64,000 nt of DNA from a virus: IMG/VR virus record IMGVR_UViG_3300022839_000007, positions 32,001 through 96,000 of that record; one strand, written 5' to 3'. This document shows positions 1 through 64,000 of this stretch, piece by piece. Within the stretch, counting starts at the first letter, position 1; each line of letters starts with the position of its first letter. The notes below the pieces were generated by a model, which was not told the DNA's origin, ran no database searches, and saw nothing but the letters and a program-made list of their open reading frames with translations. Position numbers and translations under genes: made by a program.

Positions 1-2634
1 GGAGCCCGCCGTATCAGAGCAGGCACCGCCGAACATAATATGGATATCTTTAGTCATCGATTAGGCGGTCATAGCATTGTTATGGACGACGGCGATGCAA
101 ACATTTTGCGAAGAGGATCGGCTAGAAATTCGCCATCGGAATATTTGGACGTTGAAAATACCAATGAGGACGCAAATGACGAAATGCGAACATTGCCTGC
201 AAACGAATTATTTAGAATTCGTACAAGAACTGGACATCAAATTTTATTGCACAATACCGAAGACTTAATTTACATCAGTAATAGTCGTGGTACTGCATGG
301 ATTGAATTAACATCAAATGGTAAAATTGACATATATGCACAAGACAGTATTAGTATGCATACCGAAAACGACTTTAACGTTACTGCTGACGGAAATATTA
401 ATTTAACAGCAGGAAAGGGAGTTAATATTAATGCTACTGATTCGATTAAACAAAGTGCAGGAAAAAATTTAGACTTACTTGCAGTAGGGTACTTTGCAGC
501 CAATGCCGCAGAGACTATGAGTTTTCAATCCGGCGAGTTTATTGCGGCAAGTGCAGGTACATCTATTAACATGGTTAGCGCTGGCGGGTCGACAAATATA
601 CTTTCTTCAGAATCAATTAATATTAATTCTGGAACAGAAACTTCAATTAAATCCGGTACTGCATTTTATGCAGATGCAACTACAAATATAAACCTGAATG
701 CAGCAGTTACTTTTAATGCGTATGGAGCATACGGGAATATACTAATAGACGGCAGTTTAAAAATTACAGCTAGTGGAGAATTTGATTTAAATTCGTCAGC
801 GCCGTTGAGAATTGTTGCTACTAATTTAGATATAAAATCCAACGGAATATTAAAACTTCAAGCAAATACCATAAATGAATTATCAACTGGCGAAATATTT
901 AGAACAGCAACTACTATAAACGACTTATCATCTTCCAAGCATATTCTTGGCTCTACTATAGTATACATAGATTCGGTGTTAAACGTAAAGGAAAACATTA
1001 TTACACCAAAAACTGTAAAAGCGTCGTTTGCAGGACCCGGTCCTTATACTGGCAGTGCTCCTCCGGTTGCTGCCGGTGCCGGATTTGCAATACAAGCAGA
1101 AGCATTTGGAAGCGTGGGAGAATTTGTAACCGCCGATCCAGTAGCACCGTCTCCGGCAGTAGTAGCCGTACGTGTTCCGCAACACGAACCGTGGTTGCAA
1201 CATGAAAATCTCGATCCTGTTGCATATAGTAGAGATGCAGGAGGGTCTGCTGGAGATACGTATGTAGAATCAACTCCTGACCCGTTTTCTCAATATTCAA
1301 TTAGTACAAGTAATAATCCTGGGTTTGAAAATCTTAGAGACGGTAGAAACTCGTTAGATTCTGCCGGCGAAGACGAAGTCGAAGAAAATACAAATGCACA
1401 GTTCAATGATGGTGATCCAATTCCTACTGGATCTTACACCAAAGAAGCAATTCAGGTAATTGACTTCTTTATAGGTAAAGGATACACCATTGCACAAGCT
1501 TGTGGATTTGCAGGAGCAATTCAACAAGAAAGCGGAGTTACAATAGAACCCGGTGCATGGAACAATACTGCCGGAGGAGTAGGTGCTCGAGGTATAGTTC
1601 AGTGGCGCGGTGCTGCCGGTAGGCTACTAACTGTTGAACGGTTTCTCGGAAAACCAATCTTAATTCAGCCAGAAATGAATGTTAATACGCCAGGGTATGC
1701 CGGGCTCAAAACAGCCCGATTACCAACGTCAATTTCAAGAAAGAACGGATTTACAGTTGGTTCTGCAAATGCATCTAGAGAAGAGCAGCTATCAGCAGTA
1801 TGGCAGGAAATACAAAAAGATGACCCACAGACAGCAAGAAATCGTGATCAATTTTTAGTAGATACCGGAAACGGAGTAAACGATGCTCGACAAGTTGCCA
1901 GGTTATTTGATGATATCTATTTAAGATCTCAAGGTGCTGGAATTGGATTCCGTCAAGACTATGCTGAAATTTTGTATAGAAACTACATCGGATCTGCAAC
2001 TCCGTATATTCCGGGCACTGACCAAACTCCTGAATCAAGTATTCCTGCAGATACATTAGCTGCTCCTGCAATTAATTCCAAAGGCGGCGTCCTTAACGTA
2101 ATTCATAATCAATATGCCGGAGCAGTTAGAAGTCTTGATGTCAAAGAAGATTGGAGATTAATGATAAATCGTGCTGCAAGAGACTCAGGAGTGTCTAGAG
2201 TAGATTTAATATCGGCACGACAACCAGAATATCGACAAATCCCACCTGGGTTCATTGATTATAGTCGCTGGTTTTCTAATCCACGAAAAAAATCTCCAGG
2301 AAAGCGTATTGGATCCGAACGGCACGACACCGGCTTAGCAGGCGACATTGATCTTTATGTAAATAATGGAAGCAACCATGTTATTGTAAGTAGCAACACC
2401 CTTGAAGGTAAACGTATCATGAATCGTTTTTGTGTTGCAGCAGTAAGGTACGGAGCAAGAGGGTTTGGTCATTCTGATAGATATATGGGGCTTACTCGTA
2501 TTCATATCGATATGCTTGGGCAACTAGTAAAAGGAGTTGGATGGAATAGATCACAAATAGGACATTGGAGCGGAACACAGCCATGGTTTTATCAACCGTT
2601 AATAACTACACTAAATGGGTTGTTGAGTAGTTAA
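1..2634 (+). CDS. Baseplate hub/spike (T4 gp5/VgrG-like, 5' truncated) with phage tail lysozyme and M15-like peptidase domains
   Basis: Frame is open from position 1 (GARRIRAGTAEHNM...). RTRTGHQILLHNTEDLIYISNSRGTAWIELTSNGKIDIY plus beta-helix-like repeats; QQESG...GARGIVQWRG lysozyme motif; SERHDTGLAGDID...IHID M15 zinc motif; lies upstream of gp25/gp6. Confidence 0.8.
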   Translation, partial: GARRIRAGTAEHNMDIFSHRLGGHSIVMDDGDANILRRGSARNSPSEYLDVENTNEDANDEMRTLPANELFRIRTRTGHQILLHNTEDLIYISNSRGTAWIELTSNGKIDIYAQDSISMHTENDFNVTADGNINLTAGKGVNINATDSIKQSAGKNLDLLAVGYFAANAAETMSFQSGEFIAASAGTSINMVSAGGSTNILSSESININSGTETSIKSGTAFYADATTNINLNAAVTFNAYGAYGNILIDGSLKITASGEFDLNSSAPLRIVATNLDIKSNGILKLQANTINELSTGEIFRTATTINDLSSSKHILGSTIVYIDSVLNVKENIITPKTVKASFAGPGPYTGSAPPVAAGAGFAIQAEAFGSVGEFVTADPVAPSPAVVAVRVPQHEPWLQHENLDPVAYSRDAGGSAGDTYVESTPDPFSQYSISTSNNPGFENLRDGRNSLDSAGEDEVEENTNAQFNDGDPIPTGSYTKEAIQVIDFFIGKGYTIAQACGFAGAIQQESGVTIEPGAWNNTAGGVGARGIVQWRGAAGRLLTVERFLGKPILIQPEMNVNTPGYAGLKTARLPTSISRKNGFTVGSANASREEQLSAVWQEIQKDDPQTARNRDQFLVDTGNGVNDARQVARLFDDIYLRSQGAGIGFRQDYAEILYRNYIGSATPYIPGTDQTPESSIPADTLAAPAINSKGGVLNVIHNQYAGAVRSLDVKEDWRLMINRAARDSGVSRVDLISARQPEYRQIPPGFIDYSRWFSNPRKKSPGKRIGSERHDTGLAGDIDLYVNNGSNHVIVSSNTLEGKRIMNRFCVAAVRYGARGFGHSDRYMGLTRIHIDMLGQLVKGVGWNRSQIGHWSGTQPWFYQPLITTLNGLLSS

Positions 2635-2636
2635 TT

Positions 2637-3815
2637 ATGACAGCCGATAGCACATTAGCAGATAGCACACTAGCAGATAGTTCAATACAACCTGCTACTC
2701 CTTTTATTTCCGGCGTAAGCAACAGCTTCCAACGTATAGTTACTGCCGCGGTTGCAGTTAGTGAAATTGCACAATTGTTTACAGATGTCTTTCCGCAACC
2801 GTCTATTTCAAATAATTTTATTGTTCCGGACTTGGCAGGGAATGGAGATTTAGGGTACGGTATTGCCAATAGCGGAGGAGGACTACGAAATACCCCTAGT
2901 TTAATTCGCGTTGGAACCAATACCACTCCGGATATGGATATAACATCAGGAAATATCTCTATTGGTTACAACTCAGTTGAATCAATGGTTAATAAAAGTT
3001 TATCAATGGATTGGCAAACAAAGAATGCCGATCCAGGAAACACTAACATTGTAGAAGCATACAAACTAAGTGGAAGAGATTATACAAAGGATGGCAGGAC
3101 AGGGGAATACAGTTGGGCAACAGCATATGTTAACTGGGTACTAAACAAAGCAGGAGTGCCCTACTTAGAAACTATGAGCCCTAGGGGATATGAAAAATAC
3201 GGTGCACCTGTAAACTTTAGAACAATGAAGGAAGTTAGAAAAAACGACATTTTTATTTTTAGAAGCAACGAAGGAATTAGCCATATAGGGTTTGTACAAA
3301 TGTATGATCTCAATACACAAACATTGGATATAGTCGGCGGTAATCAATCCGGAACAGTAAAGAGCACAAAGATGCCCTTTAGTGTATCGGATCCGAGATT
3401 TTATGTAGTACACGTTAGACGAAATTGGACTATACCTGCAACCGCAAATAACCCGTTATGGGAGAATAATATAGATAATAATGTTACAGGAGCACCGTTG
3501 CCTCCGGTAGATGTTTCGTATATTGATTCCCCTGATGTTTTAATAGTAACCGGTGATATAGACACCGACACTATTATTAGTAATAATATTCGAGCAATTG
3601 ACCGTGCAAGGATATCGCCTACTACCCTACAATCTACTATACAGGAAAATATGAGAACATTTGCACCAGAGGCAATTGTAGGAGAAATTGCCTCTGCTTA
3701 TCAAAGTGATATATTAAAGTCGGTAAATTCTAATAATTACCCAATGGCAGGTGAACCGTTAAATCAGCAGGATATATCAATTTTGTCCGGACCACGCCGT
3801 ACTAGCAATAAGTGA
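2637..3815 (+). CDS. TIGR02594/CHAP-like amidase-fold protein, catalytic Cys apparently replaced by Ala
   Basis: SWATAYVNWVLNKAG...SHIGFV...VGGNQS matches the family pattern PWCAAFVNW...GHVGF...LGGNQ. Confidence 0.7.
   Translation: MTADSTLADSTLADSSIQPATPFISGVSNSFQRIVTAAVAVSEIAQLFTDVFPQPSISNNFIVPDLAGNGDLGYGIANSGGGLRNTPSLIRVGTNTTPDMDITSGNISIGYNSVESMVNKSLSMDWQTKNADPGNTNIVEAYKLSGRDYTKDGRTGEYSWATAYVNWVLNKAGVPYLETMSPRGYEKYGAPVNFRTMKEVRKNDIFIFRSNEGISHIGFVQMYDLNTQTLDIVGGNQSGTVKSTKMPFSVSDPRFYVVHVRRNWTIPATANNPLWENNIDNNVTGAPLPPVDVSYIDSPDVLIVTGDIDTDTIISNNIRAIDRARISPTTLQSTIQENMRTFAPEAIVGEIASAYQSDILKSVNSNNYPMAGEPLNQQDISILSGPRRTSNK
2643..2681 (+). repeat. 15-bp tandem repeat (about 2.6 copies) encoding ADSTL-ADSTL-ADS
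   Basis: gccgatagcacatta gcagatagcacacta gcagatagt. Confidence 0.85.
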
Positions 3816-3818
3816 TAA

Positions 3819-3826
3819 GATAAATA
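3819..3826 (+). promoter_or_regulatory. T4-like late promoter (GATAAATA)
   Basis: Matches TATAAATA-type consensus; intergenic, ahead of gp25. Confidence 0.65.
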
Positions 3827-3830
3827 TGTT

Positions 3831-4277
3831 ATGAGTAGCTTAGAAAAAAACCTGTACAAAAATTTAAAATTACAATCTCCTAAAAGAGATGCTCCTTTAG
3901 TAACACAGGGTACTTACAGGGGAATCAGCACAGTTGATCCTAACCGAAAACAATTCAAACTATATGATCTTGATCTTATCAAACAAGACATCGTAAATCA
4001 TTTTCATATACGGCTTGGTGAAAAATTAGAAAATCCAGGATTTGGTACAATTATATGGGACGTGCTGTACGATCCGCTCACTGATAATTTAAAAGATGTA
4101 ATTGTTCAAAATGTAACACAAATTATTACTACTCATGAACGACGTGTAAAAGTTAACAATGTAACAGTTAGTAGTTATGAAAGCGGTATACAAATAGAGT
4201 GTGATCTTACGTATCTAGAATATAGTATTAGCGAAAATTTAAAATTTAGCTTTGACCAAAAGAACGGATTAATTTAA
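3831..4277 (+). CDS. Baseplate wedge subunit, gp25-like
   Basis: LYDLDLIKQDIVNHFHIRLGEKLENPGFGTIIWDVLYDPL is the gp25/GPW signature. Confidence 0.9.
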   Translation: MSSLEKNLYKNLKLQSPKRDAPLVTQGTYRGISTVDPNRKQFKLYDLDLIKQDIVNHFHIRLGEKLENPGFGTIIWDVLYDPLTDNLKDVIVQNVTQIITTHERRVKVNNVTVSSYESGIQIECDLTYLEYSISENLKFSFDQKNGLI

Positions 4278-4281
4278 CCAC

Positions 4282-4325
4282 GCACTTTATAGATGTCATA
4301 AATATATGATAAACTAAGGAAGTGC
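4282..4325 (+). promoter_or_regulatory. Late promoter CATAAATA (4297-4304) inside a weak hairpin that covers the gp6 RBS
   Basis: GCACTT(TATAG)...(CTAAGG)AAGTGC arms flank the promoter; AAGGA SD sits in the 3' arm. Confidence 0.5.
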
Positions 4326-4327
4326 AA

Positions 4328-7300
4328 ATGTCATCCACTGATAGACAAAATAGATTATTGTTAGCTGAAGATTGGAAAAAAATCTATCAGAGTTTTAAAT
4401 ATGCAGATTTTAAAAGTTACGACTTTGATAATCTTCGTAGAACAATGATAGAGTATCTACGTACCAATTATCCAGAAGATTTCAATGACTATATTGAATC
4501 TAGCGAATATCTTGCATTAATAGACATGATTGCATTTCTTGGACAAAATATTAGCTTTCGGATCGATTTAAATGCAAGAGAAAATTTTCTTGAATTAGCT
4601 GAGCGTAGAGAAAGTGTACTACGGCTTGCCCGATTGGTTTCGTATAATGTCACAAGAAATCAAGCAGCAAACGGGTTGTTAAAATTCTCAGGTGTCAACA
4701 CTAGCGAACAGCTCATTGATAGCAACGGAGTTAACCTTGCTAATAAAAATATTGCATGGAACGACAATACCAATCCTGACTGGTACGAACAGTTTACTAA
4801 GGTATTAAATGCAGCATTGCCGATTAATAGTAACATTGGTAGACCGTTAAAGTTAGAAAATGTTGCAGGTATAGCAACCGAACAATATCGTTTAAATAAT
4901 TTAACAGCTAATAGTAGTATTTTTACTTTTAACAAACCTGTGAATAGTAAAACATTAAATTTTGAAATTGTAAGTACTGGAATATCTTCTGGTGAAATTA
5001 TAGAAGAGGCACCTCTTCCTGGAAGTCAACTTGGTTTCATATATCGAGATAACGGCGCAGGCGCCGGTAGTGAAAATACGGGCTTCTTTGCCCATTTTAG
5101 ACAAGGTACAATGCAAAAAGGAGATTTTGCAATTGATTCGCCTGTGCCTAATCAAAAAATTGAAATCAACAGTGTTAACATAAACAATAGCGATGTCTGG
5201 TTATACAAGTTAAATTCGTCGGCACAAGAAGAAGAACTTTGGACCAAAGTAGATAGCGTCGAAGGCAACAATATTGTGTACAACAGTATTAGTAAAAATA
5301 TTCGAGATATCTTTAGTGTACTAACTCGTTCTCAAGATCGAATTAGTTTGATATTTAGCGACGGTGTGTTTGGAACATTGCCCAAGGGCAATTTTAGAGT
5401 GTATTATAGAACCAGCGAAAATTCAGATTTTACAATCTCCGCTGCAAGTATGCAAGGAATTTCAATACGGGTACCGTACCTAAGTAAATCTAGCAAAACA
5501 GAAACTCTTACAATCTACATGGATCTAAAAACGCTAGTTGACAATGCAAGTGCAACAGAAACAATCGACAGCATTAAAACAAATGCTCCTAGCACATATT
5601 ACACACAAAACCGTCTTATTACCGCAGAAGATTACAACCTAGGTCCGCTAGGAATAAGCCAGGAAATTATTAAAACTAAAAGCGTTAATAGAACAGCAAG
5701 CGGGATTAGCAGATATTATGATATAATAGATGCCACCGGCAAATATAGTAAAACAAACGTGTTTGGCACCGACGGAGTATTATACAAAGAATACCTCGAT
5801 AAGGTGACTAATTTTAAGTTTATTACTAGAACTGACATATCTAAAACTATCTTTAACACAATATTACCGATATTAGAAGAGACTGGTGTAAAAAACTTTT
5901 ATCTCAGCGAATTTCCAAGTCAAGCATATTTAGAAATTAATTTACGCTGGAAACAAGATACTTCTGATACTAATCGGAGTACAGGGCGTATTTACGACGA
6001 AAACAACATATACTACACGGTAGGAACGTTTACTGAAGGCCCTCTTCGATATCTAGAAGCTGGTGCATTAGTAAAATTTACAGCACCGGCTGGATTTGTA
6101 TTTTTAAATAATAAATTAGTAATACCAAAGGGCGCAAAGTCGGAAACTGCATATATGTGGACAAAGGTAATTGGCGTAAGCGGATCAGGACAAGATCTAA
6201 ATAACGATTCGACCGGTCCTATAATATTTAACGATATTATACCATCAACTGCAATATTAAATTATATTAAACCTAAATTTGTTAGAGACTTGGTAACTAA
6301 TATTCAAACTCAAATAATTAATAATATATTTGCATATAGAAATTTTGGCCTTAGATACGACCGAGATTTAAGACAGTGGGATATTGTTCTTCAAGAAGAC
6401 CTTGATATAAACTCAGAATTTAGTCTAGGATTATCCGGCGATACTACTGGACAGCAATTAGATAGCAGTTGGTTATTAATGTTTGAAACCGACGGAGTAT
6501 CTTATAACATTACCTATAGAACAATTCGATATATTTTTGAAAGTGACTCGGAAATTAGATTCTATTTTGACGGTAATAAAAAAATATATGATAGTAAAAC
6601 TGGAAAAATTGTTAAAGATCGAATTAGTGTGTTAAACATTAATAACGATATCAATACCGGCACTGGCATAATGCCATTTACTGTTGACTTTGATTGGGAA
6701 ATATCAAAAGAATATAAAGATGTCGGAGGATACGTTGACAGTAAAAAAGTTGAAGTGACTTTTTTTGATTCAGACGACGACGGTATTATTGATAATCCTG
6801 ATATATTTAATCAACTAGTAGATTCGTCTAATTATATCTTTACTAAAAAGAATGTACAGAACAATACAGAGAATTATATATATGCAGATCCTATTATTAA
6901 TAATATACAAACTGTATTAACAGGTACGTCTATTAACTTGTTGGCCGAGAATAATCCTGTATTTTATATTGAATCTACTGATAGTTTTAAACAACTAAAT
7001 AGTTTGACACGGACACTAACAGATGTGTTTAATTTTAATGCCTATATTGGAAGAAGCAAAATTAAATTTCAATACGTACATGCCGCAGATGAAAATTCAA
7101 GAATAGACCCTAGTAGTACAAATATAATTGATACATATATTTTAACAAAATCTTATGATACTCGTTATAGACAATTTGCTGCAGGTGCAACACAAATTCT
7201 ACCGTTACCACCAAGCAGCGATCAATTATTTAGATCATACGGTACAGAGATTAATAAAGTTAAAAGTATAAGTGATGAGATAATTTATCACCCGGTAAAG

Positions 7301-7762
7301 TACAAATCGTTATTTGGTAATAGAAGTAGTTTGGAGTTGCAAGCAATGTTTAAAATAGTTAAAAATGAAAACAGAGTAGTAAGTGATAACGATGTTAAAG
7401 CAAGGACTATTACTGCAATTAATGAATATTTTGCACTAGATAACTGGGACTTTGGGGAAATATTCTATTTTAGTGAATTATCGGCTTATATTATGAAACA
7501 GCTTTCTCCGGATATTGTAAGTATTGTTATTGTACCGAGAGATGCCAGACAGAGTTTTGGTAGCTTATTTGAAGTAAAATGTGAAGCGGATGAAATCTTT
7601 TTAAGTTCTGCATCAGTTGACGATATTGAAATTATCACGGCAAATACACAAGAACGATTAAGAGCAACTGGTACAATTGTTTCTACATCGCCGAGTACCG
7701 GAGCAAGCATTCGGAGCTCAACATTTAGTAGCTCGACTACAACTGGAGGAATTATTTACTAA
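4328..7762 (+). CDS. Baseplate wedge protein, gp6-like
   Basis: DFDNLRRTMIEYLR...FNDYIESSE...ENFLELAERRESVLRLARLVSY and TQNRLITAEDY motifs; follows gp25; ATG at 4328 after AAGGA. Confidence 0.9.
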   Translation: MSSTDRQNRLLLAEDWKKIYQSFKYADFKSYDFDNLRRTMIEYLRTNYPEDFNDYIESSEYLALIDMIAFLGQNISFRIDLNARENFLELAERRESVLRLARLVSYNVTRNQAANGLLKFSGVNTSEQLIDSNGVNLANKNIAWNDNTNPDWYEQFTKVLNAALPINSNIGRPLKLENVAGIATEQYRLNNLTANSSIFTFNKPVNSKTLNFEIVSTGISSGEIIEEAPLPGSQLGFIYRDNGAGAGSENTGFFAHFRQGTMQKGDFAIDSPVPNQKIEINSVNINNSDVWLYKLNSSAQEEELWTKVDSVEGNNIVYNSISKNIRDIFSVLTRSQDRISLIFSDGVFGTLPKGNFRVYYRTSENSDFTISAASMQGISIRVPYLSKSSKTETLTIYMDLKTLVDNASATETIDSIKTNAPSTYYTQNRLITAEDYNLGPLGISQEIIKTKSVNRTASGISRYYDIIDATGKYSKTNVFGTDGVLYKEYLDKVTNFKFITRTDISKTIFNTILPILEETGVKNFYLSEFPSQAYLEINLRWKQDTSDTNRSTGRIYDENNIYYTVGTFTEGPLRYLEAGALVKFTAPAGFVFLNNKLVIPKGAKSETAYMWTKVIGVSGSGQDLNNDSTGPIIFNDIIPSTAILNYIKPKFVRDLVTNIQTQIINNIFAYRNFGLRYDRDLRQWDIVLQEDLDINSEFSLGLSGDTTGQQLDSSWLLMFETDGVSYNITYRTIRYIFESDSEIRFYFDGNKKIYDSKTGKIVKDRISVLNINNDINTGTGIMPFTVDFDWEISKEYKDVGGYVDSKKVEVTFFDSDDDGIIDNPDIFNQLVDSSNYIFTKKNVQNNTENYIYADPIINNIQTVLTGTSINLLAENNPVFYIESTDSFKQLNSLTRTLTDVFNFNAYIGRSKIKFQYVHAADENSRIDPSSTNIIDTYILTKSYDTRYRQFAAGATQILPLPPSSDQLFRSYGTEINKVKSISDEIIYHPVKYKSLFGNRSSLELQAMFKIVKNENRVVSDNDVKARTITAINEYFALDNWDFGEIFYFSELSAYIMKQLSPDIVSIVIVPRDARQSFGSLFEVKCEADEIFLSSASVDDIEIITANTQERLRATGTIVSTSPSTGASIRSSTFSSSTTTGGIIY

Positions 7763-10700
7763 TGGCATTCGAAAAGGATCAAACAGATATTACTTTGCCA
7801 GTAAACGGTACCGGTGATATTAGTGCAGTAAACTTTCTTCCTAAATATTTTAGAACAGATATTAATAGAAAGTTCATTAATTCGACAATCGATCAAATGA
7901 TCAAACCGGGCGTAGTTGAAAAAATAAACAGCTTTACCGGAAGACGATATGCAAGAGCAACAACTGTAAATGATAGCTTTCTAAGCGATGTTACTGCCAC
8001 CCGAGAAAACTATCAGTTTGAACCAGTAATGGTTTACAAAGATACATTAAACAATGTTGAATTTTACAAAGACTACAACGATTATTTGGGGCAGTTGACT
8101 ACTTTCAAAGGTACAACTAGCAATCACAGTATTTTAAATAGTCAAGAGTATTATGCATGGAACCCTCATATTGATTGGGATAAGTTTGCTAATTTTAGAG
8201 AATATTACTGGCTACCAAACGGACCGGATGTTGTCTCGGTTTCCGGGCAATCAACATCTGTGGTTAGTACATATACCGTTGGTATAGTATTTGACGCTGA
8301 CAATTACGCATATGTCTTTACTCCAAACGGCTTTACTAGAAATCCTAAATTAAAGCTTTATAAAGGACAGACATACCGCTTCGACATCGATACTCCGGGA
8401 CATCCCTTTGCATTAGCAATTAGTCGAGTGTTCAACGACCAGGATCCAGGAATTGAATATGCACCTTCTAATCTTAGTACGCTATATAACAAAGGTGTTG
8501 TAAAATATCAATACGATGCAGAAGGAAAGCTAGTCATTTCCAACGAGGAATACATCGAAAAAGGTGTAATAGAATTTACAGTACCCGACGATGTGCCTGA
8601 TACATTATTTTACTTGAGTAAAAATTCAGTTGACACTAGTGGCATTATCGCAACTTATACTATTTTGGCTGCGTCCGAAATAAACGTTAACGAAGAAATA
8701 GTAGGCAAACGATCGTATAAAACGGCCAATGGAATTCAGTTAAGTAACGGAATGAAACTATACTTCCAGGGTACTGTTACTCCAGACGAATATAGCAAGG
8801 GATTTTGGTATGTTGAAGGAGTTGGTAGTGCAATAAAACTAGTATCCGACCAGTCTCTAGAAGTTCCGGCAATTTTTACCAGCAAGTTCAATGTTCCGTT
8901 TGACACCTTTGGGTTTGATCAATATCCATTCGAAGATGCTAGTAGCTTTCCTGGAACTAAGGATTACATAGTAATTAATCGTAGCAGTCCGGATCGAAAT
9001 CCGTGGTCGCGATATAACCGTTGGTTTCACAAAGATGTAATAACCGCTAGTGCCATGGCAAACAACAGAGTAGCTAATATAAATCAAGATGCTCGTGCCA
9101 AGCGTCCTATTATCGAATTTGAAGCTGGATTGAAGCTTTATCAGCACGGTGCAAAAGCAAAGAACAATGTTGATTTAGTTGATACGTTTACTACTGATGT
9201 CTTTAGTACAATCGAAGGCAGCCTTGGCTACAACGTCGACGGAGTAGACTTAGTTGACAGGATGCGAGTATTATTTACAGCCGATACAGATATTCTAGTT
9301 CAAGGAAAGATTTATCAAGTTAAGTTTATTACGCACAACGCACGTAGACAGATTACGTTAATTGAAACAGTTGACACAGATCCAGTTCTTGATGATACCG
9401 TTTTAGTTTTAATGGGTAATACACAAGCCGGTAATATGTTTTATTATACCGGTATTAAATGGAAGATAGCGCAAGATAAAACAAGTATTAATCAGTTTCC
9501 GTTATTTGACTTATTTGATAAAGATGGAATAAGTTATACTGATAATACTACATATCCTTCTAGTAGCTTTAGAGGAAACACATTATTTGGATACCGGTTA
9601 GGAACCGGTACTCCTGACACTGAACTAGGGTTTGCATTAAGTTATCGCAATATTTCAAATGTCGGAGATATTGTATTTGATTTTTCGCTTTTAACTGATA
9701 CATTTGGCTATCAGTCTGAACTTCATCAAACAAGTTTAGTAAACACCGACACTTCGTTTTTAAGAAAGTATAATGCTTTTGGAACCGAGTTTTCCTATGA
9801 AAACGGATGGAAAAAGGCAGTTGCAAAAAGCAGCCAGGCAGTTATTAATTCTCAAATAATTACTAACAAACTAAATAATTTTCCTATTGATGTATACGAC
9901 AATAGCGCAACTGTTACTGATCTTATTATTAAAATATGGGTCAACGGTTCGCGAAAGTATCAAGATATTGATTATATTGTATCAAGTAATAACAATATAG
10001 CATACATCGACTTTAATAGAGAGTTAGCAGAAACTAACTTATTGTTAATAAAAACATACAGCAGTGCAAACAAAAATGCAAACGGATTTTATGAAATACC
10101 TATTAATTTTGAAAAAAATCCACTTAATGACAATATTACAGAAGTTACACTTGGAGAAGTAAACGACCATATAAACAGCATAGCAGACGGACATCCTGAA
10201 TTTATAGGAATATTTCCCGGTGCTAGCAATCTTCGAGATATTAGCAAACTTGCATCGTATGGTACTCGTTTTGTACAACACAGCGGACCTCTTAATCTTG
10301 CATTATACAATTTAACCGACAAAGATGCAAACTTAATTAAATCGTTAAAATTTGCCAGAAGAGAATATGCAAAATTTAAGAGACAATTTATATACGAAGC
10401 CAACAAAACCGGATTTCACGGTAGTGCAAGAGACCATGTAGATTTAATTTTACAGACATTGGCACAAACTAAAACCGAAGCACGTCCTTTCTATTTCAGT
10501 GATATGGTTGCTATCGGAACAGCTTTAAAGACATTGCATTTAGTAGAATATCCTGATGCAGTATTTTTTGCATTAAATCGTTCTTTTAATTTATCTACAT
10601 TATCTATTAATGCAGTAACAGTCTATTTAAATGGTATACAACTACTACACAACAAGGATTATATATTTGTTGATACCTTTGTAAAGATCTTGAACAACTT

Positions 10701-13700
10701 ATCTCGTAATGACGTAGTTGAGGTTTATGAATACGAAAACACAGCAGGATCATTTATTCCTCCGACTCCTACTAAACTAGGCATGTATCCAAAATACCAG
10801 CCGGGTATTATAGTCGATAATACGTATTCTACTACAACTACAATGATACAAGGTCACGACGGCAGCTTAGTAAAGGCGTATAACGATTATCGAGACGACT
10901 TGTTAATTGAATTAGAAATGAGAATTTTTAATAATATTAAATGTGAATACGATACAACTAAAATTGATATATTTGATTTTGTATCTGGTCATGAACGAAA
11001 TACCGGTATTCCTCAAGCCGATGTTGATGCTATATTACTAGCAGACTTTGCTCAATGGTTAGAAATTGCAGGATCGCCCGATTATAGTAGTAATACTAAC
11101 TGGAATGAATTTGACAATTTTACATTAAATTATTCTAATATGGGAGATAAGTCAGGCAACCCGTTAAATGGATACTGGAGAGCAATATACAAGAAGTATT
11201 TTGATACTGACCGTCCGCACACTCATCCGTGGGAAATGATAGGATTTACCATTATGCCTGTGTGGTGGGAACAGGTGTACGGTCCTGCTCCGTATACTAA
11301 AGATAACACCATATTATGGAGCGACTTAGCAAGCGGTATAATAAAGACTCCGGGACTTCCTGCACAAATAAATTCTAAGTTCATTAGAACAACATTGTTG
11401 TCTAATATTCCAGTAGATGAAAGCGGAAACTTGTTAAGCCCGTTGGATTGTGGATTGGCACAAAATTATGCAATACTATTATCTAAAAATAACTTTGTGT
11501 TTGGAGATCAAGCTCCGGTAGAAACTGCTTGGAGACGCAGTAGCGACTATCCGTTTAGTTTAATAACAGCTTGGTCAATTTTGCAGCCTGCTCATATAAT
11601 TGGACTTGGATTCGATTGCTCTCGTGTTAAACGGGATATTGTTGGAAATTTAGTATATTCACCAACTAACAAGCGTATTCAGTTGTCTGAGTTGGTATTT
11701 CCAACAGTTAATACATCTGATACGTTGGTGTTAACCAGCGGGTTAGTTAACTATGTTGTAGATTTTATTGTTAATAACGTCACTATTAAATATCAAACAT
11801 ACAAGACACAGTTAACTAATAGTAAAAATCAATTAGCAGTTAAACTAGCAGGATTTGCAGATAAAAATAAACTAAAACTAGTGTTAGATAGCAGAAGTCC
11901 GTTGAATAAAAGTAGTGTGTTTGTGCCCGACGAAAATTACCAGATTTTCTTCAATGTAAGTAGTCCGCTAGAAACAGCAGTGTTTAGTGGAATAATCATT
12001 GAAAAAAGCAAAACTGGTTACATTATTCTTGGATACGATAAAGAAAGTCCTGTGTTTAATTACACAGCACCGATTCCTCGTCAACGAGATAGCGCAATTA
12101 CAGTTGGAGGAATAAGCGAGTCCTTTGTTAACTGGAATGAAAATACTCAATATATAGCAGGAAACGTTGTTGTTAACAACGGAACATACTATAGAGCAGT
12201 AACTACTCACACAAGCAACACTGTATTTGATGCAATAAAATTTGCAATATTGCCCTCGCTTCCTATCACCGGCGGCGAAACTGTTTTACTTCGTAAGGAT
12301 TTTGAATCTCAAGTAAGTTCACTTCCGTACGGTACGGTATTAGCATCAGTACAAGAAGTTACCGATTTTATGTTAGGATACGAAAATCATCTTGTAGCGC
12401 AAGGATTTGAGTTTAGTTTCTTCAACAACGATACCGAAGCACTCGAAGACATGAAACTTTGTATTAAAGAATTTATGTTTTGGGTCACACAAAATTGGGA
12501 TATAGGAACAGTATTAACTCTTAGCCCAGCTGCTAATCAACTTAAATTTTCTAAAGAATTTTATGTAGTTGACGACATATACGACGGATTCTATGATATA
12601 AGTATACTTAGTGGAATTGGTACAAGAATAAATTCGGAATTTAGCAACATTTTTAGAAATGACCAGAACGAATTTGGTATCAAGCCTCTAAATACAGATG
12701 ACGGCATTTACCTAGCTAGATTGCCGCTTGTACAAAAAGAGCATATTATATTAATTGATAACGTAACAGTATTCAATGACACCATTTATGATGTTGCTCC
12801 TGGGTATAGACAAGAACGTATAAAACTAGTTGGATATAGAACCGATAATTGGACCGGTGGACTCCATATCCCGGGATTCTTTTATGACAATGCAAAAGCC
12901 ACTGAATGGAATTTATGGTCTGACTATGCAATTGGAGATTTGATAAAATATAAAGAATTTTATTACGTCGCTAATAGCAAGCATTCAAGCACCGACGTAT
13001 TTGATCCCGAGTATTGGAATCAATTAAACAAAAAACCAGAACCTTCATTGTATCCAAATTGGGATTATAAAGTTAATCAGTTCACAGACTTTTATGACCT
13101 TGACTCTGATAATTTTGATACCGAACAGCAACGGCTCGGGCAACACTTAATTGGATATCAACGACGTGCATACCTTGAAAATATTATTACAGATAGTGTA
13201 AGTCAATACAAATTCTATCAAGGGTTTATTCAAGACAAAGGTACTAAAAATAGCTTAACAAAGCTATTTGATGCGTTAAGCGGTGCCGACAAAGATAGTC
13301 TTGAATTTTACGAAGAGTGGGCAATCCGAGTAGGACAATATGGTGCAATTGAAAACAAGTATGAAGTTGAATATCAACTTGACGAAACAAAATTTAGACT
13401 CGAGCCACAATTATTTGAATTAACTAATTCTATTAGTAGTCGTACTGATTTGGTTTATGAAATTGCACCTCATGAAGCAATGTTAAAGCCTAGTGATTAT
13501 ACACATAGTATATTTGAGGAAAAATCTGATATCAGTGTATTTGGGTTCGACAGCGGGTATGTTCGAAACCTTGACGTTAACCTTGTTTCTATAGTTAAGG
13601 ATCAACTAACATTGTTGTCAGTTGATGATATACAAGTAGGAGACTTTGTTTGGATTCAGAGAGAACAACAATCCTGGAATGTTTACAGAAATGTAACAGT

Positions 13701-16700
13701 TAACAATATCGTTACAGACGTAGTAATGTCCTTGCCGACTGATAGATCATTTGATAATGCACTAGCAGACTTTAATAACGGATTTACTGTTTACTTTGAA
13801 CATCCGGTTACTGAGTTTAAAGAAGACGACATTATCGGTATACGTTCTGAGTTTATTTCAGCAAATGGATTTTTTAAAGTCAAGGAAGTATTCTTAAATC
13901 AAGTAGTAATATTATCTAACGTTCCTGTTAGTCAAGAAAGTTATAACGATAGTATAGTAAGCGGTGTTAGTAAGTTTGTAAAAAGAAGATTTGCAAATGC
14001 AGCCGATCTAAATTCTACTATTGAAAATATTATTCACAATCCCGACGATAAGGTATGGATTGATAATACAGGCAATGGAAATTTTGGCGTATTTGCTAAC
14101 AATCCGGTATTTTCGCTGCAAGAAGAAACAATTAACTCAACTACAACGGCCGACAACTTTTCGTCAAGTTTTGCAGTTAATAAATCAAACACTGTTGTAG
14201 TGGTAAGCAAAAACAATCAAGCAGAAGTATTTACAAGAAATGCAGAAAGCTTTGCAAAAATATTATTACAAACGTTCTTACCGGACAATGCGATTGCTGC
14301 TAATACAAATTTTGGTGCAGATGTTAGCATCAGTGCAGACTCTCGGTACATAGCAATAGGAGTACCGGATGCAAGCAATGCAGTAACGTATTATAAAGGA
14401 GAATTAGATCCGTTGTCTACTTACAATGTAGGCGATATAGTAAGCGACAGAGGTGCTCTTTGGAGAGCAAATAATACTATAACCGGAGACAATAGCACTA
14501 TTGCTAATTTTTCTCAAGATTGGGAACCAGTGACATTGTTAACAGCAAATGCATTTGGAACTCCTAGTTCGCTAACTAATCAAGGACTAGTTTATATTTA
14601 TAAACTTAATCTTCAAACAAACACGTATTTTTTACAACATGTAATAGTAAGTCCAACTCCTAGGACTAATGAGCAGTTTGGATATAAAGTTGAATTAAGA
14701 CAAACTGCGGCCGGAATCACGCGATTATTTGTCGGAGCACCGGGCGAATCCGGCGTGGATCAAGGACGTATCTACTTCTTTGAAACTGATTATAATGATA
14801 TATGGAGCAATACTAGAAATCGTAATTACAAGGGCGAATGGTCTGCGTTGATATCTTACAACGAAAATGAAATTGTATCGTTTAACGGAATATTAAAGCA
14901 GTCAACTACAAATAATGTTGTTGAAAGTCCGTCAATCAGCAATAAGTGGATAGACATTGACATCGTGGAATACTCTGGATACATTCCTCAAGGTGCATAC
15001 ATATTAGAAGATGCAGATTCAACCGCTGTATACAACCTGGCTACGAATGTAGGTACAACGTTTGATGTAAATGCCACCGGTGATATACTAGTACTTTCCG
15101 CTTCAGCCGACTACGAGTTACTTGCACAGGATGTTAGTATTAAGACTGATCGAGTTTCTATTTTTGAAAATCAAGGAAGATGGAAATTTCTTCAATACAT
15201 AGATGCTGAAGACAGTACAGACGACTTTGGGTATGTGATATCAATAAACGAAACTGGAAACAAAATTGCAATTGGTGCACCTACAAACGACGATCAAGGA
15301 ATTGATCGCGGAGTAGTATACATCTACGAGCGAGCTACTGTCAATTCCGTATCGACATATAGCGTGGTACAAATACTGCAAAGCCCGTTTGCAGAAGAAA
15401 ACGAGGCATTTGGTACAGGAATTGATTTTAGTCATTCTCGTTTGGCAATTAGTGCAAAAAATGCAGACATGATTTTAAGTACTACATTTGACTCGTATAC
15501 TCAATTGGAGTTTGTAATAGTCGGCGAAGACGGGTTTGACAATCCGATTTATTCAAGGTATGTGCTGGATAATAGTAGTAAAGAAAAAGATATTAGCACT
15601 ACTTATGACGGAAACAATACTAAATTTTCCTCTATTATCAAAGATACTGGAAGAATAATTATTTTTCAAGAAATTGGAAATTCATTCATGTTTGCCGAAG
15701 TGTTAAACTATAATAGAAACACTAAATTCAACGACGTGTCAAATTTTAAATTAAACAACAATCACATATATATCGGACTTCCAAAATTAGACCTGTCTGA
15801 CGTTACAGATGTTATATTACCTATTGAATATGCAACGTCGACTACCGATGTTATTGGTCTTTTAGCAGATTTAAGAGCTATTCCGACTACTAATAGTTGG
15901 GAAATAATTTCATCACAGTCTGGAAAAATTAACCTAGCAACTGTTTCAAAAGCGTTCCTATACAGCAAAGAAAGCAATGATATAATTGCCAACTTGGATA
16001 TACTTGACCCGAGACAGGGTAAAATTCCAGGCGTTGCTGATCAGGAAATTAGTTTTAAAACCTTCTACGATCCTGCAATATATAGCGTCAATCAAAATAA
16101 CAAAACAGGAATAACAGTTGATGTTAATGCAAACTGGACTGACAATTATGTAGGAAAACTATGGTGGTCAATTGGAAGTGCAACCTGGATTAATCCGTAT
16201 CAAGGCAGCGTGCATTATCGGTCCGCAAATTGGAATATGCTAGCTGATTCAGGTAGTATTGAAATATACGAATGGGTAAAGACAACATTAACTCCGTTGC
16301 AATACCGTGCTCAATCCGATACAAGTGCAGGATTTGCAAATGGAATAAGCGGTACGCCAAAGTTTGGCGATACTATCTATAGTTCAAGTATTGATATAGA
16401 TTCAATTAGTGGAAAAACTACTGAATTTTATTATTTTTGGGTACGAAATAATAAAATAATTCCAAGAAATGTAAAAAGAAGATTGAGTTCGTTTGACATC
16501 GAACAGTTGATACTAAATCCGTCAACTAATGGTTACCGATACATTGCACCGTTAGGCACTGATCAGTTTGCATTGCATAACATTCAAAGTTTAATTAGTG
16601 GTACAGATACTATATTACATATTGAATTTGAACGTAATGAATTATTAGAAACAAATATTCATAGTGAATATGAACTATTAACCGAAGGATTGGACATATC

Positions 16701-19700
16701 TACACCTAGTTCTGCAATTGAGCAAAAATGGTATGACAGCTTAGTTGGATACGACTTGGCAAATAATCCAGTGCCCGACACAGAACTACCTGCTAAACAA
16801 AAATATGGTATATTAAACTCCCCGCGACAAAGCATGTTTATCAATCGCCTCGAAGCTGTTAAACAATTTGTAGAAAGAGTCAACGACGTACTTGTTAAGA
16901 CGCAGATAGTAGACAATTATGTAATTGATCAGCTAGTTCTAAAAGACGAAATTCCGTTAGCAAGTATCGGTAGATATGATAGTGTAGTTTCTACTGTAGA
17001 CGATCTTCGATTTGTAGGTGTAGCAAAAGTACAACAAGCAATCTTGCTACCTATAATTGTTGATGGTAAGATTTCTGATGTTACTATAATTTCTGCAGGT
17101 CGAGGTTATAAGATTTCTCCGCAAGTTAAGATTAGTTCTAACTCCGGAAAAGGTGCAATTATAAAAACTGAAATTAATAGTATAGGACAAATAATAAAGG
17201 TAACAATCTTAAATCAAGGTAAAAAATATAGCAACGATACTACATTAAATGTAAGAAAATTTAGTGTATTAGTAATTGCAGACGCTGCATTAATTGGAAG
17301 ATGGGCAATATATACTTGGTCCTCGATATCACAAACGTGGGACCGTACTGACAATCAATCATTTAATACTTCTAATTATTGGGAGTACCGGGATTGGTAT
17401 GCAACAGACTACAGTAACTTGACTTCTATTGATTTAACAGTTGATCAGAGTTACGAATTGTTTGCAGCCAACGATGCAATTGGCGACATTGTAAAAATTA
17501 ATACAATTGGCAGCGGCGGCTGGCTGTTGCTAGAAAAAATCAACGATCGGCTAACTGAAGATTACACAATAAACTATAAAACTGTAGGTAGAGAAAATGG
17601 AACTATTCAATTAGCAACAAGGTTGTACGACTATGCAACTGTTACAAGCGGATACGATGCATTAATATACGATAACGCATTTTATGACAGAGAGCCAATT
17701 ATAGAATTAAGAAATATATTAACTGCACTCAGAGACGATATTTTTATTGGAGATTTAGCGGTTGAATATAACAAAACCTTCTTTGCAGGACTACGATATG
17801 CATTTAGCGAACAAGTAAACGTTGACTGGGCATTTAAAACTAGCTTTATACGGGCAAAGCATAACGTAGGCAAATTGTTGCAAAAAGTTACATTTCAAAA
17901 CGATAACCTTGACAATTACGAGGACTACGTAAAAGAAGTAAAACCATTTAGTTCAAAGGTTAGAGAGTATATCAGTTCGTACAACCACGTTGAATCAACT
18001 AGCAGCTTAACTACCGACTTTGATATACCTCCGAGTTATAATGTAGATAATAATACTATTGAAACAATATCAGCACAAGTAAGCAATGGCGAAGTAATTG
18101 GAATAGTTCAAAAATATATGAATTATCCTTACAAAAGTTGGGTAGACAATAACGGGTACGAAGTAGTAGAGATTAAGGTATCTAATTCTGGATCAGGATA
18201 TACGCAAACCCCAACTGTGGTAGTTGAAGGTGATAGCACTACTGCAACTGCATATACAAGCAAAGGAAAAGTTACTTCAATTGAAATTACAAATACCGGA
18301 AACAAGTTTTATAAGGCTCCGTTAGTTACAATTAGCGGAACACAAACTGCTGGCGGACAGGTTGCTACTGCGGTTGCTATCTTAGGTAACGGATTAATAA
18401 GAACTGCTCACTTAACTATTAAGTTTGATAGAACACAAGGCACTTATTCGTTAACCGACTTGAATGTTACTGAAGTATTTTCTGGCACTGGTGCTAAACA
18501 AGAATTTAATCTCAAGTGGCCAATGAATATTAGATCAAATAGTTTTAGCATTTATATTAATAATAGAATACAGCTAAGTAGCAACTTTGAAGTTTCTAAT
18601 AATTTAGATACATCTAAAGGATACGCCCGACAAATAGCAAAAATTAAGTTTATCACTGCTCCGCCGGTGAATAGTGTAGTAACTGTTAATTATAAAAAAG
18701 ATGTTACTATATTAAATGCTGCAGATAGAATTTATTCATTCTATAATCCAACTTCGGGAATGCCAGGTAAAGAACTAGCACAACTAATGACTGGAGTTGA
18801 ATACTCGGGAGCAATATACGATGGTAGCGGATTTGGAAACGCACAAGGGTGGGATCCTGAGTCTCAATTTAGTCAAGGGTTCGGCGCAACTCCATGGGAT
18901 ACATTTGATAAGACGTACGATGACGAGATATTTGTATTAGACGGAAGTACTAGCGTATTAGAACTTGCTACTCCGTTAGAAAACGGAGTAGAATATAATG
19001 TTTATCTAAATAATACTCGGCTCGACGATCCTGAGTTTAGTACAGGCGGCGTAGTTTCAAATCCAAATGCAGTAATGCAAACTATAGTAGGCAACGGAAT
19101 AACAACTGCTGTTAATATTGAAGATATTGGAACTGTTGTAGATGCTGATATTATTATTATTAGAAAATCTACCAGCGATGGTAGTTTTACTCCAAATGAA
19201 ACATTGTATGATACTGCGTTGCAGGGCGGCAATTTGGCATATAATACCGCAACTGGGCTAGCAAGCGAAGATATTGTAGTCGACGGCGACAGTTTTGTTA
19301 CTCAAACTTCGAGTAAAGGTCCAGAAGAATTGGTACCTGGGCAATTATTAGATACTCTTGATATCCAAGTGTACCATAAGCCCAGCAACGGTATTGGAGT
19401 TATCGGAGTTGCAAGTTATCGCGTTATTAGCGAAACATCAACCTTTAAGTTACCACAAGTTCCAAACACTAGCGACAGCTTAATTGTCAAACTCAACGGC
19501 GAAATTCTTGCTCAAAATATGTACACAGTTGATTGGAAAAATAGAACAATAACAACTATTGAACCGTTAGTTTTTGGTAATCTAACTATTACTACTATCG
19601 GTACAAACGGAGTTGGTATTCTTGATAATATAACTGTAGAAGCAGTAGGAAACACTGACACTTACATTAGTAATGTGTTATATAATGACCAACTTTCGGC

Positions 19701-21579
19701 ATTAATAACAGTAAACGGAAAAGTATTGCTTAATATTGATGATTATCAGTTAAGCAGCACCTCAACTGGATGTTTACAAATTATGTTAACTAATGGTACT
19801 ACAGTTAGCGGAGATATAATTCAATATACTGTTTACAATTCAATTTTACAGCAATATAGCACGGTACAAATTGACAATACATTTATACCAGACGGAGTAA
19901 CGGTATATCATACGTTTGATACAGACGGTCCTATTCCGTTTGAGTCAAAGCCGTTTTCTCACAATATATTAATTAAAAATGATAATATCATGTTAAATCC
20001 TGGATATAGCATTTCTCATACTGCAACGCTGGAAAGAGATTATAATATAGAATCGTGGCAATTTGATAATACAATTTCTATTTTATCGTCGGATGTAATC
20101 GTATATGTTAATAACAAGAAGTTAACAGATACCGAAGTTACATACGATCCTGTTAATTTTAAAATACAATTGATACGTGAAGATATTGCTCCGCCGGGTA
20201 GTAGGATAGATATATTTGTTATTACCGATGCTGATTATTATTTTGTTGATACTAAGATTACATTTTCAAATAATAATTTACAAAATATTGCTACAGTAGG
20301 CTCGCCTATAACATTTGAACTAGGTAACTCGACTGTGTATACTGGGGTAGTAAAAACAGTTTCTAATAATAGCATCACACTCGAAGCTTACAGACCCGAT
20401 ATTACAACTGCATTTGTATTTGCGTCAACTGTTATAATAGGCTCAGGAAATACTAGTCTTTCTACTCAAATTAGTAATGTTGAGTATGTAGAGAGCGATA
20501 GTATGACATTTGCAGTTGCTCCTGAAATTAACACTAACATCGAGATCTATACATTTAGTAATCACGATATCAACAACTTTTCGCGCATCACATACGATGT
20601 ATTGATAAAATCTTCAGTAACCGAAGGAACATCTGATTTTATCAAGCGTAATCTATTAACAAGAGGTATTATAAAGTTACCAACATCGTCATACGGAACT
20701 CCTTATGTGTGGGTAATAGTCAATGGAAAGTTACTTACTCCTTACGCTGACTACACTGTAGTTGATTCGTTGGATGCAGTACAATTAAAAATAGTACCGA
20801 TGGAAAACGATACTGTGGATGTATTACAGTTTGGCTCAAATCCTGTTATTCCACAATACGGATATCGCATCTTTAAAGATATGTTAAATAGAACACATTA
20901 CAAACGTCTTAATCAAGACAACAGCTATGTGTTGGCAAATCCACTTAATTACTACGATGCAAGAATAATGTTAACTGATACTACTGGAATTTTTCAACCT
21001 AATAAACAAAAAAATGTCCCAGGTGTATTATTTATTGACGGAGAACGGATCGAATATTTTGAAATTAGCGGAAATGCATTGTTACAATTAAGAAGAGGTA
21101 CACTAGGCACCGGAGTCAAAGCAGTACACCATAATGGATCAATATTATTAGGCCAGGGTCCAGACGAAAATATTTCGTACCAAGATAAAATGCTGCATCA
21201 AATCTTGTTATCTAACGGTACTACTACGTATAACTTAGACTTTGTTGCTGACAATATTAATGAAATTGAGGTATTTTTAGGAGGAACCCGTTTGAGAAAA
21301 TCGGCAATAGAAGTTTATCAGTCCAATATCGATCAAGATAGTAACGAAGGAAATATAACAATTCCGGCCGAGTTTAGTGTGACTGGGTCGTTAATATCAA
21401 TTGAACCAAGAAATGCATTAACTGGAGAAATAATTAATCCGTTATTATGGAATAACCAACGTATTGAGATTATACGAAAGATCGGACAAGTATGGAACAC
21501 TCCAGGAAAGACATTAGCAGATTCGGATAACTTAATAAGTAGATTCTTACGTGGCGCAACAATACGCTTGCCGAAATAA
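7762..21579 (+). CDS. Giant (4605 aa) virion structural protein, baseplate wedge/fibre-anchor type
   Basis: Uninterrupted 13.8-kb ORF right after gp6; FG-GAP-like repeats (FGADVSISADSRYIAIGVP, FGYKVEL...VGAPG, FGYVISINETGNKIAIGAP); CBM5/12-like W..YxxGDxV motifs; SGSGYT/AGRGY repeats. Confidence 0.8.
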   Translation: MAFEKDQTDITLPVNGTGDISAVNFLPKYFRTDINRKFINSTIDQMIKPGVVEKINSFTGRRYARATTVNDSFLSDVTATRENYQFEPVMVYKDTLNNVEFYKDYNDYLGQLTTFKGTTSNHSILNSQEYYAWNPHIDWDKFANFREYYWLPNGPDVVSVSGQSTSVVSTYTVGIVFDADNYAYVFTPNGFTRNPKLKLYKGQTYRFDIDTPGHPFALAISRVFNDQDPGIEYAPSNLSTLYNKGVVKYQYDAEGKLVISNEEYIEKGVIEFTVPDDVPDTLFYLSKNSVDTSGIIATYTILAASEINVNEEIVGKRSYKTANGIQLSNGMKLYFQGTVTPDEYSKGFWYVEGVGSAIKLVSDQSLEVPAIFTSKFNVPFDTFGFDQYPFEDASSFPGTKDYIVINRSSPDRNPWSRYNRWFHKDVITASAMANNRVANINQDARAKRPIIEFEAGLKLYQHGAKAKNNVDLVDTFTTDVFSTIEGSLGYNVDGVDLVDRMRVLFTADTDILVQGKIYQVKFITHNARRQITLIETVDTDPVLDDTVLVLMGNTQAGNMFYYTGIKWKIAQDKTSINQFPLFDLFDKDGISYTDNTTYPSSSFRGNTLFGYRLGTGTPDTELGFALSYRNISNVGDIVFDFSLLTDTFGYQSELHQTSLVNTDTSFLRKYNAFGTEFSYENGWKKAVAKSSQAVINSQIITNKLNNFPIDVYDNSATVTDLIIKIWVNGSRKYQDIDYIVSSNNNIAYIDFNRELAETNLLLIKTYSSANKNANGFYEIPINFEKNPLNDNITEVTLGEVNDHINSIADGHPEFIGIFPGASNLRDISKLASYGTRFVQHSGPLNLALYNLTDKDANLIKSLKFARREYAKFKRQFIYEANKTGFHGSARDHVDLILQTLAQTKTEARPFYFSDMVAIGTALKTLHLVEYPDAVFFALNRSFNLSTLSINAVTVYLNGIQLLHNKDYIFVDTFVKILNNLSRNDVVEVYEYENTAGSFIPPTPTKLGMYPKYQPGIIVDNTYSTTTTMIQGHDGSLVKAYNDYRDDLLIELEMRIFNNIKCEYDTTKIDIFDFVSGHERNTGIPQADVDAILLADFAQWLEIAGSPDYSSNTNWNEFDNFTLNYSNMGDKSGNPLNGYWRAIYKKYFDTDRPHTHPWEMIGFTIMPVWWEQVYGPAPYTKDNTILWSDLASGIIKTPGLPAQINSKFIRTTLLSNIPVDESGNLLSPLDCGLAQNYAILLSKNNFVFGDQAPVETAWRRSSDYPFSLITAWSILQPAHIIGLGFDCSRVKRDIVGNLVYSPTNKRIQLSELVFPTVNTSDTLVLTSGLVNYVVDFIVNNVTIKYQTYKTQLTNSKNQLAVKLAGFADKNKLKLVLDSRSPLNKSSVFVPDENYQIFFNVSSPLETAVFSGIIIEKSKTGYIILGYDKESPVFNYTAPIPRQRDSAITVGGISESFVNWNENTQYIAGNVVVNNGTYYRAVTTHTSNTVFDAIKFAILPSLPITGGETVLLRKDFESQVSSLPYGTVLASVQEVTDFMLGYENHLVAQGFEFSFFNNDTEALEDMKLCIKEFMFWVTQNWDIGTVLTLSPAANQLKFSKEFYVVDDIYDGFYDISILSGIGTRINSEFSNIFRNDQNEFGIKPLNTDDGIYLARLPLVQKEHIILIDNVTVFNDTIYDVAPGYRQERIKLVGYRTDNWTGGLHIPGFFYDNAKATEWNLWSDYAIGDLIKYKEFYYVANSKHSSTDVFDPEYWNQLNKKPEPSLYPNWDYKVNQFTDFYDLDSDNFDTEQQRLGQHLIGYQRRAYLENIITDSVSQYKFYQGFIQDKGTKNSLTKLFDALSGADKDSLEFYEEWAIRVGQYGAIENKYEVEYQLDETKFRLEPQLFELTNSISSRTDLVYEIAPHEAMLKPSDYTHSIFEEKSDISVFGFDSGYVRNLDVNLVSIVKDQLTLLSVDDIQVGDFVWIQREQQSWNVYRNVTVNNIVTDVVMSLPTDRSFDNALADFNNGFTVYFEHPVTEFKEDDIIGIRSEFISANGFFKVKEVFLNQVVILSNVPVSQESYNDSIVSGVSKFVKRRFANAADLNSTIENIIHNPDDKVWIDNTGNGNFGVFANNPVFSLQEETINSTTTADNFSSSFAVNKSNTVVVVSKNNQAEVFTRNAESFAKILLQTFLPDNAIAANTNFGADVSISADSRYIAIGVPDASNAVTYYKGELDPLSTYNVGDIVSDRGALWRANNTITGDNSTIANFSQDWEPVTLLTANAFGTPSSLTNQGLVYIYKLNLQTNTYFLQHVIVSPTPRTNEQFGYKVELRQTAAGITRLFVGAPGESGVDQGRIYFFETDYNDIWSNTRNRNYKGEWSALISYNENEIVSFNGILKQSTTNNVVESPSISNKWIDIDIVEYSGYIPQGAYILEDADSTAVYNLATNVGTTFDVNATGDILVLSASADYELLAQDVSIKTDRVSIFENQGRWKFLQYIDAEDSTDDFGYVISINETGNKIAIGAPTNDDQGIDRGVVYIYERATVNSVSTYSVVQILQSPFAEENEAFGTGIDFSHSRLAISAKNADMILSTTFDSYTQLEFVIVGEDGFDNPIYSRYVLDNSSKEKDISTTYDGNNTKFSSIIKDTGRIIIFQEIGNSFMFAEVLNYNRNTKFNDVSNFKLNNNHIYIGLPKLDLSDVTDVILPIEYATSTTDVIGLLADLRAIPTTNSWEIISSQSGKINLATVSKAFLYSKESNDIIANLDILDPRQGKIPGVADQEISFKTFYDPAIYSVNQNNKTGITVDVNANWTDNYVGKLWWSIGSATWINPYQGSVHYRSANWNMLADSGSIEIYEWVKTTLTPLQYRAQSDTSAGFANGISGTPKFGDTIYSSSIDIDSISGKTTEFYYFWVRNNKIIPRNVKRRLSSFDIEQLILNPSTNGYRYIAPLGTDQFALHNIQSLISGTDTILHIEFERNELLETNIHSEYELLTEGLDISTPSSAIEQKWYDSLVGYDLANNPVPDTELPAKQKYGILNSPRQSMFINRLEAVKQFVERVNDVLVKTQIVDNYVIDQLVLKDEIPLASIGRYDSVVSTVDDLRFVGVAKVQQAILLPIIVDGKISDVTIISAGRGYKISPQVKISSNSGKGAIIKTEINSIGQIIKVTILNQGKKYSNDTTLNVRKFSVLVIADAALIGRWAIYTWSSISQTWDRTDNQSFNTSNYWEYRDWYATDYSNLTSIDLTVDQSYELFAANDAIGDIVKINTIGSGGWLLLEKINDRLTEDYTINYKTVGRENGTIQLATRLYDYATVTSGYDALIYDNAFYDREPIIELRNILTALRDDIFIGDLAVEYNKTFFAGLRYAFSEQVNVDWAFKTSFIRAKHNVGKLLQKVTFQNDNLDNYEDYVKEVKPFSSKVREYISSYNHVESTSSLTTDFDIPPSYNVDNNTIETISAQVSNGEVIGIVQKYMNYPYKSWVDNNGYEVVEIKVSNSGSGYTQTPTVVVEGDSTTATAYTSKGKVTSIEITNTGNKFYKAPLVTISGTQTAGGQVATAVAILGNGLIRTAHLTIKFDRTQGTYSLTDLNVTEVFSGTGAKQEFNLKWPMNIRSNSFSIYINNRIQLSSNFEVSNNLDTSKGYARQIAKIKFITAPPVNSVVTVNYKKDVTILNAADRIYSFYNPTSGMPGKELAQLMTGVEYSGAIYDGSGFGNAQGWDPESQFSQGFGATPWDTFDKTYDDEIFVLDGSTSVLELATPLENGVEYNVYLNNTRLDDPEFSTGGVVSNPNAVMQTIVGNGITTAVNIEDIGTVVDADIIIIRKSTSDGSFTPNETLYDTALQGGNLAYNTATGLASEDIVVDGDSFVTQTSSKGPEELVPGQLLDTLDIQVYHKPSNGIGVIGVASYRVISETSTFKLPQVPNTSDSLIVKLNGEILAQNMYTVDWKNRTITTIEPLVFGNLTITTIGTNGVGILDNITVEAVGNTDTYISNVLYNDQLSALITVNGKVLLNIDDYQLSSTSTGCLQIMLTNGTTVSGDIIQYTVYNSILQQYSTVQIDNTFIPDGVTVYHTFDTDGPIPFESKPFSHNILIKNDNIMLNPGYSISHTATLERDYNIESWQFDNTISILSSDVIVYVNNKKLTDTEVTYDPVNFKIQLIREDIAPPGSRIDIFVITDADYYFVDTKITFSNNNLQNIATVGSPITFELGNSTVYTGVVKTVSNNSITLEAYRPDITTAFVFASTVIIGSGNTSLSTQISNVEYVESDSMTFAVAPEINTNIEIYTFSNHDINNFSRITYDVLIKSSVTEGTSDFIKRNLLTRGIIKLPTSSYGTPYVWVIVNGKLLTPYADYTVVDSLDAVQLKIVPMENDTVDVLQFGSNPVIPQYGYRIFKDMLNRTHYKRLNQDNSYVLANPLNYYDARIMLTDTTGIFQPNKQKNVPGVLFIDGERIEYFEISGNALLQLRRGTLGTGVKAVHHNGSILLGQGPDENISYQDKMLHQILLSNGTTTYNLDFVADNINEIEVFLGGTRLRKSAIEVYQSNIDQDSNEGNITIPAEFSVTGSLISIEPRNALTGEIINPLLWNNQRIEIIRKIGQVWNTPGKTLADSDNLISRFLRGATIRLPK

Positions 21580-21582
21580 ATA
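21575..21582 (+). promoter_or_regulatory. T4-like late promoter (AATAAATA)
   Basis: Consensus match overlapping the stop codon, ahead of the next structural gene. Confidence 0.6.
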
Positions 21583-21599
21583 CAGTATAAGGTGTAACA

Positions 21600-22211
21600 A
21601 TGACAGAAATAAATGAACTAAACGGCATACACGTAGCAGGTCATATAAAAATATTTGATCCGTCAAATGGTGAAGTTTTTATTAATAAAAGAAACGCAAT
21701 ACATTATGAAAATATGAGTATTGCACTAGCAGAAAGTCTTGCTAATCAAGGTAGTGGATATATTCATGAAATGAGTTTTGGCAATGGCGGCACTAGTGTT
21801 GATCCTACAGGAATTATTACATACCTCACTCCTAATACAACCGGAACAAACGCAAGTCTTTACAACCAAACTTATACAAAAATAGTTGATAATTCTAGCG
21901 TTAATAATTTAGATCCAACTCGAAATAAAACCGAAGTTAGACATGTTTCTGGTACAAATTATACTGACATTGTAGTAAGTTGTTTGTTAGATTACGGCGA
22001 GCCAGACGGCCAGTCGGCGTTTGACACAGCCGGTGATACCAATCAACTATATGTGTTTGACGAATTAGGATTACGTAGTTACAGTAGCAACGGTCCAGGT
22101 AGACTAATTACTCATGTAATTTTTCACCCGGTTCAGAAAAGTTTAAACCGCTTGATACAAATTGATTACACAGTACGAGTACAAAGTCTAAGTGGATTCA
22201 ACGAGGTATAA
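21600..22211 (+). CDS. Virion structural protein (tail/baseplate)
   Basis: KRNAIHYENMSIALA...FDELGL...LITHVIFHPVQKSLNRLIQIDYTVR; position in tail module. Confidence 0.7.
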   Translation: MTEINELNGIHVAGHIKIFDPSNGEVFINKRNAIHYENMSIALAESLANQGSGYIHEMSFGNGGTSVDPTGIITYLTPNTTGTNASLYNQTYTKIVDNSSVNNLDPTRNKTEVRHVSGTNYTDIVVSCLLDYGEPDGQSAFDTAGDTNQLYVFDELGLRSYSSNGPGRLITHVIFHPVQKSLNRLIQIDYTVRVQSLSGFNEV

Positions 22212-22214
22212 AGA

Positions 22215-24257
22215 ATGGCATATGAAGTAAGATTTACCGACTCTGTTAACAAAGGAAGTATAACAGTCGAAGAACAAACAATAAACGTTGAAACTAGTTT
22301 ATCTCTTCCTGGACGTAATCTTACTGACTACGGACCTAGGGTATTAGAAAACTTTTTACACTTGTTAGAAAATTTTGCTAATTCTACTAGTCCAGTGAGA
22401 CCGGTAGAAGGACAGCTATGGTATGACAACACTACCGGAACTGACCAATTAAAACTATACGACGGTGCAAATTGGGTAAGTGCAGGCGGCATTAAAAAGG
22501 CTAGCAGTGCCCCTGCTGCGGAACAAAGTTTATTAGGAGATTTGTGGGTAGATACTAGTAATCAACAAGTATATTTATATAGCGGATCTGGGTGGACGTT
22601 GATCGGACCTGATTACGCCGAAGGTGCAGGAACCGGTGCCAAATACGAATCTATTATTAGTACAGTTAATGCGGCAGTTCCGTGTATTATTAACTATGTT
22701 GATAATATCGTAATAAGTATTATTAGTGCTCGGCAATTTACACCCAAATTAACTATTTCTGGATTTGGAACTATTAATCCAGGACATAACATTTCCAGCA
22801 ATATAAGCGGATTACCAGGCAAATACTATGGTATGTCGCAAAAAGCAGAAACATTGTACGTTAATGAAACAGTAGGAGCAGTTCCTGGCAGTCAGTTTGC
22901 ACGATTAAATGCAACAAACATATTCCTTCAACCGTTACGTATACGAAATAATAACGGAATTGATATCGGAGAAACGCAAACGTTAGTAGTTAGCGTCACT
23001 GGTAGTAATGCATTAATTACAAATAAATCTACCGACGGGTATATTGGATTTAAAGTTCAAAATAATATTACTGCTCTTAGAATTAGAAATGACGGCAAAA
23101 TAGGAATCTTAAACGAGTCTCCGCAAGAAGCATTGGATGTAACTGGTTCAATTTTAGCATCCGGCAAGATTACCAACAATGATGTTACTCAAAGTTCTAG
23201 TGCAAATACCGGTGCGTTAGTTACGTTCGGCGGCGCAGGCATTGCAAAAAATTTAAACGTAGGCGGAAACATTTTAACAGCCGGGTCGATAACTGCTACA
23301 AATATTATACCAGATAGCACAAATACTCGGAATATAGGATCTGTTACACAAAAATACAACAACATTTATGCAAATACCTTTAACGGTAATTTAACCGGAG
23401 ATGTAGTTGGAAATTTAACCGGAACATCTGCTAGCACCGGCAAATTGAATAGTGCAACTACATTTACAATTGCAGGCGATGTAACAACTTCTGTTCCGGT
23501 AACGTTTGACGGACAAATTGGCGGGTTAACCAAGGTGTTCGACGTTGTTTTAAACGACTCTTATTTTACCGGTAAACCAGTTTATAGTGATCCTGTATCA
23601 GGAACTGAGCAGGTTCTTATCCGTAAAACTGCATTGTTACCAGGAGACACTCAATCTATAACTGAATTTTATGTTAGTACACTAGCTGCAATTGTATCAT
23701 TGGTTCCTACCTTTACTCCCGGAATGCTAATGATGTGTGCAGCAATATCTCCGCCTCCTGGCTGGAGATTTTGTCATGGAGATAATATTCCGCTAACCGG
23801 TACTTATGCAGCTCTATACGACGAAATTAAATTTACATATGGCGGCAGTCTTGCATTAGGATATTTTAAACTTCCGGATTTCAGAGGAAGAGTTTCGGTT
23901 GGAGCATTAAATAATGCAGTTAGACCTAGTGCTAATTCCGAAGACAGAATATACGACGATGGCGCTGCTTCAATTCTCGGAGCAGTTGGCGGCAACCAGA
24001 GAAATACCATTTTATTGTCAAATTTACCCGACCACGGGCATTCGTTAATGGGCGACGATGGTACCCAGTTTTATTCTACTACCGGAGTTACCGGCGGAAG
24101 TGATTCAAATACTGCTAATATTACAATAGTTGGAAGTACCTCGGGTACTGGACTTACTGCAACCGGAAACATAGATGGATGGACATCTCAGGATAAGATT
24201 GCAACAGTGCCTCCGTTTTTGACAACTAACTATATCATTTATACTGGAGTAATTTAA
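22215..24257 (+). CDS. Tail fibre protein with tail-collar domain
   Basis: N-terminal ENFLHLLENFA...GQLWYD module; C-terminal PGMLMM...PPGWRFCHG...FKLPDFRGRVSVG...PPFLTTNYIIYTG collar motif. Confidence 0.85.
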   Translation: MAYEVRFTDSVNKGSITVEEQTINVETSLSLPGRNLTDYGPRVLENFLHLLENFANSTSPVRPVEGQLWYDNTTGTDQLKLYDGANWVSAGGIKKASSAPAAEQSLLGDLWVDTSNQQVYLYSGSGWTLIGPDYAEGAGTGAKYESIISTVNAAVPCIINYVDNIVISIISARQFTPKLTISGFGTINPGHNISSNISGLPGKYYGMSQKAETLYVNETVGAVPGSQFARLNATNIFLQPLRIRNNNGIDIGETQTLVVSVTGSNALITNKSTDGYIGFKVQNNITALRIRNDGKIGILNESPQEALDVTGSILASGKITNNDVTQSSSANTGALVTFGGAGIAKNLNVGGNILTAGSITATNIIPDSTNTRNIGSVTQKYNNIYANTFNGNLTGDVVGNLTGTSASTGKLNSATTFTIAGDVTTSVPVTFDGQIGGLTKVFDVVLNDSYFTGKPVYSDPVSGTEQVLIRKTALLPGDTQSITEFYVSTLAAIVSLVPTFTPGMLMMCAAISPPPGWRFCHGDNIPLTGTYAALYDEIKFTYGGSLALGYFKLPDFRGRVSVGALNNAVRPSANSEDRIYDDGAASILGAVGGNQRNTILLSNLPDHGHSLMGDDGTQFYSTTGVTGGSDSNTANITIVGSTSGTGLTATGNIDGWTSQDKIATVPPFLTTNYIIYTGVI

Positions 24258-26077
24258 TGAGTTATAAGATTAATACCACAGACGGAACTTTATTAGTCGA
24301 CTTAGTAGATGGTAGAATAGATAGCAATACCACTGATCTTACTTTGATAGGAAGAAATTACACAGGGTATGGTGAATTTTTTAATGAGAATTTTGTAAGA
24401 TTATTAGAAAATTTTAAAAACACAGCACCGCCACCTAGTCCGTTGATAGGGCAACTCTGGTTTGACACAAGCGAAGGCAGACTACGAGTGTATAATGGTG
24501 AGGAGTGGAAGTCCACAGATACTACTATAGTGTCAGCAACTCAGCCGACGTTATTAGCCGGTGATGTATGGATAAGTACTGCTCAAAAACAGATATATTT
24601 TAGCGACGGAGCAGATGTTATTTTGGCTGGTCCAATTTATACCGCAGATCAAGGAAAATCAGGATGGGATGTTATTACCTTAATTGACAGGTTTGGTGTG
24701 AATAAAACCGTAACTCAGCTAATGATAGGCGGAATATCAGTTGCAATATTTTCAAAAGAAACATTTACTGCTGCTAGTATTTCAGAAAACTTATCATTGT
24801 TAGAAGGCTTTCCGGTGTCTATAAAAACTGGAATTAATGTTAATAGTAATTATAGCGACTTCTCGTTCTATGGACCTGCAGACTTTACTTATCGACTATT
24901 AGATAGCAGCAATAATTCTTATACTCCTGACAATTTTATAAAAGTTACAGGCAATAACACACTTACCGGAACATTTCATATTAAAAACGACAGCGGTATA
25001 ACAGTTGGCGACGACAGCGATTTTATAATAAGAGTCCAGGGTACTAATACTATCTTACGTAATCAATTAAATAACAACAATCTTGCATTACAAGTTACTC
25101 GCGGCGGCGCATTACAAGACGCAATTACAATAAAAACGTTTGACGGTAAAATTGGATTTTGGCAACCAGATCCGCAATACGACTTAGATCTCAACGGCGA
25201 TGTTAGGATTTCAGGAAATTTAATTGTAGACGGCGATACGATTAGCTTAAATGTCTCAAATCTCAGAGTTGAAGACAAATTAATCGAGCTTGCGTTGACT
25301 GCTGATGGTATGCTATTATCTGATGCCCAAGTCGACGGAGCCGGAATTTCGGTCAGAGCAATTAATAATGATAAAACAATTACTTGGAATAATACTTATA
25401 ATAGCTGGAATCATAGTTGCAACGTCAACATTCCAGCTGGATTTGCGTTTAAGATTGCGAATCTTGATGTTTTATCCACAACTTCATTAGGAGCAACTGT
25501 TTCTAGCGCAGTTGGCCTTACTCAGATTGGAACATTAATTAATCTTGATGTCGATTCTATTAATCTCAATGGATCTACAATTACTACTACTAATTCGTTG
25601 ATAATTTCAGCCGGTGGCGATATTAACATTGCTAATAATAGAAAGATCACTGGAGTAAAATCTCCAGTGGACAGTGACACAGCCGATGTTGTTGCAACTA
25701 AAGGGTATGTAGACAACGTACAACAGTTGCAAAACGAGCATCTTGCACTCGACATTACTGGATTAAGTAATGCACAAATTTCCGCAGTAATTAATGATGT
25801 TATACCGTCGTTGTCAAAGGATATTGGCATAACCTGTAAAGTGCATTGTACAATTTATACAGGAACTTATGCATATAACGCAAACAACGGCTTAACAAAA
25901 AACTTTATAGCAGTAGATAAAGATGGAGTCGAAAATCAATCAGTAGTGCAAAATTTTAGTTTTGTTGCTCAAACTGCGCAACCAGTTACGTTGACTGTAA
26001 TACGAAGTCTTAAGCAGTTTGTAATAAACGGCGCAGGTAATTGGGAATTTGATGCTGATCTAGTATCCAGCGTCTAA
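24257..26077 (+). CDS. Tail fibre/structural protein (paralogous N-terminus)
   Basis: LIGRNYTGYGEFFNENFVRLLENF...GQLWFD; VEDKLIEL and DVVATKGYVD fibre motifs. Confidence 0.75.
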   Translation: MSYKINTTDGTLLVDLVDGRIDSNTTDLTLIGRNYTGYGEFFNENFVRLLENFKNTAPPPSPLIGQLWFDTSEGRLRVYNGEEWKSTDTTIVSATQPTLLAGDVWISTAQKQIYFSDGADVILAGPIYTADQGKSGWDVITLIDRFGVNKTVTQLMIGGISVAIFSKETFTAASISENLSLLEGFPVSIKTGINVNSNYSDFSFYGPADFTYRLLDSSNNSYTPDNFIKVTGNNTLTGTFHIKNDSGITVGDDSDFIIRVQGTNTILRNQLNNNNLALQVTRGGALQDAITIKTFDGKIGFWQPDPQYDLDLNGDVRISGNLIVDGDTISLNVSNLRVEDKLIELALTADGMLLSDAQVDGAGISVRAINNDKTITWNNTYNSWNHSCNVNIPAGFAFKIANLDVLSTTSLGATVSSAVGLTQIGTLINLDVDSINLNGSTITTTNSLIISAGGDINIANNRKITGVKSPVDSDTADVVATKGYVDNVQQLQNEHLALDITGLSNAQISAVINDVIPSLSKDIGITCKVHCTIYTGTYAYNANNGLTKNFIAVDKDGVENQSVVQNFSFVAQTAQPVTLTVIRSLKQFVINGAGNWEFDADLVSSV

Positions 26078-26079
26078 AC

Positions 26080-26087
26080 GATAAATA
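26080..26087 (+). promoter_or_regulatory. T4-like late promoter (GATAAATA)
   Basis: Intergenic consensus match. Confidence 0.65.
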
Positions 26088-26112
26088 TTACAATATATAA
26101 GGGTACTGACAC

Positions 26113-27576
26113 ATGGCATACATTATTAACAGATACAACGGAACTGTATTAACAACAGTTGAAGACGGTACTGTAAACACAACTACTGAATTAAAACTTA
26201 TAGGAAAAAACTTTGCAGGGTACGGCGAAGCACAGAATGAAAATTACTTATTTTTATTAGAAAGTTTCTCAAATACTTCGGCACCAACTAGACCGTTAAG
26301 CGGGATGTTGTGGTATGATAGCGGCAATGCAAAACTAAGATTTTATAACGGTAATGCATGGAAGACCACAGGCGGCGCCGAAACTTCAACTAGTCCTCCG
26401 AGCACCGGAGTTGAAGGAGACTTTTGGTGGGATACTACATCTAATCAATTAAAGGCAAAAAATGCAAATGGCGACTGGGTACTAATTGGACCACAACGTG
26501 CCGGAACCGGGATTACTCAAATGACTAGTATTGTCCTTACCGACACGCTAGGCGGTACTCAGTCTGTGATATCAGCTACCGTAAACGATATTGTTATATA
26601 TATAATTAGTGCTAATGAATTTACTATTGCAGCAGTTGATGCAATTCCCGGATTTGATACAATTAAACCCGGGCTGACACTAGTAAATACAACCTCGTCG
26701 ACTAACGGAATTACAACCGGCGATTTTTATTACTGGGGAACAGCAAGCAATTCTCTTAAACTAAACGGAATAGACGCAAGTGTATACGACATTGATAACA
26801 ATTTTGCAAACAGACTAACTCCGGTATTATTTAATGACTACGGATATACAGTAGGCAATGACGTTGATTTCACAGTAAAGATTGACAGTGATACCGAAAC
26901 TCCGATGATAAAACTTCATCGAAATCTATTACGTATTAAAAACAGTACAGACATTGTTATCGCCACAGTTGAAAATACAGGTATTCATCCCGGAGCAAGT
27001 AACGCATTTGATCTCGGAACTCCGTCAAAAGTATGGGCAACAATATATGCTAACAGCTTCAACGGTACAGTCACCAAAGCTAATCAATTGCGTCTTGGCG
27101 GATCTGGTACAACATACGTATCCTCAGCAACGTCGGCATTACCGGATACTATTGCAGCAAGAGATTCTGTTGGTAATTTAACAGCCGTGTTATTTCAGGG
27201 TACTGCAACAAAGGCACGTTACGCAGATCTTGCAGAAAAATATACCACCTCTAACGAATTACCGCCCGGGACCGCAGTTTCGGTTTGTACATGTAACACA
27301 CACGAAGTAGAACCTTCTAGCGCAACTCAGCTATGTATCGGGGTAGTTTCGACTAATCCGGCAGTTATGATGAACAGCGACGCTGACGGACAATACATAG
27401 GACTTAAAGGACGGTTGCCTGTAAGAGTCAAAGGAGCAGTTCGTAAAGGTCAAGCAGTATACGCAATAGCAGGCGGAGTAAGCACAATTGTAGCAACATC
27501 TGCATTAGTAGGTATTGCATTAGAAACTAATCTTAGTCCAGACGAAAAACTTGTCGAGTGTGTTCTCAAGGTATAA
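26113..27576 (+). CDS. Tail fibre with C-terminal intramolecular chaperone/autocleavage (peptidase G2-like) domain
   Basis: Same N-terminal module; ARYADLAEKY...IGVVSTNPA...GRLPVRVKGAVRKG C-terminus. Confidence 0.8.
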   Translation: MAYIINRYNGTVLTTVEDGTVNTTTELKLIGKNFAGYGEAQNENYLFLLESFSNTSAPTRPLSGMLWYDSGNAKLRFYNGNAWKTTGGAETSTSPPSTGVEGDFWWDTTSNQLKAKNANGDWVLIGPQRAGTGITQMTSIVLTDTLGGTQSVISATVNDIVIYIISANEFTIAAVDAIPGFDTIKPGLTLVNTTSSTNGITTGDFYYWGTASNSLKLNGIDASVYDIDNNFANRLTPVLFNDYGYTVGNDVDFTVKIDSDTETPMIKLHRNLLRIKNSTDIVIATVENTGIHPGASNAFDLGTPSKVWATIYANSFNGTVTKANQLRLGGSGTTYVSSATSALPDTIAARDSVGNLTAVLFQGTATKARYADLAEKYTTSNELPPGTAVSVCTCNTHEVEPSSATQLCIGVVSTNPAVMMNSDADGQYIGLKGRLPVRVKGAVRKGQAVYAIAGGVSTIVATSALVGIALETNLSPDEKLVECVLKV

Positions 27577-27579
27577 ATA
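27572..27579 (+). promoter_or_regulatory. T4 late promoter, exact TATAAATA
   Basis: Perfect consensus ahead of 27603. Confidence 0.7.
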
Positions 27580-27602
27580 CTAGCATATTATAAGGAACAA
27601 AC

Positions 27603-28487
27603 ATGGCAGTTGGCGAAATCATATCTGTTGCACGATACAATGCGATGCAAATAAAAATTAAGAATGTATTAGCCGGTATAGGTACAACTGGGCAGTTTGG
27701 ATACGGACAAGATCCTATACTAAGCAGCCCAGTTAGTAATTCAACTACGGTAAATGCAGTTCATATGCAGCAACTTAATACTGATTTAATTAAAGCTTAT
27801 GTACATCAAACAGGGTCAGATCCTGGATTGCCTAATGTTGTAACAGACAACGAAATTACCAATGCAGTATATAACAGTTATGAAACAATTGTAAATTCTA
27901 CTTATAATAATAGAAATATTATATTTGAAAGCACCCAGGCTAGTGTAGAAGCTAAGTTAAATAGTCAACGTACTAGTTCGTGGGGCGGAAATTTACAACC
28001 CCAGACTGTTACACACGAATTTTCATTAACATTTAATAATGCAAATGATCGCAGATATTTTTTTAATGCAGGCAGCGAAATAAGATTTTCCGCAAGCTTA
28101 ACTAGTAGCAGCGGCGCCAAATATAACGACTGGAAAAACATGTTAACTGCCTTAGGCACAGTTAAGTTTAATTACGATACTACAACCGGAAATAGCGGTA
28201 CATCTCCTAACGGAATTGGAAACTTTGAATTAACAACAACTTATCAAGTAATATGGATTAAATCCGGGAGTGGAGTATACAGCAATAACGACTTAATTGC
28301 TTATGCAAAAACAAATACACTCGGTAATGTTATAATGTTTAAGATAGCGTTCAATGACGGCAGTATCGGCGGCGCCGACGAGCCAGTAACTGGTAATTTA
28401 ACTAGCATTATTACTCAATTACGTGCAACCGGAGTATATGTCGAAGTACTTACTCCTGTCTATCAGAATATTACAGATTTGGCTTGA
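27603..28487 (+). CDS. Virion structural protein (paralogue of 28536)
   Basis: RYFFNAGSEIRFSA...KYNDWKNMLTALGTVKF shared with the next gene; late promoter. Confidence 0.65.
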   Translation: MAVGEIISVARYNAMQIKIKNVLAGIGTTGQFGYGQDPILSSPVSNSTTVNAVHMQQLNTDLIKAYVHQTGSDPGLPNVVTDNEITNAVYNSYETIVNSTYNNRNIIFESTQASVEAKLNSQRTSSWGGNLQPQTVTHEFSLTFNNANDRRYFFNAGSEIRFSASLTSSSGAKYNDWKNMLTALGTVKFNYDTTTGNSGTSPNGIGNFELTTTYQVIWIKSGSGVYSNNDLIAYAKTNTLGNVIMFKIAFNDGSIGGADEPVTGNLTSIITQLRATGVYVEVLTPVYQNITDLA

Positions 28488-28512
28488 CATCTGCTTGTAT
28501 ATTTGTTATAAT
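28484..28512 (+). promoter_or_regulatory. Sigma70-type promoter TTGACA-N17-TATAAT with extended -10 TG
   Basis: ttgaca tctgcttgtatatttgt tataat. Confidence 0.8.
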
Positions 28513-28535
28513 AAAGATCATGTAGGAGTAAACAA

Positions 28536-29552
28536 ATGGTAAATGTATCGGGTAACATATTTGCCAGTGATTATAACAGTATTAGATCCACAGTTGATCA
28601 AATTTTAAATGCGCAATGGGGACAACCATTGGTTAGCAACACTGTAATTGCTAGTGTAAACACGGTCTCTGCGCAACAATTGCAAGATTTATATATTGAT
28701 TTACAAATAGTACATGTACATCAAAACGGAACACTTAATGAATTAGTCGCAGTTCCGCAAACTGGATTTCGTATCGGTGCCGACACAGTAGTTGATTATA
28801 ATGATGTAACTGGTGCAACAACCGCAGTTACTGGTGGCAACCAAATGGGAGTCAACGATTACTCGGACGCGGCATCAACGATTTCAAATTTTAATCCCGA
28901 ACTCACAGGGTTTCCAGTTGCAAATTTGCTTCCTACAGGGTCAACTACTAGCCAACGTACTACTACATGGGGCGGAGCAGGACAAGTACAACAACTTTAT
29001 CATGTAGTAACAATAACCTTTGCATCGGGCGAGCAGGCGGATTATTTCTTCAACGCCGGTGGCGAGTTAAGAGTTTCTGCTAATGTTGTTGACGGCAGCG
29101 GTGCAAAAACAAACGATTGGCGCAACTTGTTAACTGCTTTAGGTACGGTTAAGTTTAATAAATTCAATACCACCGGTGACAGCGGAGTTGGCACTTCCGT
29201 TGGATATGCTAACCTAACCGGAGTGTACCAACAATTATTTCTTAAAGTTGGAAGCGGAGTTTATGCCGATAATGATTATAAAATTGAAGGTCAAAAAGCG
29301 TCGCCTACTGTATTAAGATTTAGAATTACGTTCAACGACGGCGATACTGGTCAGACAGGAGGTACCGCTCCTTTGTTTATTAACAACCCAATTGACGAGC
29401 AAGTTAACGGAACTTTAACTAGTAATATTCAATCTGCCCGCCCGGCTAGTAATTTTACATACAATTCACAGTCTTACGGAGTTGATCTAGATTCTCCGGT
29501 AATTTCTAATATTGCCACAGTTGATGTAAACTACGGCGCTGTTCCGAGTTAA
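28536..29552 (+). CDS. Virion structural protein (paralogue of 27603)
   Basis: DYFFNAGGELRVSA...KTNDWRNLLTALGTVKF; AGGAG RBS. Confidence 0.65.
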   Translation: MVNVSGNIFASDYNSIRSTVDQILNAQWGQPLVSNTVIASVNTVSAQQLQDLYIDLQIVHVHQNGTLNELVAVPQTGFRIGADTVVDYNDVTGATTAVTGGNQMGVNDYSDAASTISNFNPELTGFPVANLLPTGSTTSQRTTTWGGAGQVQQLYHVVTITFASGEQADYFFNAGGELRVSANVVDGSGAKTNDWRNLLTALGTVKFNKFNTTGDSGVGTSVGYANLTGVYQQLFLKVGSGVYADNDYKIEGQKASPTVLRFRITFNDGDTGQTGGTAPLFINNPIDEQVNGTLTSNIQSARPASNFTYNSQSYGVDLDSPVISNIATVDVNYGAVPS

Positions 29553-29555
29553 CAC

Positions 29556-29584
29556 TTGACAATATTAAAATAATATTATATACT
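29556..29584 (+). promoter_or_regulatory. Sigma70-type promoter TTGACA-N17-TATACT heading the enzyme cluster
   Basis: ttgaca atattaaaataatatta tatact. Confidence 0.75.
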
Positions 29585-29606
29585 TTGAATAGAGTAGGAG
29601 TATTAG

Positions 29607-29954
29607 ATGGACGAACGTTTAGAAAAAGCATTAGAGTTTAGTAATTATATGATTACGTTAAGTAATCAAAAACGAATACTCGGTGAACAATTTAATGAAA
29701 ATGTAATATATTATTTTAACGGTGGCGAATTCACAGCATCTCCTGAACTTATGAGTTTTTGTCAATGCCTGTTATTTCGTTCTCAAACAGATACAATCCT
29801 AATTGATAATAACGGATTGCCTGTTGAAATTGAAAATTTACAATTATTCTCTGATAACATCGCTAGCATATATTACACAGCATCAAATAAATATTTAACT
29901 GAATATAACAAGTTAAAAAAGAATCGAACAGTTAGTGGTATTATAGATTTATGA
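29607..29954 (+). CDS. Hypothetical protein, possibly a DUF4376-like tail-assembly helper
   Basis: AGGAG RBS; YFNGGEF...LIDNNGLPVEI pattern; weak resemblance only. Confidence 0.5.
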   Translation: MDERLEKALEFSNYMITLSNQKRILGEQFNENVIYYFNGGEFTASPELMSFCQCLLFRSQTDTILIDNNGLPVEIENLQLFSDNIASIYYTASNKYLTEYNKLKKNRTVSGIIDL

Positions 29955-30781
29955 CTAAAGGCGCGGTGCTAATTGCATGTAATAATGCTCAGATTGACTA
30001 TGTTAAACAAGCTGTATTTTGTGCTCAACGAATTATAAAGTTTTTAAATATACCAGTTACATTAATTACTGATAATATTGCGTATGTCAATACTTCCTAC
30101 CCGGATCATCCATTTGATCAAATAATATTATCATCAGATAATAACTACACTCACAAAAAATACAATGATGGTAATTTTATAAGATGTAATTTAGAGTTTA
30201 AAAATACATCTAGATCGGATGTTTATGATCTAACACCGTACGACGAAACCATTCTGATGGATACCGATTTTTTGTTAGGCAACGATGTTTTTCTAAATTG
30301 CTTTTTACAATCTAGTAATTTTATGATTTATAAGAATGGGGTTGAGTTGTCAGGATGGAGAAACTTACAGGAATTTGAATATATTAGCGATTCCGGTATA
30401 GACTTCTATTGGGCAACCGTTATATTTTTTAGAAAAAATTCTACAAACAAGATCTTCTTTGATTTATTAAAACATATTAAAGAAAATTGGACTCATTATA
30501 AAAGACTATATAGTCTAACTACTAGCACGTTTAGGAATGATCATGCATTTAGTATTGCATTACATATCATGAATAATTATCAACCAGGAAACTTTTCTAA
30601 GTCGCTTCCTGGTAAAATGTTTTACACTACTGATAATGATATTTTAATAGCACTTACGGATAATACGTTTAAATTTCTAATAGAAAATAAAAATTCGCAG
30701 TATTTTCCAGCAAGTATTACGGATAGCAATATCCATATAATGAATAAGTTTAGCCTGAATAGGATTATTGACTGTGGCTAA
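29951..30781 (+). CDS. GT-A fold glycosyltransferase (GT8/mannosyltransferase-like)
   Basis: YDLTPYDETILMDTD DxD motif; RNDHAFSIA. Confidence 0.7.
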   Translation: MTKGAVLIACNNAQIDYVKQAVFCAQRIIKFLNIPVTLITDNIAYVNTSYPDHPFDQIILSSDNNYTHKKYNDGNFIRCNLEFKNTSRSDVYDLTPYDETILMDTDFLLGNDVFLNCFLQSSNFMIYKNGVELSGWRNLQEFEYISDSGIDFYWATVIFFRKNSTNKIFFDLLKHIKENWTHYKRLYSLTTSTFRNDHAFSIALHIMNNYQPGNFSKSLPGKMFYTTDNDILIALTDNTFKFLIENKNSQYFPASITDSNIHIMNKFSLNRIIDCG

Positions 30782-31619
30782 TTTTACAATGTTAGCACAG
30801 AACAGCAAACATAATTATGTGCAGCAAGCCTACTTATGCGCTCTGAGTATTCGTGCAACTAATCCAAATAGCAAAATATGTTTAATTACCAACGACATTG
30901 TAGATGCAATCACTTCTGCAGTGTTCGACGATATAGTAGCAATTCCATGGAACGATCATGCAGCTAATAGTGAATGGAAAGTAGAAAATAGATGGAAACT
31001 TTATCATGCCACTCCTTACGATCGTACTATAGTACTTGATACCGATATGTTGGTATTAGAAAATATCGAGCATTGGTGGAACTTTTTGCAAACCAAGGAT
31101 ATCTTTTTTACTTCAACTGTATTAACATATAGAAATACTCCAGTAACTAGCACATATTATAGGACTGCATTTGCTGTTCATAATTTACCCAACATATATG
31201 CTGGCTTGTATTATTTTAAAAAGTCAGCCGCGTCTCACAAATTTTTTAAGTGGCTAGAAATTGTAATGAACAATTGGCAATTGTTTTATTACCATTATGC
31301 CGGAGGTAGTCATTTTCAAAAATGGCCAAGTATAGATGTTAGTGCAGCAATTGTAATTAAGATATTGGATATCAAAAATGCAGTTACTAGTAACACATAT
31401 TTTCCTAATTTTGTGCATATGAAAACACATTGTCAAGATTGGAAGGACCAGGTGTCTGATAGATGGCAAGACACTGTTTCCACTTATTTAGATCAAAATC
31501 TAACTTTAAAAATTGGTAATTATACACAACGTGGCATTTTTCATTATACTGAAAAAGATTTTATTACCAATGAACTAATAACCATTTACGAAGATTACAT
31601 AAAGAAACACAATGAATAA
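30768..31619 (+). CDS. GT-A fold glycosyltransferase (paralogue of 29951)
   Basis: YHATPYDRTIVLDTDML; FVHMK. Confidence 0.7.
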   Translation: MTVANFTMLAQNSKHNYVQQAYLCALSIRATNPNSKICLITNDIVDAITSAVFDDIVAIPWNDHAANSEWKVENRWKLYHATPYDRTIVLDTDMLVLENIEHWWNFLQTKDIFFTSTVLTYRNTPVTSTYYRTAFAVHNLPNIYAGLYYFKKSAASHKFFKWLEIVMNNWQLFYYHYAGGSHFQKWPSIDVSAAIVIKILDIKNAVTSNTYFPNFVHMKTHCQDWKDQVSDRWQDTVSTYLDQNLTLKIGNYTQRGIFHYTEKDFITNELITIYEDYIKKHNE

Positions 31620-32193
31620 TTCAATAATTTATATTACTACACAGCGTTACATATACTTTGACGCTACCGGAAATATACTTAGTGTTTCTAACAATAATAA
31701 TACTCTCGGTAATAATATTAAAGTTGAATTTAACCAGGTCGAATCTCTTATATCGGGCAAAGAACACTTTCATCATTATCGAGTTATATTTGATACTATT
31801 ACCAACACTTATGTTTTATTTAACGTGTGCAACGAAGGCAATTTAATTTTTTCTATTGATTTGGCCATACACAAAATTTCACAAACACTGACCAAAATAC
31901 CCGATTTAATCATCACGCAGGACACTGTCACTCGTGTTTGGAAATTTGAATTAAATAAGGCAATTAGAGAAAATTTTCAAACACTAAATGTCGAACCGTT
32001 GTTAACATTCAGTATTTCTAAATACAACGATTTACACCAACTTGAACAATTTATTAGCTTACCGATAGAGAAATTAATCAGCGATTGCGTTGTAACTGTT
32101 CCGTATGAATCCAGTATTCCTGTTGGATTAACTAAGATGAGTATATATACTACAAAGAGACTAAACACATATTATCACAAGGTATTATTATGA
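31612..32193 (+). CDS. Hypothetical protein
   Basis: 193-aa ORF translationally coupled on both sides. Confidence 0.6.
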   Translation: MNNSIIYITTQRYIYFDATGNILSVSNNNNTLGNNIKVEFNQVESLISGKEHFHHYRVIFDTITNTYVLFNVCNEGNLIFSIDLAIHKISQTLTKIPDLIITQDTVTRVWKFELNKAIRENFQTLNVEPLLTFSISKYNDLHQLEQFISLPIEKLISDCVVTVPYESSIPVGLTKMSIYTTKRLNTYYHKVLL

Positions 32194-33110
32194 ATAATAA
32201 ATTTCGAGTAGCAGATTGCGACATAGTGTATTTAAGTTACGACGAGCCGAATGCCGAAAAAAACTATGCTGATTTATGTAAAAAGATACCGTGGGTAAAA
32301 CGAGTACACGGAGTTAAAGGCAGCGATGCAGCACATAAAGCCTGTGCTAAAATAAGCGAAACACCGCGATTTATTACAATCGATGGTGACAATATTATTG
32401 ATGCTAGCTTTGTAAACAAGGAATTTGATTTAGATGCAAATAAAGATTTAGCATCGTGTGTTATTAGTTGGACAGCTCGCAATACCATTAATGGATTGAT
32501 GTACGGAAATGGCGGAATCAAATGCTGGCCTACGCAGTATGTTCTAGATATGAAAACGCATGAGAACGCGCCTGCGGATAACGTACATGCGCAGGTAGAT
32601 TTTTGCTGGGATGTTGAATACATTCAAATGAATAGTTGCTACAGCGAAGTTATGAACAATGCTACACCTCAACAAGCATGGCGTGCCGGATTCCGAGAAG
32701 GGTGTAAAATGGCATTAGACCGCGGAGTGCGTGTTAGTCTGGAGGATTTTAAAAAGAACCATTGGAAAAATTTACATCGATTGTATATTTGGTTAATGGT
32801 AGGCGCTGATGTAAAAAACGGATCATGGGCTATATACGGAGCACGTCACGGATTGTATCAAACAATGTGCACCGACTGGGACTTTGTAAATGTGCGAGAC
32901 TTTGAGTATCTTAACCAAATGTGGAATACCATTGATATTACCGAAGAATCGTTACTTAAGTCAATTGACAATTTAGGAACTGATTTAAAATTACATTTAG
33001 GATTGCCTATAGGAATTAATCCCTTAACAGCTGACCAAAGTACATTTTTTAAAACAGTATATCAAAACCCGTCAAGAGTAGCTAATCAACAGTTTATAGA
33101 TCGAGAATAA
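32190..33110 (+). CDS. GT2-like glycosyltransferase
   Basis: DIVYLSYDEPNA...RVHGVKGSDAAHKACA...FITIDGDN; AWRAGFREGCKM. Confidence 0.65.
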   Translation: MNNKFRVADCDIVYLSYDEPNAEKNYADLCKKIPWVKRVHGVKGSDAAHKACAKISETPRFITIDGDNIIDASFVNKEFDLDANKDLASCVISWTARNTINGLMYGNGGIKCWPTQYVLDMKTHENAPADNVHAQVDFCWDVEYIQMNSCYSEVMNNATPQQAWRAGFREGCKMALDRGVRVSLEDFKKNHWKNLHRLYIWLMVGADVKNGSWAIYGARHGLYQTMCTDWDFVNVRDFEYLNQMWNTIDITEESLLKSIDNLGTDLKLHLGLPIGINPLTADQSTFFKTVYQNPSRVANQQFIDRE

Positions 33111-33111
33111 C

Positions 33112-34509
33112 TTGAAAGATTTAAAAAAATGGAAAAAGGATAATCTTGATACAGTAAGTTGTACGTTTTGTGTTGCAAAATGGAAACAAGTTACTTTGCA
33201 TCTTCAAAACGGATTTACCCATAGCTGTCATCACCCTACGTCTCATAAAATTCCGTTAGATGAACTAGTAAATAACCCTAGCGCATTACATAACACAAAA
33301 TTTAAAAAATTACAGCGTAAGTCTATGCTGGAAGGAATCCGTCCAGACGAATGCGATTACTGTTGGCGAGTAGAAGATGCTCCTAATAATCCAATCAGTG
33401 ATAGAACATATAAATCTGCAGAGTCATGGGCAGAAGAATACATTGAAGAAATAATTGCTAAACCGTGGGACGACGATGTAACTCCTAGCTACTTAGAAGT
33501 ATCGTTTAGTAGTGTATGCAACTTCAAATGCAGCTATTGCTCTCCTCAGGTTAGTAGTAAATGGATGGAGGAAATACAACAGCACGGAGCATATCCTACC
33601 TCTAATAAATTTAACGATATAACGTATCTAGACTCTCAAGGAATGATGCCTATACCGCACCGAGTAAAAAATCCGTATGTTGACGCATTTTGGAAATGGT
33701 GGCCAGATGTTTCTCGAGATCTAAGGCATTTTAGAATTACAGGAGGCGAACCGCTGTTATCTAAGGATACGTTTAAGATACTAGACGACCTAATAGCAAA
33801 TCCGCGCCCTAATATGGAGTTTTCTATTAACAGTAATATGTGTATTCCTGATGCAGTTTTTAATAAATTTATAGAAAAAATCAAAATTATTTGCAACGAA
33901 AATAAAGTAAAAAAGTTTAAGATATTTACTAGTGCAGAGGCATATGGTGCTCAGGCAGAGTATATTCGACACGGGCTGGATTATAATCAATGGTTAGACA
34001 ATATACGTCGAGTTTTGAGAGAAATACCAAACTGTACATTTACTTGCACAAGCACTTATAATCTATTGAGTCTCTTTAGCTTCGATAAGCTGTTGGTTGA
34101 TATACTAGAAATTAAAAAAGAGTTTGGCGGTCCTAACAAAAATATTCCAATTATATTAGATACTCCTTATCTAAGATATCCTGCTCACCAGGCTGTATTT
34201 ATAGCAGATAATAGTTGGAATACTCGGTATTTAATACCTCAAGCAGAATTTATTAAATATCATCTTGAAGATAAAACCGTCGCCAACAAGACAAATAATG
34301 GATTTTACAGTTGGGAATTAGATAAGTTTAAGAGAATTTCAAGCATACTATTAGAAGAAAATTTGTCAACTTCTGAACTGTGTATACGTAGATCGGACTT
34401 TGTTAAATTTGTAGACGAGCATGACAAAAGACGTGGAACAACCTTTTTAAAAACATTTCCAGAGATGGCAGAATTTTACAAAAAAATATCCAATGGTGAA
34501 ACATTTTAA
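33112..34509 (+). CDS. Radical SAM enzyme with N-terminal twitch/SPASM-like module
   Basis: CNFKCSYC, ITGGEPLL; N-terminal FCVAKW...SCHH...ECDYCW. Confidence 0.9.
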   Translation: MKDLKKWKKDNLDTVSCTFCVAKWKQVTLHLQNGFTHSCHHPTSHKIPLDELVNNPSALHNTKFKKLQRKSMLEGIRPDECDYCWRVEDAPNNPISDRTYKSAESWAEEYIEEIIAKPWDDDVTPSYLEVSFSSVCNFKCSYCSPQVSSKWMEEIQQHGAYPTSNKFNDITYLDSQGMMPIPHRVKNPYVDAFWKWWPDVSRDLRHFRITGGEPLLSKDTFKILDDLIANPRPNMEFSINSNMCIPDAVFNKFIEKIKIICNENKVKKFKIFTSAEAYGAQAEYIRHGLDYNQWLDNIRRVLREIPNCTFTCTSTYNLLSLFSFDKLLVDILEIKKEFGGPNKNIPIILDTPYLRYPAHQAVFIADNSWNTRYLIPQAEFIKYHLEDKTVANKTNNGFYSWELDKFKRISSILLEENLSTSELCIRRSDFVKFVDEHDKRRGTTFLKTFPEMAEFYKKISNGETF

Positions 34510-35202
34510 ATGTATGACATAGTATTTATTAGTTATCAAGAACCCAATGCAGATGAAAATTACGCTGCATTAAAGGAAAAGTTTCCAACGGCTAAACGCA
34601 TACACGGTGTTGCAGGAATTCATCAAGCCCATATTACAGCAGCAGCAAAATGTTTTACAAAAATGATATGGGTTGTAGACGGCGATGCAATCATATTACC
34701 TACTTTTGATTTTACATATAGCGTAGATTTATATAATTTAGAAACAGTACATGTATGGCGGAGTCAAAATCCTATCAACGATCTTGTATACGGATACGGA
34801 GGAATAAAGTTGCTTCCGAGGAATCTCACAATAAACATGGATGTTAGCAAGCCAGATATGACTACTAGTATCAGTTGCAATTTTCGAGCAATGTCTGAAA
34901 TTTCAAACATCACATCTTTTAACACCGACCCGTTTAGTACCTGGCGTAGTGCATTTAGAGAATGTACCAAGCTTGCATCTAAAGTAATTGACCGACAGAA
35001 CGACAACGAAACACAACAAAGATTACATACATGGTGTACAGTAGGAGTAGATAGGCCGTATGGCAACTATGCACTTGCTGGAGCAAAAGCAGGAGCAGTA
35101 TACGGTTTTCAAAATCAAACTAATATCGTTGCTCTTAAAATGATCAACAACTTTAGTTGGCTAAAGGAGAAGTTTGATGATACATTCAAGCAAGTTTTTT
35201 GA
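34510..35202 (+). CDS. GT2-like glycosyltransferase (paralogue of 32190)
   Basis: YDIVFISYQEPNA...WVVDGDA...TWRSAFRECTKL. Confidence 0.65.
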   Translation: MYDIVFISYQEPNADENYAALKEKFPTAKRIHGVAGIHQAHITAAAKCFTKMIWVVDGDAIILPTFDFTYSVDLYNLETVHVWRSQNPINDLVYGYGGIKLLPRNLTINMDVSKPDMTTSISCNFRAMSEISNITSFNTDPFSTWRSAFRECTKLASKVIDRQNDNETQQRLHTWCTVGVDRPYGNYALAGAKAGAVYGFQNQTNIVALKMINNFSWLKEKFDDTFKQVF

Positions 35203-35821
35203 TAATTTTGGACAATTTATTTCTCGATACCCTGATACAGATTTAATTGATCTGTTTTCAAAGGGACAAATAGAATCTAAGCGTTGGTTAGTAAATACGG
35301 TAATAAATTTAAACTTAGATTTAGGATCTGTCTTTTTATGTGCAGGGTGGTATGGAACTCTGGCAACGTTTATATTTGAATCTGGCATACCACTAACACA
35401 AATTAGAAGCTTTGATATAGACCCAATTTGTGCTGGTCGTGCTGATTCATTTAATCGTTGTTGGGTAATAGATGGGTGGAAATTTAAAGCTAGTACACTT
35501 AATATACACGATATGACTTATCCATTAACATACACAACAATTAGAGCTAACGGTACGGAGGCAGGCTTATGTGAAACTCCAAATTCAGTCATTAATACAA
35601 GTTGCGAACATATTGATAATTTTTCTAAATGGTATAAAAAAATTCCCAACGGAACACTGCTAATACTACAAAGTAACAATTTCTTTGAAATATCAGATCA
35701 TATTAATTGTGTCAAAAATAATGACGAATTTGCATTGCAGACCCCTATGTCTGTTGAATTATTTAATGACGAACTAGAATTACCAGCGTATAAAAGATTT
35801 ATGCGAATTGGATATAAATGA
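35177..35821 (+). CDS. Class I SAM-dependent methyltransferase-like protein
   Basis: GQIESKRWL, LCAGWYG (motif I), SFDIDP, VINTSCEH. Confidence 0.65.
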   Translation: MIHSSKFFDNFGQFISRYPDTDLIDLFSKGQIESKRWLVNTVINLNLDLGSVFLCAGWYGTLATFIFESGIPLTQIRSFDIDPICAGRADSFNRCWVIDGWKFKASTLNIHDMTYPLTYTTIRANGTEAGLCETPNSVINTSCEHIDNFSKWYKKIPNGTLLILQSNNFFEISDHINCVKNNDEFALQTPMSVELFNDELELPAYKRFMRIGYK

Positions 35822-36534
35822 AAATACAAATTTTATCAATGCCGCGTACCGGTAGTTCTTATTTAAAAACAATGTTGAATTTTCAAATGACAAAATATGT
35901 AAATTATTTTACTATTTCGGAACCGTTTAATGATAGCAAACAATCCCTTATTAAATATCAGAATAGAAATACTATAATTAATAGTATTAAATCATCCGAC
36001 AACGCATTGGTTAAGAGTCACATACACGAACTAATTAATATACAACATACTGACGTTTTTAAAGAATATTCTGCCATAGACTGGTACACGATTTGTCTTT
36101 TGCGCAGAAATATATTTACATTAACATTAAGCAGAGTAATTGCAATTAGCACCGGCGTATGGGACAATCAAAATTTTAAAAATTTAATTATGCATATTGA
36201 TTTTGAAATTTTTAAAAATTATTTAATCCAAACATTAAACTGGATAAGATTTATTAAACTTAATTCGTTTAATTTTATATTTCATAAAGTAGTTTTTTAC
36301 GAAGATCTATTATTTAAATCGGAATCCGATTTAAATAATATAGGTATACCGGTAACTCATACTACTTATTATGCACCATCTCGACTATATTTAAAAAGAG
36401 ATATAATTAGCAACTATAACGAACTCTATCAGAACACTATTGAGTTTACTAGAGGAATTCAAGACTTATCGTTTGACGGTGTATATTTACAGGATAACAT
36501 AATTTTTAACAATAATTCAACTTTGAATATATAA
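35818..36534 (+). CDS. Sulfotransferase-family protein
   Basis: MPRTGSSYL 5'-PAPS loop; SEPF; LLRRN...S 3'-PB motif; FYEDL. Confidence 0.75.
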   Translation: MKIQILSMPRTGSSYLKTMLNFQMTKYVNYFTISEPFNDSKQSLIKYQNRNTIINSIKSSDNALVKSHIHELINIQHTDVFKEYSAIDWYTICLLRRNIFTLTLSRVIAISTGVWDNQNFKNLIMHIDFEIFKNYLIQTLNWIRFIKLNSFNFIFHKVVFYEDLLFKSESDLNNIGIPVTHTTYYAPSRLYLKRDIISNYNELYQNTIEFTRGIQDLSFDGVYLQDNIIFNNNSTLNI

Positions 36535-36578
36535 GGGTTTTGTGGTCATAAGTACTATGTAATTAATTGGAGACTAGG

Positions 36579-37727
36579 TTGTCACTTATCAAATGTTTAC
36601 ACATTACAAAAGGTATGCGTATCTCTTTTAGAGAAATTTGCAATCAAGTATATTTTTTTAGAAAACCATGCTGTGAAATGCACACGTCGGATATGCCAGC
36701 TGATATATCTAAATTTGTCCCCTATGTGGATGTTACTAGTATTTTTTCTCACCCTACGATAAAATACTTTAATAGCTGGGTAAATACAGAAGAAATAATG
36801 CATCCTAGTTGCCAACCCTGCAAAATTAAAGAATCATTAGGTATACACAGTGCAAGGATGCAATCAAATCTACATACAGATGCACCGTATGACATATTAC
36901 TATTAGATGTTGTAATTGGAAATGCTTGTAATCTTGCTTGTCCATTTTGTGATAGTACTTCTAGTTCATTGATAAACAAAATTTCAAAAAAACAAAATAT
37001 TGCCGAGCTTCCTACAAATTGGAAGACAGCAACGCACAAGCTTGCTTCGTCTAACAGTATTTCTAAAATAATATCCGAGTTGTTAACAACATATAAAGTT
37101 AAACAGCTTAAATTAATAGGCGGCGAACCATTTTTAAAAGAAAATTGGGAATCAATTGGCAATATTTTAGATCAAGATTATTGTAAAGATCTTGAAATAT
37201 CAATTACCTCTAACGGAACGGTATTGAACAAAAGAATTCTACAGAGTCTAAAAAATACAAAAACTACCGAATTAAGAATTAGCGTAGACAGTATAGGAAG
37301 CAACTACGAATTTATTAGATGGCCGCATTCGTGGAAAAAGATGGAAGACAACTTAAATTTTTTAAAAAACAACACAGCTAATAATATTCAAATATCAGTA
37401 GCAAATTTAATTTCTGTTTTAAATTTTGAATTTCTTCCAGAGATCGAAGAATATTTTTCAAATTTGCCATTTTTTTGTGGATACAATTTTGACATTAAGC
37501 CAAAAACATCATTATTACATTATTCCAATATTCCAAATAATATAAAAATACAAGTTAGAGATCGAATTAAAAACAAAGATTTAAAAAAAATGATCGAACT
37601 CTATGAAACGGATGTAGACTCGGTACTAATTCAAAAACAATTTGAATTTTTTTTAAAACATAGAAAATTATCCACGGCTGCAAATGCAGTCGGTCCTATG
37701 ACTGCTAAATGGTTATCATTAACATGA
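36579..37727 (+). CDS. Radical SAM enzyme with N-terminal twitch module
   Basis: CNLACPFC, LIGGEPF, YEFIRWP; N-terminal KPCC...SCQPC; TTG at 36579 follows GGAG (track start 36567). Confidence 0.9.
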   Translation: MSLIKCLHITKGMRISFREICNQVYFFRKPCCEMHTSDMPADISKFVPYVDVTSIFSHPTIKYFNSWVNTEEIMHPSCQPCKIKESLGIHSARMQSNLHTDAPYDILLLDVVIGNACNLACPFCDSTSSSLINKISKKQNIAELPTNWKTATHKLASSNSISKIISELLTTYKVKQLKLIGGEPFLKENWESIGNILDQDYCKDLEISITSNGTVLNKRILQSLKNTKTTELRISVDSIGSNYEFIRWPHSWKKMEDNLNFLKNNTANNIQISVANLISVLNFEFLPEIEEYFSNLPFFCGYNFDIKPKTSLLHYSNIPNNIKIQVRDRIKNKDLKKMIELYETDVDSVLIQKQFEFFLKHRKLSTAANAVGPMTAKWLSLT

Positions 37728-38692
37728 TATTATTAAACACTCGCACTGGTATAAAAAAAGCAAACATCGGTACCGTAAAAACTTCTTTAAATAAATTTAA
37801 AGGATGGTATTGCGGTGCAGGCATGGACTTCTTGTGGATAAATGATAAAGGATATATATTTGGAAATGTATGCAGGCATAGCGGATGCTATGGAAATCTT
37901 TATACAGAATTTACACTTCCGACAGAGCCTATGATTTGTCCAGCTAGTTCGTGTTATTGCGCAGCAGATATTGATATATTAAAAGCTAAAACCCAAAGTG
38001 ATTTTACTGAGTTTGCAGCCAACATTACTAACAGCGACCTATTTTATATAGATGATTACAACAACCAAGAAGTAATTAGTTTATGCGGAGTAAGTAAAAC
38101 TAATCAAAATAAGTTTTTTAGTATTAACTGGAATATTGGAAAAAGATGTAACTATTCATGTACGTATTGTCCGCCAGCAGTGCATGACAACTTTAGTCCG
38201 CATATGCCGTTTGATACGTTTAAAAAAGCTATTAACAAGATACAGGAATCAATATCTCATAAAAAAATACAAATAACATTTACTGGAGGAGAACCTACTA
38301 TAAATCCTAATTTTTTTAAAATTGTAGATTATTGCGTTAATTTGGGCATCAAGGTATTTACAAATACTAACGGCACTTGTACTGTAAAAAAAATGTATAA
38401 ACTAATACAGGCCGGCGGCGCAATGGTAAGTGTACATGCAGAATTTGCACAACAAAAAAAGCTTGTAGGAAAAATTCAAGAAGTGTTACTATACAATCTA
38501 TCCGGTAATCTTAATGTAAAATATATGTTAGCACCGGGCAAATTAGAAGAATGTAAGCAATTTATCAGTATTTTGCCTCCAAGAACTTCAAAATTCAAAT
38601 TCAGTATAGAGCCGCTAGTTGATAAGATAAATGACAGAACTATGCTTATATATAGTTTAGAAGAAATTAAAATTATACAGGAAACGCAATGA
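37724..38692 (+). CDS. Radical SAM enzyme, SPASM-like Cys module placed N-terminal to the core
   Basis: KFKGWYCGAG...VC...ICPASSCYCAAD, then WNIGKRCNYSCTYC and FTGGEPT; ATGA overlap with the previous stop. Confidence 0.9.
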   Translation: MILLNTRTGIKKANIGTVKTSLNKFKGWYCGAGMDFLWINDKGYIFGNVCRHSGCYGNLYTEFTLPTEPMICPASSCYCAADIDILKAKTQSDFTEFAANITNSDLFYIDDYNNQEVISLCGVSKTNQNKFFSINWNIGKRCNYSCTYCPPAVHDNFSPHMPFDTFKKAINKIQESISHKKIQITFTGGEPTINPNFFKIVDYCVNLGIKVFTNTNGTCTVKKMYKLIQAGGAMVSVHAEFAQQKKLVGKIQEVLLYNLSGNLNVKYMLAPGKLEECKQFISILPPRTSKFKFSIEPLVDKINDRTMLIYSLEEIKIIQETQ

Positions 38693-39363
38693 CACAGATT
38701 GTATCAATACAAAGTAATCGCCCTCAGAATATATTTTACGTTCATTGGAATTTAGGAAAACGCTGCAATTTTGATTGTTCGTATTGTGCCGACAGTTTAC
38801 ATGACTTTATTAGCCCTCATCGTTCGTTGGAAAATTTAATTACAATAGCAGATAATATGAAGAAAAACATTCTACACGATAAAATTAGGATATGGTTTAC
38901 AGGTGGAGAGCCTACGGTTAACCCTAATTTTTTAAAATTTTGCAAGTATTTGTACGCAGATGGCAGGTTTTTGTTAGGATTAAACACTAATGGAAGTAGA
39001 ACCACTCGATATTATTTAAATTTATTAGAGTGCGTGGATACAATACAATTTAGTAGTCATTTTGAATTTTTAAAAGATGACAAATTTAAAGAAACATTGA
39101 CTACACTAGTTAAAGAAACGTACGGTTCAGGGAAGGCAGTTAATATAAACTTAATGATGGAGCCTGAATATTGGGATAGGGCGGTATCTCTCATTAAACA
39201 TTGCAAACAGTTTTCTATTGAATATCATATTAAACGAATACGTAATAAGGACAACTTTACTTCCATTAACAGACAATATTCTCCAATATACACCGATGAC
39301 CAGTTAAGATTTATCACAGATGCCGAGTATAGACATACTTATTTAGAGGATTACAATGAGTGA
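38689..39363 (+). CDS. Radical SAM core domain (no auxiliary module)
   Basis: WNLGKRCNFDCSYC, FTGGEPT, NTNGSRT. Confidence 0.9.
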   Translation: MTQIVSIQSNRPQNIFYVHWNLGKRCNFDCSYCADSLHDFISPHRSLENLITIADNMKKNILHDKIRIWFTGGEPTVNPNFLKFCKYLYADGRFLLGLNTNGSRTTRYYLNLLECVDTIQFSSHFEFLKDDKFKETLTTLVKETYGSGKAVNINLMMEPEYWDRAVSLIKHCKQFSIEYHIKRIRNKDNFTSINRQYSPIYTDDQLRFITDAEYRHTYLEDYNE

Positions 39364-39721
39364 TATTGTGTGCTATACCTCCGACGGAATTGCATCTGAA
39401 TTGTGGGCCAATGACTTAGTAAAATCCGAAATGGTCAATTTTGAAGGGTGGCAATGCGGTATCGGAACCGAAAGTATTGAGATTCGTAGCGATGGGTCGA
39501 TATACAGAGGAGTATGCAAAGTAGGAGGAAAAATTGGACATGTCGACGACGAAGTGTGGAATTTTCCTAAAACGTTTATTGTTTGTAATAAAACTTCGTG
39601 TACATGTGTTGCCGATATTAAGTCTACACGTTATAAAAATGCACAATACAGATCCGAGTTATCTCAACAAGTTACTGAAAGGATTTTGCAAAATGGCGGA
39701 CATAATCCAATTAATGTTTGA
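39356..39721 (+). CDS. Stand-alone SPASM/twitch-like Fe-S module
   Basis: NFEGWQCGIG...GVC...VCNKTSCTCVAD, homologous to the N-terminus of 37724; own GAGGA RBS. Confidence 0.8.
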   Translation: MSDIVCYTSDGIASELWANDLVKSEMVNFEGWQCGIGTESIEIRSDGSIYRGVCKVGGKIGHVDDEVWNFPKTFIVCNKTSCTCVADIKSTRYKNAQYRSELSQQVTERILQNGGHNPINV

Positions 39722-40541
39722 CAACTCAACTAGTCTATCTATTTTAATGAATCAAAACAAATTTGTAAATAAGTGGTTAGAGTTGTTATCAACATATAAT
39801 AATCAGATTCCTGGGCAGTACGAATACGATATACAAATATCTGGAATTGGCAGAGATTATGTAATTGATGAATTGTTAGAAGTAATGACAGAAATTAATA
39901 ATCATCATCCGCATACAATTCCTATTAATTATTTTCATCGGCATTTATCACATGTTGAATTAAGCGACATACACTTTATATATGAAAAAATTGAATCAGA
40001 TAATGTTTGGTTGTCAACTGGTAGACTTTCTTATAACTGCATCTGTTTTTACAAGTCCAAGTTGAATGATTTAATACACGAAATGGAAGCAATGTTAGGC
40101 AAGCGTACTACGCCGAGGGTGAGATTTAGGATTGTTGATCCTGTAACCAAAGTGCCTAACACATATAAACCAGAGTTAGATATTAGTGATTACAAATTAT
40201 TTGAACCAATTATACGCCCCTATGTTGTATATTTAAATTATAACGCAGTAGGTGAGGACTTTATAAAAACATTTAAATCTAACAGAGATCCAAGCACAGC
40301 GGTTCCGCTAACTAAATATAGTCCTAGTTTTTTCTTTGTAACACACGCGATTGATATACATTTGCAACAACATACCGTACTACAATGTAGAAAGTGGATG
40401 TTAAATGCAGGGTACAACAGCGAGGATTATAAAAACAGTTTTGGATATATTCCGTTAGGCGTAGTATTTAAAAATAGTTCCGATAACGATATTTCTACCA
40501 CTATCAAAACCTCTAAGCTAATCGGAGTTAACATTACATGA
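39693..40541 (+). CDS. Hypothetical protein
   Basis: ORF starting MADIIQLMF (track start 39534 overlaps the previous gene heavily); LNDLIHEME, GYIPLG motifs. Confidence 0.6.
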   Translation: MADIIQLMFDNSTSLSILMNQNKFVNKWLELLSTYNNQIPGQYEYDIQISGIGRDYVIDELLEVMTEINNHHPHTIPINYFHRHLSHVELSDIHFIYEKIESDNVWLSTGRLSYNCICFYKSKLNDLIHEMEAMLGKRTTPRVRFRIVDPVTKVPNTYKPELDISDYKLFEPIIRPYVVYLNYNAVGEDFIKTFKSNRDPSTAVPLTKYSPSFFFVTHAIDIHLQQHTVLQCRKWMLNAGYNSEDYKNSFGYIPLGVVFKNSSDNDISTTIKTSKLIGVNIT

Positions 40542-41554
40542 AAATATTTCCAAAGTGCTTAACTGGAAAATTGCCACAAGTGACATATAATGGATATGTA
40601 ATGCCATGTTGCTGGGTTCCGTATACTAAAACAATATCTTACACTGATAATACAAATAAGGCAAATCCTTTTTTACATGACGATTTTAATCTATACAATA
40701 ATGATTTTAATAGTATTGTTGGAAGTGAAAAGTGGGTAAACATGTTGAACGATACATTTTATAAGGATGTAATTCCGTATAAATGTTCAGTGGCATGTAA
40801 GTCCTTTATTTTAGAAAATGGAAAAGTATCGTCGGCAAACTCACGTCAGCCAAAATTCTTTTTAGAAGAATCTAACATAACGTCGTATTGGAAAAAGCAA
40901 AGTGCGGACCGAGAAATTTTTAATAATAGTACAACACACCCAGCAGATATTGTTGAAGTAAATCTTGAAACTACTAGTAGATGTACACTACAATGTCCGT
41001 ACTGTTCGAGGACTATTGAAAAACATACTTATCAAAAAGGGGACTTAGATTTTGAGGTAGTTAAAAAGTTACTTTATGCACGAGATTGGAAAACAGTAGT
41101 AGATTGTCCTAGATACGGCGATCCAATATTTTACAAACACTTTTCGGATATGATGGATTTACTAAAGGATGCTCCGGTTAAAACTTATCGAATACACGTT
41201 TCTGCAACAGGACGCGGAACTTCCTGGTGGGATAATACTGTGAAACAATTCTTACAGTTAAAATCCTGTGGAACTAGAGTTGTTATTACATTCGGAATAG
41301 ACGGGCTTGCAGATACTTCTAAAATTCATAGAATTGGGCAAAACTGGGAAGAAATTATATATGCTTTAAAAAAATGTGCTGCGGCAGGAATTGAAACTAT
41401 ATGGCAATTTATACCGTTTAGTCATAACGAGCACCAGATTCAAGAAGCAAAGGAATTATCAAAACTGTTTAATGCAAAGTTTAAAATAGTAATAAGCAAC
41501 CGATTTAGTACAGTTGATAAGTTTAGACCACTTGACCCAGCGTTAAGTGTATAA
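40538..41554 (+). CDS. Radical SAM enzyme with N-terminal SPASM/twitch module
   Basis: PKC...GYVMPCCW...KCSVAC, then TSRCTLQCPYC; FGIDG...WQFIPFSHNEHQI. Confidence 0.85.
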   Translation: MKIFPKCLTGKLPQVTYNGYVMPCCWVPYTKTISYTDNTNKANPFLHDDFNLYNNDFNSIVGSEKWVNMLNDTFYKDVIPYKCSVACKSFILENGKVSSANSRQPKFFLEESNITSYWKKQSADREIFNNSTTHPADIVEVNLETTSRCTLQCPYCSRTIEKHTYQKGDLDFEVVKKLLYARDWKTVVDCPRYGDPIFYKHFSDMMDLLKDAPVKTYRIHVSATGRGTSWWDNTVKQFLQLKSCGTRVVITFGIDGLADTSKIHRIGQNWEEIIYALKKCAAAGIETIWQFIPFSHNEHQIQEAKELSKLFNAKFKIVISNRFSTVDKFRPLDPALSV

Positions 41555-41594
41555 CAAATATTATTCTATTTTTAATCCAATATAAAAATAATAT

Positions 41595-41602
41595 CATAAA
41601 TA
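41595..41602 (+). promoter_or_regulatory. Possible late promoter (CATAAATA)
   Basis: Consensus match in a very AT-rich spacer, so chance is possible. Confidence 0.4.
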
Positions 41603-41635
41603 TAAGAAAATATCAATAATTTTAAAATAACAAAC

Positions 41636-42274
41636 ATGATAACACATAATATTAACAATATTAATACCTTTAATGTATATCCCGGAACTACCGGAGTATG
41701 TGTAAGCGGCGGCGCCGATAGTGCGTTGCTCTTGTATTTTAATTTAAAGTACGCAATTTCTAAAATACATATATTTTCTTTGGCTAATCAAAAAAAATTA
41801 AGAAATTCTCGATTAGCAATTAATGTTATTAGTAAATGCGCAGAATTAACTAACAATTTCAACTTTGAGCATCATATCATGTATGCCAACGCACAAACCA
41901 AAGAAAATTTATTTATATTACCGGATTTATATATTACAGAAAATAAAATTAACACGATTTGCACCGGTATAACTAAGAATCCTCCTAAAACTGTAACTGA
42001 CAATTTTTTATTGCCAACTAAGGAAACCCTTGAAAGAAATCCCGAGGTAGTTAGACCGACATTATATAATAACACATTATATCTACCATGGACTAATATC
42101 GACAAACGCGAAGTGTGTAACATTTATCAACAATACAATTTGTTAGAAACTTTGTTTACAGAAACACGAAGTTGTGAATGGGATCATACAGTTCCTACCT
42201 CCGATCCTGGCGATTTTCATTGCGGAAAATGTTGGTGGTGCGAAGAGAGATTGTGGGGGTTTGGTAAATTATGA
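41636..42274 (+). CDS. QueC-like PP-loop ATPase (7-cyano-7-deazaguanine synthase fold)
   Basis: VSGGADSA PP-loop; TRSC...HCGKCWWCEER zinc site. Confidence 0.7.
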   Translation: MITHNINNINTFNVYPGTTGVCVSGGADSALLLYFNLKYAISKIHIFSLANQKKLRNSRLAINVISKCAELTNNFNFEHHIMYANAQTKENLFILPDLYITENKINTICTGITKNPPKTVTDNFLLPTKETLERNPEVVRPTLYNNTLYLPWTNIDKREVCNIYQQYNLLETLFTETRSCEWDHTVPTSDPGDFHCGKCWWCEERLWGFGKL

Positions 42275-42795
42275 AATATGCGATTACCGGGCATACTAGC
42301 GGTATCGGGCATGAATTATTTAAACAATTGTCGCCTGATATTATAGGATTTAGTAAAACAACAGGATATGATATTTGCCAAACTAAAGATAGGCAACAAA
42401 TCATTGACGAATCTTACGAATGCGACATATTTATTAATAACGCACATAACGGCTATTGCCAAACAGAGATGTTATACGAAGTGTTTAATACATGGAAAGA
42501 TATGGATAAATTAATAATTAATATAGGAAGCGATACAACTTGTGGAATAAAAAACAAAGCTTGGCAATATAGTGCCGAAAAAGCAGCATTAGATAAGGCA
42601 AATGAGCAACTTGGATTTTTAAAGAAAGCTTGCAAAGTATCTATGGTACGATTTGGATTTGTAGGAACACCAAGAATTATAGAATATTTTAATCCAAAAA
42701 CATTTATAACACTTGAAGACTCGGCTAAAATTATAATATGTCAACTGCCTTGGATGAAAAAATATAGATTATTAGACTTTACAATAACATCTTAA
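42271..42795 (+). CDS. Short-chain dehydrogenase/reductase (compact)
   Basis: ITGHTSGIG, FINNA, IINIGS, YSAEK (YxxxK). Confidence 0.8.
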   Translation: MKYAITGHTSGIGHELFKQLSPDIIGFSKTTGYDICQTKDRQQIIDESYECDIFINNAHNGYCQTEMLYEVFNTWKDMDKLIINIGSDTTCGIKNKAWQYSAEKAALDKANEQLGFLKKACKVSMVRFGFVGTPRIIEYFNPKTFITLEDSAKIIICQLPWMKKYRLLDFTITS

Positions 42796-42805
42796 TGGAA
42801 TATTA

Positions 42806-43420
42806 ATGAATATATCAAATAATTTTAACACAACAAATTTTAATCAACTCTTATCTTTGCCTATATTGGACTTACAAGACGAACTGGTCAAATTAAAAGA
42901 TGCAGGACTAGTTAATTGGTTTCAAAAATCTAATGGCGAATATATAGCAGATCAAATATGCATCACCTCGATAAACGGTCAGGAGGATAATATATTTTAC
43001 GGGCGAGGCAGTTTATATCTTGATTGGGATAATTCGTATAATGATAGCAAAGGTAATTTACAAGCTCCTTTACGAGATACTCCGTTGCAAGAGATAGATT
43101 TTTGTAAATTATGCACGCCATTTATTGGTACATTATTTGAAACAGCATTTATTGCACTAACTGAAAAATATCACATTGGACGGATGCGGGTAATGAATAG
43201 TAAACCAAAGACATGTCTCACTTGGCATATCGATGACACTTACCGCATACATTATCCTATGAAAACACAAGAAGGATGCTTTATGGTAATCGAAGACGAA
43301 ATACGCCATTTACCTAAATACACTTGGTGGGAAACAGATACGCTTAAATCTCACACTGCATTTAATGCAAGCACACAAATTCGAACGCACTTGGTTGTTA
43401 ATGTAATTGGCACAAAATAA
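42806..43420 (+). CDS. 2OG-Fe(II) oxygenase, aspartyl/asparaginyl beta-hydroxylase-like
   Basis: GRMRVM...WHID...RIHYP...HTAFN...RTHLV. Confidence 0.8.
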   Translation: MNISNNFNTTNFNQLLSLPILDLQDELVKLKDAGLVNWFQKSNGEYIADQICITSINGQEDNIFYGRGSLYLDWDNSYNDSKGNLQAPLRDTPLQEIDFCKLCTPFIGTLFETAFIALTEKYHIGRMRVMNSKPKTCLTWHIDDTYRIHYPMKTQEGCFMVIEDEIRHLPKYTWWETDTLKSHTAFNASTQIRTHLVVNVIGTK

Positions 43421-43917
43421 TGAATTTTGATATTATTAAGTTAACACAGTATTACGATATAGAAAAATTAACAGTTGACGTTTTAAAATTAGTTCAGGAC
43501 AATACAACTTCGGTGACTCTCTCAAGTACTATGACAGACTTTGATATGTATACTTCTCATACTACTCCGTTGCAAGGCACGGCAGTTTTAGAATCCGATT
43601 TTACACATTTACATCCGTCATTGCGTAATACGGTATTTGAAGAAATTTGGAAGAATAATATAGACACAATTGGACGATTTAGAATTATGATATTACAACC
43701 AAATACGTCGTATTTGCCCCATTTTGATGCCGATTACAGACACCATTTGGCTGTAATCACCAACCCGGATGCGGTGCTTCAAATTAATAACTGTAACTAT
43801 CACCTTCCTTCAGATGGATCTGTGTATCTCTGTAATACTAGAAAATTACATACTGCAATAAACAACGGAGTAACTAGAAGAATACATTTAGTTTGGAATG
43901 ATAGGAATTGTGAATGA
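43420..43917 (+). CDS. 2OG-Fe(II) oxygenase, aspartyl/asparaginyl beta-hydroxylase-like
   Basis: RFRIMIL...PHFD...RHHLAVITN...HTAIN...RIHLV. Confidence 0.85.
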   Translation: MNFDIIKLTQYYDIEKLTVDVLKLVQDNTTSVTLSSTMTDFDMYTSHTTPLQGTAVLESDFTHLHPSLRNTVFEEIWKNNIDTIGRFRIMILQPNTSYLPHFDADYRHHLAVITNPDAVLQINNCNYHLPSDGSVYLCNTRKLHTAINNGVTRRIHLVWNDRNCE

Positions 43918-44723
43918 TAACGGTATACGAAGATGGAACTCGATGCGTTACATACTGTGATTCAACTTACTACGATCTAGCAGAGTTTTCTAGTAATAAA
44001 AACATTATACTACTTAGCGGCGGCATAGATTCGCAATCGTTGATATCTTACTTTACAATAAATAATATTTCGTTTATTGCATATTTCTTTGATTATGGAA
44101 TTAATAAGTACGATAAGGATTATGCAATTAAATTTAAAACCAATGTACTTAAATTTAATTTAGATGATTTATATTTTAACAAAGAAATACATAAATATTA
44201 TTCTAAATTTTGCGAATGCACTAGTCCTCAACTAGCTGTACATATTTACGGCATAGACTGCTTATTTAAAAAATATCCAGATTATAACATTATAATGCCA
44301 GGAATGCCTTTATTTTTTAATTTAAACGATGATAATAGTATAGCAAATTCGTTACCCGACTTTACTCAATTATCGTATCTGCGATACAAAGAAAAAACAA
44401 ATAGTAAATTATATCCATATTTTTGGGCAGAAAGTAAGCAAGGCCAAGAAATGCTTAACTCGGCAACACAGTTAAATTTTTCTATCACCGACTATCAAAA
44501 AAAAATATTATTATATCGAGAATTAAATCTTGACATTTCTCCTCAAGAAATCAAAAAAACTGGATTTGAGGAATACAAAGACTACTTAAAAAAAGAAAAA
44601 TTAATAGACTATAATAAAGAGTTTAGACGACCGATATCAAAAGAAAAAAAATGCATTGGAGTATTTGAAGATTCGCTAATGTCGGCCAAATTAAAAAACT
44701 ATATTAATGACTGGAAAGCTTAA
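43914..44723 (+). CDS. PP-loop ATP pyrophosphatase (asparagine synthetase C-domain-like)
   Basis: LLSGGIDSQ; CTSPQLAVH; KKTGFEE. Confidence 0.65.
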   Translation: MITVYEDGTRCVTYCDSTYYDLAEFSSNKNIILLSGGIDSQSLISYFTINNISFIAYFFDYGINKYDKDYAIKFKTNVLKFNLDDLYFNKEIHKYYSKFCECTSPQLAVHIYGIDCLFKKYPDYNIIMPGMPLFFNLNDDNSIANSLPDFTQLSYLRYKEKTNSKLYPYFWAESKQGQEMLNSATQLNFSITDYQKKILLYRELNLDISPQEIKKTGFEEYKDYLKKEKLIDYNKEFRRPISKEKKCIGVFEDSLMSAKLKNYINDWKA

Positions 44724-45388
44724 TGATAGAAAATATTGCATCAGTTCCACTACTAGTAAAAAGTCAATTTAAGTCTATTGTACTCGAGAATATGATAGAC
44801 TCTCTCGAGTATGCTCAAGGGTGTATAATAGACGATACCGGCAAACTATTTAAGTGGAATCGAGCCGAATATTGTTTGTATTATAACAATATTGATAATA
44901 CTATTCCTGCCAATTGGAGCACAAATATAGAACAGGTTAAATTGCATACTGCATTTGTAACTAGTGAAGTTACCCGTTTGCGTAAATATATAGTTAACAA
45001 CCTGCCTATTGATGTGTCGTATATTTCAATTCAAAAATCAAAAGGAAATCTATATCCGCATTTTGATATCACTGACCAGTCAACAGTAACTACATTACCA
45101 ACAGATTTGTCTTTAATAAAAATAATGCTAGATGCAAATACTTCAATTGATAAATTATATTTTACAAATGGCATAAGTAACTTTTATTTTACAAAAAATC
45201 ATTTGCCACTCGATACAAATATATTTGCATGGAGTTCTAAACGATATAAACACGGAGTAACTGATCTGACTCTAGATGCTAATCGAATACTTATTAACAT
45301 ATATGGTACATTTAATCATAATAACTATTATAACCTAATACAGGAGAGTATTAAACAATATCAACATGTAGCATTAAGAGTAGTATGA
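44723..45388 (+). CDS. Probable 2OG-Fe(II) oxygenase/cupin-fold protein
   Basis: LYPHFD...YKHGV...RILINIYG (HxD...H...R). Confidence 0.55.
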   Translation: MIENIASVPLLVKSQFKSIVLENMIDSLEYAQGCIIDDTGKLFKWNRAEYCLYYNNIDNTIPANWSTNIEQVKLHTAFVTSEVTRLRKYIVNNLPIDVSYISIQKSKGNLYPHFDITDQSTVTTLPTDLSLIKIMLDANTSIDKLYFTNGISNFYFTKNHLPLDTNIFAWSSKRYKHGVTDLTLDANRILINIYGTFNHNNYYNLIQESIKQYQHVALRVV

Positions 45389-46317
45389 TACTCATCTAGA
45401 AACTCTATTATAATTTTAGTTTCGTAACCTATTTTAAAATCTTCAATTATTTTTGAAAAATTCCATATATTATATGTTTTTCTTAATTCTTCTAGCCCGG
45501 TTAATTTTAGCCTTCTAAGGGGTATATTACAATATCCGAGTTCTTGGTAAAGAGTTTTCTTGTCGGCATATAAAAAACAATTATAATTTAAAAGTGCAGA
45601 ATGTACTAGGTCCGACTGTAAATTGTTAGCTAATAAAAACGAGGATGTTATCGAAATCTTTTGAACTTTACTCCACCGATCTAACGCACATATATTATCC
45701 GATGGATACGAAAATTTAAGTTCATTATTAACTATTGCAGGCTCAGGAATATCGCCGGAAATAACTAAATGACAGTCGTTGCTAAGTTTAAGACAGTCTA
45801 ACGAATACAGAAACAACATAACTTCAGGAAATGACGTGCGGTACCTAAGCCCGTACCAAAGGTGATGATTACTATTAAAAAAGTTAGTAGCATCGATTTT
45901 TATGTAATTTATTTTAAAATTAGCCGGTAACGTTCTCTGTAAATCTAAGTAATCCTCTTTATTACAAGTATAGTCAAAAAAGACCAACTGAACAATTGAT
46001 GCAACTGGGAGGAATGATCTAATAAGCATTTCGCTATCAATTCCTCCGGATACTAATAATATGATAGTTTTTTTAGTTTCTGTAAGATTGCGGGCATAAT
46101 TGTATGCATGATGTAAAAATGACGAATGCTGATCAGAAAACGAAGTACTAACGTTCCAAGCAAAAGCTGTATTAAATTTAAAATCTACCAACCCGATCTC
46201 ATCTATATATCCGTATGATAGTGGGTTATTGTTAATATTAAAGTTTTCGTTAAATCCATAATACATGTTATTATAGCAAATTGATCCCGTTCTAGGAGTT
46301 TTACTTACAGAAAACAT
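45361..46317 (-). CDS. PP-loop ATP pyrophosphatase (paralogue of 43914)
   Basis: LVSGGIDSE; KLTGLEE. Confidence 0.65.
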   Translation of the reverse strand: MFSVSKTPRTGSICYNNMYYGFNENFNINNNPLSYGYIDEIGLVDFKFNTAFAWNVSTSFSDQHSSFLHHAYNYARNLTETKKTIILLVSGGIDSEMLIRSFLPVASIVQLVFFDYTCNKEDYLDLQRTLPANFKINYIKIDATNFFNSNHHLWYGLRYRTSFPEVMLFLYSLDCLKLSNDCHLVISGDIPEPAIVNNELKFSYPSDNICALDRWSKVQKISITSSFLLANNLQSDLVHSALLNYNCFLYADKKTLYQELGYCNIPLRRLKLTGLEELRKTYNIWNFSKIIEDFKIGYETKIIIEFLDEYHTTLNATC

Positions 46318-47126
46318 TAAAACTTTTTTGATAATATGGAGAATTCATAGTTATTTTTTTTAATTGGATTAATAGTAAATGTCTGGGTTTCGGATCCAGC
46401 TGTAATACAAATATCCACTATCTTGTTAGTGTGTCCTAATAAAAATCCATCTCGAAAAGTAATTCCCTGAGGTAAATTTTCTGCAACTGCATTAGGGGCT
46501 GATGTAATTAAGAATCCAAACAATTCGTTACTCTTTACTTCAAATTCGTGTAGATTATTAAAGTTCCATATTGGCATAGTTATCTCCTTCTGTATATTTA
46601 TCTTACTAGCATAGCCGAATGCATAAAAGTCGCCCAATATAAAGCTGTTATCCTTTAACAATTGACTAATTATTTTAATTGGAGACACTAGGCGGTACCA
46701 TTGCATGTCGACATCGCAATATTTAAAATAACATTTTCCAGTTAAATCCATAGAAGATATTGGAGTAACGTTAGGATGTATTCCTGGAAAATTACAATGA
46801 TCGGAAATATTATTAAACGAGCAGTACAGTTGATCTTTAGAAAAATTGTACATAAGTTGGTCTATTCTAGTTGACACCGCACTACTTCCAAACGGCATAA
46901 ACACTGGATTTTTGATGTCCGACTTTAATATGTTTAACAAAATAGAATGCACCGAATCTTCAGTAAAGTTAGTAGGAATTACATGTACGTTAATATCAAA
47001 TTTTGTAAAGGAGAGTGCAGTGAAATATAGATGCGAATTGTGAATAACGGATTGCGTTTCAAAACTTACATTAGAATTATTAATTCTAATAGGATAATAC
47101 CCATCAATTAGTATTGGAGAAAGCAA
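46317..47126 (-). CDS. Degenerate subtilase (S8)-like protein with He_PIG-like C-terminus
   Basis: ILIDG, HNSHL, VFMPFG, FPGIHPNVTPISSMD occur in S8 order; no GTSxA motif; NLPQGITF...LLG. Confidence 0.4.
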   Translation of the reverse strand: MLSPILIDGYYPIRINNSNVSFETQSVIHNSHLYFTALSFTKFDINVHVIPTNFTEDSVHSILLNILKSDIKNPVFMPFGSSAVSTRIDQLMYNFSKDQLYCSFNNISDHCNFPGIHPNVTPISSMDLTGKCYFKYCDVDMQWYRLVSPIKIISQLLKDNSFILGDFYAFGYASKINIQKEITMPIWNFNNLHEFEVKSNELFGFLITSAPNAVAENLPQGITFRDGFLLGHTNKIVDICITAGSETQTFTINPIKKNNYEFSILSKKF

Positions 47127-47598
47127 TATAACAGTCTGTCATCTGATTGTTAATTTTAAAATAGCTAGGAATAGGTCCTACTATTTTAAAATTAAGCTTT
47201 GTTAATAATGCAATACTAGCCAAGTTATCAATATCAATTGTGCATTTAACTCGATTAATATTTGCATCGGCTAAGAATCTATCAAGATTAGCTTTTAAAA
47301 TACTGGTAGTAATTCCTTGCGAAGCATATTCTTCATCGATGCAATATGACAGCGATCCTGATTTATAAAATGTGCGATTAATTTCTTCAATATAGTACAT
47401 GCCTATTATTATATTGTTATATTTTAAACAATATACTAGCATTTTTTTTTTATTAATCATCTCGTAAATTAATGAAAAAAAGTTTTCGTCTTTATAAGAT
47501 GGCAAGTTATCAAATTTTTTAAAATACGATATATTTTTATCATAAAATTTAATTATATTAAAATTATCAAACTGTGTAATAGGCTCTAACAAATACAT
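47104..47598 (-). CDS. GNAT acetyltransferase, RimJ/RimL-like
   Basis: LSYCIDEEYASQGITT...NLASIALLTKLNF. Confidence 0.85.
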   Translation of the reverse strand: MYLLEPITQFDNFNIIKFYDKNISYFKKFDNLPSYKDENFFSLIYEMINKKKMLVYCLKYNNIIIGMYYIEEINRTFYKSGSLSYCIDEEYASQGITTSILKANLDRFLADANINRVKCTIDIDNLASIALLTKLNFKIVGPIPSYFKINNQMTDCYIAFSNTN

Positions 47599-48051
47599 TT
47601 ATAACTCCATAATAGCATAACAATTTGGACCAAATTCGACATTTTTATTAAAAAATTTTCCTATCTTTTTAAATCCAAATTTTTCATAACTATACAACGA
47701 AGTCTTGCGCGGAATTGTCCATAATATTTTACATTTTTCATTAGTTGCTTGAATTTTTATTTGGTTAAGTAACATTTTACTTAATCCTCTACCACGAAAT
47801 GATTCGTCGATCCACAATCCACGAGTCCGATATTCAGACTCCTGAGTTCGATGACCAGATATTACTCCAACAATAGTATTGTTAAATTTAATGCAAAAAA
47901 AACTAGGAATATACTTACGATATATTTCCATGTCGTACCCGCTACTCAACATCATACTGCTCATACTATTAATAGGAGAAATACGCCCCGGCCACAAAAT
48001 TTTCCAAAAAGGAAGAGTAGCATCAAACGTAGATGTATGACAGTTAACCAA
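47599..48051 (-). CDS. GNAT acetyltransferase
   Basis: RGLWIDESFRGRGLSKML...YEKFGF. Confidence 0.85.
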   Translation of the reverse strand: MVNCHTSTFDATLPFWKILWPGRISPINSMSSMMLSSGYDMEIYRKYIPSFFCIKFNNTIVGVISGHRTQESEYRTRGLWIDESFRGRGLSKMLLNQIKIQATNEKCKILWTIPRKTSLYSYEKFGFKKIGKFFNKNVEFGPNCYAIMEL

Positions 48052-48934
48052 CAGTTCCGTCGTCGAGGTTAATCCATGTATTATTTTGATATCCTTGAAA
48101 TCGATTATCAGTAGAGTTGTAAACTACCATTCCGTTTTGTCCAACCGGACGAGTAGCAGTAGTATATAATCCAAATTGCATATATCCCACTGACATTGCT
48201 TCGGAGACTTGCCCAGTACCGCTAACAATTAAGTTGCCACGAACATCTAGAGCGGAACTAGGAGTTAACGTACCGATTCCAAAATATTCCCCGGTCCATG
48301 TTGCATATGAACTACTATTTGCAAATGAACCAGATTGATCAACTCCTAGAGCAATCCATGCATCGCCTCCTGATATACTAGATTTTATTAACTTACCGTT
48401 GATGTCATTTTTTTCAAACATGATTCTACCGTAAACTAACGAGTTGTTTGTTAATGTACCAGCGGATGTTGCAGTAAATGTTACACTACTCGCATTATCC
48501 TGTGATTCAATTGCTAAGTTAGTACTATCTGCATTATTAGTTGTAATAACTACTCCGGCTGCCGGCACATTAATAATACTAGTATTAATAGTACCAGTGA
48601 TTACTCCTGTAGATGTATCTACTAATATAGTGCTATCATCGCCTATTATGTTAAATCTATAAGAGCTACCTTCGATTATTTCATTATTTCCTGGAACAAA
48701 CTGTGTACCGTTCCATTCTAATACATCTCCAACTAGCAAAGGAGTACTTGATATATCAACATCCGTTAGCTGATCAATACCAAATAGTGCAATATTGTTA
48801 ATAAGATTACCGCCTACTGTTGCACCGTCACCTGCATAAAGTCCTTTAGTGTCAGTGACGTAGATTAACTCGCCTTCTTGCGGAATAATTGTTAATCTTT
48901 CAGCATCAACGCCGCGTCTTAGTCTTAAAGCCAT
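48044..48934 (-). CDS. Fibre-like virion protein with major-tropism-determinant-type N-terminal domain
   Basis: MALRLRRG...PQEGELIYVTDTKGLYAGDG; LTDVD and GIGTLTPSSALDVRG motifs; C-terminal GMVVYNSTDNRFQGY. Confidence 0.75.
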   Translation of the reverse strand: MALRLRRGVDAERLTIIPQEGELIYVTDTKGLYAGDGATVGGNLINNIALFGIDQLTDVDISSTPLLVGDVLEWNGTQFVPGNNEIIEGSSYRFNIIGDDSTILVDTSTGVITGTINTSIINVPAAGVVITTNNADSTNLAIESQDNASSVTFTATSAGTLTNNSLVYGRIMFEKNDINGKLIKSSISGGDAWIALGVDQSGSFANSSSYATWTGEYFGIGTLTPSSALDVRGNLIVSGTGQVSEAMSVGYMQFGLYTTATRPVGQNGMVVYNSTDNRFQGYQNNTWINLDDGTVG

Positions 48935-48940
48935 TAGAAT

Positions 48941-48981
48941 CTCCTAAAGTGATTGCTTTAATATATTTATCACTTTAGGAG
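48941..48981 (-). promoter_or_regulatory. RBS-occluding hairpin with late promoter GATAAATA at the 5' arm/loop junction
   Basis: Perfect 13-bp inverted repeat CTCCTAAAGTGAT/ATCACTTTAGGAG; AGGAG SD in the 3' arm 6 nt before the ATG. Confidence 0.8.
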
Positions 48982-48986
48982 GTTTG

Positions 48987-49298
48987 TCATTTATTTAATT
49001 TAAGAAATTTGTAGACACGTTTGCTAAGATCTTTTTTGACTCGTTCTATATCTAATCTAAAATCTAAAGATTCGATAGTATCGTCAAACTCGTCAAATAC
49101 GTCGTCAAGGCTATCTTCAATTTCTTCAACAGTTTGATTTTTGCGACTATCGTCTATGTCGATATCCCATGTGGTTCCGTCAACAAAGGTAATAACAATT
49201 TGACTAACGTATTCGATAGGAAGATGCTGGATATCAATTTCGTCTAGTATCTTTTCCCAGTCGTTGTCTTCAACCGGTAAACTATTAGGCTTTGGCAC
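48987..49298 (-). CDS. Hypothetical acidic protein
   Basis: Likely GTG start at 49298 (track start 49391 overlaps the upstream gene). Confidence 0.6.
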   Translation of the reverse strand: MPKPNSLPVEDNDWEKILDEIDIQHLPIEYVSQIVITFVDGTTWDIDIDDSRKNQTVEEIEDSLDDVFDEFDDTIESLDFRLDIERVKKDLSKRVYKFLKLNK

Positions 49299-49884
49299 TA
49301 GCAGGTTTCTTTGCAGCAGTTGGTTTTTTTTCAGTTGTAGACATAGCTTCTGCTTGCTTACGTAATGCCTGCGCTTCTTTAAACATTGCATCTGCAGTTG
49401 ACCTTAACTTGACAGCCATTTCTGCGGATGTAAGCGCAACTTCTGCTACAGGAGCAGCAACACTAGTATCACTTGCAACCACCGCCTTTACACCGTTGCC
49501 TTTGACAGCAAGATCGTCGATAGACACGCCTTTTTGTTGTGCAATTATCTCGTTAAGTTCGTTTAACATAATCGAAGAGTGATTATTTGGAATCATCTCA
49601 ACCTCGTTGGTTGCAACTTTTTTAAGTTGTCCCGTCCGATGAAATCCTGCTAGCATATTTCTTCCATCCGGTAGGTATGCTCTGCTCATTGCATCTGCTA
49701 GTTCGTCAGATTGTTGTCCGGCAGGGGACTCAACTATTTTAATAAGAGCATCGTGCTCGTCTGCCGGTAATGATTCAGTAAGTACAACGAGCGCACTGTA
49801 TGGATCATTCGGAATAGTACGATATGCAACAATTGCACGTCTCTTATTATTCTTAAGTCTGCCTACATGTTTAATATTAGCCAT
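49285..49884 (-). CDS. Hypothetical phage protein
   Basis: 199 aa, GGAG RBS, Lys/Ala-rich tail. Confidence 0.7.
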   Translation of the reverse strand: MANIKHVGRLKNNKRRAIVAYRTIPNDPYSALVVLTESLPADEHDALIKIVESPAGQQSDELADAMSRAYLPDGRNMLAGFHRTGQLKKVATNEVEMIPNNHSSIMLNELNEIIAQQKGVSIDDLAVKGNGVKAVVASDTSVAAPVAEVALTSAEMAVKLRSTADAMFKEAQALRKQAEAMSTTEKKPTAAKKPASAKA

Positions 49885-50131
49885 TTGTTTCTCCGATAGG
49901 TGTTACTGCATTAACAGCAGGCACTGGTGCAGATTCCTGTGCTACGTTAGCAGCTTTTTGTTGTTCTTCAACTGCTTTTAAAAACAGCTCAAGTTTGTTA
50001 TAGATAATACCAACGGCTGCCATTTCCCCCGGTTTAAACGTACTACGTTCGCTGGCAATTTCAATAATGCCTTTCATTGTAGCAAGGTCTTGTATGGTAA
50101 GGTCGTTTGGATTATTTTCAGTAGTAGGCAT
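49877..50131 (-). CDS. Hypothetical protein
   Basis: ATG at 50131 after AAGGAG; DLTIQDL...RSTFKPGEMAAVG. Confidence 0.7.
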   Translation of the reverse strand: MPTTENNPNDLTIQDLATMKGIIEIASERSTFKPGEMAAVGIIYNKLELFLKAVEEQQKAANVAQESAPVPAVNAVTPIGETNG

Positions 50132-50169
50132 AGTTTTCTCCTTGTAAAGTATATACCGCGATAATAGTT

Positions 50170-50448
50170 TTAATATTTCAAATGTGGACAAGCTAACATA
50201 AAGTAACTCATTTCTTTGGGATTCTCAAACGCAATATTCATCTTTTGTTTTAATCCAGATGTAGTACTAGTATCTACAATTAGTCCAATATAATACTTTC
50301 CTGATAAGTTAGAATAAATCCACTCGTCGATTGCAGAATTTAAATTGTAACTCGGAATAATAGTAGTACTTTCAAAGTACGGAGGACAAAATTCTACCCG
50401 TCGTAATCCTAGCACATTAAGGGGATTTACTTTTCCCTTCTCTAACAT
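50170..50448 (-). CDS. Hypothetical protein
   Basis: AAGGAG RBS; C-terminal FENPKEMSYFMLAC. Confidence 0.7.
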   Translation of the reverse strand: MLEKGKVNPLNVLGLRRVEFCPPYFESTTIIPSYNLNSAIDEWIYSNLSGKYYIGLIVDTSTTSGLKQKMNIAFENPKEMSYFMLACPHLKY

Positions 50449-50561
50449 TGAGGCTCCTTACTTGATATGTATTATAATCTATATTAACATTTAATAGATA
50501 GCGTTGTTACTAAAGTATTTATTTCTTGAACTAACACCCTACTATGTTTTTGAGATTAGAG

Positions 50562-50596
50562 ATAACTCAAGGGCTCTACTAGAGCCCTTGAGTTAT
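50562..50596. terminator. Perfect 17-bp inverted repeat downstream of the vWA gene
   Basis: ATAACTCAAGGGCTCTA-C-TAGAGCCCTTGAGTTAT; no clear U-tract on the - strand. Confidence 0.5.
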
Positions 50597-50613
50597 TATA
50601 TATTGCACCGTAT

Positions 50614-51891
50614 TTAGGCAGCGTCGTAATGCGCAGTAACTCCAAACGGCCCTTCGAGATTTTTATCACTGTTACTATGAATGATAAAGATAGTATCACA
50701 ATAATCTGGATCACCCCAAGAATTCCAAGCATATCCATCAGTAAACATAATGAACTTTTTAGGTACAATATCTTGATTCTTCATGTAAGTCCAGTTTGCC
50801 ATGAAGTCAGTGCCGCCACCGCCCATAATATGATATTCAGTAAGATCCGACCCGTTATCAGAACTAAAATCTTGTTCGTTATACACTTTGGTATCAAAGC
50901 ACCATAGTTTAATTTTATAGTCTTGATACTCGTCCATAATACCTTTAATTTCACCAAGGAAGTCGGCTGCCTGTTCGTTACCAATACTACCGCTCATATC
51001 CAAGCAGATACACAAGTCAATTGTATCCTGGAATGACATTCCAGGCAAAATTGCTCCGCTCATTTGTCCTCTACGGCTAGGGCGAGAAAATGTATAATCA
51101 CTTTTGATAGTGCTCTGAATTTGTTGACGAAGTAGCTCACGCCAGTTCATCTTTGACTCGGACATTTCTTTAATCATACGCTGAATACCAGCAGGTACAT
51201 TACCAGCGCCTGCTGCACTAGCTGCTTGAATCATAGCTTCTTTGATCTCGTCTCTAATTTGATCAAGTTCTGCCTTACTATAAGTAGGACGTCCGGACCC
51301 GTCGCTATTTTTAACTTCGCCGTCTTCGCCCTCGAGGTCAAGATGCTCGTCAAGCATTTCGCCAAGTGCATCAATTGCACTTTGACCATTTTTGTCTTTC
51401 TCTTTTTTTAGGTCGTCGTATACTTCTTCGCTTGCCCAGCCACGGTACTTAAAATCTTGATAGCAATCAACGATGCGAGGCTTACGTCCAATACGGTCAT
51501 CTACTAGTAAATTGTTTACAATATAGTCAGCTGCAATGTTATACAATCGAGGGTCTCGAGAGTCGCGACGCCCAAGATGATTGTAAACCATATGTAAAAT
51601 TTCGTGTGCAACTACAAATTCAACTTCTTTGTTATCCATTGCATTAAAAAATTGCGTATTGTAGAACAAATGGCGACCGTCGACTGCCGCAGTAGGAAGC
51701 CAATCGTCTGCGGCCCGAATCTTCAAACGAGTTGCCATGTTTCCAAAAAACGGATGCCGTAGTAGCAATCCTACTCGGGCAGTAATAATACGCTCCTGAA
51801 CCTCAACTTGCATCTTTGCAAGTTGTTCAGGAGTAATGTTAGGATCGGGCTTCCAGCCACGTGTGGTGCTTGCAGTCTTTTTACTAGACAT
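50614..51891 (-). CDS. Metallopeptidase-like (HExxH) + vWA domain protein (DUF2201 type)
   Basis: AHEILH; MIDAS DMSGS, GGGTDF, FTDG. Confidence 0.9.
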   Translation of the reverse strand: MSSKKTASTTRGWKPDPNITPEQLAKMQVEVQERIITARVGLLLRHPFFGNMATRLKIRAADDWLPTAAVDGRHLFYNTQFFNAMDNKEVEFVVAHEILHMVYNHLGRRDSRDPRLYNIAADYIVNNLLVDDRIGRKPRIVDCYQDFKYRGWASEEVYDDLKKEKDKNGQSAIDALGEMLDEHLDLEGEDGEVKNSDGSGRPTYSKAELDQIRDEIKEAMIQAASAAGAGNVPAGIQRMIKEMSESKMNWRELLRQQIQSTIKSDYTFSRPSRRGQMSGAILPGMSFQDTIDLCICLDMSGSIGNEQAADFLGEIKGIMDEYQDYKIKLWCFDTKVYNEQDFSSDNGSDLTEYHIMGGGGTDFMANWTYMKNQDIVPKKFIMFTDGYAWNSWGDPDYCDTIFIIHSNSDKNLEGPFGVTAHYDAA

Positions 51892-51923
51892 TGTATAACC
51901 TCATTGTTTGTTGCTAATATAGT

Positions 51924-51952
51924 AATGTAACATCATTTACTTAATAAGTCAA
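51924..51952 (-). promoter_or_regulatory. Sigma70-type promoter TTGACT-N17-TACATT
   Basis: Intergenic, upstream of the vWA gene. Confidence 0.55.
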
Positions 51953-51965
51953 CTTGTATATAGGA

Positions 51966-51994
51966 TAGCGGGCATTTTTTAAAAATGCCCGCTA
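51966..51994 (-). terminator. Stem-loop after the AAA gene
   Basis: Perfect 14-bp inverted repeat TAGCGGGCATTTTT/AAAAATGCCCGCTA. Confidence 0.55.
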
Positions 51995-51999
51995 ACATC

Positions 52000-53082
52000 T
52001 TATGCCGACTGTGCGGCTTTGATATACTTGCCGAACCGCTCGTGGAATTCGTCAAAACATTCAACTGCATCCGGATCAATTGGCAAGCTATATTGAGTAA
52101 GAGCCAACTTAATGCCCATCACAACCAACTCAGTGTCAAAGTTATCCATTGCAAACCGCAAAAAGTTATTCACCTTAGAATCAAACTTCTTGTCGTTTGC
52201 ATCACTTGCTGCCTTAAGCTCGTAACACAACGAAACAGTCAAGGAGTACATAGCACTGATCTCTTTGCTCTTCATCTCCTTAACACGCCCTGCTAGGATC
52301 TCACTCGGATCGGGCATCATCGAAGCAATTTTGCGGTGTGCCATAAACTTAACAGCTAGCCCTTCGCCCACTGCACCTGCAACCAAGTCGGTAGTAGTTG
52401 TCGAATCTACATTATCGTCTAGGAGATCGCTAACAAAACTCCAGCTACGAGGAGTAGCAAAGCTACGGCTCGAACTCTTTGGATCAAAATCATAAAGATC
52501 TTGTTTTGCAAATTGCAAGTAGCCTACTACGTCTTGGTGTACCTTGTTGTTAACAGCCCAGCCAAACCAGTCGTCAAAGTTAACAGCTAACTCCAAGTGG
52601 ATAAATCGGTTTGCAAGCGGCGCTGGCATGCGGTACGTTACGCCCTTATCTGCTTCTCTGTTACCAGCAGCAACAATCATTACATTGTCCGGCAGCTTGT
52701 ATGTACCAACACGCCGGTTCAATGTAAGCTGATAAGCCGCAGCTTGTACAGCGGGTGCTGCCGAGTTCATCTCGTCTAGAAACAATACAATGTGGTCGTA
52801 TTTTGCTGCCATTTCAGCGTTTGGCAATTCGCTAGGCGCACCCCAAACCATAGTGCCCTGGCTAGGATCGTAATACGGAATACCTTTGATGTCAGTAGGT
52901 TCCCAGAGGCTCAGTCGGATATCAATCAAATGACTATTGCTAAAGCTATCGCAAATTTGTGCAACAATGTCGGATTTACCAACGCCTGGAGGGCCCCATA
53001 GGAATACAGGACGTTTCTTTTTCATAGCAACCCGAAGGCTGTTCTTTGCTTTGCTAGGGCTAAGGGTACGTGCATCAGACAT
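52000..53082 (-). CDS. MoxR-family AAA+ ATPase
   Basis: GPPGVGKS Walker A, LFLDE Walker B, AAGNR, PLANRF, TPRSW. Confidence 0.92.
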   Translation of the reverse strand: MSDARTLSPSKAKNSLRVAMKKKRPVFLWGPPGVGKSDIVAQICDSFSNSHLIDIRLSLWEPTDIKGIPYYDPSQGTMVWGAPSELPNAEMAAKYDHIVLFLDEMNSAAPAVQAAAYQLTLNRRVGTYKLPDNVMIVAAGNREADKGVTYRMPAPLANRFIHLELAVNFDDWFGWAVNNKVHQDVVGYLQFAKQDLYDFDPKSSSRSFATPRSWSFVSDLLDDNVDSTTTTDLVAGAVGEGLAVKFMAHRKIASMMPDPSEILAGRVKEMKSKEISAMYSLTVSLCYELKAASDANDKKFDSKVNNFLRFAMDNFDTELVVMGIKLALTQYSLPIDPDAVECFDEFHERFGKYIKAAQSA

Positions 53083-53131
53083 GATATTTTCCTTTGTCAG
53101 TGTCTATATTTCAGTTTGTTTCTACTTGTTA

Positions 53132-53160
53132 GTTATAGCATTAGTTGCTAGGTGTGTCAA
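53132..53160 (-). promoter_or_regulatory. Sigma70-type promoter TTGACA-N17-TATAAC
   Basis: Upstream of the MoxR gene. Confidence 0.65.
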
Positions 53161-53374
53161 CCAAGTTTTTAATAAACTTGTCAACACACTCGTGGAATGT
53201 GTCAAGAATTTCGTCTGACGTGTAATTGTCGTCAAACCGTGCCTTTGCAGACATGTATACATCGCCTTCTACATACGACATATTAATTTGGTCATCGGAC
53301 CAATTCTTTGGATCTTCCATAGATGCTGTAAATACATCTTCAATAAACTGTGATAGCGAAGTGTCATTTAACAT
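53141..53374 (-). CDS. Hypothetical acidic protein
   Basis: AAGGA RBS; preceded by TTGACT-N16-TATAGT at 53409-53436. Confidence 0.6.
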   Translation of the reverse strand: MLNDTSLSQFIEDVFTASMEDPKNWSDDQINMSYVEGDVYMSAKARFDDNYTSDEILDTFHECVDKFIKNLVDTPSN

Positions 53375-53432
53375 TAGATTTCCTTTATACAGCGTTACAT
53401 TGTACGTAACTATAACACAGTAACAATTAAAG

Positions 53433-53828
53433 TCAATCAGTTTTGTTTAAACTTCGTCCTCTGGACAGCGCCTTTGCAATTCCATACTTTCGCATATCCC
53501 CACTAAATAACGCAAGTTCAACCGCTTTACGTTCACTAGTAACTACTATTTTTTTTGTATTAATGTAATATGGACAATCGATAAAATGGTCTAGATACAG
53601 TATTACTTGTGTAGTAAGGGGCATGTCGGCAGGAAACGGAATGTCATATGTTGTCATTTCTATTGTAGATAGCATATCTAATCCTGCTTCGGTAAGTCGA
53701 AGTCCGCCTGTTTTTTTTACTCGGGTGTTTTGCCACCATAAAGGAAAATATTCAATTACAGTAGCATCACTAACTGTTTTTCCTAATTGTTTTAAAAACA
53801 CTTTGGTGTAGACGGACTTATTCAGCAA
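53433..53828 (-). CDS. Hypothetical protein
   Basis: WWQNTR...GGLRLTEAG...IDCPYY; coupled to the upstream ORF. Confidence 0.7.
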   Translation of the reverse strand: MLNKSVYTKVFLKQLGKTVSDATVIEYFPLWWQNTRVKKTGGLRLTEAGLDMLSTIEMTTYDIPFPADMPLTTQVILYLDHFIDCPYYINTKKIVVTSERKAVELALFSGDMRKYGIAKALSRGRSLNKTD

Positions 53829-54105
53829 CTTCTTCGCCGTCGGTTAATTTAAATACTGTAAATTCATCAGTTTTAAACATGATGTTCAATTTTTTTGCAA
53901 GGTTGTAAGCATGGCCGCTATTGCTAAAACTAGTCTTCTTATACTTAGCAGCAGACATTCCATTAAGTTCATTAAAACTTTTTAAATTGAAAGGAAGCTG
54001 TTGATAGAATACTGCCCAAATTGCATCTGCTTGCAGAATTTGCTCGCTTCGATAAGTTCTACCATTTGTAAATTCCATTAAAACAACCGGTGCCGGACGA
54101 CTCAT
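53818..54105 (-). CDS. Hypothetical protein
   Basis: KYKKTSFSNSGHAYNLAKKLN; late-type GATAAATA at 54133-54140. Confidence 0.7.
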   Translation of the reverse strand: MSRPAPVVLMEFTNGRTYRSEQILQADAIWAVFYQQLPFNLKSFNELNGMSAAKYKKTSFSNSGHAYNLAKKLNIMFKTDEFTVFKLTDGEEVAE

Positions 54106-54135
54106 ACACGTACTCCATATTATATACGTATATAT

Positions 54136-54384
54136 TTATCTATTATTCCAGTTTCCAGCTTCTCCAATTCTAACTTCGATAATTTCGTTTGATGCGTTTG
54201 CATGTTCCTTTACAAATTGTTCTAACTCTCCGTTAAGACGTGCCATAACAATTCCTAGGGTAAAAGCAAGATTCTTTGCAGCAACAATGTCCATACGAAG
54301 TTCCTTTGACTTACTAATGTCAGCGCCATGTACTTGCTTGATAAATTGCTGAATAGCAACAGTATTAATTGGTTCAATTGGCAT
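54136..54384 (-). CDS. Hypothetical protein
   Basis: 82-aa coupled ORF. Confidence 0.65.
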   Translation of the reverse strand: MPIEPINTVAIQQFIKQVHGADISKSKELRMDIVAAKNLAFTLGIVMARLNGELEQFVKEHANASNEIIEVRIGEAGNWNNR

Positions 54385-54838
54385 GTCGTAATGCTGCCTT
54401 CATTTCAAACTCTGTCTTAAAGGGGCCTATATAAGTATTACGTTCGATTGTAATTAACTTTGGACAAAAGCTTTTAAGCCACGTTATGTCAAACTTGATT
54501 AAATAAAATCCTGCACAATAAGTACTACTTGACGTTTTGCTTTTAGTAAACAGCGGAAGTCCACGTGAAATATCGTACATACTGTTATAAGGAGTAACTC
54601 TTGTTGGATATCCATGTACATCGCTAGTTAATGTATTTTTTGGAATAGTAATTTTTGCTACTAGAAAATGACTTCCAAACTTTTTTCTTAGTTGAACTTC
54701 GTCTTTATAAAAGTCAACTTTGCCTTTGCTGGATAACATAAAGTTATCATTTTCTCTGGTAAGAGTTCCTACACGGACTCCTTCGTCTTCGAGTATCCAA
54801 AATTTGTTATCTAAAATTGGTTTAGCTGTTACTGTCAT
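54374..54838 (-). CDS. Hypothetical protein
   Basis: 154-aa coupled ORF; LPLFTKSKTS...CAGFY...FCPKL. Confidence 0.7.
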   Translation of the reverse strand: MTVTAKPILDNKFWILEDEGVRVGTLTRENDNFMLSSKGKVDFYKDEVQLRKKFGSHFLVAKITIPKNTLTSDVHGYPTRVTPYNSMYDISRGLPLFTKSKTSSSTYCAGFYLIKFDITWLKSFCPKLITIERNTYIGPFKTEFEMKAALRHAN

Positions 54839-55818
54839 TTAATATACTTTGCTTGTAATGGAGTGGCATAACTAGATGCCTGATCTGCGATCCGTTGTAA
54901 ATCCCACTTGGCACAGAATTTCATAAGACGCATGCCTACTTGTGAAATATCCTTAGGCTCAACGCCGGCAACTGCATTATTAATAATTTCTCGTATTTCA
55001 GCAGGCTGCGCAGTTAAATCGCAAAGAATTACATTACGATTATAATCATCAAGCACTCGATGTTCTTGTTTTTTGTGATCGGTCCAGCGCTGTAGCATTA
55101 GGTTGTTCCAATTAAAGCCCTTGGTCTGCTTGTCTTCGAATGCTTCAATTAATCCTACTTTATTTTTAGTACCCTTTTTACGTACTCCTGGATATGCACT
55201 AAAAACGTTGTCACTAACATCTCCACGCATACACTTTTCAAATAACATAAAAGATGGATCTGGTGCAACTTTTGGATTGTTAGTCTTAGGATCGATTACA
55301 CGCTTTCCTTTATCAGTGAAATACCCTTCGTGAGTAATTGTAGTATTTGATACTCCGTTGTATTGCCTTACTGTAGGACTAATTAATTGTGCATAGTCGC
55401 CATCGGTGCTGATAATTATATGAGAATCATTTGGATGATTCTGCACCCACCCTGCAATTAAATCATCAGCCTCTAGCTGCGGATGTTGAACAACTGAACA
55501 ATTGGTTTTATCTACAATGAAGTTTTTAAACTCATCAAATATTTCAAAAAATATTCGATCCTCTTCTACTTGTGCAGTAGTAAGTGCAGCACGAAGTTCT
55601 TGTCTATTACGCTTATAAGGGGCGTAGAAGTCTTTTCGCCAACTACGCCCCTCGAGCATAAAGATGACATGATCAGCATCAAAGTCTTGCCACGCTTTTT
55701 TAATACTACTAAAAGTAACATGTAGTGCCATGCCTACTTTGGTATCAATATCGCCTCTCACAGCAAATTTTGCTCTAAAAAATAGATTCATGGTATCGAC
55801 AAGTATGTAAGTGGTCAT
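54835..55818 (-). CDS. rnh: T4-like RNase H / 5'-3' flap exonuclease
   Basis: ILVD, SWRKDFYAPYKRNR, EADDLIA, STDGDYAQL, GDVSDNV. Confidence 0.9.
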   Translation of the reverse strand: MTTYILVDTMNLFFRAKFAVRGDIDTKVGMALHVTFSSIKKAWQDFDADHVIFMLEGRSWRKDFYAPYKRNRQELRAALTTAQVEEDRIFFEIFDEFKNFIVDKTNCSVVQHPQLEADDLIAGWVQNHPNDSHIIISTDGDYAQLISPTVRQYNGVSNTTITHEGYFTDKGKRVIDPKTNNPKVAPDPSFMLFEKCMRGDVSDNVFSAYPGVRKKGTKNKVGLIEAFEDKQTKGFNWNNLMLQRWTDHKKQEHRVLDDYNRNVILCDLTAQPAEIREIINNAVAGVEPKDISQVGMRLMKFCAKWDLQRIADQASSYATPLQAKYIK

Positions 55819-56240
55819 GATACTTCGCTTTTATCTTTAGAAATAGGTGTTACGTTAATATACCCTGATCCTCGACTAGTGTCAAGTCCTTCTTGTTCCA
55901 ACATACTGTACACAATATCTCTAAACCATCTGTCTACAATCTCGTGCTCGGGGTCCATTTCTTCTCCATATCCGCCACGCCGCAGTTGTAAAATAAACAA
56001 GTCATTCCAATCTAGTTCAAAGAACCCGTTGCGAAGATTTTCTTCGTTAACTTGTACATTTAACACACTAACCCATGGCTCGCCTTTTTTGGTAGCATAC
56101 GCCTTAGGATCTTTTTTTTCTAGTAATGCTAGTTCCGCTGCTTCAACGTCTTTTACATCACTTTCTATTTTTGCTAGTCTTGCAGCAAGTTCTTTTTCTT
56201 TTGCTGTAATTCCGGTTATCTGTTTAAACCAATTTTTCAT
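55815..56240 (-). CDS. Hypothetical protein
   Basis: GEPWVSVL...GFFELDWN...IVDRWF. Confidence 0.7.
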   Translation of the reverse strand: MKNWFKQITGITAKEKELAARLAKIESDVKDVEAAELALLEKKDPKAYATKKGEPWVSVLNVQVNEENLRNGFFELDWNDLFILQLRRGGYGEEMDPEHEIVDRWFRDIVYSMLEQEGLDTSRGSGYINVTPISKDKSEVS

Positions 56241-56578
56241 TCGTTGGTGTACTTAATTGTTTTTTCAACTTTAAATCCTGCAAGTGCTTGCATGGTGCCG
56301 ATGTCGTTATTTTTGTCTGCAAATTCACTATACTTGATTATATTGCCTGGATCGAGCATATAAGCTATCTCTTCTGTTGATAAACAATCATTTTTATTTT
56401 TTTCTAAAATTTTATTACAGTAATCGATCTTAATTTGTTGAGAAGCAGAATACTCCGAAGGCACTACCACAGAATCGTCGATTATTGTAGTAGTGTTATC
56501 ATCTAACTTTTGAATAATTGACAATCTCTGTATAAATGTTGTCTCATCAAAATGGTTATAATAAATAATTTTTCTCAT
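56237..56578 (-). CDS. Hypothetical protein
   Basis: Coupled 113-aa ORF. Confidence 0.55.
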   Translation of the reverse strand: MRKIIYYNHFDETTFIQRLSIIQKLDDNTTTIIDDSVVVPSEYSASQQIKIDYCNKILEKNKNDCLSTEEIAYMLDPGNIIKYSEFADKNNDIGTMQALAGFKVEKTIKYTNE

Positions 56579-56757
56579 AACTTTTTCCTTATTATGTTGT
56601 ACTGTTCCTCGGTAAGTTGGTTATCTTTTAATATTTCAACACCGGGACTAATTGAAATATAAGTCGACGTATATTCGTCTACTTCTTCGTTAATACTAGA
56701 TTTTTTAAACTTGTTTCTAATAATTGTTACTAGATTAAATATATTGTTTAGGTACAT
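56575..56757 (-). CDS. Small hypothetical protein
   Basis: ATG directly after the queE stop; overlaps the next start. Confidence 0.45.
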   Translation of the reverse strand: MYLNNIFNLVTIIRNKFKKSSINEEVDEYTSTYISISPGVEILKDNQLTEEQYNIIRKKL

Positions 56758-56758
56758 A

Positions 56759-57655
56759 TTATGTCCCCCATGCATTACCATAAAGTTGTAAATGAAGTCT
56801 TGGAGAAAATCTCCAACCTTTTTCTAAACAAAGATCAGACACTTGCTTTTCGTTGAGATTATATTCGTCGCTATGCCCTCCAAGCGGCATAAGATATACC
56901 GGTGCTTCGATGCCAGCAGCACGATATTCTTGTACTGCCTTATTAGCTTCTTCGATGTCGACTCGATCTGCTACTACAAACTTAAAATAGAGGTGACTAT
57001 CATTAACACTAGCATATTCAGCCGCAACTCTAGGACATATAGCATCTTCCCACGATTCCCCACTAATGGACAGCTTTGGGCTACAACTCCATGTAAGATT
57101 AAATCTTGTTTGGGTATTAAGATAATTTTTAAAATCAGCTTGTAGGAATTGAGAAGTATTTGTCTCAAATGTAACATTTTTTAGATCAGCCATTTTTGGA
57201 TGTTCAAACAATTCAATGTACAACCGTTGCCACCCTAGTAGTGGCTCTCCTCCGGTTAAAATTAAATGAATGTCCTGCCCGTTGTCCATAGTCCATTTAC
57301 CGGCCGGAGTAAGTGCCAATAGTTTTTCAACAACTTCGTCAACTGAATCGCTATTTGTCATTTTCTTAAATTCAGGGTAGATGCTTGCATATGTATCGCA
57401 GCCAGTGTGTATAATAGGTAAGTCGGACAGTTTGGTAGCAGATGCAAGAATACCGCTGTCTAATAGTGCCTGAACTTCGCTATTGTGTTTGATTCCGTTT
57501 GCAGCTTTTTTGGCGCGACTAGGCTCGCCTCTGGGCAAACCAAAGTTCATACATCTAAAATTACACGAATATGTTCGTAAAAACACACTCGGGACTCCTA
57601 CAAACCGACCTTCGCCTTGTAGTGAAAAAAACATCTCTGTGTATTTTAATTTCAT
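56759..57655 (-). CDS. queE: 7-carboxy-7-deazaguanine synthase (radical SAM)
   Basis: EMFFSLQGEG..GVPSVFLR..CNFRC...GCDT, LTGGEPL, FETN, CSPKL, RFSPRLH; adjacent to folE. Confidence 0.88.
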   Translation of the reverse strand: MKLKYTEMFFSLQGEGRFVGVPSVFLRTYSCNFRCMNFGLPRGEPSRAKKAANGIKHNSEVQALLDSGILASATKLSDLPIIHTGCDTYASIYPEFKKMTNSDSVDEVVEKLLALTPAGKWTMDNGQDIHLILTGGEPLLGWQRLYIELFEHPKMADLKNVTFETNTSQFLQADFKNYLNTQTRFNLTWSCSPKLSISGESWEDAICPRVAAEYASVNDSHLYFKFVVADRVDIEEANKAVQEYRAAGIEAPVYLMPLGGHSDEYNLNEKQVSDLCLEKGWRFSPRLHLQLYGNAWGT

Positions 57656-58338
57656 CTTGATATAAACCCCTGTTGTAATTTAATATTGTCAAAGAATTCT
57701 TGTTTGGTACTAGCATCTGTTTTAAACGCACCCTTTAAAACAGTAGTTTGCGTAAGACTTGAATTTGCCATAATACCCCTATGCAAACAGCACCCGTGTT
57801 CGGCTTGTATATATACCCCGATATCGTTACTACCAGTTACTAGCATAATTTCACGCGCAATGTCTACAGCAAGTTCTTCTTGTAATGTGCCTCGTCTTGC
57901 ACACCATTGTGCGATACGAGTATACTTACTAAGTCCAATTAACTTGTCAGCAGCAAGAATTCCAATAAACGCAACTCCAGTAACCGGCTGGTGATGGTGA
58001 CTACACATACTGGTTACTTCGGCTCGTACCACCAGCATACCGTCGTAACCATGAACAGGATCGTTAGGAAATGCAGTTACATTAGGCATTGGTTGATATC
58101 TGCCGGACATTAATTCATTTATGTACATTTTAGCCAATCGTCTTCCGGTATCCATGCTATTAGGATCACGATGTCGATCAATTACCAGACTGTCTAATAC
58201 ATTTTCAAACTTGATAGTAAGTTCGTCTACTAGTTCGGGTAGATCTCCAGGTTGGATGTGTTTGGAAATATTATCACCTGCCCAGTATCTATCACCGGCA
58301 GTTTCAATCCGTTGTTTAATTCTTTCACTTGTCTTCAA
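57652..58338 (-). CDS. folE: GTP cyclohydrolase I
   Basis: SMCSHHHQP, IGLSKYTR, LQEEL, AEHGCCLHRG; TTG start after GGAGA. Confidence 0.95.
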   Translation of the reverse strand: MKTSERIKQRIETAGDRYWAGDNISKHIQPGDLPELVDELTIKFENVLDSLVIDRHRDPNSMDTGRRLAKMYINELMSGRYQPMPNVTAFPNDPVHGYDGMLVVRAEVTSMCSHHHQPVTGVAFIGILAADKLIGLSKYTRIAQWCARRGTLQEELAVDIAREIMLVTGSNDIGVYIQAEHGCCLHRGIMANSSLTQTTVLKGAFKTDASTKQEFFDNIKLQQGFISR

Positions 58339-58401
58339 TTTATTTCTCCGAGTTTTGATCGAGGATGATCTTATAAAATATGGTACAACATATATACATA
58401 C

Positions 58402-58430
58402 ATTATACCGTATATTTAGGTCTTTGTCAA
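58402..58430 (-). promoter_or_regulatory. Sigma70-type promoter TTGACA-N17-TATAAT for folE-queE
   Basis: Perfect consensus. Confidence 0.8.
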
Positions 58431-58433
58431 CAT

Positions 58434-58634
58434 TTATTTAAAATATTTGTTTAACATTTCAATACGGTCGTTTGCCGAAGCCATTTTATCTAGTTCTAGT
58501 TGAATTGCTTCTACTATATCGCTATGTTCGCCAATTCCTACACTGTTATTCAAATATACCATTATGTTGGTTTTTGCTCTTTCTAGTTCGCCCTTGGCAT
58601 GCATTCTCGAAGCTTTAATTAGTTGTTGTTTCAT
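58434..58634 (-). CDS. Small hypothetical protein
   Basis: NIMVYLNNSVGIGEHSDIVEAI. Confidence 0.7.
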   Translation of the reverse strand: MKQQLIKASRMHAKGELERAKTNIMVYLNNSVGIGEHSDIVEAIQLELDKMASANDRIEMLNKYFK

Positions 58635-59185
58635 TTTGTTCCTTTGTATTCGTATGGATATGTGTATTGGGTATGTGTTAGACTGTTATCAACTAGTTGA
58701 TAAGAGTAATCTACGTTGTCGTATGCGCTACTGAGATATTCTGTCATTACTGCAAATTTTACATTACGATGCCATACTGTATCCCAACTAGGATTGTTAG
58801 GAAAGCAACTGCTTTGCCAATCTTTTTTAATCCAGTTAAACGTAGCACCAGTATCACTAAAGTCGTCTACAATAAGTATATTCTTTCGTTGTTTGATATC
58901 CCAGCGGGCACCTGTAATTCCTGATGTAGGCAGATTATAACCAAATGCATCCTCGCTCATCCAGGTGTTACTTTCGTTATTCTCATTGTCGGCTGCATTA
59001 GTCAATTTAACTTTAAGAGTCTCCATCCGGATAGAAAGCTTATGACTGAGAATAGTAGCTAAAATTAATCCGCCTCGAGTAATTCCTACAATATAATCTG
59101 GACGCCACATGTCGGCATACATTTGTATGATAATATTATCCGCAGCGTCTTCTATATCGCTCCAAGTGTTCTTAACTAGTTTCAT
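58631..59185 (-). CDS. Type I phosphoribosyltransferase (Gpt-like)
   Basis: PDYIVGITRGGL; ILIVDDFSDTGAT PRPP motif. Confidence 0.9.
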   Translation of the reverse strand: MKLVKNTWSDIEDAADNIIIQMYADMWRPDYIVGITRGGLILATILSHKLSIRMETLKVKLTNAADNENNESNTWMSEDAFGYNLPTSGITGARWDIKQRKNILIVDDFSDTGATFNWIKKDWQSSCFPNNPSWDTVWHRNVKFAVMTEYLSSAYDNVDYSYQLVDNSLTHTQYTYPYEYKGTK

Positions 59186-59472
59186 TTTAGTGATTCCAAA
59201 CTTAAACATTTAGCAACGTACTCGCCAATTTCTTGATCTTTATTTATAATATACATACTATTATTATTACGATCGGTTTTTGAATCGTAACGAGTAAACT
59301 CAAGTATTTGCCCGTTATTTGCATGATAAATACGAAAATTTAGAATAGCGTTTGTGTCTGGTCGATTTGATATACCAGACACACTCGCTGTTTTTGCAAA
59401 AACATTATCATAACTGTCTGCATCTTGTATCCACTTTAGTAATTTTCTTTTAAACCACTTCATTTTTGACAA
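59182..59472 (-). CDS. Hypothetical protein
   Basis: Coupled ORF; LNFRIYHANNGQILEF. Confidence 0.65.
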   Translation of the reverse strand: MSKMKWFKRKLLKWIQDADSYDNVFAKTASVSGISNRPDTNAILNFRIYHANNGQILEFTRYDSKTDRNNNSMYIINKDQEIGEYVAKCLSLESLK

Positions 59473-59845
59473 TATCCTTTATCATTTCAAATTGATCCTT
59501 TGCTTTTTGTAGCGCTGGATAGGTTTGAAGAAGAATTGTCAATTCTTCTTCTTCGCGCATTTTCTTAGTAACCCATCTTAACGTGTTTGTTATTTCAACT
59601 AGGTTAGCCTGAACCCATTCTACAGTATTCTCAACTTGATACGAAACTGCAATACCAGCCGATTCGCCTAAGTTAGGCTGCCATGTATTGGAGGTAGCGT
59701 TCCAATACTCAATAATAGTTCCGTTGATACGAAGGCTCCCGTCTACTACTGAAGTATTTTCTTCAACCTGTGCAGGGTAATAGCCATTAGGCAAGGTGTG
59801 TTGAATAGTAATGTGCTTACTGTTACTGTATAAATAAATTGACAT
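59450..59845 (-). CDS. Hypothetical protein
   Basis: WVTKKMREE...YPALQKA. Confidence 0.6.
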   Translation of the reverse strand: MSIYLYSNSKHITIQHTLPNGYYPAQVEENTSVVDGSLRINGTIIEYWNATSNTWQPNLGESAGIAVSYQVENTVEWVQANLVEITNTLRWVTKKMREEEELTILLQTYPALQKAKDQFEMIKDIVKNEVV

Positions 59846-59881
59846 ATTAATACTTAATACCTTTGTTAAAATAAGATAGCA

Positions 59882-60193
59882 TTATGTTGACTCTTTTATT
59901 AGGATAAATGTGTTATAAGTTTCTAATGCTTGTTCATAATCATTTTTTAATTGTTTTAGTCGAGGGAACATTTCTTCCATTTTTACATTATGCTTCAATA
60001 AACGCAGCTCATTGCGTAGCTCGTCGAGCTCTGCTAATATATTTCTATTTGAAACTATTAACGAATCTGCTTTTATTACACTATTGTTTGTTGCCGTATC
60101 AATGAAGTATGACGGTACGTTTACCGAGGAGGATATACTATTAGTATTACCACTTATATTGGTAATTGATGAAACTATACCGGTATTATTCAT
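59882..60193 (-). CDS. Hypothetical protein
   Basis: 103-aa ORF with coiled-coil-like C-terminus. Confidence 0.6.
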   Translation of the reverse strand: MNNTGIVSSITNISGNTNSISSSVNVPSYFIDTATNNSVIKADSLIVSNRNILAELDELRNELRLLKHNVKMEEMFPRLKQLKNDYEQALETYNTFILIKEST

Positions 60194-61054
60194 TTAATTA
60201 ATTTCTAATTTATATTGATCTAAACACATGTCTTCTAGTGTCTTAGATAGTATAACATATTTTGATAATATGTCAACTACACTATTAACTGCATCGCCTT
60301 GTCGCCGAGGTCCTACAACTTTATTTAATTTTGTATCAGTAACTTTTTCCATAGTATTAATTACGTCGAGTACACTATATCCAGTATTACTGCCTAGACA
60401 TTCGTAAGCAGTATTAGCCGGACCTGTTTCTACCGCGTTAAGAATAGCATTGCTAATATCTTCAACATGGATGTAATCACGTATGCAAGTACCGTCTTTG
60501 GTATTATAATCATTGCCGTATATATAAATTTTGTCTCTTTTACCTGCGGCATGTTCTGCAGCAATCTTAATTAAATGTGTAGCTGTACCGAGTTGCTTGT
60601 TAATTCCGTCTGTTCCGCTTACATTAAAGAAACGAAAGATAGTATAGCCACTTGCCTTTTCTTTAATGATGTCTTCGGCAGCTACTTTACTTCTTGCATA
60701 CGGTGATGCCATCTCCCACGCACTACTTGTACTTGCAAACAACACATGAGGAGTGGTTACATTGTCAAGTAAGTTAGAAGTACCAGTAACGTTTACACGG
60801 TAGTATTCGGTAGGAAATATCAAACTATCGGGTACAACACTTCTTCCTGCTAAATGTATTACGGCATCAAACGTTCCGCTTGCATATTGCTTGGTTATAT
60901 CAGTGTTATCATAATAGTCACAGTACCTAGATACATCGTTTGCACAACCGTGTATTTCCGTATCCCAGCCAATAACAGTATGACTTCTTTCTTTTAAAAG
61001 CTTACATACATGACTACCGATGTAACCACTTGCGCCTGTAACCAATACTTTCAT
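60194..61054 (-). CDS. galE: UDP-glucose 4-epimerase-like NAD-dependent epimerase
   Basis: VTGASGYIGSH, YARSK, FRFFNV, DGTCIRDYIHV. Confidence 0.85.
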   Translation of the reverse strand: MKVLVTGASGYIGSHVCKLLKERSHTVIGWDTEIHGCANDVSRYCDYYDNTDITKQYASGTFDAVIHLAGRSVVPDSLIFPTEYYRVNVTGTSNLLDNVTTPHVLFASTSSAWEMASPYARSKVAAEDIIKEKASGYTIFRFFNVSGTDGINKQLGTATHLIKIAAEHAAGKRDKIYIYGNDYNTKDGTCIRDYIHVEDISNAILNAVETGPANTAYECLGSNTGYSVLDVINTMEKVTDTKLNKVVGPRRQGDAVNSVVDILSKYVILSKTLEDMCLDQYKLEIN

Positions 61055-61101
61055 CAAATGCTTTCTCTTTGCTAGTTGCTTTATAATATACTATTTTTAT
61101 A

Positions 61102-62847
61102 TCATTGTCGACTATTTTTTTGGTATATAAATGTAAGATTTCCTGAATCCCATATCCTATACAGTCCGTTGTTGTTCATATTTTGGGATTCGGTCAACTT
61201 TGCATCAAAAAATTGTAGTTGTTGCTGCAATTTATGTTTTTGGTATTGAATTCTATTTTGCATCCTACCATTGACTATGTACCAATAGTTTGGAGAAGTG
61301 GTGTGCAGAAATTTTAAATTGGTTTTGTGATATACTCCTCCGACTGAATACCTGCGATTAGCATAGGTTACGAAAGAGTCGTGCGGCTGGTGCTTGAATA
61401 TTTTGCTTGCACCTCCGGTTATTTGCATTCCTTTTTTGCTGCATAATCGTAACAGTTCAGTATTTACATTTTTAGAAAATCTTGATTTGCCGTAAGTTGC
61501 CAACAATACCAACTTATCTTGATAAAACAGTCCGTATTGATCCGATGATCCAATAGTACCACTTAGGTGATTTTGATCTAGAAACACTGTTGCTGTACTT
61601 TTTTGTACTGACCTAAATGTCGTATTTCGAGCACCGATTACTTCTTGATAAATTCCTAATCTAGACAGTATCATGCTTTTCCAAATAGAGTTTTTAATCA
61701 AGTCGTTCCATTCAGTGTCCCAAACATGCAGTAACTGAATGCCTTTTTCTTCGCATAGAACTGTTTTGTTCAAGTGGTAGTTTTTATTCTTTCCATGCTG
61801 CTCAGTGTGCCAATATACTCCATTAAATTCAATAGCCAAGTTATGATGTGGCATATAAAGATCTAGTTCTACGCCATTGAGTACACATCGATCACGATGT
61901 ATTGTTTCGATGCCGTTGTCCTCTAAAAACTGTTTGATCTCTAGTTCGCCTACTGACGTTCCGATCTTAACTTCTTTAAACGGCAGCTGATAGCGATCAG
62001 TGATATTAGTTATCACAGCCAACGAAACATTAGTCTCTTTGGCTAATGCTGTTCTCAACGCCGGGGTTTCTTTATTCTTGATATGATCAATTACATATTG
62101 ATATTGAGCTTGGTAATTTTTGTCTTTGCTGTTCTGTATTTTTTCAATCACACTTGCTAGTTGAGTCGAATGTTCAACTCCGTACTTGCTAAGTGTGCGT
62201 TGTCTTTTCTTTTGTTTGACCGATTGCGTTTTTTGTGGATGGCATCCGTATTTTTCGTCAAATGTCTTATGACGTGCGCTCTTCAGTTCTTCTGACTTTG
62301 ATTTTAACGTACTACTAATTTTTTGCTTTGTTTCTTCGAGGTGGACTGCATTGTCCACTCCGTATTTGTATAAGCAAGTTTCTTTAGCAAGACTTCTATT
62401 ATTATATACAGCATCGCCGTATTTTTTTAATTTAGTCTCGGCTCTTTTGGTCTTGCTAGTGTTGTCATTCCTTGAACACTGTATACTACAATGCTCTGAA
62501 AAAGTCTTGGTTGAGGAGTTAAAATACCTCACAGGATTGCCACAAATTTTACAACAAGGTACTACTATGTTATTTATTATGCAATGTATTGCAACTGACG
62601 TTTTTAAATTTGGAAATTCGATTGCAATACTATCTTTTATTTCTTGCGAAAGTATCTTTGTGATATTAGGATTGAGCTTTTTATTGTTAGTAAAAAGATT
62701 AGGGATACGAGTTAACGCATCCCTAATTTGCTTAATACTTGTTTTTTGATACGTGGTCTCTATATCGAGCGTCGTTTCGGTTCCATTGTTCGCCGGTGCC
62801 TTGCATGATGTCGATGCATCTATCAATGGTTTTACTGGTCCAGTCAC
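61102..62847 (-). mobile_element. Free-standing homing endonuclease (Zn-ribbon + KYG repeats + Vsr/DUF559-like nuclease + GNAT-like C-terminus)
   Basis: CCKICG...CSIQC; four KYG repeats; TSVGELEI...ELDLYMP...AIEFNGVYWH; ELLRLCS...GGASK...TYANRRY; inserted between the glycosyltransferase and galE. Confidence 0.75.
62692..62727 (-). terminator. Rho-independent terminator of the glycosyltransferase gene
   Basis: AUUAGGGAUGCG-UUAACU-CGUAUCCCUAAU-CUUUUU, 4 nt after the stop codon. Confidence 0.75.
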
Positions 62848-63895
62848 TGATTTCTCCTATTCGTGTATGCGGATTGTCCAGTAAGTTATCTAGTTTATTT
62901 GCAGCGTCTTCTACGCTCCACGGAACAAACAACCGTGTGTGGTCGTTGTTGAAAATTTCCGGAAAGCTTCGATATGCTGGATACAACACGTTACACCCAA
63001 GAGCGTCTGCTTCACTAACTGTATTACTAGTCCAATCCTGTAATGCATTATTTATCATTACACGACTATCATTGAGAATGTTATAGTAGTCATTCTTTTG
63101 TAGATTTTCGTATACTTTCAATACACCTCTACGGGCCAACTCGTTTGCACGTTTGATATACTTAGGATTATTTGAACGTAGCGGTCCGCCCTGCAATACA
63201 GCAAACTCTACATCTGTTTCTGCATATTGTTCGGCAAGATCCATATAAAAATCTGGTTGTTTCTCCTGATCCCACCGAGAAGAAAATACAACACGCATTT
63301 TACGTTCGTTAAACGGTATAATTCTGCTTACTCGTTCTTGCACTTCTGTTTTGTCAAATGCAAGCCCTGAAATGTTGTAAAGAGGAGCAGTCCAGTTTGC
63401 AATTTTCATGTTAGCAACCATTTCTTCATTGCTTGCTAATACCCCAGTAACAAACTCATTACACATTTGTTCATACAAGCTCATCCATTTACTCATGCCC
63501 CAAACATGAACAAAATCGTCAGGGTCAATACTTTGTGCTAAACAACGTACCCAGACCTTAGGACGCTGCTCGGCAGGAATCTGATTCATTATGTATGGCA
63601 ACGATTCCATTCCTGGTGCAAACATATCTTCAAAGAATACAACATCTTCTCCAGTACATTCACCGTTACGCATCATTTGCACAAGATTCATTATTTGACT
63701 CATACTAAAATAGCTGCGTCCGTGTGCATCTAACACTTGTCCAACACTAATGGTCTTGGTGTCATCAATTGTAGTACCGGGCACTATAACATAGTCGATT
63801 CCGCGTCGTTTAAAGGCGCGTTCGCTCCAGTCTTGTAATTGGTAAGTATACCTGGAGATATAACTCTCCAGGCCCATATAAAATAGTTTACGCAT
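62732..63895 (-). CDS. GT-B fold (GT4-like) glycosyltransferase
   Basis: FSSRWDQEKQP, VSEADALGC.VLYP, SFPE; ATG overlaps the upstream TGA. Confidence 0.8.
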   Translation of the reverse strand: MRKLFYMGLESYISRYTYQLQDWSERAFKRRGIDYVIVPGTTIDDTKTISVGQVLDAHGRSYFSMSQIMNLVQMMRNGECTGEDVVFFEDMFAPGMESLPYIMNQIPAEQRPKVWVRCLAQSIDPDDFVHVWGMSKWMSLYEQMCNEFVTGVLASNEEMVANMKIANWTAPLYNISGLAFDKTEVQERVSRIIPFNERKMRVVFSSRWDQEKQPDFYMDLAEQYAETDVEFAVLQGGPLRSNNPKYIKRANELARRGVLKVYENLQKNDYYNILNDSRVMINNALQDWTSNTVSEADALGCNVLYPAYRSFPEIFNNDHTRLFVPWSVEDAANKLDNLLDNPHTRIGEISDWTSKTIDRCIDIMQGTGEQWNRNDARYRDHVSKNKY

Positions 63896-64000
63896 CAACG
63901 CTTCCGATTGTTAATAACCGGACGTCCTTCGCGTTTTGCGCGAGCAACTGCCCGTTTCCATCCACGCCATTTTTTAAATGCGCCCCAAAGTCTCGACTTT
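63895..64000 (-). CDS. 3' end of a basic hypothetical protein (truncated by the window)
   Basis: ...KSRLWGAFKKWRGWKRAVARAKREGRPVINNRKR* ending in a TGATG overlap. Confidence 0.5.
   Translation of the reverse strand, partial: KSRLWGAFKKWRGWKRAVARAKREGRPVINNRKR

Follow-up and report, generated by a model that had tools for sequence, protein, structure and literature searches.

The island described here closes the tail-fibre block of an uncultured giant phage, a jumbo myovirus that groups with Atu_ph07/SCTP-2/PA5oct-type jumbo phages and is represented by a 158-kb viral contig whose record is only ~45% complete. Within the window, the 64,000-nucleotide stretch of DNA that was analysed, the ORF list places 21-22 tightly coupled + strand genes and five - strand genes between positions 29607 and 48934, in agreement with a first-pass annotation that had described about 23 mostly coupled enzyme genes in two convergent arms. 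At 17 of the 21 successive ORF junctions of the + arm (29607-45388) the genes overlap or are at most 1 nt apart, the remaining four junctions being spacers of 10, 32, 54 and 81 nt; the five genes of the - arm occupy 45361-48934, and the two arms overlap each other by 28 nt. A scan of all cluster proteins detected a transmembrane-like segment in none of them. Catalytic motifs are conserved, rather than broadly decayed, in the island enzymes. Features are on the + strand unless the - strand is given.

Fibre genes and promoters at the borders of the island

The tail fibre genes that the + arm had been said to follow lie at 21600..27576 and encode proteins of 203, 680, 606 and 487 aa, the last three of which have a common N-terminal domain. 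Their PHROG matches are to a tail protein, a virion structural protein and a tail fiber protein (E 7e-18). This block is followed by two paralogous genes (E 5e-41) of an undescribed family, FIB1 (27603..28487, 294 aa) and FIB2 (28536..29552, 338 aa). FIB1 combines N-terminal helices with a C-terminal beta-sandwich, contains no Cys and 31% Ser+Thr+Asn, is preceded by TATAAATA at 27572-27579 and returned no match in Pfam or PHROG; it is a candidate acceptor or fibre-associated protein. The FIB2 family comprises at least 2230 proteins, all unnamed, and occurs in at least 516 IMG/VR loci. The predicted FIB2 model (pLDDT 75) matched no PDB structure and resembles three uncharacterised viral models (E 1e-17); position and a modest model together suggest a fibre-like nature for FIB. 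A similar series of ~200-, 680-, 630- and 495-aa proteins also sits upstream of FIB in FIB-anchored loci, and the Ralstonia phage RsoM2USA encodes a FIB paralogue (gp417) two genes downstream of ORF415, a tail-fibre protein according to that phage's paper.

Two predicted sigma-70-type promoters accompany the FIB genes. The first (28484..28512) is a perfect TTGACA-17-TATAAT consensus located 24 nt ahead of FIB2; on the + strand of the 158-kb contig, a single further intergenic site reaches at least 11/12. The second, a near-consensus TTGACA-17-TATACT (29556..29584), heads the enzyme operon in the gap between FIB and s115, and matches of at least 11/12 are kept in 48 of 59 distinct FIB-to-s115 gaps, compared to 1 of 106 control gaps. 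The enzyme operon thus appears to possess its own conserved promoter and not to be simply coupled to the late fibre genes, its enzymes probably being made by the host RNA polymerase independently of them.

At the opposite border, the head of the - arm is an Mtd-type fibre gene, as previously annotated (48044..48934, - strand, 296 aa; Mtd_N at residues 4-39, PF18454 28.4 bits, cut-off 26.3). A single imperfect motif, GATAAATA, located ~30 nt upstream, is the basis for its putative late control.

The conserved cassette and its context in relatives

A cassette of conserved order (FIB, s115, GT8, GT8, u193, GT-A and then usually an N-twitch radical SAM enzyme of family NF033640) is located downstream of the same fibre genes in at least 57 loci of IMG/VR as well as in RsoM2USA, the only match to the cassette families among 50,697 GenBank phage records, and the linkage to a fibre-associated gene holds in relatives. 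Among FIB-anchored loci with at least 3 kb downstream, s115 and GT8 genes were present in 57 of 62, four or five of the five exceptions being truncated contigs. The cassette was likewise found in 31 of 85 loci anchored on the radical SAM gene, and also in RsoM2USA (gp355-346); this gene is absent from some cassettes and is hence accessory. The core is carried by hundreds of phage contigs from aquatic sources, and RsoM2USA is the one cultured phage.

The first gene of the operon encodes s115 (29607..29954, 115 aa), which is conserved in all cassette loci and has no relative in Pfam or PDB. It is followed by two GT8-like glycosyltransferases, a (29951..30781, 276 aa) and b (30768..31619, 283 aa; a phrog_1903 member), which are paralogous (E 2e-10). 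A common profile of both proteins and their relatives matches glycogenin-1 (GT8, E 8e-7), covering the first 115 residues of glycogenin-1 and -2 with the DxD included, whereas single sequences miss Pfam Glyco_transf_8 at E 0.01 and only the N-terminal half aligns. In GT8 enzymes, Tyr, Asp, His and Lys residues bind metal and nucleotide, and the conserved residues of protein a (invariant Y17, D104xD106, D197 and H262, with K266 kept in at least 90%) occur in the same order.

The next gene encodes u193 (31612..32193, 193 aa), which found no match in family searches and keeps its position in the cassette while its relatives range from 160 to 447 aa. GTx1 (32190..33110, 306 aa) is a divergent GT-A-fold transferase according to its structure model (pLDDT 90), which matches WrtF, SunS and PBCV-1 A64R in Foldseek and reached Z 9.3 in VIA, with an rmsd of 3.3 A over 137 residues; at least 90% of sequences retain its DxD (D65xD67). 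Its short paralogue GTx2 (34510..35202, 230 aa; E 7e-31) has homologues in RsoM2USA and IMG/VR loci, and these two proteins complete, with the GT8-like pair, the four GT-A glycosyltransferases originally proposed. Between them lies the N-twitch radical SAM gene (33112..34509, 465 aa), a full-length member of NCBIfam NF033640 (N_Twi_rSAM; 332 bits, cut-off 170) with at least 7958 homologues and with an invariant C136x3C140x2C143 (the CX3CX2C motif), four N-terminal Cys and GGEP; no characterised member of this family was found. The proposed methyltransferase corresponds to MT215 (35174..35821, 215 aa), a probable class I enzyme that conserves a GxWYG motif and DxD-type residues and whose profile weakly matches the putative methyltransferase 3dtn, KsgA and spermidine synthase (E 0.008 and weaker).

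Comparison of synteny separates this core (27603-35821) from tails that vary by lineage. The earlier interpretation is supported for glycan building and tailoring and for the linkage to a fibre-associated gene, but not for a single fixed pathway across 19 kb, since the remainder of the island is a lineage-variable toolkit. In relatives, the variable tails encode epimerase/dehydratases, GDP-mannose dehydratase, nucleotidyltransferases, UDP-glucose dehydrogenase and carbamoyltransferase, nucleotide-sugar enzymes that point to glycan chemistry. In other phage loci the neighbours of the radical SAM family are GT7-lectin fusions, GT2 and epimerases, and in Bdellovibrionota they are GT4 and ABC-2 transporter genes. 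The glycan reading is thus well supported by its nucleotide-sugar and glycosyltransferase neighbours.

Tailoring genes of the variable toolkit

All five annotated radical SAM cores exceed the Pfam PF04055 cut-off, and the four other than 33112 score below that of NF033640. Radical SAM 2 (36567..37727, 386 aa, N-twitch type; PF04055 57 bits) comes to 149 bits against NF033640, under the family cut-off of 170. Radical SAM 3 (37709..38692, 327 aa; 55.6 bits) bears an N-terminal Cys-rich module, and radical SAM 4 (38689..39721) is split into a core (38689-39363, 224 aa; 47 bits) and a separate Cys-rich module (39356-39721, 121 aa). Each of these two genes has its paralogous counterpart in one half of radical SAM 3, in reversed order, residues 23-107 matching the module and residues 137-327 the core. 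Radical SAM 5 (40538..41554, 338 aa; 43.4 bits) also has an N-terminal Cys-rich region. The intervening gene (39714..40541) encodes a protein without a match in family searches; its ORF is open from 39534, and its probable start is the ATG at 39714 or 39693, given the 8-nt overlap pattern at other junctions.

A sulfotransferase-like protein (35818..36534, 238 aa) matches Atlas clusters of the Stf0/Sulfotransfer_3 type (score 0.96-0.97) and sulfotransferase/NodH-like clusters (TM 0.71), and had no sequence match in Pfam or PDB, so that the annotated sulfotransferase is supported only at the level of Atlas clusters. The three PP-loop enzymes were all recovered. One is a QueC-like protein (41636..42274, 212 aa) with SGGADS and a C-terminal CxxCxxC, which scores 28.4 bits against Pfam QueC (cut-off 22) and 19.5 bits against NCBIfam QueC (cut-off 150), and whose homologues occur within radical SAM arrays of other phage loci. 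The second, AsnB/QueC-like protein (43914..44723, 269 aa) carries SGGIDS and matches viral Asn_synthase/QueC-like clusters (Atlas score 0.97, TM 0.63-0.76); the third (45361..46317, - strand, 318 aa) is its paralogue (E 3e-13), with SGGIDS and a Pfam QueC match at E 0.013.

The annotated SDR (42271..42795, 174 aa) is better described as a short SDR-like protein, as it contains a TGxxxGIG motif and scores 18.6 bits against adh_short, below cut-off; its homologues adjoin a 2OG gene in 5 of 13 loci (L086-L089 and L091). Of three Fe(II)/2OG oxygenases previously counted, two were recovered as adjacent hydroxylases (42806 and 43420, together 42806..43917; 204 and 165 aa), which exceed the Asp_Arg_Hydrox cut-off, match Cpz10 by profile (7v4f, E 4e-24) and keep H141, D143, H183 and H195 invariant. 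Cpz10, their nearest solved relative, acts on a nucleoside antibiotic intermediate and not on a glycoprotein. The supposed third (44723..45388, 221 aa) reached an hhalign probability of 4%, had no PDB or Pfam match and is a protein without family assignment. On the - strand, a 269-aa protein (46317..47126) was equally without match in Pfam or PDB, and its former designation as a subtilase-like remnant is not supported. Both GNAT acetyltransferases (47104..48051, - strand, 164 and 150 aa) score above the Pfam cut-off, and in locus L088 a homologue of the 47599 gene shares the strand of the 2OG gene and is found 1.2 kb downstream of it.

Candidate acceptors of the predicted glycan

Taken together, these data indicate that the island is very probably a glycan pathway, and we infer its chemical steps and acceptor from gene content and order. 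The core (FIB, s115, two retaining GT8-like enzymes, u193, one or two GT-A enzymes, the N-twitch radical SAM enzyme and the probable methyltransferase) would assemble an oligosaccharide from nucleotide sugars, which, as genes for making them are missing from the island itself, must be drawn from host precursors. The toolkit, here comprising four more radical SAM enzymes, the sulfotransferase-like, three PP-loop and SDR-like proteins, two Cpz10-like hydroxylases and two GNATs, would then act on the sugars through radical chemistry, sulfation, amidation or adenylation, reduction, hydroxylation and N-acetylation. Because all cluster proteins are soluble, a phage-encoded cytoplasmic system with an acceptor in the cytoplasm is favoured, in which the most likely acceptor would be FIB or a neighbouring fibre protein, yielding a glycosylated virion appendage; that the target is indeed the virion or FIB we regard as an even call.

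Virion glycosylation by phage or viral enzymes has precedents. The capsid and tail tube of mycobacteriophages are glycosylated (Freeman et al. 2023, as cited in PMC12619734), and glycoproteins are present in the virion of XacN1, a phage of the same group as RsoM2USA (PMC5852040). In these systems and in the capsid of chlorovirus PBCV-1, whose A64R fold is among those matched by GTx, soluble GT-A transferases encoded beside structural genes presumably add the glycans to virion proteins within the cytoplasm. They differ from the present island in using few transferases, with neither a radical SAM array nor PP-loop enzymes, hydroxylases or a sulfotransferase, and in that their glycans have been seen on virions, whereas that of the island is predicted.

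In T4-type phages, sigma-70-type promoters constitute the early class, and such a promoter fits modification of the host surface or of DNA at least as well as virion decoration. In the first of these alternatives, which we consider rather unlikely, the enzymes would alter the LPS O-chain or capsule of the infected cell, for example to block superinfection or to keep progeny from re-adsorbing. Besides expression from early on, as suggested by the promoter, this is in line with the similarity of the 35818 protein to carbohydrate sulfotransferases and with the Bdellovibrionota setting of the radical SAM family, where an adjacent ABC-2 exporter and GT4 are typical of surface polysaccharide loci. 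It is also the role proposed for GT8-rich islands in the host recognition cluster (HRC) of pelagimyophages and cyanomyophages (Zaragoza-Solas et al. 2020, PMC7029224), the name under which islands of this general type have already been described. Like the HRC, the present island is a variable low-GC stretch that follows a giant structural gene, within the structural region or at its end, and in which tail-fibre genes stand alongside GT8-type glycosyltransferases, radical SAM cassettes and Asp/Asn hydroxylase-type genes. It differs in that its phage belongs to the Atu_ph07/SCTP-2/PA5oct-type jumbo group and is not a pelagimyophage, and in its right border, a nuclease and ATPase gene block on the opposite strand, the HRC being bounded by the neck gene gp14 (PMC7029224). 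That study proposes host O-chain modification, whereas we favour virion decoration: the cluster has no transmembrane segment, flippase, polymerase, lipid-carrier transferase or exporter, and the cassette remains joined to FIB in phages that are only very distantly related and whose hosts must differ, which would be unexpected for enzymes matched to the O-antigen of one host.

The same invariant cassette, consisting of transferases with FIB, s115 and u193 and not of small-molecule enzymes, argues against a soluble product, that is, a free small molecule of glycosylated or nucleoside type, or a non-virion cytoplasmic acceptor, with the adjacency to FIB being historical. The Cpz10 match links the hydroxylases to caprazamycin biosynthesis, and the mixture of radical SAM, PP-loop, SDR, GNAT and sulfotransferase genes recalls natural-product clusters; nevertheless, the island lacks an exporter, a resistance gene and a scaffold-forming synthase, and ordinary nucleotide-sugar genes are present in relatives, making this reading quite improbable.

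DNA hypermodification, in which the transferases and tailoring enzymes would add sugars to modified bases in the phage DNA and process these sugars, would agree with the early-type promoter and the QueC-like gene. This gene, however, is found again in radical SAM/2OG arrays of other phages and does not come near the score of a QueC equivalog, no thymidylate-synthase-like hydroxymethylase was found on this contig of a record that is only ~45% complete, the cassette is welded to the fibre block and not to DNA-metabolism genes, and the cellular context of the radical SAM family is exported polysaccharide, all of which leaves this explanation with little probability. RiPP-like editing, in which radical SAM enzymes and hydroxylases would cross-link, epimerise or hydroxylate side chains of FIB or another protein with sugars being secondary, is slightly less probable still: peptide maturation is common among twitch/SPASM radical SAM enzymes, weak partial NCBIfam matches to peptide maturases were obtained and Asp_Arg_Hydrox is classically a protein hydroxylase family, but thioether links are excluded by the absence of cysteine from FIB1 and FIB2, and glycosyltransferases and nucleotide-sugar enzymes are abundant in every NF033640 context examined.

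Setting and layout of the island

With a CheckV completeness of about 45%, the source record, a single linear IMG/VR virus of 157,788 bp, covers part of a phage genome whose full length would be roughly that of a jumbo phage. Genes for baseplate hub and wedge proteins lie in the left half of the window. Among their products is a gp6-like wedge protein (4322-7762) that matches phrog_10646 with an E-value of 1e-291 and whose closest cultured relatives, at about 36% identity, belong to Salicola phage SCTP-2, Agrobacterium phage Atu_ph07, PA5oct-type Pseudomonas phages and other jumbo myoviruses. Next comes a giant virion structural protein of 4605 aa (7762-21579; phrog_10938, 1064 bits), the counterpart of which in the Ralstonia jumbo phage RsoM2USA has 2541 aa and has been confirmed in virions by mass spectrometry (PMC8504454). 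An internal stretch of the 4605-aa protein resembles the head-closure protein Hc2. The giant protein is followed by a 203-aa protein and then by three fibre proteins (680, 606 and 487 aa) sharing a common N-terminal domain. Directly to the right of the island, genes for an HNH-endonuclease-like protein (425 aa), an ATPase and an exonuclease lie on the - strand (50614-55818), placing the island at the border between the structural and DNA-metabolism blocks. Over most of the island (29400-48000) the G+C fraction is 0.29-0.33, rising to 0.37 at 32-34 kb, compared to 0.37-0.41 in the flanks.

The island is a real feature, organized in two convergent arms. The + arm (29607-45388) comprises 21-22 ORFs, with 17 of 21 successive junctions consisting of an overlap or a gap of at most 1 nt and with spacers of 54 nt (before the small conserved gene s115), 32, 81 and 10 nt. 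The - arm contains five ORFs, running from 48934 down to 45361, and the last genes of both arms overlap by 28 nt. A near-DNA search of GenBank phages returned no match to the island.

Most of the enzyme families named in the first-pass annotation withstood profile and fold comparisons. The five radical SAM cores all score above the Pfam PF04055 cut-off (32-57 bits vs 29.5) with a visible CX3CX2C motif in each, and the two GNATs and the Mtd_N fibre domain likewise exceed their Pfam cut-offs. The three PP-loop enzymes (41636, 43914 and 45361) were upheld, as were the four GT-A glycosyltransferases, which have no Pfam match and were recovered by profile (29951 and 30768), fold (32190) and paralogy (34510). 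Two of the three proposed 2OG-Fe oxygenases (42806 and 43420) pass the Asp_Arg_Hydrox model, and the third (44723) was rejected at an hhalign probability of 4%. The subtilase-like remnant proposed at 46317 gained no support, with neither a Pfam nor a PDB match in its favor. The methyltransferase (35174, here MT215) and the SDR-like protein (42271) remain weak assignments. Catalytic motifs are conserved across relatives, indicating that the enzymes have not decayed. Single-sequence scans of Pfam and PHROGs returned no match for s115, the GT8-like pair (29951 and 30768), the small cassette gene u193, MT215, the sulfotransferase-like protein (35818), 39534, 43914, 44723 or 46317, and sub-threshold matches only for the glycosyltransferase GTx1 (32190). 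Sequence and profile searches of the PDB yielded nothing useful for the GTx proteins, the fibre-associated FIB family, s115, 35818, 46317 or 44723.

A conserved cassette and its promoter

Among 50,697 GenBank phage records, RsoM2USA provided the only match to the cassette proteins, with its gp355 to gp347 corresponding, in order, to window positions 27603-35821. The same order was recovered from two anchors. When loci were anchored on the radical SAM protein encoded at 33112, 31 of 85 presented FIB, s115, two GT8 genes, u193 and GTx, often followed by MT215 and the radical SAM gene. When they were anchored instead on FIB, a family represented here by FIB1 (27603) and FIB2 (28536), with at least 516 loci and at least 2230 proteins, no named member among them, s115 and the GT8 pair came right after FIB in 57 of the 62 loci that extend 3 kb or more beyond it. 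Of the five exceptions, four or five are contigs cut short, and L192 is the clear genuine one. The agreement of enzyme-anchored and FIB-anchored loci indicates that FIB and the enzymes are linked in both directions, and the association of the enzymes with fibre genes proposed from the window alone thus holds in relatives. Furthermore, the genes upstream of FIB in relatives encode a fibre series of about 200, 680, 630 and 495 aa, as in the window. In this phage, as in RsoM2USA and at least 57 IMG/VR loci, the fibre block leads straight into the cassette. Many FIB-anchored cassettes, though not all, include the radical SAM gene.

In some relatives, found among loci L203, L224, L227, L260, L183, L192 and L218, the FIB domain lies within far longer proteins (745-1498 aa) or the GTx domain is fused into proteins of 530-1370 aa. 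Four loci filed as bacterial MAGs (L147, L149, L102 and L159), under the labels Candidatus Neomarinimicrobiota RS350 (153- and 335-kb contigs), Fischerella and Flavobacteriaceae, contain the full phage fibre and cassette arrangement and so probably represent phage DNA that was binned into cellular genomes.

Within the 54 nt separating FIB2 from s115 lies the sequence TTGACA-17-TATACT (29556-29584). Sigma-70 matches at 11 or more of 12 positions are present in 48 of 59 distinct FIB-to-s115 spacers, compared to 1 of the 106 control gaps of 30-110 nt taken from these loci on the same strand (Fisher p ~1e-29, a value that overstates independence because the loci are related). FIB2 is itself preceded by a perfect 12/12 sigma-70-type site (28484-28512). 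No such site precedes the first FIB gene, which is tightly coupled to the fibre gene before it; TATAAATA occurs at that position in 14 of 63 loci. Across the window this T4 late motif shows no enrichment, with 7 occurrences where 15 would be expected, nor do terminators occur there more often than by chance. Given the conserved promoter upstream of s115, we infer that host sigma-70 polymerase transcribes the enzyme operon separately from the fibre genes. Sigma-70-type promoters constitute the early class in T4-type phages, as known from T4.

Enzymes of the cassette and of the downstream toolkit

Neither 29951 nor 30768 reaches Pfam Glyco_transf_8 at an E-value of 0.01. A 30-sequence profile of their family (A2) matches glycogenin-1 and -2, members of GT8, with E-values of 8e-7 to 1e-4 over query positions 5-128, and D104 and D106 (DxD), D197 and H262 are invariant in the family, with K266 present in at least 90% of sequences and a tyrosine also conserved. 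The AlphaFold model of 32190 (pLDDT 90, pTM 0.90) matches GT-A transferases, with Foldseek returning WrtF and SunS at an E-value of 5e-4 and PBCV-1 A64R among the matches. A VIA comparison gave a Z-score of 9.3 (rmsd 3.3 A over 137 residues), only slightly over the tool background of 7-8, and its top rows are glycosyl- or nucleotidyl-transferases. At least 90% of the relatives of 32190 retain the DxD residues D65 and D67, and 34510 (GTx2) is a paralogue of 32190. The sulfotransferase-like label of 35818 is tentative: the Atlas places the protein near Sulfotransfer_3, Stf0 and NodH-like clusters by features (scores of 0.96-0.97) and by fold (TM 0.71), and Pfam and PDB sequence searches returned no match.

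The radical SAM protein encoded at 33112-34509 scores 332 bits on NF033640 (N_Twi_rSAM; cut-off 170), covering model positions 2-398, while 36567 scores 149 bits, below the cut-off, and the remaining three radical SAM proteins 26-42 bits. In an alignment of 24 sequences (45-100% identity), the twitch-like N-terminal cysteine module of the 33112 family presents C20, C39, C81 and C84 as invariant residues. This protein has at least 7958 metagenome homologues, with identities of up to 73%, and among those listed the closest derive from Tara Oceans assemblies. The same radical SAM family recurs in about 48 other phage loci within a different module (two GT7-lectin fusions, a GT2, a methyltransferase and epimerases). 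By hhalign, the gene families upstream of the radical SAM gene in these loci show no relationship to those of the cassette, and we set them apart as a separate module sharing the radical SAM enzyme. Among cellular genomes, the family is found chiefly on Bdellovibrionota chromosomes, with GT4 transferases and an ABC-2 transporter pair as recurrent neighbours. NF033640-type enzymes are thus accompanied by glycosyltransferases in all three settings, namely the cassette, the second phage module and the Bdellovibrionota loci. The family numbers thousands of members. In the predatory Bdellovibrionota, its genes often stand in tandem, up to about ten in a row (L144, L139 and L156). Within the window, 37709 encodes a Cys-rich module fused N-terminally to a radical SAM core, and 38689 (core) followed by 39356 (free-standing Cys module) present the same parts split and in the opposite order (37709-39721).

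The PP-loop protein 41636 scores 19.5 bits on the QueC equivalog TIGR00364 (cut-off 150) and 28.4 bits on Pfam QueC (cut-off 22), the latter over its C-terminal half only, with the PP-loop and C-terminal Zn-Cys motifs present, and is on these scores best classed as QueC-like, not QueC. The hydroxylases 42806 and 43420 reach 35.2 and 32.5 bits on Asp_Arg_Hydrox (cut-off 22.6), and their profile matches 7v4f (Cpz10; E 4e-24) with H141, D143, H183 and H195 invariant. Cpz10 is a beta-hydroxylase acting on a uridine-linked caprazamycin intermediate (PMC9814697). As the nearest solved relative, it points to substrates that would be small, nucleotide-linked or sugar-borne, rather than protein Asp or Asn. 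In about half of the 13 IMG/VR loci with 42806 homologues, the hydroxylase gene is embedded among N-twitch radical SAMs, a QueC-like gene, a short SDR, a split radical SAM and Cys module, GTx with MT215, or a GNAT. The recurrence of this mix argues that the genes in the second half of the island form a shuffled toolkit and are not unrelated neighbours. A single-protein scan with 43914 found no IMG/VR relative.

Product, acceptor and related islands

The genes downstream of the core differ among phages. In relatives they mostly encode NAD-dependent epimerase/dehydratases, GDP-mannose dehydratase, sugar nucleotidyltransferases, mannose-6-phosphate isomerase-type and RmlD-type enzymes, UDP-glucose dehydrogenase, carbamoyltransferase and HAD phosphatases. 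These nucleotide-sugar genes and the glycosyltransferase neighbours of the radical SAM family argue for glycan chemistry, and the prediction that the island encodes a glycan pathway is strongly supported. No transmembrane-like segment was detected in any cluster protein, and the cluster has no flippase, polymerase, lipid-carrier transferase or exporter; with soluble proteins and no export machinery, the acceptor is probably cytoplasmic.

FIB is the best candidate acceptor, as a putative virion protein that would become glycosylated. It contains no cysteine, is rich in Ser, Thr and Asn, is modelled as N-terminal helices and a beta-sandwich, and remains adjacent to the cassette even in very distantly related phages. 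Furthermore, XacN1, which groups with RsoM2USA, has virion glycoproteins (PMC5852040). The virion as target is plausible, at roughly even chances. Modification of the host cell surface by the enzymes of the island remains a rival; it is kept in play by the early-type promoter and is the role proposed for similar islands by Zaragoza-Solas et al. (PMC7029224). The conserved sigma-70-type promoter offers a handle on timing by which decoration of the virion could be told apart from modification of the host surface. If the product does decorate the virion, no phage-encoded virion glycosylation known so far would approach it in complexity, and such a glycan coat could affect host recognition, particle stability and escape from host or grazer recognition in the ocean. 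A broader and more tentative reading, which we consider possible but somewhat doubtful, is that a large clade of aquatic and soil jumbo phages carries a self-contained cytoplasmic protein-glycosylation system devoted to the FIB family alone, under a host-type promoter, with NF033640 as a new class of carbohydrate-editing radical enzymes that also occurs in surface-polysaccharide loci of predatory Bdellovibrionota.

The host recognition clusters (HRCs) of pelagimyophages and cyanomyophages are variable islands located after a giant structural gene and containing fibres, GT8 genes, radical SAM cassettes and hydroxylases (PMC7029224), and radical-SAM-rich T4-like marine genomes were already pointed out in 2017 (PMC5332604). 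As in an HRC, the 4605-aa giant protein of the window is followed by fibres and a variable, low-G+C island, and relatives differ in gene content. HRCs are bounded by the neck gene gp14 in T4-like pelagi- and cyanomyophages. The right flank here consists of - strand nuclease and ATPase genes, and by their baseplate proteins the closest relatives are SCTP-2, Atu_ph07 and similar jumbo phages. The window contains an HRC-like island that belongs to another phage lineage and is marked by a specific conserved cassette and promoter. In the searchable literature we found no description of this cassette, and no paper joining phage, radical SAM, glycosyltransferases, virion and glycan.

Whether the product decorates the virion is directly testable, since the cultured phage RsoM2USA carries the core cassette. 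This phage also encodes a second FIB-like paralogue, gp417 (L262 7924-8784), two genes downstream of ORF415, which is named a tail-fibre protein in the RsoM2USA paper. The gp417 gene lies in a separate tail-fibre block, after ORF415/416, with no enzyme cassette adjoining it.
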